Origin: Hemiscyllium ocellatum
Lineage: Eukaryota
NCBI RefSeq assembly: GCF_020745735.1
Contig: NW_026867486.1
Location: 62,001-126,000, forward strand
DNA length: 64,000 nucleotides
Reading direction: 5' to 3'
This document shows, one piece after another, positions 1 through 64,000 of the stretch. Position 1 is the first letter of the stretch. Every line of letters starts with the position of its first letter. A program made the position numbers and the translations under genes. The notes beneath the pieces were generated by a model. It was given only the letters and a program-made list of their open reading frames with translations, was not told where the DNA came from and searched no databases.

Positions 1-1610
1 ATAGGTGAGTGGGGGTGGGAAGAAGGTGATAGGTATGGGGGGAGGGGTGGTGGAGTGGATGGGTGGAAAAGAAGATAGGCAGGTACGACAAGTCAGGGGA
101 CAGTGCTGAGCTGGAAGTTTAGAATGGGGTGAGGTGGGGTAATGGGAAATGAGGAAGCTGTTGAAGTCCACATTAATGCCCTGGGGTTGAAGTGTTCCGA
201 GGCGGAAGATGAGGCGTTCTTCCTCCAGGCGTCTGGTGGGGAGGGAGCGGCGGCGAAGGAGGCCCAGGACCTCCATGTCCTCGGCAGAGTGCGAGAGGGA
301 GTTCAAATGTTGGGCCACAGGGCGGTGTGGTTGATTGGTGTGGGTGTCCCAGAGATGTTCCCTAAAGCGCTCTGCTAGGAGGCGTCCAGTCTCCCCAATG
401 TACAGGAGACCGCATCGGGAGCGATGGATACAATAAATGATATTGGTGGATGTGCAGGAAAAGCTTTGATGGGTGTGGAAGGCTCCTTTAGGGCCTTGGA
501 TGGAGGTGAGGAAGGAGGTGTGGGCGCAGGTTTTGCAATTCCTGCGGTGGCAGGGGAAGGTGCCAGGATGGGAGGGTGGGTTGTAGGGGGGCATGAACCT
601 GACCAGGGAGTCACAGAGGGAACGGTCTTTGCGGAAGGTGGAAAGGGATGGGGAGGGAAATATATCCCTCGTGTGGGGTGCGTTTGAAGGTGGCAGAAAT
701 GTCAGCAGATGATTTGGTTTATGCGAAGGTTGGTAGGAGGGAAGGTGAGCACCAGGGGCGTTCTGCCCTTGTTACGGTTGGAGGGGTGGGCTCTGAGGGC
801 GGCGGTGTGGGATGTGGAAAAGATGCTTTGGAGGGCATCTTTAACCACGTGGGAAGGGAAATTGCGGTATCTGTAGAAGGAGGCCATCTGGTGTGTTCTG
901 TGGTGGAACTGGCCCTCCTGGGAACAGATACGGCAGAGGCAAAGGAATTGGGAATACGGGATGGCATTTTTGCAGGAGGTAGGGTGGGAAGAGATGTAAT
1001 CCAGGTAGCTGTGGAAGTCTGTGGGTTTATAAAATACCAGTGTCAAGTCGGTCATTATTAATGGAGATGGAGAGGTCCAGGAAGGGGAGGGAGGTGTCAG
1101 ATGGTCCAGGGAAATTTAAGGTCAGGGTGGAATGTGTTGGTGAAGTTGATGAATTGCTCAACTTCCTCGCGGGAGCACGAGGTGGTGCCAATGCAGTCAT
1201 GAATGTAACAGAGGAAGAGGTGGGGAGTGGTAGAAGGTGGACTGTTTTACGTAGCCAACAAAGAGACAGGCATAACTGGGGGCTATACGGGTGCCCATGG
1301 CTGTCCCTTTGGTCTGGAGGAGGTGGGAGGATTCGAAGGAGAAATTGTTAAGGGTGAGGACCAGTTTGGCCAGACGAATGAGTGTGTCGGTGGAAGGATA
1401 CTGTTGGGGACCTCGGGAGAGGAAGAAACAGAGGGCTTGGAGGCCCTGGCCATGGCGGATGGAGGTGTAGAGGGATTGGATATCCATGGTGAAAATGAGA
1501 CGTTGGGGTTTGGGGAAACGGAAGTCTTGGAGGAGGTGGAGGGTGTGGGTGGTGTCCTGAACGTATGTGGGGAGTTCCTGGACTGGGGGGATAGGACAGT
1601 GTCGAAGTAC
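1..1610 (-). mobile_element. Penelope-like retroelement, degenerate RT and GIY-YIG region
   Basis: Minus-strand ORF pieces MDIQSLYTSI, GTAMGTRIAPSYACLFVGYV and FYKPTDFHSYLDYISSHP..KNAIPYSQF are typical Penelope RT motifs. Homologous to 30797-32300. Contains frameshifts. Confidence 0.9.
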
Positions 1611-1955
1611 GTACTCACTGTCCCCTCTCCCCGGGCGCTCAGGCCTGGCGACGTCTCCGAAACCTGTTTCTGTTCTGAAAGAGCATCACTGGACACGTAA
1701 CGTTTCCTCGGATTCCCTTGACACATGCAGCCAGGGCTGCTCAACTTTTCCAGCGGTTTCTGTTCTTGTTCCTTAAGCCGCCGGCGTCATTCCTCTCCCA
1801 CACTCAGTAACACTGTCTTTGTCCCACTACATGACCTACACTGCACATGCGCCAACACAAGGGGCTGGGTGACCAGACCGTGACGTCACTCCGCGTGGAG
1901 TGGGCGCGGTTAGACGAGGCATCCAACCAATCGGAGGCAATGGGGGCGGGGCGAA
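1611..1955 (-). promoter_or_regulatory. CpG-rich promoter with probable non-coding first exon reading leftward
   Basis: CRE TGACGTCA at 1881-1888, CCAAT at 1927-1931, GC box GGGGCGGGGC at ~1943-1952, NRF1-like TGCACATGCGCC at 1842-1853. Minus-strand donor GTGAGTAC at 1611-1618. Confidence 0.55.
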
Positions 1956-2059
1956 TGTGTTCCCTGCTCCCCTCGCCAGCCACCTGAAAGGTGGGGTTTT
2001 CTTTATTAAAAAAAATGTCTTTTCCGAAATGTTATTCCAGACCTCGAAAGATGAAACAT

Positions 2060-2670
2060 TGGAAAACTTGCAAACATAAACGAAGGGATACTAAAAAAAA
2101 CGAATAAAGGTAAATTACGAAAGAAACCTAGCGCAAAATATCAAAAAGAATAGCAAAAGCTTGTGTTGGCATGCTGAAGGGAACAGAGTTACTCAAGCCC
2201 CTTGGAAGATGAAACCGGTGAGTTATAGGAGGAACACTGAAATGGCAGAGATGCTAAGTCAATCCTTTTCCTCAGTTTTCAAGCTGGAGGACAACAGTAC
2301 CATTCCTATTGGAATGGGCAAGTCAGAGATTATAGAAAGGATAGAACTTAAACAATAACATTGAGAAAGAAAAGTTACACAGCAAACCATTAGGATTGAG
2401 GGCAGACAAGTCCCCTGGGCCTGACGGCATACATGCCAGGGTACTATATAGACTTCAGTAAGGCGTTTGACAAGATTCCCCAAGGGGGACAAGTTCGCAA
2501 GGTTAGATATCATCGAATACAGCGAGAACTAGTAATTTGGATACAGTACCAGCTCACAGGTAGGAAGACAGAGGGTGGTGGTGGAGAGTTGCTTTTCAGA
2601 CTGGAGGCCTGTGACCAGCAGTATACCACAAGGATGGGTGCTAGGTCCACCACATTTCATCATTTATATA
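2060..2670 (+). mobile_element. Old CR1 LINE ORF2 fragments
   Basis: Degenerate translations such as AEMLSQSFSSVF and DFSKAFDKIP, similar to the downstream CR1 copies. Confidence 0.75.
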
Positions 2671-2675
2671 AATAT

Positions 2676-4904
2676 TCCTGTCAGGGCGAAAGGGAAGGCT
2701 GGTAGGTATAGGGAATGCTAGATAAGTAAAGTAAAGAAATTGAGGGTCTGGTTAAGAAAAAGAAGGAAGCATATGTCAGGTATAGACAGGATAGATCGAG
2801 TGAATCATTAGAAGAGTTGAAAGAAAGTAGGAGGATACTTAAGAGGGAAATCAGGAGGGCAAAAAGGGGACATGAAATAGCTTTGGCAAATAGAATTAAG
2901 GAGAATCCAAATGGCTTTTACAAATATGTTGAAGACAAAAGGGTAACTAGGGAGAGAATCGGGCCCCTCAAAGATCAGCAGGTCAAGCAGCAGGAGAATC
3001 GACGTTTCGGGCATAAGCCCTTCTCCAGGAATCGGGCTTATGCCCGAAACGTCGATTCTCCTGCTCCTTGGATGCTGCTTGACCTGCTGCGCGTTTCCAG
3101 CAACACATTTTTCAGCTCTTATCTCCAGCATCTACAGTCCTCACTTTCCCCTCAAAGATCAGCAAGGTGGCCTTTGTGTGGAGCCACAGAAAGTTGGGGA
3201 GATACTAAATGAATATTTTGTGGAAGTATTTACTGTGGAAAAGGACATGGAAGTTATAGACTGTAGGGAAATAGATGGTGACATCTTGCAAAATGTCCAG
3301 ATTACAGAGGAGGAAGTACTGGATGTCTTGAAATGTTTAAAAGTGGATAAATCCCCCGGAACTGATCAGGTGTACCCGAGAACTCTGTGGGAAGCTAGAG
3401 AAGTGATTGCTGGGCCTCTTGCTGAGATATTTGTATCATCGGTAGTCACAGGTGAGGTGCTGGAAGACTGGAGGTTGGCAAACGTGGTGCCACTGTTTAA
3501 GAAGGGGGGGTAAAGACAAGCCAGGGAACTATTGACCGGTGAGCCTGACCTTGGTGGTGGGCAAGTTGTTGGAGGGAATCCTGAGGGACAGGATGTGCAT
3601 GTATTTGGAAAAGCAAGGACTGATTCGGGATAGTCAACATGGCTTTGTGCGTGGGAAAATCATGTCTCACGAACTTGATTGAGCTTTTTGAAGAAGTAAC
3701 AAAGAAGATTGATGATGGCAGAGCAGAAGATCTGATCTATATGGACTTCGGTAAGGCGTTCGACAAGGTTCCCATGGGAGACTGATTAGCAAGGTTAGAT
3801 CTCATGGAATACAGGGAGAACTAGCCATTTGGTTACAGAACTAGTTCAAAGGTAGAAGAGGATGGTGGTGGAGGGTTGTTTTTCAGTCTGGAAGTCTGTG
3901 ACCAGTGGAGTGCCACAAGGATCAGTGCTGAGTCCCCTACTTTTTGTCATTTACATAAATGATTTGGATACAAGCATAAGAGGTACAGTTAGTAAGTTTG
4001 CAGATGACACCAAAATTGGAGGTGTAGTGGACAGCAAAGAGGGTTACCTCAGATTACAACAGGATCTGGACCAGATGGACCAATGGCTGAGAAGTGGCAG
4101 ATGGAGTTTATTTCAGATAAATGCGAGGTGCTGCATTTTGGGAAAGCAAATCTTAGCAGGACTTATACACTTCATGGTAAGGTCCTAGAGAGTGTTGCTG
4201 AACAAATAGACCTTAGAGTGCAGGTTCATAGCTCCTTGAAAGTGGAGTCGCAGGTAGACAGAATAGTGAAGGCGGCGTTTGGTATGCTTTCCTTTATTGG
4301 TCAGAGTATAGGAGTTGGAAGGTCATGTTGCGACTGTACAGAATATTGGTTAGGCCACTGCTGGAATATTGCATGCAGTTCTGGTCTCCTTCCTATTGGA
4401 AAGATGTTGTGAAACTTGAACGGGTTCAGAAAAGATTGACAAGGATGTTGCCAGGGTTGGAGGATCTGAGCTACAGGGAAAGGCTGAACAGGCTGGTGCT
4501 GTTTTCCCTGGAGCGTCGGAGGCTGAGGGGTGACCTTCTAGAGATTTACAAAATGAGGGGCATGGATAGGATAAATAGACAAAATCTTTTCCCTGGGGTT
4601 GGGGAGTCCAGAACAAGAGGGCATAGGTTTGGGGTGAGAGGGGAAAGATATAAAAGAGATCTAAGGGGCAATTTTTTCAAGCAGAGGATGGTATGTGTAT
4701 TGAATGAACTGCCAGAGGAAGTGATGAAGGCGAGAACAATTGCAACATTTAAGAGGCATTTGGATGGTATATAAATAGGAAGGGTTTGAAGGGATATGGG
4801 CCGGGTGCTGGCAGGTGGGACTAGATTGGGTTTGGGATATCTGGTCAGCATGGATGGGTTAGACCGAAGGGTCTCTTTCCATGCTGTGCATCTCTATGAC
4901 TCTA
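2676..4904 (+). mobile_element. 5'-truncated CR1 (HER1-like) LINE, degenerate ORF2 plus 3' UTR
   Basis: KSPGTDQVYPRTL, DWRLANVVPLFKKG, GVPQGSVLSPLLF, SKFADDTK, RRLRGDL. Tail ctctatgactcta at ~4892-4904. Confidence 0.93.
2981..3147. mobile_element. Short fold-back Penelope terminal-repeat insertion inside the CR1
   Basis: Internal inverted repeat (gagaatcgacgtttcgggcataagccc ... gggcttatgcccgaaacgtcgattctc) flanked by a 17-bp direct repeat cccctcaaagatcagca at 2964-2980 and 3148-3164. Confidence 0.85.
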
Positions 4905-5804
4905 AATGCTGTGGATGTCACTATACGACAGTTACTAATTTTGCAGATGACACCAAAATTAAAGGTGTAGTGGACAGCGAAGATGCTTAGCTCAGAGGAC
5001 AACAAGACCTTAATCAGATGGGTCAATGGGCTGAGAAGTGGCAGACGGAGTTTAATTTAGATACATATGAGGCACTGCATTTTGGAAAAGCATATCAGAG
5101 GAGGACTTATACACTTAATGGTAAGATCCAAGGGAGTGTTGCTGAACAAAGATCTGGAGTGCAGGTTCATAGCTCCTTGAAAGTAGTCACAGATAGATAA
5201 GATAGCGAAGGTGGTGTTTGGAATGCTTTCCTTTATTGGTCAGAGTATCGAGTATTGAAGTTGGGAGGTGATGTTGCAGCTGTACAGGGCATTGGTTAGA
5301 CCACTTTTGGAATATTGTGTGCAGTTCTGGTCTCCTTTCTGTCAGAAGTTTGTTGTGAAACTTGAAAGGGTTCAAAAAAAAAAGAGTTAGAAGGAAGTTG
5401 CCAGGGTTGGAGGATTTGAGCTATCGAGAGAAGCTGAATAGGTTGGTCCTGTTTTCCCTGGAGTATCGGAGGCTGAGAGGTGACCTTACAGAGATTTATA
5501 AAATCATGAGGGGCATTGATAGGATAAACAGACAAGGTCTTTTCCCTGAGTTGGGGGGAGTCTAGAACTAGATGGCATACATTTAGGGTGAGAGGGGAAA
5601 GAAATAAAAGGGACTTAAGGGACAACTTTTTCAAGCAAAGGGTGGCGCGGGTATGGAATTAGCTGCTTGAGGAAGTCGTGAAGGCTGGTAAAATTACAAT
5701 ATTTGAATGGAATCTGGATGGAAGGGTTTAGAGGGATATGGGCCAAGTGCTAGCAAATGGTACTAGATTGTTTAGGCTAACTGGTCAACATGGATGAGTT
5801 AGAG
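4905..5804 (+). mobile_element. CR1 LINE 3' fragment, cut by the ERV LTR
   Basis: FADDTK, WAEKWQ and RRLRGDL motifs. The 3' UTR stops abruptly at the LTR start. Confidence 0.88.
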
Positions 5805-7262
5805 TGTTAAAGTAGGGATTTGAGACAGCCCAGGGAATCCCTTGTGGAGTCAGACCTGTAACCTCTCACGATTCGTCCTGGAGATCGTACTCTTTGAGAG
5901 TCTGGAATAAAAAAACTCTTATAGACTGTTTAGTTTAATTTTAGTTATCCCCTTTATTTACCAACAGCTCCACTGATACCGATAAGCTAAACTCGCTAGG
6001 TTCTAGTAACCTAGGAGAGTAGGGGGCCAACTCTTCAAGTGCCCTGGCAGGCTACTCTGATGTACTGATACAAAGTGGTTTCCTTTACACAAAGATTTAC
6101 AAAAACATTGCATGTTCTTAATTCGTAAGGAAGAAAAGTTAATTGACAGGTCACTGTACGCTTGACTAATCACTCCCACAGGCTCTAAGCCATTCATCAG
6201 GTGGGAAAAACATACCCAGCCGAGTGAGGTGCCTGCTAGCAAGATAAACTCCTATCATAAAGGGGTATCAGTCTGAGCTAATTGGAGAGTTCCTAACCTT
6301 GCACAGGTCACAGGTCAGATACAACTGTTTTCCAAAATGGCTTCTTAGCAGGAGAGCAAACTTTTGATCATAAAATGGCTTGCTGACACATTGTGCCAGA
6401 ATCTCTTCAATGTTAGGCCTAGAATAATTTCTAAGCGAGGAGCAGACCCCTGCTTTTTAGGCACTGAATCATACGGTACCTGAGGCTGAGATGTTACCAA
6501 AAGGTTGCATTTAAACTGATTCATTAGTCTTCGAATTAAACATGCTTTCTTTTCAGGGTTGTGATTCAAATAAGACATAAGATCTGATTAGTTGGAATTG
6601 ACAGTGGGGCAGTCTGAAAGGTCTGTAGAGTGGTCTGCAAGAACAGCAAGTAAGTTAAAGCTTCAATGTTACGTTTTACAGAGTTCATATTTAATAACTG
6701 GTAATGGCTACTCAATACCATCATAAAGTCTCAAAAATGCAATTACGTTCAATCCAAAGCAGGTAAGCACGAAGAGTTAATTTTTTAATGGCTTCGGGAG
6801 CCCCAGTGCTATAATGGTTTCTCTGTCACTCTTGTCCTTTTGAACTCTCAAGTCAGGGAGTTATAACAGCAACGGTGTTTTCCCTCGGTTTGCCTAGCTT
6901 GCAAGGGGTAATAAGAATCCATTATAATTAACAGTTCCTGACTGTCAATTACAAGGCCTTTGATAGTACTGAATTTCGTTTCGGGGGTCAGAATCAAACG
7001 CTGTCATTAATTTCACAAGGGAACAGCCATGAATGTTATCACTGTGTCCTATTTACACAGTTCACTGTTAAGGCAAATGTTCTTAATTGCCTTAGGGTAT
7101 CCTGTTATCACTTTGTTATCTTCTGCATACCTTGAGTTCTCCACTTTTACCAAGCCTCCCTGCCTGTCTATTTTTTAGTGTGCAGCAAATGTGCTCTATA
7201 ATTCAACATTACATTTTAGTTTAAATGTTTAAAGACAAGTTTTATGGCTATAGACTTTCTTA
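5805..7262 (-). repeat. ERV 3' LTR (long form, ~1.46 kb)
   Basis: Starts tgttaaagta. Both ends align with 12756-13398. Adjacent polypurine tract (minus strand aaaaggagggaa) at ~7263-7274. The inner end is approximate. Confidence 0.75.
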
Positions 7263-7315
7263 TTCCCTCCTTTTATTATTTCATGACAACTACTTGGCTT
7301 ATAATTATTATTAGG

Positions 7316-7414
7316 GTAAAAAATTAGGTCTGCAGATGCTGGAGATCGCAGTTGAAAATGTGTTGCTGGTTAAAGCACAGCAGGTCAGGCAGCATCCAAG
7401 GAATAGGAATAGGA
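7316..7414 (-). mobile_element. Short Penelope terminal-repeat insertion
   Basis: Matches the ctgcagatgctggaga..gcacagcaggtcaggcagcatc family. Flanked by an aattattag direct repeat. Confidence 0.7.
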
Positions 7415-7605
7415 AATTATTAGTCCATCCAGTCAATGTATATTTTCAAATAAGTCAAGTGCCTCCTCTGCCAGGTCATCGTCCAGAGGAGCAGAGTCTG
7501 AAAGATACAGGATTTCAGCATGGAAGTTCAGGCACAGAGTTAGAGGGGTAGACAAGGGTCAATTAACCAGATGCTCTTTGGCTTAGGTGAAAAACAATGC
7601 ACAGT

Positions 7606-7797
7606 CTATTTCACGCATAAGCAGACGACAGTGTGTATTCCTAGGATGAGTCCAAGGACTATCAGTACATCCCACACGATCCATCCACACAGCGATCATA
7701 GCCAGCAAGTAAACTTCCATCCACACGAATCAGGCAACAGTTGGGCAGGTATCTTCCCTGCATCTTGACCCGTTTTGTTGATCACATCTGTGACGTA
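7606..7797 (-). pseudogene. env: ERV env transmembrane-subunit C-terminal remnant
   Basis: My translation: YVTDVINKTGQDAGKIP..CGWKFTCWL*SLCGWIVWDVLIVLGLILGIHTVVCLCVK*. This is a Trp-rich stretch followed by a hydrophobic span, just upstream of the PPT. Confidence 0.6.
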
Positions 7798-8990
7798 CGT
7801 AAGATCAGAACATGGTTTAGTAACAAGTTCATTTATGAGAACACAATCATGGGGAGGATCAGGCAGTTCAAGTGGTTCTTCCTGCAGGAATGTAGCGGGG
7901 TAATGTTAGAGCAGTATTTAAAGGAGAGAAATGGATTCAGAAGTAATGAAATCTCATAGCGACTGATACGAACCATAGCGGGGCGCAGAGTATGTTTAGA
8001 AATCAGCAAGGATACTGCAGAATGCGAGGTACAGACTTCTACATTTTGATGTAAAGTTATATTAGAGGCAGCCACTACCAGAGTGTGGATGGCAGAGAGA
8101 ATCTGGGTGCAGAAAGGCATACCTTGAGCAAAAGGATCAAGCTCAGTAGAATAATAGGCAATAGGGCACCAAGAGGAGCCATGTTGCTGGGTGAGAACAG
8201 CTGGAGCACAGGTATCAAGGATGGCAACATAAAGATGAAAGTGGCAGTCATACAAACGTCGGCCCAGTGTGGTGCTGAAGAGAGGGTCATTTTAAGCTCC
8301 GTAAAGATTTGTAGTTGTTTTGGGGTGAGTTCATACTGTTAAGGCTCATTAGGAACTTAACTTTGTTGGAGGGGGTACAATATAACCACATTGATGTGGA
8401 TGGTTGAGAAAGGTAGTGGAGTCAGTGTGATTGGACACTTTGTCAGGGCTAGCAAGGAGGTCAATGTTTTGAACTAGGGTAGCGTCTCCAGGAAATTCAA
8501 ATAATTCAAGCTGGGCTTGAAGAGTCTCTGAAAAGAATGTGGGCGAGTGAATAAACCCTTGAGGTAGGCAAGTCCACGTATATTGGTGGCCCTTAAAAGA
8601 AGGCAAAAATGTATTGGGCTATTTGGATGCAAAGGAAGACAAAAGAATGCATGTTGGAGGTCAACGACAGCGAAGATCTTGGCATCTGCTGGAACTTGGC
8701 TGAGGATAGTAGCAGGATTGGCAACTGGAGGATTATGAGCTTCAATGATTTTATTTACTTCATGAAGGTCGTGAACGACATTCATGACATCCTGGTTTAG
8801 GGATCGGAAAGATAGGTGTATTGACAGAAGAATGGCATGGGACTAGAAGGCCTTGCTGTAGAAATGAATCAATGACGGGTTGAATGCCAGCTTCACCTTC
8901 TGGTTTCAGGGGGTATTGAGATATAGATAGGAGGACAGAATTAGCTTTGGTCAAAATGGAATGGGTGGGACCTGAGCAAGGCCCACTTGT
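7798..8990 (-). pseudogene. pol: ERV pol: reverse transcriptase and connection domain, disrupted
   Basis: QYPLKPEGEAGIQPVI, VNTPIFPIPKP, VVDLQHAFFCLPLHP, YTWTCLPQGFIHSPTFF, degenerate YxDD (QNIDLL), PIAYYSTELDP. Confidence 0.92.
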
Positions 8991-9061
8991 GTTTTGGAGT
9001 CCACACAGACTCCAGGATATACTGCGTCCTGCAGGCGAGGGTAGGCATGATGATGATGAAG

Positions 9062-9177
9062 AGGTAAAAACAATGACTGCAGATGCTGGAAACCAGATTC
9101 TGGATCAGTGGTGCTGGAAGAGCACAGCAGTTCAGGCAGCATCCAATGAGCAGCGAAATCGCGTTTCGGGCAAAAGC
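9062..9177 (-). mobile_element. Short Penelope terminal-repeat insertion in the ERV
   Basis: Flanked by a 16-bp direct repeat catgatgatgatgaag at 9046-9061 and 9178-9193. Confidence 0.85.
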
Positions 9178-9299
9178 CATGATGATGATGAAGGCTGCCA
9201 TGGATCAACTAAGGCTGTGCATAAAATAGGATTGATCCTTGAGCAAGCAGCTGAATTTCACAGCAAGTATGATCAGCATGGTCAAAAAGAGTCTTAGCG

Positions 9300-9982
9300 T
9301 CAAAACCTACATCTTGGGCTTTGTGTTCTGGGTTCAAATGAGGGGGCCAATTTTCCAGCTATGAGGGGGAACTGACACGAAAAGAACGCCACCAGCTGGT
9401 GACCTGATCTCACCAATCACCCAAGCGTGCTTAGTGCCCAGTAAGGGATTATAACATGTGTTCAAGTCTGAGATCATTCCCAGATGAGTCATAAGCTAAA
9501 GTAAGGTGGGGGTGAGGGACGTTATGTAAAATAGGATCAAAAGCGTAAGGATCCAAATCAAATGACCACCATCGAGGAGGCTTTGGTTTGATATTGATGC
9601 ATTGAACAAAATGAGGTGGATCCTGATTCAGGATACCATCATCATGACATTCAATAGTAATATTTAGAGGACAGAGGAGATCTCTAGCAAGTAGAGGGAT
9701 ATGTAATCCATTAGTAACAACAAAGCAAAAAGGGAATGTGACACAATTTTTCCACACCACTGTCAGAGGGACAGCGTATGCATGTTTATTAGAGAAACCA
9801 TCAAAACATTGCTGGGTTTCATCATCGTCCGAGATTTGAAAATCAAAAGCATGAGCAAGATGGATGGGAAGTGATGAAACAGTGGCTCCTGTGTCAAACA
9901 TGAATTCAATATCGTGGCCATTACGGTTAAGAATTAGCATAGGTCCGTCCTCTGGACTGGCGGTAAGTATGGGAAAATTCAA
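9300..9982 (-). pseudogene. pro: ERV protease followed by a putative 2H-phosphoesterase domain
   Basis: IEFMFDTGATVSSL and LLARDLL (aspartyl protease), then PHPHLTLAY and, after frameshifts, PHLNPEHKAQDVG. Confidence 0.85.
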
Positions 9983-9999
9983 AGCAGGAAGCTGCTCTA

Positions 10000-12000
10000 T
10001 ACCCGGGAGTCCGTTTTGAAAAGGGTTTTGTGCAGTAAAAGGGGCAACCTGCTGAGGTCACTGGGGAGGGAGACCAGGAGATTGTCTGTTGTTTTTACTC
10101 CAGTGATGAACCAGGGACTGCTATGGAAAGGGCAGTTCTTGGACCAATGTCCTGGTTGATTGCAAATGAAACAAAGGTGTAGTTGTTGGGGGACCCTAGG
10201 GGGTGGGGGAGGCAGTGAAGAGTAATGAGAGGGTGTATAGGGGCATCATGGACTGTTGGGGAAGGATACATAGGATCACCGCATGGTCCATTGGGATGTT
10301 GTGAATACACAGTACCATTTCTACGGTCCTGCCATACTGGACGATAGTATGAGGGTTTCATTTGTTCGCTTGACTGACCTTGCAGACGGAAAGGTCTACT
10401 TTGAATCCTGGGTTTAGGTTTAGCCACTGTAGTTTGGTCAATTTCTGTCTTGACCGTGCCAACGGTAGCCTTACTCTTGGGATCCTTTAGTTCCCAGAAG
10501 TAACAAACCTCTTGGCTGAATTGTGCACCCTCAGCATCTTGCTCGTGGATGTTGTGGGTTTTAATAGCTTTCTGTACCTGATCAGGTAAGACGGTCATAC
10601 ATATGGCATTAAATTGGGATGATCACCCTTGTAGGTAGTTAGCGTCAACAGAAGAAGCGCTATAGCATTCCTTAAAATGGGTAAGAAACTCCTCAGCCCC
10701 TTCGCCCAAGCTGGGTTTACATGTTAAGACTTTACCCACATCAACTACGCGATGCACGCTTGGTGGAGACAGGTAATAATCCAATCTGATAGTTTTGGCC
10801 GGGTGCCGGACTACAAGTTGGGTATGATTATTACCTCAAAATTTCTCAGAACTCGCCCATTTTTCAGGTGAAAATCTGCATTCTGAGGTGAACCAGATCT
10901 TGGGAGGCATCATTATAAATGGTCTTAGTCCTATTAATGTAATTAACAGATCCCTCAGGATTCCTTCCATAATCTGCAACCTTATTGATAATGCTTGAGA
11001 ATCATGAGGTTTCCATGGTCGATAAAGATCCATAAATTGGGCTTGTCCCAGATTCAGAGGCTGTGGGTCAGGAACCTCTTCTATTCAGGAAATTTCTTTT
11101 TTGCCCTCCCACATCACAGGGTGAGTGCAAGGACCAATATTAAGGTCCTGAGACTTTGATTGCAAATTTAGTTTAGGGGCAGTGGAAATCAAAAGGAGTC
11201 TCTTCAATGTTTCTTCCAGATTTTAATTTGAATTGACTCCTAGTACGGTAGGCACCAGGTTTGTGGTAAGCCGAATTCTTATTCGGCATAACAGCTGGGG
11301 GAAGGTCTTGAGCCTTGGCACATTCGTCATCAGAGTAAGGGGGGAGGGTTCAGGGAGGGAACCGGAGGTGGTCAGCTGACAGGATGGGAGGCATAAAATA
11401 TTTCCTCCTTCGAATCAGTATCCCATCCACAAATGGATCAGGATTCTTCAGTAATGGGTCTCTGGAAGAGGGGAGGTTGGGGTATAAGGAACAGTCCTTG
11501 TCAGCTTCGTCCTGCCCAGCTGCAATTGCAGTCTGTTGTTTATTCACCAGTTTCCTTTTTCTTTGATGCCCTTGACGTTTCAACGTAGATTCTGAATTTT
11601 TAAAAAATTTTCTCCCTTGCCTATTCCAATTCTGCTTCTAAATCATGTGCTTCACATTTATGTTTTAGTTCTGTCCAATTTAGTTCAGATCTTTCCTCAG
11701 TTAATGGACTAACTCCCCTTTTAATACAGTTTTGTCTCCATGATGGTTGCATGGATTTTTCCCATTTTTCCTCGAGCTACCCTTTTCCACTCTGATAAGA
11801 CTTCTTTCTGCTTTCTTCCCTTTCTTTTTTTCCCAAATCCCTTGTTCAATTTTAGTGAATAGAATTAAATCATGTGTGCCTCCTAGAGACCAATCCTTAT
11901 TCTGTTGAGCAGCTGCAGCTGATATTCTCAATTGTTTCTCATAATTAAGGATACAGACTTGTTATTTCTGTTCAGGGACATTTGTCTTCCACCTTATCTA
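10000..12000 (-). pseudogene. gag: ERV gag, disrupted
   Basis: Matrix-like WSLGGTHDL, capsid-like YRPWKPHD and KVLTCKP..GAEEFL, CCHC knuckle CFICNQPGHWSKNC at ~10133-10174. Start position approximate. Confidence 0.85.
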
Positions 12001-12734
12001 GGGGCACACTCAGTTATCCTACCTACTTTAAATCTTTGAAAACTACTGATCTACATGGGCTCCAGCCTCACAGAACACAAACATTCACTCGTCAACAAGC
12101 AAATGTGCATCCAAACCAAATCTCAAAAGGATTAAACTTTCTGCAAGCCGCAGGGAATCAGTGCTGACTTTCTGTGTCACGCGCGCGCTCCCTCGTACAT
12201 ACACATGAACATGTTAAGAGGAACGAGGCACTCACAGTCCACGTATCTCATAAATCCTGGATGTGGCACATAGTTGTTTAACCAAGTATACAAGAATTGT
12301 ATCACTGGCCAACTTTCTTTTTATTTTATACATGACAAAAGCAGCAGCCACCCTCTATATTTCATAAACGAAGAACACCCAAACAGAACAAAATCACAAC
12401 TAACAAACAAGACAAAACAGCAAAGCAAGACAAGCCAAGCTGAACAGATACAGAGAAGATAATCTCGACATAAAACTTTCACTAATCAACAACCCGACAA
12501 TGAACAATAAGACTAATGATTCCTGCAAAACATTCTCGGTTTTCAGTCCTATGTAAACGATCTCATTTAGGGTTCTGAGAGGGTACCAAGAGAAAAATGG
12601 GGGAAAAACACCACACAGATGTAGACAGAGAGTAATCAAGGTACAATTTTACCTTGTGGGTCCATTGGTCTTGAGTCCAACCCTTAGATGGAACTCTTCT
12701 TTTCCAGTTTCAGTCAAATGTAGCCCTTGTTGGA

Positions 12735-12752
12735 ACCCTGCTTGCAGCGCCA
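12735..12752 (-). promoter_or_regulatory. Retroviral primer-binding site, tRNA-Ser type
   Basis: TGGCGCTGCAAGCAGGGT lies 3 nt after the 5' LTR. The plus strand gttggaaccctgcttgcagcgcca resembles the 3' end of vertebrate tRNA-Ser(UGA/CGA). Confidence 0.8.
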
Positions 12753-12755
12753 AAT

Positions 12756-13398
12756 TGATAAAGTACAGATACGAGACAGCCGAGGGAGTCCCTTGTGGAC
12801 TCAGACCTGTCAGCCTATCTTGGTCCCAGAGATTGTACTCTTTGGAAGTCTGGAATAAAAATAAAACTCTTACAGTTTAGTTTAATTTTAAATTGTCCCC
12901 TTCATTAATACCATCACGGTTACAACATAACACCGATACTTATAAGACAATCTAACTGGATTCTATTAACCCAGAAGAGTAGCAATCACTTCTTCCAAGA
13001 GCCCTGGCGGGCTACTCTGTGTACTATCTTTATATACAAGTTTTTTACAAAGGCGGTGCTGTTGCAAACAAGCTTTCTTTAAATGAATTTTTTTTTTTTA
13101 CAAAAGCACTGCATGTTCTGAACTAGACAGATAACAATGAAGGGCAATAATTCGGGAGAGAAGTAATTGATTCCGAGTTTCGTTCTGAGGTCAGAATCAA
13201 ACACTTTTTCATTTCACAAAGGAACAGCCATGAATGTGATCGCTCAATATCCTGTTTATACAAATTCACTGATGTTAAGGCAAATGTTCTTAATTGCCTT
13301 ACCCTCCCTGCCGGTCTATTTTCTAGTGTGGAGCAAATGTGTTCTATAATTCAACATTATATTTTAGTCTAAATGCTTAAGGACACATTTTCCTTACA
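12756..13398 (-). repeat. ERV 5' LTR (short form, ~640 bp)
   Basis: TG...CA ends (tgataaag ... ccttaca). Homologous to 5805-7262 but lacks ~830 bp of internal sequence. Confidence 0.8.
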
Positions 13399-13399
13399 A

Positions 13400-14560
13400 A
13401 CATTCTCACGACCCCTTTCAAAGTTTCGTAAGTTCTTTCCTATATCAGGGGGAGCAAAACTTAATGTAGTATTCCAAAAATGCCCTAACCAACATACAGC
13501 CACAATATGACCTCACAACTCCTTTATTCAATGCTCTGACCAATAAAGGAAATCATACCAAACGCCTTCTTCATTCGTCTATCTACCTGCAACTCCAAGA
13601 TCTCTTTGTTCAGCAACACTCCCCTTAACTGTCAATCCTGCCTGGATTGCTCAACCAAAATGCAATACCTCATTTCTCTAAATTAAACTCTGTCTGACAT
13701 CCTCAGCCTATTGCCCATCCCAAAAATTCTAATTTATAGCAAACTCTCTTTGCTCTCTTATTCCCTAGAAGCTGAAAATCTTCATACCACACACTCCCCC
13801 TCTGTTTTCACTTTGCTGAACCGAATCCCTGCTGTACCACATTCTGAAGGGTCAAAATACTGACCAGCCAGGATGAGTGGACGTTGAGAAGATGTTTCCA
13901 TTGGTAGGAGAGACAAGGAGTTGAGGGTACAGCCTTACAATAAAGGGAAGACCTTTTAGAACAGAGAGAAGGAGAAACCTCTTCAGCCAGACAGTGGTGA
14001 ATCTATGGAATTCATTGCCATAGACAGCTATGGAGGGCAGGTCGCTGAGGATATTTAAGATTGAGATAGATAGGTTCTTGAGTATCAAGGGGATTGAGGG
14101 TTACAGTGAGAAAGTGAAAGGATGGGATTGAGAAACTTATCAGCCACGATTGTGTGGTATGAACAGACCTGATGGGCTGAACAGCCTAATTTCTGCACCT
14201 TTGTCAGATGGTCTTTTGCTGTCCTGGGCACAGGGTGTCAGAATTGGGAGCAGGAGTAGACCATTTGGTCTTTCGAGCCTGCACCAGCATTGAACACATC
14301 ATAACTGGGTATTAGTCTACCTACATCTTGTAAATAGACTGTGACTTTTCTCACTGGAGCACAGGAGGTTGAGAGGTAACCCTATAGAGGTTGTTTAAAA
14401 TCATGAGGGGATAGATGAGATGAATCGCAGGTATCATTGCCCTCGGGTGGGGGTTTTAAGATTAGGCAGCAAATTTTGAAGGTGAGAGGAGAAAGATTTT
14501 AAAAAGTCTTGAGGGGCAGCATTTTTTTTTTAAAAAGAGAGTGGTTTGTGTGTGAAATTA
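13400..14560. mobile_element. Degenerate CR1 fragments in both orientations; paralogous to 55350-56540
   Basis: CR1 RT and 3'-end sequence, in the same order as at 55350-56540. Confidence 0.75.
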
Positions 14561-14797
14561 TTATCCAGACATTTTCTCACCTTCCCCCCATAAACATCCA
14601 CTTCTTTGTTGTTCAAAAATCACCTGAACTCAGCCTTGAATATATTCAATGACTCCTTAACTGCAGGAAGAAATCCCCACTTCTGAACTCAATTCCTCTT
14701 GCTAATATACACTTGCTTTGCTCATTGCTCGCTGCACCTGACAAATGGCATTGACTGGTGTACAAGGATGCTGAGGCCCCTTTGTACATCCACACAT

Positions 14798-14930
14798 CAT
14801 TCCTGATGAAGGGTTCATGCCTGAAATGTCAACTCTCCTGCTCCTGGAATGCGGTTTGACCTGCTGTGCTTTTCCAGCACCACACTTTTCAACTCTGATC
14901 TCCAGCATCTGCTGTCCTCACTTTCTCCAT
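14798..14930 (+). mobile_element. Penelope terminal repeat with degenerate hammerhead motif
   Basis: attc CTGATGA agggttcatgcct GAAA tgtc, followed by the family tail ctccagcatctgc. Confidence 0.75.
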
Positions 14931-15034
14931 AACCCAAAAAAGTACATCAACATTCAAACAATGCACATCCTTTCTGATTTTTTTTTAACATAGCAAAAGC
15001 TCTAACTTCACATTGGCCATGTGTTTGCCATTTG

Positions 15035-15510
15035 TGGTCTTCTCTACATTGGGGAAACTGAGCATAAACTTGGGGAACAGTCCGCAGCCAGGGCCGCAGA
15101 GGCTGACCAGACCTGCCAGTCACCACCCATTTTAATTCCCCTTCCCACTCCATTTCTGACATGAACATCTTTGGCCTCCTCCATTGCCACAACGAACCAA
15201 ATCGCAAATTGGAGGAACAGCACATCTTCCATCTTGGCGGCCTGCAGCTTGGAGGACTCAACATTGAGTTCACCAATTTCAAATAATCTCCCTCACCACC
15301 CCTTGAATCTCTTCCCAGCCCATCCCCTCCACCACCAACCAGATTCCTTCCTCCCGGTGACCAACCAACCCTGCCCCCAGCACATCCTTGTTCTGCAGCT
15401 CTCCCTACACCCATCCCCAGTCCTGAACAAGGGTGACACCGAAAACATTGACTTGACCTCCTGACACTCCCTGGCTTGCTGCATTCTTCCAGCCCCCTGC
15501 CTGTCTATTT
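15035..15510 (+). mobile_element. Penelope GIY-YIG and 3' fragment; inverted paralogue at ~47170-47790
   Basis: ctctacattggggaaac (LYIGET-like) and PVTTHFNSPSHS..LEEQH-like sequence. Confidence 0.75.
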
Positions 15511-15924
15511 TGCCAATTGAGTCACAGACCTGGCCTAACTTTTCCCAAGTCTGTCCACTCCCTGGATTCACTCCCTTTCCTTTCAGTTGCAGCAAGTCAA
15601 CAATTGAACATCACAATGAAAAATAAATGGAAAAGAGGATGAGAAATGAGAGTGTCGTACTCTTGGTCAATCAAAAGAAAGACTCACACCTTTTCTGCCA
15701 ACAGTGAGGAACACACGCAATGTTTCGGTGACACTGGTGAACATGCGCCATGCTTCTTGACACAGGAGCGCACACAATATGCTCAGTGGCGCTGCTGGTA
15801 TTATTGACAGATTTTAAGTGTCCAAATGCCAATAGGAGAAAAAAAAGGGTAGAGCCACAATTGTTTTCCCCATATGGTACAATATTTTATTGCTTTTCCA
15901 TCTTGTCTGGCTGCTCAACTTTTT

Positions 15925-16255
15925 TGACTTTTCCCCAGTGTAGGGGTGAAGTTCAGAACTAGAGAGCAGAGGTGTAGGGTGAGAGCAGAAAGATATAAAA
16001 GGTACCTAAGGGACAACTTTTCCATGCAGACGGTGGGGTGGTGTGTGTATGGAATGAGCTGCCAGAGGAAGTGGTGGAGGCTGGTACAATTACAGCACTT
16101 AAAAGGATCTGGGTGGGTATATGAATAGGAAGGGTTTAGAGGCATATGAGCCAAGTGCTGGCAAATGGGACGAGATTAATTTAGGATATCTGGTCAGCAT
16201 GGACGGGTTGGACCAAAGGTGTCTGTTTCCGTGCTGTACAACTCTGACGACTCTA
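15925..16255 (+). mobile_element. CR1 3' end
   Basis: gtatggaatgagctgccagaggaagtgg motif followed by the CR1 3' UTR. Confidence 0.85.
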
Positions 16256-16557
16256 AATAATAAAAAGTATAAGTTGACAAATAACAAACGATATCCATGT
16301 TAACAAGGCTTAGCTCACCACATGCTTTACTAACCATTCTCCACAGATCCTATCCCTGCAATGACTGAGGAACAGATGCTGGTGCATCATCTCCTCCACT
16401 AGTATTTACACACTAGTCTAAGGAATTGCACAAGTAACAGTGAGGGGTAAACAGCACAAGCGCCAGTAAAAGCAGATGGAAAGTGAGTGTAAAATGTGAC
16501 TATGACAGGACAGGCCCCACATTCCTTCCCCTCCGTCCCCCCCACAACCTGCCTCAC

Positions 16558-16809
16558 CTTTCACCTCCCGGGCCCAGTACCTTCCAGGTGGCCCCATAGT
16601 TGACACAGGGGCCGCCCCACGACCAGTAGAACTCCACCACCCAGGCGGCCGACCAGTTCCCAACAGGTCCTTAACCCCATCCGCCTCCAGAATGGTCACC
16701 GGCTCCTGCCTGCTGTACAGCCGGCCGGTGTGGGCCGTGACACAGCAGCTGCGCCAGGAAGGCGGCGGTGACCAGTGACGGGGGTCTGCCCCGGGCCGCA
16801 CGGCGCCAT
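16558..16809 (-). pseudogene. QSOX-family sulfhydryl oxidase exon 1, disabled (copy 1)
   Basis: Signal-peptide-like [56 protein letters not shown], then donor AAG|GTGAGG. Frameshifted. Confidence 0.85.
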
Positions 16810-18412
16810 TTTCCTAACGGCCGCCGCTTCCCCGCTCGAGCGACTTCTCCTCCCAACCGCCTTCACCCCCGCGTGACGTCTGCACGGGGGATGGGCGGGG
16901 CCGGGGGAGCCTCACCGTCACCAAGCAACAGCCACCTCGCGCTACAACTGCTCATTCACAAAAACAAACTCTCCTGTCTCGCTCTGCAGCTGCAGGGGGG
17001 ACACTGCCACGTTTCGAGGAGCCCTGTCTACATTGGGAAAGCTCACGGCTCCATTTAAACAGATATTCCGACATCGAATACAACGATGTTAACTTTCAAC
17101 TGCGTTCAGGGAACATGTATTTTGCTCTGAGTAAGTCTATTGAGTTTAACTGCAGCATGGCTGTAGTTTTAAACTTGTTTGCTTTCCTGAACAGCTAGGT
17201 TTAAATGTTTTATTCGTTAGAAGAACCAAAATTAGTGATAGTTCACATATCCACCCTGAAATGGGGTGGGTAACTGGATCGAGTGGGTAGGCGCCATACT
17301 AAGTTTAACTTTGGGGACAGCCTTTGAGCTGCATATGAACAAACTGCTTACATGTTGCACTTATCGACTGCTAAATATCGGCTCTTGTTATCTTAACACT
17401 TAGCCTTCTGATTGGACATTGCAAAGGTTCACCTCCCGCCCACACCCCGCCAGCACCCTTCCCAAGGGTCAGACCCTCCCTCTCTCCAGGCACACAGTCT
17501 GAATAATTGACGAAGCAAAATTCACTGTCAAATCCCATCAACATGGAAGATCCCAGCCCACCCTACCTCCCACTCTGTACCCAACCCATCCAAAAACCAC
17601 AAAACATCATCTCATCTTTAAAAAACAAAAGAAAAACTGGACCGCATCAAAACGTTCAACAACGGTCAACGCTATGACTGTTACACAACACTTTACGGAG
17701 CTACATTTCAACTCGAGTTCGTTTGCAACCCCTCATGAGAGTTCACATTAAAAGCTCATTGTACCAAATCAACGGCATGCCACAGCTCTCTGGAATTCAG
17801 CGGAATTCTTCCTGGTATCCCTCATGTTTTCTGGTGTTTTTGAGAAAGGAGACCCTCCCGTTAGCTTCGCCTTCAGATCTCCTTGGCTACGCCCAAAGTT
17901 TCGGCTGATCAGTTCAAGCACAGGGTCGCAGCCTTTTCTTGCTAAGCTCAGCTGGCTTAAACGTTAGCAACGCCTCTGGTTCCCGTTGGGATTTACGCTC
18001 CCGAGCGCAGACCTGGCCCGCAGCCTGTAGTCCCACAGTTCCTGCTGACTGCAAACTGCCCTTCTGTCAGCAAAAATACAAACACGACGGGGACAGTGTT
18101 CATTTCGCTATTCTCAATGTCAACTCTGACCCCACGAAAGGGTCTCTTTTCAGGGGCGGGCATGTCAATTGCCTACTTGGGGTTTGGTGAAATGTCTCAA
18201 CAAGTGTTTCCGTTTGTCTATATTTACAAGAATTCTAACCCCAACTAGACATTTACATGTAAAATCTAAGAATTATGCAACGTGACACATGAAAGCATGA
18301 TGAGGAGCATCTCCTGTGTCCTCTCTCAGCTCAGAGAAGACTTAAACCCCGCTCCCCCCTGTAACATTCCTCCAGGTGACAAAAGGAACTTAACGCAGGC
18401 GGATTACAAGGG

Positions 18413-18590
18413 GTTGCTCAGTGGGCACAGCGCCAAGGGACCCGGGTTCAATTCCAGCCTCAGGGGCGACTGTCCGTATGGAGTTTGCACATTTCCAGCC
18501 TGCGCCTGCGAGGGTTTTCTCCGGGTGCTCCGCTTCCTCCCACAATCCAAAGATGCGGAGGAGAGGGTGGATTGGCTATGCTAAATTAGC
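18413..18590 (+). mobile_element. HE1-like tRNA-derived SINE head (copies at ~43910-44090 and ~61148-61330)
   Basis: A-box-like gctcagtgg and B-box ggttcaattcc, followed by tggagtttgcac. Confidence 0.8.
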
Positions 18591-18650
18591 CATAGTACCT
18601 AGGGATGTGTACGTGAGGGTGGATTGGCCATGCTAAATTACCCATAGTAC

Positions 18651-19018
18651 TGTTAGGACGGAATTTGTCCTTGCATGTTCGTTTTAGGAGGAGAGACAAC
18701 AGACGCTCAATTGTTTGGCACAAGCAGACTTTATTGCAGAATCGTAGCTGATACAGTGAATCACCCTGCATTCACTGGAGAAGGCACGTTCTGCCTTCCC
18801 CTCCCAAATCTGCTCCTGATATACTCTTTGCTAAGCAGAGCTTCGCGGAGCTACTAAGCATTGCCTTATTAGGACATTTCGCGTTTGCTAGGCGTTGGCA
18901 GCTGAGCTGGTCACGTAAGCAACAGTTTCGATTTCCCAAGCAGCAGCTACAGCTACAGTTTCGATTCCCCAAACAGCAGCTATAGCTCCACCCTCCCTTG
19001 ACCTATTTTATCCTAACA
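18651..19018 (-). mobile_element. Solo LTR (copy 1)
   Basis: TGTTAGGA...TCCTAACA termini, 4-bp TSD GTAC, internal TATA-like sequence and AATAAA on the minus strand. Confidence 0.85.
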
Positions 19019-19450
19019 GTACCCAGGGATATGTAGGATTGGGTAATTGAGCATGGCCAATCTACCCTAACCTACACATCCCTGGGTACTATGGGTAATT
19101 TAGCATGGCCAATCTACCCTAACCTACACATCCCTGGACACTATGGGTAATTTAGCATGGCCAATCCATCCTTAGTGTAGGATTGGCCAGGCTAAATTGT
19201 CCTATAGTATCCAGGGATGTGCAGGTTTGGGTGGATTGGTCAGGCTAAATTACCCATAGTGTCCAGGGTTGTGTAGGTGAGGGTGGATTGGCCATGCTAA
19301 ATTGTCCTATAGTATCCAGGGATGTGCAGGTTTGGGTGGACTGGCCGTGCTAAATTACATAGTGTTTGGGGATGTGCAGGTTAGGGGGCATTGGCCATGC
19401 TAAATTACCCATAGTGCCCAGGGATGTGTAGGCTAGGTGGGTTAGCCAAT
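19019..19450. repeat. ~50-bp minisatellite derived from the HE1 SINE body, with an internal orientation switch
   Basis: Repeated gggatgtgtaggttagggtggattggccatgctaaattacccatagt units and their reverse complement. Confidence 0.85.
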
Positions 19451-20309
19451 GGGAATTGCAGGGTTACAGGCAGAGGTCTGGGTGAGGTGTGGGTTGGATG
19501 GGCTGAAGGGCCTATTCCTACACTGCAGGGGTTCTAAGCGTGAGATGAGGTGCTTGACGGAAACGATGGGGAAGAGGCAGTGAAAACACAACGAGACCGT
19601 TTGAAAGTGGGAGCATGACAGGAGGGGGTGGGTAAATGGGATGTGGTGAGGGAGGGGGCTTAGGAGAGAAAGAGACACAGAAAGAGAGGGTCACACACAG
19701 ATGCAACTGGTGAAAGAGGGGAAGATTGTGATAGGTTCAGATAAGGTGGAGGAAGAAAAGCTGTTCCCTATTCACTGATAGTGACAAGGTCAGGGGCGGC
19801 CTGAAGTTCAGGGGTTTGAGCAGGAGAGGGGGGAAAACAGAGGAAAAACAGGTTTACCCAGCAAGCAGCAATATGCTGGAATCCGCTGTCACCTCAGAGA
19901 GACAGACAGAGCAGAGGCAGATGCAGAGAGAGAGACACAGAGAGAGACAGAGACGGGGAGGTAATCAGATGAATGGCCTCCCTGTGCTGTGAGATCCAAA
20001 AGGAGCACGCGAGCAGCTGCCCCAGTGTTTCTGGCGGTCTGAGGCATCTCCCCTCGCTCCATTACTGGTACCGCTCTCCCGTCCCGTTGGCACCCTCCCG
20101 GTGAACGGCCCACTCTCCCAATGCACTCAAGCTGCCCGTTCCCCTCCCGGGGGCTGGAAGAGGACGGAACAGCCCGTTCCGGAGCGGGGCTCGGGAACGC
20201 TGCCCATGTCCGCGACGTCCTTTCCGAGAAAGGAAACAAAGACAACAGACAGGGGACCACCCGCATCAACGGGAATGACAACATTTCACCCTCAGACAAG
20301 GCTTTGTCA

Positions 20310-20790
20310 AGAGATGTACAGCACGGAAACAGACCCTTCGGTCTAACCCGTCCATACCGACCAAATATCCCAACCCAAATAGTCCACCTGCCAGCACCGG
20401 CCCATATCCCTCCAAACCCTTCCTATTCATATACCCATCCAAATGCCTCTTAAATGTTGCAATTGTACCAGCCTCCACCACATCCTCTGGCAGCTCATTC
20501 CATACACACACCACCTTCTGCATGAAAAGTTGCCCTGTAGGTCTCTTTTATATCTTCCCCTCTCACCCTAAACCTATGCCCTCTAGTTCTGGATTCCCCA
20601 ACCCCAGGGAAAAGACTTTGCCTATTTATCCTATCCATGCCCCTCAATTTTGTAAACCTCTATAAGGTCATCCCTCAGCCTCCGACGCTCCAGGGAAAAC
20701 AGCCCCAGCCTGTTCAGCCTCTCCCTGTAGCTCAGATCCTCCAACCCTGTCAACATACTTGTAATCTTTTCTGAACCCTTCCAAGTTTCG
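20310..20790 (-). mobile_element. CR1 3' fragment (copies at ~41750-42235 plus and ~62855-63345 minus)
   Basis: VWNELPEDVVEAGTIATFKRHLDGYM. Confidence 0.9.
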
Positions 20791-21212
20791 CAACAGCGGG
20801 GAGACCCAGAAATGGAAAAGACTGAAGGGGGAAGTCAGCGGTAAATCTTTTGAAGAGGTTACAAAGGAGAGACCTCTGTCTGCAGCGGGAATGACCCCAC
20901 AGTAGCAGGTCGAGGTGGACGGCATTTAAGGAGAAGCTGGATACAGACGTCAGGGAGAAAGGAACTGAAGGGAATGCTGCTGTAAGGGAAATCAAGTGTG
21001 AGCAGTGAAGAGGGGAGGTGCGTAGAGGCTCACATGGGTCAGAAATACTGAGAGAGACCAGTTGAGCTGAAGGACCTGACTGGAGACTCAATGGGACAGA
21101 GAGTGAAATTTGGATCACCTGCAAGAGAAGGAGAAACACGTGATTTACCTTCCAGGATTAAGCAAGTCCCGCAGATTCTGCAGATCACTTTTTTGGTCAG
21201 AGCACTGAGTAT

Positions 21213-21225
21213 NNNNNNNNNNNNN
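21213..21225. other. Assembly gap (13 N)
   Basis: Run of n. The paralogous copies contain ~130-150 bp at this point (63767-63897; ~41178-41328). Confidence 0.99.
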
Positions 21226-21497
21226 GCCCAACCAGTCCACACTGACCCTCTGAAGAGTAACCCACCCAGACCCATTTCCCTCTGACTAATGTAACTAACA
21301 CCACGGGCAATTTAGCATGGCCAATTCACCCTGACCTGCACATCTTTGGACTGTGGGACGGAACCGGAGCACGAGGAGGAAACCCACGCAGACGCGGGGA
21401 GAATGTGCAAACTCCACACAGTCTGTCGCTGAGGCAGGAATGAAACCCGGGTCCCTGGTACTGTGAGGTAGCAGCGCTAACCACTGAGCCACCGTGC
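21226..21497 (-). mobile_element. HE1 SINE
   Basis: Reverse complement of gcacggtggctcagtggttagc ... tggagtttgcacattctccc. Confidence 0.9.
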
Positions 21498-22238
21498 TGG
21501 TTCATCTAATTCTGGATAATTGAAGTTCCTCTGTATTATGTGCACTTCTGGTCTATCGGAAGGATGTTCCCCCGTGTGGACCCGCTGGTGGATCTGGAGG
21601 CCGGATGAGTGGGGAAGCCCTTGCCACAGATGGAGCAGGTGAAGGCACCCTCGCCGTGTGCACCTGCTGGTGCCGCAGCAGGCTGGACGAGTGAGAGAAG
21701 CCCTTGCCGCAGACGGAGCAGATGAAGGACCGCTCCGCGGTGTGGACCTGCTGGTGCCGCAGCAGGCTTGACGAGTGAGAGAAGCTCTTGCCACAGACGG
21801 AGCAGCTGAACGGCCTCTCCCCGGTTGGACCCGCTGGTGGGTCAGCAGGTGCGACGAGCGGGTGAAGCCCTTGCCGCAGACGGTGCAGGTGAAGGCCGCT
21901 CCCCGGTGTGGACCTGCTGGTGCTTGAGCAGGCTGGACGAGTGAGGAAGCCCTTGCTGCACACCAAGCAGGTGAAGGGCCGCCCCCGGTATGGACCCGCT
22001 GGTGCTTGAGCAGGCTGGACGATTCGCTGAAGTCCTTCCCGCACTCAAGACAAGCGAACGCCGCTCCCCGGTGTGGACCCGCTGGTGGGACAGCAGGTGG
22101 GGCGACTGGGTGAAGCCCTTGCCGCAGACGGAGCAGGTGAAGGGCCGCTCCCCGGTGTGGACACGGTGGTGGATCTCCAGCATGGAGGGATAGCGGAATC
22201 CTTTCCCGCAATCCCCACACTTCCACGGTTTCTCTCAT
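21477..22238 (-). pseudogene. C2H2 zinc-finger gene, 8 fingers, multiply frameshifted (arm A counterpart of 39905-40924)
   Basis: CxxC...HxxxH-TGERPF repeats spread over three reading frames. Acceptor at 22488-22489. The frameshifts may be sequencing errors near the contig end. Confidence 0.85.
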
Positions 22239-22621
22239 GGCGCGCGGAATGCCTCCTGAGACTTCCTTTCCCCACAGTGGGCAAACTGGCTCAGGCACGT
22301 GCCCCTGTGGTTCAGGTAAAGATGATACTTTAAGAGCCTACTGAAGCAGACAAAAACGTTCAAAGAATTTTCCCCTTCTGGACTGAAAGAGGGACGTCTC
22401 TCCTGTCCCACGAATCAAGGGGCTCTGTCAGACCTTCACATGGTACTCATTGGGGAGCTCTACCTGCAAAGCTGCTCTTCTCATATCCTGTGAAAAGGGA
22501 TTACAAAAGTCATTGCTGCCTGCACATGACAGGAATTCAGAACAGATCATTCTAGTTTCTGTAGAACTTCCCAAAACAACCAAGTTACAATATGCAGATG
22601 CCAGTGTTGGGCTGGGGTGTA

Positions 22622-23044
22622 CAAAGGTAAAAAAAATCACACATCACCAGGTTGTAGTCCATTAGATTTGTTTAGAAGTTCGAGCTTTCAGAGCTCTGCA
22701 CCTTCATCAGGTAGCTAGTAAAACCTCCAGGCGAAAAAGACAGCAGATGCTGGAGATCAGTGTGGTGCTGGAAAAGCACCGCAGGTCAGGCAGCATCCGA
22801 GGAGCAGGGAAAAAATAAAAAAAAATCGACATTTCGGGCAAAAGCCCTTCATCAGGAATGAGGAAAGAATGAGGACACTTTCCTCATTCCTGAAGACGGG
22901 CTCATGCCCGAAACCTCGATTCTCCTGTTCCTTGGATGCTGCCTGACCTGCTGAGCTTTTCCAGCAACACATTTCCAGCTCTGATCTCCAGCATCTGCAG
23001 ACCTCATTTTCTCCTATAACCTAGAGTTGTGATTTTTAACTTTA
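22622..23044. mobile_element. Nested fold-back of Penelope terminal repeats with hammerhead motifs (mirror copy ~39100-39520)
   Basis: Inner ~130-bp inverted arms 22741-23010 centred on aggaaagaatgaggacactttcct. Outer inverted ends at ~22622-22660 and ~23016-23044 belong to a second family. Confidence 0.85.
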
Positions 23045-23274
23045 AAAAGTGTTGCAAATCTCCACCCCACACACACACAGACACACACACTTTTCTTCAA
23101 TTCTCACTCTGCTGTTTCTGATATTACCCATCCCCCAGTATTGTCCAGAAAGGGACTTATTACCTAAAAAAGCTGTAAAACTCCATCCCACACACTCTTT
23201 AACTCTTGCTGTACCTAATATTCCACCTCCCTCCCCATGCTCCAGCAGGGTCTGACTGATGCTCATTGACTGAG

Positions 23275-23700
23275 CCACACTCACCTCTTCCTGGACACAG
23301 GGACCCTCCAGACCAACACAACATCAGCTCCCCATAACCCCCCCGCAACGGCGCATGTGCAGGAGCATCCGGTCACGTGAATCGAGGGACCGCCGTCGTC
23401 ACAAAGACCGCGCGTTCATTGGACGAAGTGCCCGTCCGTGCGGCGGCGCTGGTCTTTGTGACGCCCACGTGACCTCTCTCCTCCACCAACCCCCACGCGC
23501 CCGTCCCTTCACCTCGACACGGGGAGGCATGACCAATGGGGAGCTTTGGAGGACCGGAAGGAAGGAAGGCTGGTCCTCCTACCAATCAGAGCATCCCCTC
23601 ATTGTCTGAATGCGGAAGTTGTAGCATGAGCTCCTGCTGCTCTCTCTCTCTCTGAATGAAGATTGAGTGTTACCCCAGACTGCACCAACCTCTGTGAGTA
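23275..23700. promoter_or_regulatory. Putative bidirectional CpG promoter with divergent first exons (arm A)
   Basis: Two GTCACGTG E-boxes, CCAAT boxes, NRF1-like and ETS (GCGGAAGT) sites. Donors at ~23280-23285 (minus) and ~23694 (plus). Confidence 0.7.
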
Positions 23701-23919
23701 CAGCACCCTCTCTTCTCACCCCTCCTATTCCATTTCTTTTCTCATTTTGGGATTAAACTGTTGGTTTGTAGGAAGTGAAGTGAAAGGAGGTGAACTCAGG
23801 AAAGGTGCATATGCTGGATGCATTGGTCTAGATCGCTGTCTCTGTCCCTCTGTGTCTGTTTGTCTTTGCTCCTCTGTGTCTGTGTCTCTCTCTCTCTGTC
23901 TCTGTCTCTGTCTCTCTCG

Positions 23920-24590
23920 TGTCCTTCATCAGGAATTGCGGAGGGGGAGGGGTGGAAAGGGTGCGGAGAGATAAATAGGAAGGTGGGAGTGGGGCTGGGG
24001 GTAAGGTAGATGCAGGTTGGGTGGGTGGTGATGGCAACAGGGTGGAGCAGATTGGTGGGAAGGAAGATGGACAGGTGGGACAGTTCAAGAGGGTGGTGCT
24101 GAGTTGGAGGGTTGGAGCTGGGGTGGGAGGGGGAGGGAATGTGAGGAAACTGGTGATATCGATGTTGATGCCATGTGGTTTCAGGGTCCTAGGCCACCTG
24201 ATACCTGGAGGAAGAATGCCTCTGCATTGGGACCCTCCAACCATACAGGATCAATATTGATTTCACCAGTTTCCTCATTCCTCCCGGCCCCTGCCCAATC
24301 CCAGATACAACCCTCGAACTTGGGACTGCTCTTTTGAACTATCCCACCTGTCCATCTGCCTTCCCATCTATCTGCTCCACCCTCCTCTCTGACCTGTCAC
24401 CTTCTTCCCCCGCTTTCATCTACCCATAGCATTCTCAGCTCCCTTCCCCAGTCCCACCTCCCTCCCATTTATCTCTCAGTCCCTTTGGGCCCACCCCACA
24501 TTCCTAATCAAGGGGTTATGCCAAAAACATCAAACCTCCTGCTCCTCAGATGCTGGCTGACCTGCTGTACTCTTGCAGCACCAGACATTT
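23920..24590. mobile_element. Two inverted Penelope 3' fragments (mirror ~37520-38210)
   Basis: Similar to the 3' region of the Penelope elements at 1-200 and 30797-31150. Confidence 0.75.
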
Positions 24591-25044
24591 TGGTGCTTAT
24601 TTGTCTGGATGTTCTGATGTGACCCATTCGCAGATGTGAAGTCACATTCGAGAAAAACTCCTCCATGGAATGTGGGCTTTCTTTTTGGCAAGGCCAACAA
24701 TGTTTTTGTCACTAACTGCCCTTCAGACAAGAGGATTGCCAGACTTTAGGGGGCATTTTAAAAGTCAAGCACGTGAGCCGTCATATGCAGGCAGCACCAA
24801 GTTAACGCTGACGGATTTCCTTCCCTGAAGAGCGTTATTGAATCAAATGGGTTTTCAGAAAAGTTTCATTCTCTCAATGACTGAGACTAGTTTTCAATTC
24901 AGATTTTTAAAAAAATTTAAATTTAATTTCCCCAATGTTTGTTTTTACTGGTATTTGAACCCATGAGCCCAGATTATTTGCCTGGTGCCTCTGGATTGCT
25001 GGTCCAGTGTTGTTGTAACATCACTGACTCGCCTGGACAGCATT

Positions 25045-25510
25045 GAGAGTCATACAGATGTATAGTACACAAAGAGACCCTATGTGCAACTGGTGCATGC
25101 CGAGCACATAGCCAAAATTGATCTAGTCCGATGTGCCAGCACGTCCCTCCAAACCCTTCCCATTCATATTCCCATCCAGATGCCTTTTAAATGTTGCAAT
25201 TGTCCCAGCCTCCACCACTTCCTCTGGCAGCTCATTCCATACACGCACCACCCTCTGACTGACAAAGTTGCCCCTTAGGTCCTTTTTATGTCTTTTCCCC
25301 TCTCACCTCTAGTTCTGGACTCTCCCGCCCCAGGGAAAAGACCTTGTCTATTCACCCTATCCATGCCCCTCATCATTTTATAAACCTCAATAAGGTCACC
25401 CCTCAGCCTCCGATGCTCGAGGGAAAACAGCCCCAGCTTATTTAGCCACTCCCTATAGCTCAAACCCTGGCAACATCTTTGTAAACATTTTCTGAACCCT
25501 TTCAAGTTTC
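25045..25510 (-). mobile_element. CR1 3' fragment (mirror ~36600-37070)
   Basis: LGLFSLEHRRLRGDLIEVYK. Confidence 0.9.
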
Positions 25511-25649
25511 GTTTAACTGCACAGTAAAATCATACTGGACTTGGATATATCTCGTGTTACTCTGCAATATGTATTTATTTATGGTTGTATAAATTTGATT
25601 TATAATTTATTTCTAGTTATATCATAGAGTGTTGTAGCCATGTTATGTG

Positions 25650-26201
25650 TTCAAAGTTTGGGAGAAGATAGTAGTGTTATGGATGCGGATCATTAGCTGT
25701 TTTCCTGTTTGTCCTATGTAGTGTTTTGTGCAGTCCTTATTGTGTACAAAATCCCATGCAAGGACTGCACAAAACACTACATAGGACAAACAGGAAGACA
25801 GCTAACGATCCGCATCCATGAATACCAACTAGCCACGAAACGACACGACCAGCTATCCTTGGTAGCCATACACGCAGATGACAAATCAACATGAATTCGA
25901 CTGGGACAACACTAGTATTATAGGACAAGCCAAACCGAGAACAGCCAGGGAATTCCTAGAGGCATGGCACTCATCCACAGATTCAATCAATAAGCACATC
26001 GACCAGACCCAATATACCGACCACTGCAGCGGACAGCTGGAACTGACAACCGGAAGTGGGCAGAGACAAACCACTATAAATGCCGGAGGAAAGATCACAG
26101 AAGCGCTTCACAGGAGGCTCCCAAGCACTGAGGATGTCACCTAGACAGGGGACGAAACGTCTGCAATACAAACTCCCAGTTCGGCGAACAGAACCACAAC
26201 A
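25650..26201 (+). mobile_element. Second Penelope family: GIY-YIG 3' end with inverted 5' piece
   Basis: VYKIPCKDCTKHYIGQTGRQLTIRIHE and AREFLEAWHS..SINKH. Confidence 0.9.
26125..26164 (+). ncRNA. Minimal type I hammerhead ribozyme motif
   Basis: gca CTGAGGA t gtcacct agac aggggac GAAA c GTC tgc: complete catalytic core, stem I gca/tgc, stem II, palindromic ACGT stem III. Confidence 0.75.
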
Positions 26202-26526
26202 TGTCATGTATTTCCAGTCATACCCGTTACAGGACAGGAGAATACTGGGCTCAATGCTGACTCTGTAGATGAATCTAGTCAGACTCATTCCTCTCTATAT
26301 CCAGAGAGTCCTGTAAGTGTATTCCGCTATAGGGTCCCTCCAGTCTCACTTGGGTATTGAGTGACTCCACTACAGTCATCCTCAGAGCGAGCATGTTCTA
26401 GGTCTTGTTACCAAAGCAAAGTTCTTGCTCTGATTCTCTTTCTCCACCCCCCCCACATCTTGGTCTGTCAATATGGTAGAAAGAGAGGCGGGGGGGGCAG
26501 ATAACTAGGTTAGCAAACTGCATGAG

Positions 26527-26850
26527 GGTGGCATGGTGGCTCAGTAGGTAGCACCGATGCCTCATAGTGCCAGGGACCTGGGTTCAATTCCAGCCTCGGG
26601 CGACTCTCCGTGTGGGTTTCCCCCGAGTGCGCCGGTTTCCTCCCACAGTCCAACCTTGTGCAGGTGAGGGTGGGTTGGCCATGCTAAATTGCCCAGAGTG
26701 TTCAGGGATGTGTAGCTTAGGTGCACGTGTCAGGGGTAAATATAGGGGAATGGGTCTGGGTGGGATACTCATCACAGGGTCGGTCTGGACTTGTTGGGTC
26801 GGTATGGACTTGTTGGGCCAAAGGGCCTGTTTCCACACTGTAGGGGTTCT
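26527..26850 (+). mobile_element. HE1 SINE (mirror ~34985-35290)
   Basis: ggtggcatggtggctcagt..ggttcaattcc head and gggcctgtttccacactgtagg tail. Confidence 0.9.
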
Positions 26851-27058
26851 AATTCACTTTTCTTGGAGCTAGATCTGCCAAATGTCAGGAATCAGAAAAA
26901 TTGGGAGGGAGCGTATTAGGTACGGCAGTAGGGAGAGTGTGGGGGATGGAGACTCACAGATTTTGGGTTATGGGCGTGGAATGAATATTCCGTGAAATCG
27001 ATCTGTTAAACTCTGAGATTCTACGTGATACTGACAGCGATGACTTTCTAATTGACAG

Positions 27059-27675
27059 GCTTTCACAGGAGGATTTACCTGCATATCTTGAACTAATTGC
27101 CTCAGCCAGCTTGACTCATTGGGACTGGAATTTTATCGATCTTTTGAGTGGAGAAGGAGGATTGTCCCGCCTGCTTCCAGAGATCTGACTGGTAAAGCAC
27201 TGAGATGCCGCTGTTCGAGGGTGGAGGGAGCTTTACCGGAGCGGAGAGTTAGCCAGCCGGCCCCCCGCAGCAGAGTGGGACGTCAGAGGGAGCGTCGAAC
27301 CTGGAGGGAGCCCGCGCCGTGGGGAAACCGTGGAAGTGTGGGGAATGCGGGAAGGGGTTTCGAGTCCCCTCTGAGCTGGAGATCCACCGGCGCGGTCACA
27401 CCGGGGACAGGCCGTTCTCCTGCCCCGAGTCCGGCAAGGCCTTCATTGGGTCCTCCAAGCTGCTGAGGCACCGGCGGGTCCACACCGGGGACAGGCCGTA
27501 CCCCTGCCCCGAGTGTGGCAAGGCCCTTCACCCAGCTGTCCCACCTGCAGACGCACCGGCGCCTCCACACACCAGGGAGAGGCCTCTCACCTGCCCCGGG
27601 GGCGGCAAGGCCTTCAATCGATCGCCGACCCTGCGGACGCACAGGCGCCTTCCCAACGTGATCGCACGGAGTTGA
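27059..27675 (+). pseudogene. C2H2 zinc-finger exon, 4 degenerate fingers
   Basis: Acceptor gatgactttctaattgacag at ~27057. [13 protein letters not shown]... with the ATG changed to GTG, Cys lost in two fingers, and a frameshift. Confidence 0.85.
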
Positions 27676-28244
27676 AGTCTGCAGCGAATCCCACCCAGGA
27701 CTGGGGGGGATCGTGCCCCGTGGGGGGATTGTGCCCCGTTCGAAGACAGTGGGTGAAGCGGGAAGGGAGCGAGGCTTCCTTTCTGCCAGACTGGCCGCTC
27801 TCGCTCCCTTTGCTTCCCGTGGGACCGATGCTGTTTGAGGCTGGGACTGCACGTTCCCCGGGCCAAAGATCTGCAGGAGCTGAGGAAGTGCACTCCTTTC
27901 ACACCGGATGGTAAATCATGTTTGTCCCATCTATTTCAGTCTTAAATACCCTCCGTGACCTGGCCTCCCAGCCTCCTGTGGCAGTGAATTCCACAGATTC
28001 CCCACTCTCTGTCTGAAGAGGTTTCTCCTTATCTCCGTTCTAAAAGGGCTAAGGCTGTGCCCTCGGCTCCTGGTCTCTCCTACCAATGGAAACATCTTCC
28101 CAATGGCCACAGATAGATCAAAGTCAAATACAATAGCCTCTATTCCATTGAGTGTCCAGCACATTTTATAACACTTTGTAAAATCAGGAGGGCCATTGAT
28201 GAGGTGAGTGGCAGGTGTCTTTTCCCGATAGAATAAAGAATATT

Positions 28245-30797
28245 CCAGCACAGGAACAGGCCCTTCGGCCCTCCAAGCCTACACCGATCCAGATCCTCTA
28301 TCTAAACCTGCTGCCTATTTTCTCAGGATCTGTATCCCTCTGCTCCCTGCCCTTTCATGTATCTGTTGAGATACATCTTAAATGACACCATCGTTCCCGT
28401 CCCTACCATCTCCGCTGGCAACACATTCCAGGTACCCAGCACCCTCTGCGTAAAGAACTTTCCATACATATCTTAAATCTTTCCCCTCTCACTTTGAACT
28501 CATGACCCCAGGTAACTGAGTCCTCCACTCTGGGGAAAAACATTTCTTGCTTTCCACCCTGTCATGATTTTGTTGGCCTCAATCTGGTCCCCTCTCAACC
28601 TCCGTCTTTCCAATGAAAATAATCCTGATCTATTCAACCTCTCTTCATAGTTAGCATCCTCCATACCAGGTAACATCCTGGTGAACCTCCTGTGCACCCT
28701 CTCCAAAGCATCCACATCCATTTGGTAATGTGGCGACCAGAACTGTACGTGGTATTCCAAATCTGGCCGAAACAAAGTCTCGTATAACTGTAACATGACC
28801 TGCCAACTCTTGTACTCAATACTCTGTCCGATGAAGGAAAGTGTGCCATATGCCGCCTTGACCACTCTACTGACCTGCATTGCCATCTTCAGGGAACAAT
28901 GGGCCTGAACACCCAGATCTCTCTCTACATCAGTCTTCCCCAGGACTTTTCCATTTACTGTATAGTTCGCTCTAGAATTGGATCTTCCAAAATGCATCAC
29001 CTCACATTTGTCCGGATTGAACTCCATCTGCCATTTCTCTGCCCAACTCTCCAGTCTATTCTCCATTCTGCTGTATTCTCTGACAGTCCTCTTCACTATC
29101 TGCTACTCCACCAATCTTAGTGTCAACTGCAAACTTGCTAATGAGGCAACCTACACCTTCCTCCAAATCATTTAGATATATCACAAACAGCAGTGTTCCC
29201 AGCACGGAGCCCTGTGGAACACCACTGGTCACCGTCTCAGTTTTGAGAAACTCCCTTCCAATACTACTCCCTGTCTCCTGTTTCCCAACCAGTTCTCTAT
29301 CCATCTAGCTAGAATACCCTGGACCCCATGTGATTTCACCTTTTCCATCAGCCTACCGTGGGGAACCTTGTCAAATGCCCAAGTAAAGTCCATGTCTATG
29401 ACATCTGCAGCCTTTCCCTCATCAATCAATTTTGTCATTTCCTTGTAGAATTGTATTGAGTTGCTAAGACATGACCTTCCCTGAACAAAACCATGCTGCC
29501 TATCACTCATAAGCTCATTTTCTTCCAAATGTAAACAGATCTTATCCCTCAGTATCTTCTCCAGCAGCTTCCCTACCACTGACATCCAGCTCACAGGTCT
29601 GTAATTACCTGGATTATCCCTGCGACCCTTCTGAAACAAGGGGAAAACATTATCAATTCTCCAGTCCTCTGGGACCTCACCTGTGTTCAAGGAAGCTGCA
29701 AAGATATCTGTTAAGGCCCAAGCTATTTCCTCTCTCGCTTCCCTCAGTAACCTGGGATAGATCCCATCAGGACCTGGGGACTTTGACCACCTTAATGCCT
29801 TTTTAGAATACACATCACTTCCTCCTCCTTATGCCGACTTGCCCTAGAGTATTCAAAGATCTATCCCTAACGTCAACATCCACCATGTCCCTCTCCTCGG
29901 TGAATCCTGACACAAAGTACTCATTAAGAATCTTGCCCATTTTCTCTGACTCCACACACATCTTTCCTCCTTCGTCCTTGAGTGGGCCCACCCTTTCTCT
30001 AGTTACCCTCTTGCTCCTTCTATATGAATAAAAGGCTTTGGGGTTGTCCTTAATCTTGCTCGCTAAGGATATCTCATCGCCCCTTTTAACCCTCTTAATT
30101 CCTCATTTTTAGATTGGAAGAATATCGGGAAAGTAGGACCAAAGCTTTGTCTGTCTTCAGTCGCCTAGACCTTATGTATGCTTCCTTTTTCCTCTCAGCA
30201 AGTCTCACAATTTCACCTGTCATCCATGGTTCCCTAATCTTGCCAATTCCATCCCTCATTTTCACAGAGACATCTCTCTCCTGAACTCGAATCAATTCTC
30301 TTTAAGAGCCTCCCAAATATCGAATATGGATTTTCCTTCAAAAAGCTGCTCCCAATCCACACTTCCCCAGCTCCTGCTGAATTTGGGGATAGTTGGCCTT
30401 TCCCCAATAAGCACTCTTCCTTTCGGACCACTCTCGTCTTTGTCCATGAGTATTCTAAACCTTACGGAATTGTGATCCCTATCCCCAACGTAATCCCCAC
30501 CTGAAACTTCACCCACCTGGCCGGGTTCATTCCCCAACACCAGGTCCAATATGGCCCCTTCCCGAGTTGAACTATTTACATACTACTCTGGAAACCCTCC
30601 TGGATTCTCCTTACAAATTCTGCTCCTCTAACAGTAAGTGAATCCCAGTCAATGTTGGGAAAATTAAAATCTCCTCTCACCACCACCTATCCTACATCTT
30701 TCCATGATCTGTTGGCATATTTGTACCTCAATCTTACGCTCACTATTGTAGTATAACCCCAACATTGTTACTGCACCCTTCGTATTTCTGAGCTCTG
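28245..30797 (-). mobile_element. CR1 LINE ORF2 (endonuclease 3' part, RT, 3' UTR), degenerate
   Basis: KSPGPDGIYPRLLRE, GNYRPVS, QHGFVQGRSCL, SGVPQGSVLG, WAEKWQMEFNPDKC. Confidence 0.93.
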
Positions 30798-32300
30798 CTG
30801 AAAATGTGTTGCTGGTTAAAGCACAGCAGGTTAGGCAGCATCTAAGGAATAGGAAATTCGACGTTGAGCATAAGCCCTTCATCAGGAATGAGGCGAGTTT
30901 GCCAAGCAGGCTAAGATAAAAGGTAGGGAGGAGGGACTTGGGGGAGGGGCGATGGAGATGTGATAAGTGGAAGGAGGTCAAGGTGAGGGTGATAGGCCGG
31001 AGTGGGGTGGGGGCGGAGAGGTCAGGAAGGAGATTGCAGGTTAGGAGGGCGGTGCTGAGTTGAGGGAACCGACTGAGACAAGGTGGGGGGAGGGGAAATG
31101 AGGAAACTGGAGAAATCCGAGTTCATTCCTTGTGGTTGGAGGGTTCCCATCCTCCTCCAGCCGTCGTGTTGTTATGTTCTGCCGGTGCAGGAGTCCAAGG
31201 ACCTGCATGTCCTCGGTGGAGTGGGAGGGAGAGTTAAAGTGTTGAGCCACGGGGTGGTTGGGTTGGTTGGTCCGGGCGTCCCAGAGGTGTTCTCTGAAGC
31301 GTTCAGCAAGTAAGCGGCCTGTCTCCCCAATATAGAGGAGGCCACATCGGGTGCAGCGGATGCAATAGATGATGTGTGTGGAGGTACAGGTGAACTTGTG
31401 GCGGATATGGAAGGATCCCTTGGGGCCTTGGAGGGAAGTGAGTGTGGAAGTGTGGGCGCAAGTTTTACATTTCCTGCGGTTGCAGGGGAAGGTGCCGGGA
31501 GTGGAGGTTGGGTTGGTGGGGGGTGTGGACCTGACGAGGGAGTCACGAAGGGAGTGGTCCTTGCGGAACGCTGATAGGGGAGGGGAGGGAAATATATCCC
31601 TGGTGGTGGGGTCCGTTTGGAGGTGGCGGAAATGACGGCGGATGATAGGTTGTATGCGGAGGTTGGTGGGGTGGTAGGTGAGAACCAGTGGGGTTCTGTC
31701 TTGGTGGCGGTTGGAGGAGCGGGGCTCAAGGGCGGAGGAGCGGGAAGTGGAGGAGATGCGGTGGAGGGCATCGTCAATCACGTCTGGGGGGAAATCTATG
31801 GTCCTTGAAGAAGGAGGCCATCTGGGCTGTGCGGTGTTGGAACTGGTCCTCCTGGGAGCAGATGCGGCGGAGACGAAGGAATTGGGAATATGGGATGGAG
31901 TTTTTACAGGGGGCAGGGTGGGAGGAGGTGTAGTCCAGGTAGCTGTGGGAGTCAGTCGGTTTATAGTAGATGTCTGTGTTGAGTCGGTCGCCCGAGATAG
32001 AGATGGAAAGGTCTAGGAAGGGGAGGGAGGAGTCTGAGACAGTCCAGGTGAATTTGAGGTCGGGATGGAAGGTGTTAGTAAAGTTGATGAACTGTTCAAT
32101 CTCCTCGTGGGAGCACGAGGCAGCGCCGATACAGTCATCGATGTAGCGGAGGAAAAGGTGGGGGGTGGTGCCAGTGTAGTTGCGGAAGATGGACTGTTCC
32201 ACATATCCTACGAAGAGGCAGGCATAGCTGGGGCCCATGTGGGTGCCCATGGCAACTCCTTTAGTTTGGAGGAAGTGGGAGGATTGAAAAGAGAAGTTCT
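30797..32300 (-). mobile_element. Young 5'-truncated Penelope-like element (RT C-terminus, GIY-YIG, terminal repeat)
   Basis: MGPSYACLFVGYVE, LRYIDD, YYKPTDSHSYLDY, IIYCIRCTRCGLLYIGETGR. Only a few lesions. Confidence 0.95.
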
Positions 32301-33725
32301 TCGATACACGGAAGATAACAAATGTTCATCAAATTGATTCCTGAGAGGAGAGGATTCATGGATCAGGAGGGATCGAGTCGATTGGCAATGAATTCAATAG
32401 GTTTGAACACAATGATGGGGAATCGCATGGGAACCGATAAAATTCCAGGAGGGTTGGGTTCAGATTTTTGGGACATTGGGGCCAGTGCTGGGGGTGGAGG
32501 GACTATTACAAATCAGATGAGCTACACCCGGGCCAGACTGGAACCAATGTCCTTGGGGGTGCTTTTGCTAACGCTGCTGGGGAGGGTTTAAACTAATGTG
32601 GCGGGGGATGGGAAACAAATGAGGAGGTTCCTGGTCAGGAAGGAGGTAGTAACTAAAGCCTGTAAGGAGCGAGATAATAAAGTCAGTGTGACAAAGGGGA
32701 AGAGTCACAGGGAACAGATGATGAACGCAAAGGGACAGGTGGTCTGAGGTGCATTTGTTTTAATGCAATAAGTGTAGTAGGTAAGGCAGCTGAACTTAGG
32801 GCTTGGAGTCGTACCTGGGAGGATGATATTGCTAATACTGAGACTTGGTTGAGGAAAGAACAAGATTGGCAAGTAAATATCCCAGGATATCGATGCTTCA
32901 GATGGGATAGAGAGGGAGGTAAAAGAGGTGAAGGAGTGGTATTACTGGTCAGAGAAGCTATCACAGCTGTGCTGAAGGAATGCACTACGAAGGACTCGAG
33001 CAGTGAGGTAATATGGGAAAAGTCCTGGGGAAAACTGATGTAGAGAGAGATCTGTGTGTTCAGGCCCATTGTTCCCTGAAGATGGCAATGCAGGTCAGTA
33101 GAGTGGTCAAGGCGGCATATGGCACACTTTCCTTCATCGGACAGAGTATTGTGTACAAGAGTTGGCAGGTCATGTTACAGTTATACAAGACTTTGTTTCG
33201 GCCAGATTTGGAATACCACGTACAGTTCTGGTCGCCACATTACCAAATGGATGTGGATGCTTTGGAGAGGGTGCACAGGAGGTTCACCAGGATGTACCTG
33301 GTATGGAGGATGCTAACTATGAAGAGAGGTTGAATAGATCAGGATTATTTTCATTGGAAAGACGGAGGTTGAGGAGGGACCTGATTGAGGCCAACAAAAT
33401 CATGAGAGGTATAGACAGGGTGGATAGCAAGAAATGTTTTTCCCCAGAGTGGAGGACTCAGTTACCTGGGGTCATGAGTTCAAAGTGAGAGGGGAAAGAT
33501 TTAAGATATGTATGGAAAGTTCTTTACGCTGAGGGTGCTGGGTACCCGGAATGTGTTGCCAGCGGAGATGGTCGGGACGGGAACAATGGCGTCATTTAAG
33601 ATGTATCTCAACAGATACCTGAAAGGGCAGGGAGCAGAGGGATACAGATCCTGAGAAAATAGGCAGCAGGTTTAGATAGAGGATCTGGATCGGTGTAGGC
33701 TTGGAGGGCCGAAGGGCCTGTTCCT
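32301..33725 (+). mobile_element. CR1 5' region (ORF1 end and endonuclease start) fused directly to the RT 3' end
   Basis: LRCICFNA and TETWL..IPGYRCFRWDREGGKRGEGVVLLVRE, then a jump at ~33017 to KVLGKTDVERDL. Confidence 0.88.
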
Positions 33726-34141
33726 GTGCTGGAATATTCTTTATTCTATCGGGAAAAGACACCTGCCACTCACCTCATCAATGGCCCTCCTGATTTTACA
33801 AAGTGTTATAAAATGTGCTGGACACTCAATGGAATAGAGGCTATTGTATTTGACTTTGATCTATCTGTGGCCATTGGGAAGATGTTTCCATTGGTAGGAG
33901 AGACCAGGAGCCGAGGGCACAGCCTTAGCCCTTTTAGAACGGAGATAAGGAGAAACCTCTTCAGACAGAGAGTGGGGAATCTGGGGAATTCACTGCCACA
34001 GGAGGCTGGGAGGCCAGGTCACGGAGGGTATTTAAGACTGAAATAGATGGGACAAACATGATTTACCATCCGGTGTGAAAGGAGTGCACTTCCTCAGCTC
34101 CTGCAGATCTTTGGCCCGGGGAACGTGCAGTCCCAGCCTCA

Positions 34142-34771
<630 letters not shown>

Positions 34772-35607
34772 TGTAAATTAGAAAGTCATCGCTGTCAGTA
34801 TCACGTAGAATCTCAGAGTTTAACAGATCGATTTCACGGAATATTCATTCCACGCCCATAACCCAAAACCTGTGAGTCTCCATCCCCCACACTCTCCCTA
34901 CTGCCGTACCTAATACGCTCCCTCCCAATTTTTCTGATTCCTGACATTTGGCAGATCTAGCTCCAAGAAAAGTTTAAGAATTAGAACCCCTACAGTGTGG
35001 AAACAGGCCCTTTGGCCCGACAAGTCCAGACCGACCCTGTGATGAGTATCCCACCCAGACCCATTCCCCTATATTTACCCCTGACACGTGCACCTAAGCT
35101 ACACATCCCTGAACACTCTGGGCAATTTAGCACGGCCAACCCACCCTCACCTGCACAAGGTTGGACTGTGGGAGGGAACCGGAGCACTCGGGGGAAACCC
35201 ACACGGAGAGTCGCCCGAGGCTGGAATTGAACCCAGGTCCCTGGCACTATGAGGCATCGGTGCTACCTACTGAGCCACCATGCCACCCTCATGCAGTTTG
35301 CTAACCTAGTTATCTGCCCCCCCACTCTCTTTCTACCATATTGACAGACCAAGATGTGGGGGGGGGGGAAAGAGAATCAGAGCAAGAACTTTGCTTTGGT
35401 AACAAGACCTAGAACATGCTCGCTCTGAGGATGACTGTAGTGGAGTCGATCAATACCCAAGTCAGACTGGAGGGACCCTATAGAGGAATACACTTACAGG
35501 ACTCTGTGGACATACAGAGCAATGAGTCTGACGAGATTCATCCACAGAGTCAGCATTGAGACCAGTATTCTCCTGTCCTGTAACGGGTATGACTGGAAAT
35601 ACATGAC

Positions 35608-36460
35608 ATGTTGTGGTTCTGTTCGCCGAGCTGGGAGTTTGTATTGCAGACGTTTCGTCCCCTGTCTAGGTGACATTCTCAGTGCTTGGGAGTCTCCTGT
35701 GAAGCACTTCTGTGATCTTTCCTCCGGCGTTTATAGTGGTTTCTCTCTGCCCGCTTCCGGTTGTCAGTTCCAGCTGTCCGCTGCAGTGGTCGGTATATTG
35801 GGTCCAGGTCGATGTGCTTATTGATTGAATCTGTGGATGAGTGCCATGCGTCTAGGAATTCCCTGGCTGTTCTCGGTTTGGCTTATCCTATAATAGTAGT
35901 GTTGTCCCAGTCGAATTCATGTTGCTTGTCATCTGCGTGTATGGCTACCAAGGATAGCTGGTCGTGTCGTTTCGTGGCTAGTTGGTGTTCATGGATGCAG
36001 GTCGTTAGCTGTCTTCCTGTTTGTCCTATGTAGTGTTTTGTGCAGGCCTTGCATGGGATTTTGTACACAATAAGGACTGCACAAAACACTACATAGGACA
36101 AACAGGAAGACAGCTAATGATCCGCATCCATAACACTACTATTACAGGACAAGCCAAACAGAGAACAGCCAGGGAATTCCTAGAGGCATGGCACTCACCC
36201 ACAGATTCAATCAATAAACACACCGACCTGGACCCAATATACCGGCCACTGCAGCGGACAGCTGGAACTGACAACCGGAAGTGGCAGAGACAAACCACTA
36301 TAAATGCCGGAGGAAACAACACAGAAGTGTTTCACAGGCGACTCCCAAGCACTGAGGATGTCACCTAGACAGGGGACGAAACGTCTGCAACACAAATTCC
36401 CAGCTCGGCAAACAGAACCACAACAATGAGCAGCCGAGCTACAAATCTTCTCCCAAACTT
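35608..36460. mobile_element. Fold-back Penelope element (two inverted GIY-YIG 3' ends)
   Basis: 35608-36062 is the reverse complement of ~36072-36425, apart from an internal deletion. Confidence 0.9.
36349..36388 (+). ncRNA. Minimal type I hammerhead ribozyme motif
   Basis: Same sequence as 26125-26164, with intact core. Confidence 0.75.
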
Positions 36461-38380
36461 TGAATACATAACATGGCTACAACACTATGATATAACTAGA
36501 AATAATTATAAATCAAATTTATACAGTCGTAAATAAATACATATTGCATAGTAACACTATGATATATCCCTGTCCAGTATGACTTTTACTGTTCAGTTAA
36601 ACGAAACTTGAAAGGGTTCAGAAAATGTTTACAAAGATGTTGCCAGGGTTTGAGCTATAGGGAGTGGCTAAATAAGCTGGGGCTGTTTTCCCTGGAGCAT
36701 CGGAGGCTGAGGGGTGACCTTATTGAGGTTTATAAAATGATGAGGGGCATGGATAGGGTGAATAGACAAGGTCTTTTCCCTGGGGTGGGAGAGTCCAGAA
36801 CTAGAGGTGAGAGGGGAAAAGACATAAAAAGGACCTAAGGGGCAACTTTGTCAGTCAGAGGGTGGTGCGTGTATGGAATGAGCTGCCAGAGGAAGTGGTG
36901 GAGGCTGGGACAATTGCAACATTTAAAAGGCATCTGGATGGGAATATGAATGGGAAGGGTTTGGAGGGACGTGCTGGCACGTTGGACTAGATAAATTTTG
37001 GCTATGTGCTCGGCATGCACCAGTTGCACATAGGGTCTCTTTGTGTGCTATACATCTGTATGACTCTCAATGCTGTCCAGGTGAGTCAGTGATGTTATAA
37101 CAACAACACTGGACCAGCAATCCAGAGGCCCCAGGCAAATAATCTGGGCTCATGGGTTCAAATACCAGTAAAAACAAACCTTGGGGAAATTAAATTTATT
37201 TTTTTAAAATCTGAATTGAAAACTAGTCTCAGTCATTGAGAGAATGAAACTTTTCTGAAAACCCATTTGAATCAATAACGCTCTTCAGGGAAGGAAACCC
37301 GCTAGCATTAACTTGGTGCTGCCTGCATATGATGGCTCACGTGCTTGACTTTTAAAATGCCCCCTAAAGTCTGGCAATCCTCTTGTCTGAAGGGCAGTTA
37401 GGGACAAAAACATTGTTGGCCTTGCCAAAAAAAAAGCCCACATTCCATGAAGGAGTTTTTCTCGAATGTGACTTCACATCTGCGAATGGGTCACATCAGA
37501 ACATCCAGACAAATAAGCACCAAAATGTCTGGTGCTGCAAGAGTACAGCAGGTCAGCCAGCATCTGAGGAGCAGGAGGTTTGATGTTTTTGGCATAACCC
37601 CTTGATTAGGAATGTGGGGTGGGCCCAAAGGGACTGAGAGATAAATGGGAGGGAGGTGGGACTGGGGGAAGGGAGCTGAGAATGCTATGGGTAGATGAAA
37701 GCGGGGGAAGAAGGTGACAGGTCAGAGAGGAGGGTGGAGCAGATAGATGGGAAGGCAGATGGACAGGTGGGACAGTTCAAAAGAACAGTCCCAAGTTCGA
37801 GGGTTGTATCTGGGATTGGGCTGGGGGGTTGGGGGGGGGGGTGTCGGAATGAGGAAACTGGTGAAATCAATATTGATCCTGTATGGTTGGAGGGTCCCAA
37901 TGCAGAGGCATTCTTCCTCCAGGTATCAGGTGGCCTAGGACCCTGCAACCACATGGCATCAACATCGATTTCACCAGTTTCCTCACATTCCCTCCCCCCT
38001 CCCACCCCAGCTCCAACCCTCCAACTCAGCACCACCCTCTTGAACTGTCCCACCTGTCCATCTTCCTTCCCACCAATCTGCTCCACCCTGTCGCCATCAC
38101 CCCCCACAACCTGCATCTACCTTACCCCCAGCCCCACTCCCACCTTCCTATTTATCTCTCAGCACCTTTTCCACCCCCCCCCACCCCCCTCCGCAATTCC
38201 TGATGAAGGACACGAGAGAGACACAGACACAGAGGGACAGAGACAGCGATCTAGACCAATGCATCCAGCATATGCACCTTTCCTGAGTTCACCTCCTTTC
38301 ACTTCACTTCCTACAAACCAACAGTTTAATCCCAAAATGAGAAAAGAAATGGAATAGGAGGGGTGAGAAGAGAGGGTGCT

Positions 38381-38856
38381 GTACTCACAGAGGTTGGTGC
38401 AGTCTGGGGTAACACTCAATCTTCATTCAGAGAGAGAGAGAGAGAGAGAGCAGCAGGAGCTCATGCTCCAACTTCCGCATTCAGACAATGAGGGGATGCT
38501 CTGATTGGTAGGAGGACCAGCCTTCCTTCCGGTCCTCCAAAGCTCCCCATTGGTCCTGCCTCCCCGTGTCGAGCTGAAGGGAGGGGCGCGTTGGGGTTGG
38601 TGGAGGAGAGAGGTCACGTGGGCGTCACAAAGACCAGCACCGCCGCGTGACGCACGGCGCGGTGAACCAATGGGAAAGGCTGGAACGCCGCACGGGCGGG
38701 CGCTCATTCCAATCAACGCGCGGCCTTTGTGACGACGGCGGTCCCTCGATTCACGTGACCGGTTGCTCCTGCACATGCGCCGTTACAGGGGGGCGGTTAA
38801 GGGGAGCTGATGTTGTGTTGGTCTGGAGGGTCCCTGTGTCCAGGAAGAGGTGAGTG
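38381..38856. promoter_or_regulatory. Putative bidirectional CpG promoter with divergent first exons (arm A')
   Basis: CACGTG at 38615 and 38752, four CCAAT/ATTGG boxes, NRF1-like site at 38770, ETS site at ~38471. Donors GAG|GTGAGT at 38850 (plus) and GTGAGTAC at 38388 (minus). Confidence 0.72.
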
Positions 38857-39039
38857 TGGCTCAGTCAATGAGCATCAGTCTGACCCTGCTGGAGCATGGG
38901 TGAAGGTGGGATATTAGGTACAGCAAGAGTTAAAGAGTGTGTGGGATGGAGATTTACAGCTTTTTTAGGTAATAAGTCCCTTTCTGGACAATACTGGGGG
39001 ATGGGTAATATCAGACACAGCAGAGTGAGAATTGAAGAA

Positions 39040-39070
<31 letters not shown>

Positions 39071-51589: not shown

Positions 51590-51883
51590 TTACTTACAGT
51601 GTGGAAACAGGCCCTTCGGCCCAACAAGTCCACACCGACCCGCCGAAGCGCAACCCACCCATACCCCTACATTTACCCCTTACCTAACACTACGGGCAAT
51701 TTAGCATGGCCAATTCACCTGACCCACACATCTTTGGACTGTGGGAGGAAAGCGGAGCACCCGGAGGAAACCCACACAGACACAGGGAGAACGTGCAAAC
51801 TTCACACAGTCAGTCGCCTGAGTCTGACTGTGAACCCGGGTCTCAGGCGCTGTGAGGCAGCAGTGCTAACCACCGTGCCGCCC
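51590..51883 (-). mobile_element. HE1 SINE, near full length
   Basis: Reverse complement of gggcggcacggtggttagcactgctgcctcacagc ... gggcctgtttccacactgtaag. Confidence 0.92.
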
Positions 51884-53106
51884 ATGTTGTGTGCATGAGG
51901 GTTTTTTTGTGGTTTATGTGTTGGATGCAGGTACAGTAATCACATTTAAAGTGGAAGGCAAGAAAATAGTTTTAAGACCACGACAGAACAGTTACGGTCA
52001 GACAGCACAGAAACGGACCCTTCAGTCCAACTATTCCATGCTGACTATATTCTCAAACTAAACTAGTGCCACTTGCCAGTGTTTAGCCCATATACCTCCA
52101 CACCTTCCCTATTCATGTACTTATCCACATGTCTTTTAAACGTTGCATCTGAACATGCATTCACCACATCCTCTTTACATTCACTCAATACATGAAACAT
52201 ACTGTTTATAAACAAACTTTTCCTGATCTGTCCATTCCATGGATTCATTCTCTTTCCTTTCAGTTGCTGTAAGTCATAAATTGAAGCCCAGAATGAAATA
52301 AATGGAAAAGGAGTTGTGAAGAGAGTACCTTACTCACAGATGGTTGGCAGAGTAAGGAGGGTGCAGTCTGGAGCAAACCCGAAATGTCGATTTTCCTGCT
52401 CCTCGGACGCTGCCTGACCGGCAGTACTTTGCCAGCACCACTCTAATCTTGACCCTGATCTCCAGCATCTGCAGTTCTCACTTTCTCCTGTAAGAAATCA
52501 GCAGTTTTAAACCAAAAATCTGTTGCAGTTTAAAGCTCTCATTGAGAGTCTGAGCTCAGTGTGAAGTTCAGGTAATCTTTATTGTGACCCAACTTTGTTT
52601 CAGCTTCAGAATCTCCCAGCAGAAAGGCGTAGAAAAAGTAGCAACTTTTTAAAAACAGCTCAAGGTCAAAGTGCAACCCTCACTTTCTTCATTATTGGTC
52701 ACCACTGAGTTGTCCCTTTGTAATTGGATCCTTGATATCGCCTTAACCTGGAGGAAGTATTGCCTCACTCAGCAATTTCAACCTGTATCCAAGTAAGTTG
52801 GATGAGCAGCGTAGAGTCAACCAGACTATTGTGGGTCTGGAGTCACGTGTAGGCCAGACCTCGTAAAGGATGCAGCTGGGACGACTGCTCTAATAACCGC
52901 TCAAGTCTTCCCTAAAAAAGAACTGAGTGAATCAGATGGGGGTTTTCTTCCACCCCCATCCCACCGACAATGGTTTCACCATTAGATTCTGAACTCCAAA
53001 TTTCTGACCAAATTCCAATTCCGCCATCTGTTGTGGGAATCGAACTCGGGAGTCACTGGAACTGGGTTGATAGTCCAGTTGGTAAAGGCACTCGGCCGTC
53101 TTTCTT

Positions 53107-53801
53107 TCAATCCCCCTGCAATGCCACCTGATCCCGCTGGTAGGTCAGCAAGGAGGTGGCCTGGGTAAAGGCCTTCCCGCACTCGGGGCAACTTAAGGGC
53201 CTCTCCCCCATGTGGATCAACTGGTGGATCCGAAAGTTGGAGGAATCGCTGAAGCCCTTCCCGCAGTCAGGGCAGGGGAACGGCCTCTCCCCAGTGTGAC
53301 TGCGCCAATGAGTCTCCAGGGCAGACGGGAAACAAGCCTTTCCCACAGTCGCCACACTTCCATGGTTTCTCCACGGGGCGGGATTCCTCGGGTTTCTCCA
53401 CGGCCGAAGCTTCAGCCGCACACAAACGCATGTGGAGCTTCTCTCCACCATGAATTCCTCTTTCCAAACCGTATAGCTGTTACACGCTCCTCACTCAGTG
53501 CATTACAACTGTAGGGTCTCTCATCCAGTCCCACTGACGCTGAAAACGTACCCAAATAGGAACCAAACAGCTTTGCTCCTCACAGAATCATAGTTGCAAA
53601 CTGTTGCGGTCCCGATGGATTGGATTGAATGACTGTCAGACATGGATGTCAAAGTAAGGACTGCAGATGCTGGAGTGTCAGAATCAGTAAGTGCAGTGCT
53701 GGAAAAGCACAGCAGGTCAGGCAGCATCCGAGGAGCAGGAGAGTCGACGTTTTGGGCATAAGGCCTTCATCTGTTGATTTTGAAACTTCCATCCTCAGAT
53801 C
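53107..53801 (-). pseudogene. C2H2 zinc-finger exon, 3 fingers, frameshifted
   Basis: [13 protein letters not shown] / [27 protein letters not shown]... Acceptor gacagtgatgacttttgtaatc..ttcag at 53802-53803, matching the other ZNF acceptors. Short Penelope insert at ~53650-53770. Confidence 0.85.
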
Positions 53802-54324
53802 CTGAAATGTAAAAAGAGATTACAAAAGTCATCACTGTCAGTGCAGAGTAGAAATTCTGAACAAGGAATTCTGCGGAATATTTTCTTTTGTTATTCCACA
53901 AAATTGAAAGCACCATCCCACTCTTTCTCCCCCTGTCTTCTCACTCTGATCTAACTAATTCCCCTGAAGATGCTGATTCAGGATCTTCCAGGGGCAGAAA
54001 GGCAAAAATGTCAAGACTGACATCTCTCTGAATTTTGGATAACTCCACCTGAAAGTTAATATCTTTCACAACATTGGGATACTGCTGAGAGGTGAGGAAG
54101 TCTGATTTTTGGAAGCCATAAAAAAATAATGAGTTTGTGCCAATCCCTTCCCTTCAGAGAATCCCCAGAGCGGTGAAAGCAGGCCACTCAGCCCCACAAA
54201 TCCACCTCTGAAGGGTAACAGATCCACACCTATTCCCCTACCTCTATTGCTCTACATTTACCCGCTGATTAATGCACCTAACCTGCACATCTTTGGGCAC
54301 GGTCAATACATCCTCACCTGGACA

Positions 54325-54810
54325 AGTGAAAAGTCACACCACCAGTTGAGTATTCAACAGGTTTATTTGGAAGCACTCGCTTTCAGAGCGCTGATCCTTC
54401 AGGTGGTTGTGGAGAATAAGATCATAAGACACAATTTATAGAAAAACATTATAGTGTCCTGCCACCAAAATGATATATTGAACAAACCTGGATTGTCAAG
54501 TCTTTCATCTTTTAGACTGGGTTGCAGCTATCATTCACATGTAAATCCCAGACCTTCTTGCAAGGCGCCATTTCAAGATAACTCGAGGTTTTATAGCAAA
54601 ATGTGACATCTCAGTTCACACAATGCATTAAAGGTGTGAGGTCAGAGTCTGTCTGTGTCCCAGTCTTGAGTCAGACTGGTTCTACTTCCAAAGTGGAATT
54701 TACAAAATATTACATGGATTGACTGCTTACAGATTGTGTATTTTTTGAGCAAAATAGAATGTGTCTGCAAATATCATTCTGCAAATACAAATTTAACCCC
54801 ATGGACTTGT
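54325..54810 (-). mobile_element. Penelope-type terminal repeat, third family (related to ~49080-49235 and 22622-22720)
   Basis: caacaggtttatttggaagcact.gctttc.gagcgctg motif with a degenerate hammerhead. Confidence 0.6.
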
Positions 54811-55049
54811 TATGTGCGTCTGTGCATGAGAGAGAGAAAAAGTCAATGTCCATGCTGTATAGCTCTATGCCAATTTGATAACAGATGCTTTAGTCCTGTT
54901 GATGTAAATGTTGTTGTATGGTGTCCCATTTGAATTCCTCAAATAGGACACCATACCAATCCTTGGGAGAGCCCTATTTTGGGTGGGGAGGGGGAGGGGG
55001 GGATCAAAGCTTCAACAGAAATCCAGCAGAGCTGAGAACAGACCAACAT

Positions 55050-56760
55050 CCACATGCCTTTTAAATGTTGTAATTGTGCCAGTCTCCACCACTTCCTCTG
55101 GCAGTTCGTGCCACACATGCACCACCCTCTGTGTGAAAAGGTTGCCCCTCAGACCCCTGTTAAATCATTCTGCTCTCACCTCAAACATACGCCTTCTAGT
55201 TTTCTTGGACTCCCCTACCCTGGGGAAAAGACCTTAGGTTTCCCCCCCTATCCATGCCCATTACAAAGGTCTATAAATTTACCCCTCAGCCTCTGATGCT
55301 CCATGGAAAATGTCCCTGGCCTATTCAGCCTCTCCCTATAGCTCAAATCTTTTCTGACCCCTTTCAAAGTTTCATAACATCTTTCCTACAGCAGGGATAC
55401 CAGAACTGAACGCAGTATTCCAAAATTGGCTTAACCAACATCCTGGACAGCCACAACATAACCTCCCAACTCATCTACTCGATGCTCTGACCAATAAAGG
55501 CCATCCTACCAAATGCCTCATTCACTATCCTGTCTACCTGAGACTCCACTTTCAAGGAACTATGGAACCTGCACTCCAAGGTCTCTTTGTTCTGCAACAC
55601 TCCCCTTAACTGTGTCAGTCCTGCCTGGATTGCTTGACCAAAATGCAACAACTCACATTTCTCAAAATTTAATTCCATCTACCACACTTTGGCCCATCCG
55701 ATCAATTCTAATTTATAGCTAACTCACTTTTCTCTTTTATTCTCTAGAAGCTGAAAATCTCCATCCCACACACTCTCCCTCCAGTCTCAGTTTACTGAAC
55801 CTAATCCCTGCTGTACCTCATCCTGAAGGGTCTGGTTCATGCTGATTAATAGGCCCACACTCGGGAGGGGGCGGGGGTGGGTCTAAATGAAACCTACATA
55901 ATCCTGAACAGCCCAGAGTGGACGTTGTGAAGATGTTTCCATTGGTAGGACAGACTCAGACCAGACGGCACAGACTTAGAGTAAAGGGAAGTCCTTTTAG
56001 AAAGGAGAAACTTCTTCAGCCAGAGAGCGGTGAATCTGTGGAATCTATTTCCATAGAAGGCTGTGGAGGTCAGGTCACTGGGGATATTTAAAACTGAGAC
56101 AGGTTCTTGAGTATCAAGGGGATCGAGGGTTACGGGGAGAATGGGGTTGAGAAACCTAGCAGCCACGATTGAATGGGGTGATTAGACCTGATGGACTGAA
56201 TGGCCTAATTTCTGCTCCTCTGACTTTGGGCCTCTTGCTGTCCTGGACACAGAGCAAGAGAGTTGGGAGCAAGACTAGGCCATTCGGTCTTTCGAGTCAG
56301 CACCAGCATTGAACAATTCATAACTGAATATGAATATACCTACAGCTAGGTGAATAGGCTGGGACTTTTTTCACTGGAACACATGAGGTTGAGAGGTGAC
56401 TTTAAAAGTGGTTCATAAAATCATGAGGAGGGTAGATGAGGTGAACCGCAGGTGTCCTTTCCCTAGGATGGGGGTTTCAAGATTAGGGAGCAAATGAAGA
56501 AGGTGAGTGGGGAAAGATTTTCAAAAGACTGGAATAGTGCCTTTTTTGATTCCACACACAAACTACTCTCAATGTCCAGACACGGTGGTGGATGTAGGTA
56601 CAGTAACAAGGTTTAAAAGACATTTGGATAAGTACGTGAATAGGAAAGGTTCAGAGGGATATGGGCCAAATACACACAGGTGGGACTAGTTTAGTTTGTG
56701 AACACAGTCAGCACGGTCTAGTTGGACTGAAGGGTCTGTTTCTGTGTTGTCTGACTCTGG
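55050..56760. mobile_element. CR1 fragments in both orientations
   Basis: CR1 RT and 3'-end motifs. Paralogous to 13400-14560. Confidence 0.78.
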
Positions 56761-59179
56761 AACTGTTCTAAACTGGTCTTAAAACCATTTTCTTGCCTTC
56801 CTCCATAAACATCCACTTCTTTCTTTCAAAAATCAGATTAACTCAGCCTTAAATTTATTCAAATGACCCCCTAACTGCAGCATGACATCCCCATTTCTGA
56901 ACTCAATTCCTCTTGCTAACACACCACTTGCCTTGCTCATTGCCTGCTGCACCTGTCTGACAACTGGCACAGAAGGACGCTGATGCCCCTCTCAACATCC
57001 ACGCATCATTCCTGATGAAGGGCTTGTGCCCGAAACTTCGACTGTCCTACTGCTAGGATGCACCTTGAATGAATCTACCATCCCTACCTCTGCTGGCAAT
57101 GAGTTCCAGGCACCTATCACCCTGAGTAATGTACTTTCTGTGTGCATCTCCAACATGATGTCCCAACTCCTGAACTCAGCATGTGAACAATGAAGGCAAG
57201 TGTGCTGAACACCTTCTTCACCCCTGTCTACCAGTGATGTAACTTTCAAGAACAATGAACCTGAACACCTCCAGGTCTCTGTTCTCCAACATGACCCAGG
57301 GCCCTACCATTACCTGTTCAAGTCTTGCCCTCCTTTATTTTAGCAAAATGCAACCCCTCACTTATATCCATACCCCTTTCATACACACACGCTCTCGCTC
57401 AGACACACACACACCACCCCCTCAAAACTCTCACCCTCTCACAGACTCATACTCCATCACAATCACACTTTATCAAGCAGGCACACATGCAAATACACAC
57501 TCACAGCGCACAGTCTTATACACAAACTCACACACACTTCCCTGAAAGGAGTTTCCCTGAAACGTCAATTTTCCTGCTCCTCAGATGCTGCCTGACTTGG
57601 TGCAGCAACACACGCTCGATCCTAAACTTATTACCCTCTAGTTCTGGACTGCCCCATCCAAAGGAAAATACCACGTCTATTTACCATATCCATGCCCCTC
57701 ATGATGATATACAAGTGTATAAGGTCACTCCTCAGACTCTGGCAAGCTACGGAAAACAGTCCCAACCTGAACTTCTGTCTCTCCTCACCCGGGTAACCAA
57801 GACACATACCTGCTGTCCCAAAGTCTGCTCCCTCTCTGGATTCACTCCAGTTGCTACAAGTGAGCTTGCTCCGTTATTCATTAAAATCATGGCTGAGCTA
57901 TCCATCGTCTCAGCTTCTCCTCCCTGCACTGTCACAAGGAACCCCTTTATTCCCCAACCAGACCAAATCCCACCCAACTGTGTCTTGAATATACTTAATG
58001 AAGCTGCCTCTATTGCTTCCTTGGCCAAAAGATTGCCGAGATTTTGATGAAGGGCTTTTGCCCGAAACGTCGATTTTCCTGCTGTCCAGATGCTGCCTGA
58101 CCTGCTGTGCTTTTTAAGCACCACTCTAATCTAGACTATTCCATAGATTCACGACCCTCTGGGAAAAGCAGTTCCTCCTCATCTCTGTCTAAAAGCTACT
58201 CCCTCTAACCTTGACGCCTTGTCTCACCCACCAGAAATTACTGGACAGGTTAGGGCTTCATCCCCACAGTGCAATGACATTGGGAAGATGTTTCCATTGG
58301 TAGGAGAGACTAGTACTAGAGGTCACAGCTTTAAGAATAAAGGGAAGACCTTTAGGAACAGAGATAAGCAATGTCTCCTTTTCTGCCGACAGCGAGGAGC
58401 ATGGACAATGTACTGGTGACACCAGCGAGCAGGTGCGCTGTTGTCACACCGAGGAGCAGGCACAATGTGCTCTGTGGCGATGCTGGTGTTATTGACAGAT
58501 GTTAAATGTTCAAATGCCAAGAGGAGAAATAAAGGGTAGAGCCACAGTTCTTTTTCCCCATGTGGCTCAACATTTTATAGCTTTTGTCTGGCTGCTCAAC
58601 TTTTTTTTTTAAATGTCTTTTCCCCAGAATAGGGGTGAGGTTCACAACTACAGGGCATAGGTTTAGGGTGAGACCAGAAAGATATTAAAAGGTACCCATG
58701 GGGCAACTTTTCCATGCAGAGGATTGTGAACGTATGGAATGAGCTGCGAGAGGAAGTAATGGAGGCTGTATTTAACAGGCATCTGGATGGGTATATGACT
58801 AGGAAGGGTTAAGAGGGATATGAACCAAGTGCTGACAAATAGGACTAGATTAATTTAGGATATCTGGTTGGCATGGGCAGGTAGGCCAAATGGGTGTGTT
58901 CACGTGCTGTACATCTTTATGACTCTATATAATAAAAAAGTATATTTTTCCAAATACCAAACTATCTCCATGTTAACAAGGCTTAGTTCACCACATACTT
59001 TACTAACCATTCTCAACAGGTCCTACCCCTTGAATGACTAAGAACATACAATGCTGGTGCATAATCTTCTTCACTAGTATTTACACACTACCCTCAACAA
59101 TTGCACAAGTAACAGCAAAGGGTAAACAGCACAAGGATTAAAAAACACAGTGAGGGGTAAACAGCACAAGGACTAAAAC

Positions 59180-62100
59180 AGTGAGGGGTAAACAGCACTA
59201 GGGCCAGTAAAAGCAGATGGAAAGTCAGTGTAAAATGTGACTATGACAGGACAGGCCCCACATTCCTTCCCCCCGTCCCCCCACAACCTGCCTCACCTTT
59301 CACCTCCCGGGCCCAGTACCTTCCAGGTGGCCCCATAGTTGACACAGGGGCCGCCCCACGACCAGTAGAACTCCACCACCCAGGCGGCCGACCAGTTCCC
59401 AAGCAGGTCCTTAACCCCATCCGCCTCCAGAATGGTCACCGGCTCCTGCCTGCTGTACAGCCGGCCGGTGTGGCCGTGACACAGCAGCTGCGCCAGGAAG
59501 GCGGCGGTGACCAGTGACGGGGGTCTGCCCCGGGCCGCACGGCGCCATTTTCCTAACGGCCGCCGCTTCCCCGCTCGAGCGACTTCTCCTCCCAACCGCC
59601 TTCGCCCCCGCGTGACGTCTGCACGGGGGGATGGGCGGGGCCGGGGGAGCCTCACCGTCACCAAGCAACAGCCACCTCGCGCTACAACTGTTCATTCACA
59701 AAAACAAACTCTCCTGTCTCGCTCTGCAGCTGCAGGGGGGACACTGCCACGTTTCGAGGAGCCCTGTCTACATTGGGAAAGCTCACGGCTCCATTTAAAC
59801 AGATATTCCCACATCTAATACAACGATGTTAACTTTCAACTGCGTTCAGGGAACATGTATTTTGCTCTAAGTCTATTGAGTTTAACTGCAGCATGGCTGT
59901 AGTTTTAAACTTGTTTGCTTTCCTGAACAGCTAGGTTTAAATGTTTTATTCATTAGAAGAACCAAAATTAGTGATAGTTCACATATCCACCCTGAAATGG
60001 GGTGGGTAACTGGATTGAGTGGGTAGGCGCCCTGCTAAGTTTAACTTTGGGGACAGCCTTTGAGCTGCATATGAACAAACTGCTTACATGTTGCACTTAT
60101 CGACTGCTAAATATCGGCTCTTGTTATCTTAACACTTAGCCTTCTGATTGGACATTGCAAAGGTTCACCTCCCGCCCACACCCCGCCAGCACCCTTCCCA
60201 AGGGTCAGACCCTCCCTCTCTCCAGGCACACAGTCTGAATAATTGACGAAGCAAAATTCACTGTCAAATCCCATCAACATGGAAGATCCCAGCCCACCCT
60301 ACCTCCCACTCTGTACCCAACCCATCCAAAAACCACAAAACATCATCTCATCTTTAAAATACAAAAGAAAAACTGGACCGCATCAAAACGTTCAACAACG
60401 GTCAACGCTATGACTGTTACACACTTTACGGAGCTACATTTCAACTTGAGTTCGTTTGCACTCCCTCATGAGAGTTCACATTAAAAGCTCATTGTACCAA
60501 ATCAACAGCATGCCACAGCTCTCTGGAATTCAGCGGAATTCTTCCTGGTATCCCTCATGTTTTCTGGTTTTTTTGAGAAAGGAGACCCTCCCGTGAGCTT
60601 CGCCTTCAGATCTCCTTGGCTACGCCCAAAGTTTCGGCTGATCAGTTCAAGCACAGGGTCGCAGCCTTTTCTTGCTAAGCTCAGCTGGCGTAAACGTTAG
60701 CAACGCCTCTGGTTCCCGTTGGGATTTACGCTCCCGAGCGCAGACCTGGCCCGCAGCCTGTAGTCCCACAGTGCCTGCTGACTGCAAACTGCCCTTCTGT
60801 CAGCAAAAATACAAACACGACGGGGACAGTGTTCATTTCGCTATTCTCAATGTCAACTCTGACCCCACGAAAGGTTCTCTTTTCAGGGGCGGGCATGTCA
60901 ATTGCCTACTTGGGGGTTGGTGAAATGTCTCAACAAGTCTTTCGGTTTGTCTATATTTACAAGAATTCGAACCCCAACTAGACATTTACATGTAAAATCT
61001 AAGAATTATACAACGTGACACATGAAAGCATGATGAGGAGCATCTCCTGTGTCCTCTCTCAGCTCAGAGAAGACTTAAACCCCGCTCCCCCCTGTAACAT
61101 TCATCCAGGTGACAAAAGGATCTTAACGCAGGCGGATTATAAGGGGTTGCTCAGTGGTCACAGCGCCAAGGGACCCGGGTTCAATTCCAGCCTCAGGGGC
61201 GACTGTCCCTATGGAGTTTGCACGTTTCCAGCCTGCGTCTGCGAGGGTTTTCTCCGGGTGCACCGGCTTCCTCCCACAATCCAAAGATGCGTAGGTGAGG
61301 GTGGATTGGCTATGCTAAATTACCCATAGTGCTCAGATATGTGTAGGTTAGGGTGGATTGGTCAGGCTAAATTACCCATAGTACCTAGGGATGTGTACGT
61401 GAGGGTGGATTGGCTATGCTAAATTACCCATAGTACTGTAAGGCCGGAATCTGTCCTTGCATGTTAGTTTTAGGAGGAGAGACAACAGACGCTCAATTGT
61501 TTGGCACAAGCAGGCTTTATTGCAGAATCGTAGTTGATACAGTGAATCACCATGCATTCACTGGAGAAGGCACGTTCTGCCTTCCCCTCCCAAATCTGCT
61601 CCTGATATACTCTTTGCTAAGCAGAGCTTCGCGGAGCTACTAAGCATTGTCTTATTAGGACATTTCGCGTTTGCGAGGCGTTTCCTGTTATTGAGCTCAT
61701 TTGGGCGTTGGCAGCTGAGCTGGCCACGTAAGCAACAGTTTCGATTCCCCAAACAGCAGCTATAGCTCCACCCTCCCTTGACTTATTTTATCCTAACAGT
61801 ACCCAGGGATGTGTAGGATTGGGTAATTTAGCATGGCCAATCGACCCTAACCTACACATCCCTGGGTACTATGGGTAATTTAGCATGGCCAATCCACCCT
61901 TAGTGTAGGATTGGCCAGGCTAAATTGTCCTATAGTATCCAGGGATGTGCAGGTTTGGGTGGACTGGCCGTGCTAAATTACCCATAGTGCCCAGGGATGT
62001 GTAGGCTAGGTGGGTTAGCCAATGGGAATTGCAGGGTTACAGGCAGAGGTCTGGGTGAGGGAGGGTTGGATGGGCTGAAGGGCCTGCTCCTACACTGCAT

Positions 62101-64000
62101 GGGTTCTAAGCGTGAGATGAGGTGCTTGACGGAAACGATGGGGAAGAGGCAGTGAAAACACAACGAGACCGTTTGAAAGTGGGAGCATGACAGGAGGGGG
62201 TGGGTAAATGGGATGTGGTGAGGGAGGGGGCTTAGGAGAGAAAGAGACACAGAAAGAGAGGGTCACACACAGATACAACTGGTGAAAGTGGGGAAGATTG
62301 TGATAGGTTCAGATAAGGTGGAGGAAGAAAAGCTGTTCCCTATTCACTGATAGTGACAAGGTCAGGGGCGGCCTGAAGTTCAGGGGTTTGAGCAGGAGAG
62401 AGGGGGAAAACAGAGGAAAAACAGGTTTACCCAGCAAGCAGCAATATGCTGGAATCCGCTGTCACCTCAGAGAGACAGACAGACGCAGAGGCAGAGAGGT
62501 AATCAGATGAATGGCCTCCCTGTGCTGTGAGATCCAAAAGGAGCACGCGAGCAGCTGCCCCAGTGTTTCTGGCGGTCTGAGGCATCTCCCCCTCACCCCA
62601 TTACCGGTACCGCTCTCCCGTCCCATTGGCACCCTCCCGGTGAACGGCCCACTCTCCCACTGCACTCAAGCTGCCCCTTCCCCCCACCCCGGGGCCTGGA
62701 AGAGGACGGAACAGCCCGTTCCGGAGCGGGGCTCGGGAACGCTGTCCATGTCCGCGACGTCCTTTCCGAGAAAGGAAACAAAAAGGACGACAGACAGGGG
62801 ACCACCCGCGTCAACGGGAATGACAACATTTCACCCTCAGACAAGGCTTTGTCAAGAGACGTACAGCATGGATACAGACCCTTCGGTCTAACCCGTCCAT
62901 ACCGACCAAATATCCCAACCCAAACTAGTCCCACCTGCCAGCACCCGGCCCATATCCCTCCAAACCCTTCCTATTCATATACCCATCCAAATGCCTCTTA
63001 AATGTTGCAATTGTACCAGCCTCCACCACATCCTCTGGCAGCTCATTCCGTACACACACCACCTTCTGTATGAAAAAGTTGCCCTGTAGGTCTCTTTTAT
63101 ATCTTCCCCTCTCACCCTAAACCTATGCCCTCTAGTTCTGGATTCCCCAACCCCAGGGAAAAGACTTTGCCTATTTATCCTATCCATGCCCCTCATAATT
63201 TTGTAAACCTCTATAAGGTCATCCCTCAGCCTCCGACGCTCCAGGGGAAACAGCCCCAGCCTGTTCAGCCTCTCCCTGTAGCTCAGATCCTCCAACCCTG
63301 GCAACATCCTTGTCAATCTTTTCTGAACCCTTCCAAGTTTCGCAACAGCGGGGAGACCCAGAAATGGAAAAGACTGAAGGGGGAAGTCAGCGGTAAATCT
63401 TTTGAAGAGGTTACAAAGGAGAGACCTCTGTCTGCAGCGGGAGTGACCCCCACAGTAGCAGGTCGAGGTGGACGGCATTTAAGGAGAAGCTGGTTACAGA
63501 CGTCAGGGAGAAAGGAACTGAAGGGAATGCTGCTGTAAGGGAAATCAAGTGTGAGCAAGTGAAGGGGAGGTGCGTAGAGGCTCACATGGGTCAGAAATAC
63601 TGAGAGAGACCAGTTGAGCTGAAGGACCTGACTGGAGACTCAATGGGACAGAGAGTGAAATCTTGGATCCACCTGCAACAGAAGGAGAAACACGTGATTT
63701 ACCTTCCAGGATTAAGCAAGTCCCGCAGATTCTGCAGATCACTTTATTGGTCACAGCACTGAGTATAGGGGTTGGGGTCTGGACAGGACGTTGGTTAGGC
63801 CACTTTTGGAATACACAGGAACCTCGATTATCCAAAGGACACATGCAGGGTGTATTTCAGTCGCTTGACGATTAGATCCCTTCCAGTGTGGAAACAGGCC
63901 CAACCAGTCCACACTGACCCTCCGAAGAGTAACCCACCCAGACCCATTTCCCTCTGACTAATGTAACTAACACTACAGGCAATTTAGCATGGCCAATTCA
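59180..64000 (+). repeat. Third duplication copy (same orientation as arm A), running off the window end
   Basis: Direct match to 16440-21330. Includes the solo LTR (61437-61798), minisatellite, CR1 and HE1 tail. Confidence 0.95.
59297..59548 (-). pseudogene. QSOX-family exon 1, disabled (copy 3)
   Basis: Same 252-nt exon, donor at 59295-59296, WGGPC in place of WCGHC. Confidence 0.87.

Follow-up and report, generated by a model that had tools for sequence, protein, structure and literature searches.

The window, the 64,000-nucleotide stretch of Hemiscyllium ocellatum contig NW_026867486.1 analyzed here, carries three copies of a zinc-finger (ZNF) segment; they form a segmental duplication that is real and layered, within a ZNF cluster of an elasmobranch. 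The copies show two tiers of divergence that meet at a shared boundary: long cores, which differ from each other by about 2%, and outer flanks, which differ about 10 times as much. The units themselves date far back (K about 0.2); homogenization or replacement of their cores is about tenfold more recent. We consider it probable that three old units had their cores made alike by homology-guided copying and that these cores then drifted neutrally.

The layout was established by self-BLAST and global alignment. As the original prediction held, arms A and A' are inverted around a spacer of about 4 kb (16435/16440–28952 against 46064–33016). The third copy, C, which had been placed at 59180, was found there by self-BLAST in direct orientation to A and inverted orientation to A', giving a forward, reverse, forward order in which A' and C form a second inverted pair. 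Bit scores of the copies were 3,000 to 8,000, far above chance, and 4.8 kb of copy C is visible before the window ends. The alternating triplet is thus real and is not a read fold-back, as had also been proposed. With arms of 12.5–13 kb and a substitution identity of 97–98%, the copies exceed the 1 kb and 90% that define a segmental duplication, and their content is composite rather than that of a single transposable element; the locus is therefore an ordinary kind of segmental duplication, and a palindromic one in that its inverted arms flank a non-duplicated spacer. Each arm core comprises a large ZNF exon and, head-to-head with it, a small ZNF fragment, together with CpG-rich islands, a 52-bp satellite and remnants of SINEs and LINEs; two candidate CpG islands of A' are located at 38401–39000 and 45401–46000. 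Neither Rfam nor a tRNA scan gave a match anywhere in the window. A retrovirus-like relic is present at about 7.8–10.6 kb of the window, and no long terminal repeats were found flanking it.

Table 1. Features of the ZNF locus, in window coordinates. F designates the old flank of a unit.
Feature	Position	Strand	Basis or remark
Old flank F of unit A	13410..16434	+	collinear blocks, K2P, LINE-tail clade
Arm A, high-identity core, 12.5 kb	16435..28952	+	self-BLAST and global alignment
Assembly gap of 13 N inside arm A, non-coding	21213..21225	.	collinear flanks
ZNF array of arm A, about 8 finger units of 82–84 bp	21477..22298	-	frame-broken as assembled
Small degenerate ZNF fragment of arm A, head-to-head with large array	27337..27650	+	
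LINE with reverse-transcriptase ORFs (PF00078), across the arm A/spacer boundary	28376..30100	-	Pfam and BLAST
Spacer of the A/A' palindrome, 4,063 bp	28953..33015	.	self-BLAST, global alignment, Pfam
Penelope-like element in spacer (PF01541, GIY-YIG)	31041-32301	-	Pfam
Arm A', inverted high-identity core, 13.0 kb	33016..46064	-	self-BLAST and global alignment
Small degenerate ZNF fragment of arm A', 2–3 fingers	34139..34510	-	80% inverted match to 5' end of large ZNF
Intact ZNF reading frame of arm A', 11 C2H2 fingers	39905..40924	+	Pfam, spacing analysis
Old flank F of unit A', inverted	46065..48502	-	collinear blocks
Center between the facing old flanks of A' and C	48503..55355	.	transposon fragments and older ZNF relic
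Older ZNF relic in center	53107-53451	-	found among transposon fragments
Old flank F of unit C, ending in 31-bp tandem repeat	55356..59179	+	collinear blocks
Copy C, high-identity core; window ends before the expected ZNF array	59180..64000	+	self-BLAST

Arms A and A' differed at 331 of 12,148 aligned bases (97.3% identity; about 98.1% outside the ZNF array). This agrees with the 95–98% and the many indels noted beforehand, 67 indel events amounting to 1,239 bp being found. Identity read 89–96% only when indels were counted, and an apparent gradient toward the spacer, suggested by these BLAST values, was mostly due to indel counting, substitution identity being 96–99% throughout. The large indels were transposon-related or came from 84-bp and 52-bp repeats whose number of units had changed. 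In all three pairs of cores, substitution divergence was about 2%, the copies being nearly equidistant. Sites in CpG context were 10.5% diverged and others 1.42%. Such a 7-fold CpG excess is a signature of germline mutation and indicates that the copies are real loci that evolved apart rather than assembly noise. The mutation spectrum is neutral. Purifying selection was rejected as the cause of core identity, since repeat debris makes up most of the core, in which CpG sites have diverged as stated.

At the outer boundary, identity fell within about 30 bp to about 80%. This drop coincided with a 31-bp tandem repeat, present in 1, 2 and 3 copies across the three units (in unit C, 2.5 copies at 59120–59202). 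Beyond it, homology remained collinear for 2–3 kb (2.1–3.0 kb) in all three copies, but K2P, measured over 15689–16430, rose to 0.18–0.25, as compared with 0.022–0.025 in the core, a step of about tenfold. The flank of A was collinear with that of C and, from 14316 inward, with that of A', at about 67–84% identity. It is a mosaic of several different repeats whose order is common to the three copies, and its three LINE-tail copies formed one clade (support 98/95), apart from seven other members of the family in the window. These two findings indicate that the flanks descend from an old duplication rather than from separate insertions. Since they are collinear but 18–25% diverged, the forward, reverse, forward units must predate the recent overwriting of the cores. 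The proposal that the cluster expands by inverted duplication is thus supported only in part: the alternating triplet is real, but the 2% similarity of the cores is not the record of that expansion. At this boundary, in all three copies, a tract of high identity is embedded in collinear, much more diverged paralogous sequence, as expected of a conversion domain.

The inner end of the arms was of another nature. A' retains only the 3' 577 bp of the LINE that spans the arm A/spacer boundary, the junction cutting this element abruptly and non-homologously into unrelated sequence. A conversion domain should pass into homologous sequence at both tract ends, and the inner end does not. The spacer contains the remainder of the LINE, the Penelope-like element and about 0.7 kb of unique sequence, and no inverted self-match was present among the spacer BLAST matches listed. 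If the arms had arisen by fold-back, one would expect the spacer to be short or absent and the turn to show microhomology or a short inverted repeat; yet the spacer measures 4 kb.

In A', the ZNF reading frame encodes 11 fingers in tandem, of the form C-x2-C-x12-H-x3-H and with TGE(K/R)P linkers between them (PF00096, 4e-73; PF13465, 3e-76), with an exact 84-bp period, i.e. a 28-residue spacing. It starts with an ATG in good start context and stops within a SINE-like repeat. Pfam detected no KRAB domain (PF01352) in this frame, and a tblastn search with shark ZNF homologues yielded no credible match to upstream exons in the window, although the gene may have a distant, unannotated exon. An exact look-up of the A' product returned no public record. 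The array of A differs from it in finger number and content, and shows a 1-bp insertion directly after the ATG as well as several 1-bp deletions. The small fragment also differs, 131 bp (about 1.5 finger units) in A being absent from A'. An intact 11-finger frame is thus clearly kept only in A', the consensus quality of A being suspect.

Several observations bear on this quality. At the gap in A, strand and order matched on both sides: the sequence to the left of the gap aligns up to A' 41327 and C 63766, and that to its right from A' 41176 and C 63898. As the paralogues hold 150 bp (A') and 131 bp (C) at this position, the written length of the gap is probably an underestimate. It lies 252 bp 3' of the ZNF stop of arm A, so that no coding frame crosses it, and no open frame of more than 57 codons touches it. 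Deletions of 1 bp were four times as many in A (23) as in A' (6), with nearly one such loss per finger unit in the ZNF array, and A had the fewest unique substitutions in core and flank tiers alike. The paucity of unique substitutions and the excess of 1-bp deletions suggest that part of A may be a poor or mixed consensus.

To account for the two tiers, we propose that ancient copying of a repeat unit of at least 15 kb, made of the 2- to 3-kb flank and the 12.5-kb core, would have given the forward, reverse, forward order. All three cores would have been made alike much later, at about one-tenth of the flank divergence, through homology-guided copying among units, either as interlocus gene conversion or by a break-induced mechanism. 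On one side, the copied tract would end at the 31-bp minisatellite, with the old divergence surviving beyond it, and the non-homologous junction of A' in the LINE may represent either the end of a copying event or a later central deletion. Thereafter the copies would have drifted neutrally to about 2%, and the finger arrays would have been reshuffled by unequal exchange between finger units. We infer gene conversion as the process, as well as its direction and its timing. In human segmental duplications, conversion tracts have a mean length of 6.26 kb and whole-gene events average 26 kb, but copies diverged by more than 10% rarely convert each other (PMC10172114). This rarity makes a single late overwrite of 20%-diverged cores mechanistically awkward; if conversion was at work, repeated homogenization of the cores would fit better. 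The same signal can also be produced by a deletion followed by duplicative transposition (PMC10172114), and the non-homologous inner junction, which is not a product of plain conversion, speaks against a conversion history. The balance of the polarized changes between AT-to-GC and GC-to-AT and the doubtful consensus of A may also count against it. A bolder version, which we regard as possible but doubtful, is that the locus undergoes concerted evolution, as an autosomal alternating ZNF repeat with a minisatellite-bounded 12.5-kb conversion domain, in which three old units are repeatedly homogenized and the finger arrays escape and diversify.

We considered the possibility that the two tiers reflect a plain recent inverted duplication plus a third copy, with two new 12.5-kb copies made about 2% ago and a flank resemblance due to incidental transposon content. 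The youth and near-equidistance of the three cores would fit, as would the clean breakpoint of A' inside the LINE and the occurrence of inverted duplication at other scales in the locus. Yet this explanation does not tell why the copies abut, at the same base, collinear 2- to 3-kb sequences that are 18–25% diverged, nor why the flank LINE-tail copies are mutual closest relatives, and we hold it to be unlikely. Arms of sex-chromosome palindromes are kept more than 99.9% identical by ongoing gene conversion, and exchange of this type had been suggested here. The tenfold identity step supports such exchange in the past, but not as an ongoing process: identity is about 98%, and the longest mismatch-free A/A' tract (379 bp) is within chance (mean maximum under uniform placement, 319 bp; 95% limit, 446 bp). 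A raw runs test on three-way informative sites suggested a mosaic (P = 0.0014), but this was an alignment-edge artifact, the P value becoming 0.64 when sites near indels were removed and clustered changes collapsed. No GC bias appeared among 102 polarized changes (37 AT-to-GC vs 42 GC-to-AT), a sample too small and too old to be telling. The difference of the ZNF arrays in finger number and content argues against arms being kept alike. On the other side, A/A' divergence at non-CpG sites varies along the arms, its value per kb lying between 0.1% and 2.9% (P = 5e-5), and in the outermost kb the two arms differ at 5 sites vs 18 expected (P = 3e-4), C being normally diverged there, though a ratio test on the first kb was not significant (P = 0.15). 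Ongoing conversion appears quite unlikely to us; the uneven divergence and the unusually similar first kb give a weak hint of limited later exchange between A and A'.

An assembly artifact, with haplotypes or collapsed paralogues mislaid as inverted and direct repeats, would account for the fact that the sole gap, the excess of 1-bp deletions, their recurrence at about one per finger unit and the lowest number of unique substitutions, all features of a weak or mixed consensus, are found in A. Yet there are three copies rather than two, each with its own strongly diverged flank and its own junctions, the CpG excess is typical of germline mutation, and the spacer is asymmetric and 4 kb long instead of a hairpin. 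Shark heterozygosity is expected to be far below 2%, and a 2% divergence accompanied by changes in finger number greatly exceeds this expectation. We therefore judge an artifact very improbable. The sharpness of the boundary, its identity in three copies and the older, target-like homology outside could also be explained if the core were a large mobile element inserting site-specifically in a repeated target, the flank. However, the core has no terminal direct or inverted repeats, Pfam scans of the arm ORFs revealed no transposase, integrase or helicase domain, and the core combines a host ZNF gene with SINE and LINE remnants and satellite sequence; at its other end, no matching continuation of the target is seen. 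Such an element is extremely improbable.

Old units with later homogenized cores thus remain our preferred history, and the locus can be compared with known systems on this basis. Mouse chromosome 12 SD12A1 is an autosomal palindromic segmental duplication with Mb-scale arms (PMC13688818). The shark locus resembles it by its inverted arms, unique spacer, identity well below 99.9%, older and younger layers, and the lack of evidence for ongoing inter-arm homogenization (PMC13688818), but it is hundreds of times smaller, with 12.5-kb arms, carries a ZNF gene, and has a third alternating copy and a sharp tenfold identity step at a shared boundary. With mammalian sex-chromosome palindromes (human Y P1–P8, X) it has in common inverted arms, a non-duplicated spacer, multi-copy genes inside the arms and past arm-to-arm sequence transfer; it differs by the lower identity of its arms, the absence of detected long identical tracts or GC bias, and a gene copy that appears broken. 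Interlocus gene conversion domains, of which the fetal globin pair is an example, are a further term of comparison. Like them, the locus has a high-identity tract within collinear, far more diverged paralogous sequence, a boundary at a simple or tandem repeat and a tract length in the documented range (PMC10172114); unlike them, its boundary is common to three copies, two of the pairs are inverted and one tract end is non-homologous. An inverted duplicate near the original and a non-homologous inner junction are also found in fold-back (break-induced) inverted duplications (PMC10622511), but the 4-kb spacer without a short inverted repeat at its center sets the locus apart from these, as does an outer end that merges into old homology with no second breakpoint. 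Finally, the 28-residue finger arrays with conserved linkers, the rapid change in finger number after duplication, the pseudogenized copies and the older relics nearby recall tetrapod C2H2/KRAB clusters; in contrast with these, the shark reading frame showed neither a KRAB nor any other effector domain, the copies alternate in orientation instead of being head-to-tail, and the host is an elasmobranch.

Few vertebrate gene families evolve as fast as ZNF clusters, most studies of which concern tetrapods. The present locus provides a compact case from a cartilaginous fish, in which inverted duplication has recurred at three age levels, three copies share a clean conversion-type boundary, and finger arrays were remodeled rapidly, in the time of about 2% neutral divergence. 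Genome assembly is also concerned, as inverted repeats that are 98% identical can flip spacers and are easily misassembled. If the locus does not undergo concerted evolution, it is an ordinary segmental duplication. If it does, it would parallel palindrome maintenance on a small scale and without sex linkage, in connection with the way DNA-binding specificity evolves, and could serve to test directly what sets the limits of conversion domains.

Comparison of the window with itself, together with a global alignment of both arms, reproduced almost to the base the forward-reverse-forward structure of the original prediction, in which two arms (A and A') are inverted around a spacer and a third copy (C) follows. 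The locus is a real, layered segmental duplication within a ZNF cluster. Inverted duplication recurs here at three age levels.

Features of the locus, in window coordinates
Feature	Position	Strand or orientation	Remarks
Arm A	16435/16440-28952	+	self-comparison and global alignment
Spacer	28953-33015		4,063 bp, between A and A'
Arm A'	33016-46064	opposite strand to A	self-comparison and global alignment
Copy C	59180 to window end	direct to A, inverted to A'	self-comparison
Old flank, A and C	A 13410-16434; C 55356-59179	collinear	67-84% identity
Old flank, A and A'	A 14316-16434; A' 48502-46065	collinear	67-84% identity
Large ZNF, A'	39905-40924	+	intact frame, 11 fingers, exact 84-bp period
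Large ZNF, A	21477-22298	minus	counterpart of A' array
Small degenerate ZNF fragment, A	27337-27650	head-to-head with large array	~5 kb from it
Small degenerate ZNF fragment, A'	34139-34510	head-to-head with large array	~5 kb from it
Older three-finger ZNF relic	53107-53451	minus	between A' and C; first finger frame-shifted
N run	21213-21225		13 N, in arm A
CpG-island-like segments, outer	16601-17000; 45401-46000; 59201-59800		one per copy
CpG-island-like segments, ZNF	23201-23600; 38401-39000		~1 kb upstream of large ZNF exon
Small palindrome, A'	35609-36425		arms ~300-450 bp, 93-94% identical, centre near 36061
Counterpart in A	25908-26201		one half only
52-bp (also read as 105-bp) tandem repeat	19040-19448; 43146-43398; 61281-61436
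Penelope-like retroelement	132-1349; 31041-32301 (spacer)		76% identical
Retrovirus-like or LTR-element relic	~7833-10598	minus	degenerate, in fragments
LINE 3'-end fragments	3985-4863; 4928-5803	tandem pair	80% identical

The single notable feature is a sharp identity step at a minisatellite, common to all three copies. At the outer boundary of each young core, identity falls from 98-99% to ~80% within ~30 bp, at a tandem repeat whose 31-bp unit occurs once, twice or three times depending on the copy. Homology extends beyond this point into older flanks, whose collinear stretches are broken up by copy-specific insertions; the K2P distance is 0.18-0.25 in the flanks versus 0.022-0.025 in the cores. 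The flanks are a mosaic of several interspersed repeats whose order is conserved between copies, and their LINE-tail copies form one clade, with 98/95 support, that excludes seven further members of the family from elsewhere in the window. The shared repeat order and this clade identify the flanks as old mutual duplicates and rule out independent insertions. At the inner boundary (28952/33016), identity drops from 98% to random. The breakpoint lies within a LINE, which continues in A (reverse-transcriptase ORFs, PF00078) and is truncated in A', where it is joined to unique sequence.

Between A and A', 331 of 12,148 aligned positions (2.7%) are mismatched, or 219 in ~11.8 kb (1.85%) outside the ZNF array and away from indels. 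BLAST identity of the arms is only 89-96% because it also counts the indels (67 events, 1,239 bp in all). In the 4.4 kb common to all three copies, pairwise divergence is 1.9-2.4% and branching is nearly star-like (41, 45 and 61 lineage-specific changes in A, A' and C, respectively). CpG-context sites are 10.5% diverged versus 1.42% at other sites, an excess characteristic of methylation-driven mutation in the germline rather than of sequencing error. The larger indels are transposon-related or unit-number changes in the 84-bp finger repeat or the 52-bp satellite, and the strongly diverged flank and the junctions are private to each copy. Taken as a whole, these observations argue for three real loci.

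The only N run of the window does not disturb this layout. Sequence to its left aligns up to A' 41327 and C 63766, and sequence to its right aligns again from A' 41176 and C 63898, with the same strand and order on either side, so that the sequence is collinear across the gap; since the paralogues carry 150 bp (A') and 131 bp (C) there, the written length probably underestimates it. No reading frame depends on the gap: the ZNF frame of A has its stop codon 252 bp before the gap, which is on the 3' side, and no open frame of more than 57 codons touches the gap. Single-base deletions number 23 in A versus 6 in A', many of those in A lying outside homopolymers, and 1-bp losses in A's ZNF array (within 21213-22300) reach nearly one per finger unit. 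Unique substitutions are fewest in A, in both core and old flank. These findings suggest a weak or mixed consensus in A, or A as a repeated donor.

The large C2H2 array is present in both arms. The stop codon of the A' frame falls within a SINE-like repeat, and neither a KRAB nor any other effector domain was found in the frame; a search of the window with shark ZNF homologues produced no credible upstream exon. The named best matches are from sharks and rays, which makes an elasmobranch the most likely host. A's array has a 1-bp insertion directly 3' of the ATG, and its units, about eight in number and 82-84 bp long, almost all lack one base; as the consensus of A may be weak, its pseudogene label is provisional. 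Fingers 1, 2 and 11 alone can be paired clearly between A and A' (92-96%); those in the interior resemble each other no more than do paralogous fingers of one array, which indicates that the arrays were remodelled after the arms became alike. The small fragments resemble the 5' end of the large array (~80% similarity). Similarity of the older relic to the arm ZNFs is ~65-75%, and weak collinearity links the sequence upstream of this relic to the sequence upstream of the large ZNF. The CpG-island-like segments (GC 0.6-0.67; CpG observed/expected 0.7-0.8 versus 0.41 for the window) are possible promoters; those of the outer set lie just inside each copy's outer boundary, where A-A' divergence is at its minimum.

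Other repeats occur in and around the arms. The small palindrome in A' carries a GIY-YIG-like motif (Penelope-like debris), and its single half in A accounts for a 304-bp difference between the arms. Copy number of the 52-bp repeat, a relative of the 3' portion of a SINE-like element, varies among A, A' and C. Both Penelope-like copies have open reverse-transcriptase-like and GIY-YIG ORFs; named best matches of the spacer element are from sharks and rays, and the best named protein match is from Chiloscyllium punctatum (78%). The retrovirus-like relic has gag-like, aspartyl-protease (weak Pfam matches) and reverse-transcriptase-like ORFs, and no long terminal repeats were found flanking it. 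The family of the LINE fragments is also scattered across arms and flanks.

Several tests bear on ongoing exchange between A and A'. Their longest mismatch-free tract is 379 bp, for a mean maximum of 319 bp and a 95% limit of 446 bp expected under uniform placement. The three-way runs test was not significant once alignment-edge sites were removed, and no GC bias was seen among polarised changes. Non-CpG sites differ unevenly along A and A' (0.1-2.9% per kb, P = 5e-5), and the first kb has 5 differing sites versus 18 expected, C being normally diverged there. This hints, inconclusively, at one later A-A' exchange.

The simplest account is one of old units with later-homogenised cores. An old forward-reverse-forward array of ZNF units would have had its cores homogenised by homology-guided copying (interlocus gene conversion or break-induced copying), at about one tenth of the age of the flank duplication, with neutral drift and remodelling of the finger arrays afterwards. 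To explain the non-homologous inner junction, either a repair event of mixed outcome or a subsequent deletion in the centre would be required. Human segmental duplications include documented conversion tracts of similar length, but conversion is rare once copies are more than 10% diverged, and deletion with duplicative transposition can mimic it (PMC10172114). For these reasons, repeated homogenisation of the cores may be more likely than one late event.

The alternating array of the original prediction is confirmed, and its interpretation is supported in part; the arms fall short of the identity that defines sex-chromosome palindromes. In the autosomal palindrome of mouse chromosome 12, identity is 93%, the layers are stratified and conversion is not ongoing (PMC13688818); the shark locus is a small-scale example of this type.

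What the first reader, a model, noticed from the sequence alone, without database searches (positions are those of the whole stretch)
53107..59700. Possible QSOX-promoter/ZNF chimeric transcription unit
Seen: copy 3 of the QSOX exon (minus strand, donor 59296) points at a minus-strand ZNF exon with a good acceptor at 53802, 5.5 kb away. I found no other strongly CpG-rich promoter between them. Copy 1 has the paralogous intron-like region (13400-16400), which is then cut off by the ERV. Inference: the QSOX 5' end may have been exapted as a promoter and untranslated first exon for ZNF genes. That would explain lost coding features alongside a kept promoter and donor. The ATG now opens only a 45-codon ORF.
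Basis: inference. Interest (0 to 1): 0.7.

Follow-up and report, generated by a model that had tools for sequence, protein, structure and literature searches.

The report
Captured QSOX2 promoter amplified in sharks
In a carpet-shark genome the promoter and first exon of the housekeeping gene QSOX2 sit in at least 263 nearly identical copies among zinc-finger genes, likely kept alike by gene conversion; in related sharks this exon is transcribed and spliced mostly to repeat-derived exons and sometimes to zinc-finger exons, but the zinc-finger gene it faces here is broken and that particular splice is untested.

Summary
The geometry is real. A QSOX2 exon-1 copy (donor 59296) faces a ZNF exon (AG 53803-53802), with no intact promoter between them. 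That ZNF has one intact finger and a secondary acceptor. The joint 59297-53801 was not seen, and no RNA of this species could be laid.

The larger finding is the family. A 28-mer spanning the donor occurs 263 times in the genome. The copied piece (about 1.15 kb) is DNA-derived from QSOX2. Its ~600-bp promoter/exon core differs by 1-3% among copies, against ~17% in the adjoining intron and 16-19% among other ZNF promoters. Flanks are shuffled across the core, and species-specific bases are fixed in all sampled copies: the marks of concerted evolution.

In RNA of related sharks the exon is transcribed and spliced, mostly to a repeat-derived exon (homologue at 48935, behind copy 2). A minority goes to canonical ZNF acceptors (1 contig, 3 reads, 2 of 20 annotated models). 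Only 1 of 33 intact ZNF exons sampled has this promoter as its nearest one.

Verdict: an active, captured, homogenised promoter cassette that occasionally heads ZNF exons, not the general ZNF promoter.

The parts
58770..59813 (-). Copy 3 of the QSOX2 5' segment (promoter, exon 1, start of intron 1), copied as DNA
   Evidence: Aligns to parent G000:C56 from -516 to +527 of the donor
59257..59777 (-). Homogenised core (-480..+40 of the donor)
   Evidence: Diversity among 81 copies 0.001-0.046 per 40-bp window, rising to 0.14-0.26 beyond +120
59297..59590 (-). Transcribed first exon; start approximate
   Evidence: Read and contig depth concentrated here in X19, X2, X6, X9 (related species)
59411..59548 (-). 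45-codon ORF from the parental ATG (frameshifted; the parent's CGHC reads GGPC in the old frame)
59438..59439 (-). Internal donor used in relatives (GTGAGC there, GTGACC here)
   Evidence: Loose ends at 59439/59440; the relatives' base is in 1 of 81 copies of this genome
59295..59296 (-). Main splice donor, inherited from QSOX2 exon 1
58383..58384 (-). Candidate nearer acceptor (about +900 type, present in 53 of 63 units)
   Evidence: type used by models P0009 and P0012
57625..57864 (-). Remnant of the 3' end of a ZNF-type first exon and intron start; its promoter is missing
   Evidence: 72% over 241 bases to the first exon of the ZNF gene at G000:C66:807484
53107..53801 (-). Broken ZNF exon with substitute acceptor (AG 53803-53802); one intact C2H2 finger
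45429..46469 (+). Copy 2 of the QSOX2 segment (ATG 45694, last exon base 45945), facing copy 3
46856..47176 (+). Decayed copy of the usual ZNF first exon/promoter arm just behind copy 2
   Evidence: 70% to the reverse complement of 38240-38556
48935..49215 (+). Repeat-derived second exon (antisense LINE piece, AATAAA at 49194): the main splice partner of the family; 3' end inferred
   Evidence: Loose ends in X19 and X2 match its start with 1 mismatch; models P0001, P0016, P0031, P0033; antisense to the repeat at 4304-4546
16060..17073 (-). Copy 1 of the QSOX2 segment (last exon base 16558)
38250..38850 (.). Ordinary two-armed ZNF promoter, used as comparator

Best explanation
The promoter and first exon of QSOX2 were copied as DNA into a shark zinc-finger gene cluster, now stand there in at least 263 copies, and are likely kept nearly identical by gene conversion between copies, which would also explain why their flanks are shuffled. 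SHOWN: the copied piece includes promoter and intron; its core is 1-3% diverse while its own intron is about 17% diverse; upstream and downstream flank types are recombined across the core; in related sharks the exon is transcribed and spliced, mainly to a repeat-derived exon and less often to ZNF acceptors. INFERRED: the founder landed just in front of a ZNF gene's first exon, whose decayed remains follow many copies. The open CpG promoter then acts as a shared site of non-allelic exchange: conversion homogenises about 600 bp, and crossovers attach the promoter to new downstream sequence. Most products are non-coding, because the old ATG opens a 45-codon frame that stops 114 bases before the junction. 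At this locus any QSOX-ZNF transcript would be a non-coding pseudogene RNA, since the ZNF exon is broken. Rarely a shuffle puts the promoter in front of an intact ZNF (G000:C66:769783).
For: Copy number: 263 exact 28-mers, 368 candidates. One parent exon at 100% among 150 scored matches; homology -620..+540 including intron. Non-CpG diversity 0.015-0.032 in the core against 0.170 in the intron, 81 copies, with a gradient on both sides. Control promoters: median pairwise 0.192 (n=35) and 0.158 (n=10) against 0.011 for the core (n=21). Shuffling in 64 copies: 130 of 240 pairs with near-identical upstream flanks have old downstream flanks, 91 of 182 the reverse; core median 0.8% in 777 pairs with both flanks old. 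A derived base at 59393 is in none of the reads covering it in four runs of relatives, and their base is in 0 of 81 copies here; annotated models show species-specific motifs. The former coding part is 11% from the parent yet 2.4% among copies. Splicing evidence.
Against: Conversion and crossovers are inferred from patterns; no recombination map exists here. The promoter is only 5% from the parent against 17% for the intron, so selection contributes as well. The first 63 copies were picked by an exact 28-mer and further loci by similarity, which biases towards homogeneity near the donor; 17 of the 18 copies added through a protein search also show the same donor sequence. All RNA comes from other species, three of the four runs only guessed to be RNA and held as contigs; reads cannot be assigned to copies. 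Junction counts are small. Annotated models may be partly ab initio. Flank clustering used one threshold (6%).
Confidence: 0.7

Rival explanations
1. The QSOX2 5' end has been exapted as the working promoter and untranslated first exon of protein-coding ZNF genes, and that is why it is kept.
For: Splicing onto canonical ZNF acceptors in relatives (models P0010, P0036). One intact 8-finger ZNF has the QSOX promoter as its nearest, while its 98-99% identical sibling has another promoter. ZNF first-exon remnants lie behind many copies. Long introns to more distant ZNF exons are not excluded.
Against: 1 of 33 intact ZNF exons in 864 kb. 11 of 13 units with a near ZNF acceptor are the broken type. 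None of 20 annotated copy models contains a finger. Three ATGs in exon 1 and several more precede the ZNF frame. Most junction reads go elsewhere.
Confidence: 0.12
2. Each copy is held by purifying selection because the transcripts are a functional long non-coding RNA family, or because transcription towards or behind ZNF genes regulates them in cis.
For: Promoter 5% from the parent against 17% for the intron. High exon-shaped depth in X2. The same second exon is used across species. 24 of 63 units have antisense ZNF motifs within 9.4 kb, and 12 of 22 promoters lie 3.7-6.8 kb behind a same-strand ZNF exon.
Against: Independent selection would not fix new species-specific bases in all copies with old flanks. 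The former coding part drifted about neutrally from the parent (11%). Second exons vary and are repeat-derived.
Confidence: 0.12
3. The copies are inert passengers of segmental duplications, and the similarity reflects recent duplication, low mutation in CpG islands or assembly polishing.
For: Whole units are duplicated at 92-100%; the contigs are repeat-rich.
Against: The core stays at 0.8% when both flanks are old. The effect holds at non-CpG sites. Other CpG promoters of the cluster differ by 16-19%. Reads of relatives are spliced and also homogeneous.
Confidence: 0.06

Closest known systems
Primate core duplicons, e.g. LCR16a/NPIP (PMC12790995, passages read)
   Same: An over-represented transcribed core with lineage-specific flanks, frequent interlocus gene conversion, and copies at rearrangement sites.
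   Different: Here the core is only ~600 bp, is a promoter and exon captured from another gene, has lost its coding frame, and has hundreds of copies in a shark ZNF cluster.
Young mouse KRAB-ZFP clusters expanded by ERV-mediated non-allelic recombination (PMC12575710, abstract and passages read)
   Same: A repeated element inside a ZNF cluster is multiplied by segmental duplication and is proposed as the recombination substrate.
   Different: The element here is a host-gene promoter, not an ERV, and is far more homogeneous than its flanks. That paper found meiotic hotspots rather excluded from the clusters.
Promoter/CpG-island-directed recombination in vertebrates without a complete PRDM9 (PMC5519329, passages read)
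   Same: It offers a route by which a CpG promoter becomes an exchange site; the paper reports SSXRD missing in some cartilaginous fish, and no SSXRD match was found here (weak).
   Different: Described for allelic recombination. Non-allelic homogenisation of one promoter family, with neighbouring promoters left diverse, was not seen in the passages read.
Chimeric genes with a captured promoter, and pseudogene passengers in human ZNF clusters such as BNIP3 copies in the ZNF91 cluster (recalled; search found no paper)
   Same: A fragment of an unrelated gene is co-amplified within a ZNF cluster and can supply a first exon.
   Different: Those passengers are, as recalled, processed and decaying; this one is DNA-derived, transcribed and homogenised.

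Membership tests
Core duplicon | Core over-represented within duplication blocks, with variable flanks | tested here: met
   263 copies; 18 upstream and 21 downstream flank types in 64 copies
Core duplicon | Transcribed | tested here: met
   In related species; not tested in this species
Core duplicon | Encodes a rapidly evolving protein family | tested here: not met
   45-codon frame in 49 of 63 copies; active-site cysteine lost
Core duplicon | Seeds duplications / lies at breakpoints in populations | not testable with these tools
   Needs several haplotypes; flank switching across the core is consistent
Concertedly evolving repeat family | Low within-species diversity with species-specific fixed differences | tested here: met
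   for relatives only expressed or annotated copies were seen
Concertedly evolving repeat family | Homogeneous tract bounded by older flanks | tested here: met
Chimeric protein-coding gene with exapted promoter (this locus) | Spliced transcript joining the captured exon to the coding exon | tested here: inconclusive
   Not among 15 of 308 joints listed, runs from other species; shown for ZNF-type exons elsewhere
Chimeric protein-coding gene with exapted promoter (this locus) | Intact downstream ORF | tested here: not met
   One finger, 114 aa
Chimeric protein-coding gene with exapted promoter (this locus) | Own promoter of the downstream gene absent | tested here: met
   Only a first-exon remnant remains
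Processed pseudogene | Exons joined, introns and promoter absent | tested here: not met
   Promoter and ~540 bases of intron 1 are present
Transposable element | Copies inserted at unrelated sites with defined ends | tested here: not met
   The core continues in register into older parent-derived intron in the copies aligned; listed copies are confined to a set of ZNF-cluster contigs. Terminal repeats were not searched.

The most novel reading that the evidence does not exclude
A promoter captured from a housekeeping gene has become the recombination hub of a shark zinc-finger cluster. Because it is open chromatin where meiotic breaks fall, its hundreds of copies convert each other, shuffle and expand the cluster, and now and then hand a ready-made promoter to an intact ZNF gene: a core duplicon made of nothing but a promoter.
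Probability: 0.3. Interest if true: 0.82.

Novelty: new variant of a known kind. Interest (0 to 1): 0.62.

Why it matters
How zinc-finger clusters expand and rewire is studied almost only in mammals, where transposons are the proposed recombination substrate. Here a ~600-bp captured promoter, homogenised across hundreds of copies with shuffled flanks, gives a sharply bounded candidate in sharks. It makes three questions testable: whether promoter-directed breaks drive non-allelic conversion, what minimal feature makes a core duplicon, and how often new ZNF expression arises by promoter swap. It also shows that the 'sulfhydryl oxidase-like' proteins annotated at such copies are probably non-coding transcripts.

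Tried and rejected
Rfam scan of the window: no match. Pfam on the exon frame: none; identity rests.

Run search listed no holder on record as RNA (no RNA holder listed). X20 gave 0 reads, no test. Laying the whole 7-kb stretch was swamped by repeats, so the missing joint is not evidence of absence.

Idea that copy 1 splices past the ERV to the intact 13-finger ZNF at G000:C73:54949, 24 kb away: dropped as the default, because another promoter lies 6.8 kb upstream of that ZNF. L090 (14-finger ZNF behind a copy) has its own promoter at about +4.8 kb. Two loose ends (X19 at 59297, X6 at 59294) matched none of the 63 units. X19's 9 reads at 59325 were left out of the junction count because they do not end at a donor.

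CpG hypomutability as the cause of homogeneity: rejected. A bias to C>G changes at CpG sites: 4 of 41 majority differences, not pursued. PRDM9 status: 33 PR-domain matches not assigned to genes and no SSXRD match; inconclusive. A neutral divergence figure between the genera was not found (PMC10587355, passages), so selection on the exon between species could not be scored. The acceptor-region control crashed and was not repeated. Copies outside three annotated species were not found among proteins, which is weak evidence.

Full report
OBSERVATION. The window is G000:C73:62001-126000. A protein that NCBI names as from Hemiscyllium ocellatum matches the genome at 100% over the exon scored, so this is most likely the epaulette shark. 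The minus-strand exon ending at 59297 translates to a QSOX N-terminus (PDB QSOX1, E 7.9e-11). Its best full-length relatives are shark QSOX2 proteins at 65-76%, and the parent exon lies at G000:C56:59060547-59060795. The donor is the parent's donor. A frameshift leaves 45 codons from the old ATG, in 49 of 63 units examined, and the CGHC motif reads GGPC. The exon has one intact finger, and its acceptor is a substitute for the deleted canonical one.

WHAT IT IS. An exact 28-mer across the donor occurs 263 times, with 0 for the control pattern (100 places listed). The listed places are on ZNF-rich contigs, some as facing pairs about 13 kb apart like copies 2 and 3. The copied segment runs from about -620 to +540 of the donor and includes promoter and intron, so it was copied as DNA. 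Behind it, about 40 of 63 units carry a decayed copy of a common ZNF first exon within 4.5 kb, counted from the listing. Copy 3 carries the end of another ZNF first-exon type at 57625-57864. I infer that the founder landed in front of a ZNF gene. Annotated models of the copies exist in three species of this shark family.

HOMOGENISATION. In 81 copies (63 chosen by the 28-mer, 18 added from a protein search) non-CpG diversity is 0.032 in the promoter, 0.015 around the start, 0.024 in the former coding part and 0.021 in the first 100 intron bases. It is 0.170 at +150..+400. Diversity rises on both sides, also in the 39 copies with parent-like upstream DNA. Other promoters in the same 864 kb differ by a median 0.192 (n=35) and 0.158 (n=10), against 0.011 for the core (n=21). 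In 64 copies with both flanks, 130 of 240 pairs with upstream flanks under 5% apart have downstream flanks over 10% apart, and 91 of 182 show the reverse. The core differs by a median 0.8% in the 777 pairs where both flanks are old. At 59393 the reads of relatives and the parent have C, and 0 of 81 copies here do; the relatives' bases at 59510 and 59435 occur in 0 and 1 of 81. Annotated models read GNWS, GNSS and GNPS in the three species. Divergence from the parent is 5% in the promoter, 11% in the former coding part and 17% in the intron. This pattern fits conversion among copies plus some constraint on the promoter. The conversion itself is inferred.

TRANSCRIPTION. No listed run was this species by its alleles; the four laid share bases with bamboo-shark models. 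Depth is concentrated on 59297-~59590 in all four, and is strand-biased in the raw-read run X19 as expected for a minus-strand RNA. In X19, 13 reads leave the donor into an exon that matches 48935 behind copy 2 with one mismatch, and 5 give an unresolved consensus. From an internal donor at 59440, 5 reads go to the same exon and 3 to the canonical ZNF exon start. X2 contigs give the 48935-type exon from both donors. One X6 contig joins 59297 to a canonical ZNF exon start. Two loose-end rows were not shown. The 48935 exon is antisense to a LINE piece and is followed by AATAAA at 49194. Of 20 annotated copy models, 4 continue into that exon, 2 into the +900 region, 2 into ZNF exon starts (P0010, P0036) and the rest into other or very short tails; none has a finger. 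The joint 59297-53801 was not among the 15 joints listed of 308, which is no test.

IS IT THE ZNF PROMOTER? Within 9.4 kb, 13 of 63 units have a ZNF acceptor, 14 the 48935-type acceptor and 53 the +900-type acceptor. Eleven of the 13 are the broken type found here; one has its own promoter. In four contiguous regions (864 kb) I found 41 ZNF exons, 33 with six or more fingers in one ORF. The nearest same-strand promoter is a QSOX copy for 1 of the 33. That gene (G000:C66:769783, 8 fingers) is 98-99% identical to a sibling from 1.1 kb before its acceptor onward, while the sibling has a different promoter 6.8 kb upstream: an apparent recent promoter swap, expression untested. Promoter types were defined by similarity searches, not by RNA, and the QSOX query missed some truncated copies (for example the one 4.3 kb before the broken exon at C85:1002170). 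More distant splicing cannot be excluded.

MECHANISM. Shown: DNA capture, amplification, a homogeneous core with shuffled flanks, transcription and alternative splicing in relatives. Inferred: the open CpG promoter is a site of non-allelic exchange; conversion homogenises it and crossovers reattach it; products are mostly non-coding, with a stop 114 bases before the junction that by the general rule would invite nonsense-mediated decay. Promoter-directed recombination is known in vertebrates without a complete PRDM9 (PMC5519329, passages). No SSXRD match was found here, a weak result for a 31-residue model, and this route would not by itself explain why the other promoters stay diverse; high copy number and initial identity may.

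COMPARISON AND NOVELTY. It works like a primate core duplicon (PMC12790995, passages) and like the recombination substrates of mouse KZFP clusters (PMC12575710, abstract and passages), but it fails the coding feature of core duplicons and is not a transposon. Searches of the held library found no description: QSOX2+shark+zinc finger 0; epaulette shark+zinc finger+genome+expansion 3, unrelated by listing, two passages of PMC12642534 read; Chiloscyllium ZNF cluster 6, unrelated by listing; concerted evolution+first exon+ZNF genes 0; QSOX2+pseudogene+duplication 3, unrelated by listing. Subscription journals and supplements were not seen. Earlier notes of this scan describe KRAB-less ZNF clusters and an inverted duplication in this genome, none on QSOX.

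VERDICT. Observation confirmed; interpretation partly supported. This locus is most likely a non-coding chimeric pseudogene unit. The family it belongs to is the real finding. Interest 0.62; new variant of a known kind.

Noticed in passing
G000:C66:762891-771000 (L075, L131): Intact 8-finger ZNF with a QSOX copy as nearest promoter; its 98-99% identical sibling at C66:679850 has another promoter. Best candidate for a real promoter swap.
   Followed up: partly
window 45400-59800: Copies 2 and 3 face each other 13.4 kb apart; pairs with about the same spacing recur on C64, C66, C67, C69 and C78, so the convergent pair is itself a repeated unit.
   Followed up: partly
four regions of C63, C66, C73, C85: 12 of 22 QSOX promoters lie 3.7-6.8 kb behind a same-strand ZNF exon, so the cassette usually follows a ZNF gene rather than precedes one.
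   Followed up: partly
G000:C85:950051 and 1009201: QSOX copies with most of exon 1 deleted: promoter and ATG run directly into intron sequence.
   Followed up: no
window 38250-38850 and 23274-23800: Two-armed ZNF promoters; at least six different promoter types head the ZNF genes of this cluster.
   Followed up: partly
window 15689-25669 vs 46837-36445; 25668-28952 vs 36142-33016: Large inverted duplications at 89-96% identity, with an assembly gap of 13 N at 21213-21225.
   Followed up: no
window 7800-10650: Broken LTR-retroelement frames (protease and RNase H matches) downstream of copy 1.
   Followed up: no
window 31041-32325 and 132-1349: Penelope-like element with a GIY-YIG match just under the cut-off; family name recalled.
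   Followed up: no
P0003, P0004: NCBI models fuse or co-label QSOX2 with the neighbouring LHX3 in two shark species, suggesting read-through transcripts at the parent locus.
   Followed up: no
G000:C116:33954506-34147345: Four tandem PR-domain matches, an unassigned PRDM duplication.
   Followed up: no
window 53651-53771: The same repeat fragment sits in the 5' part of the ZNF exons of this subfamily, just after the acceptor.
   Followed up: no
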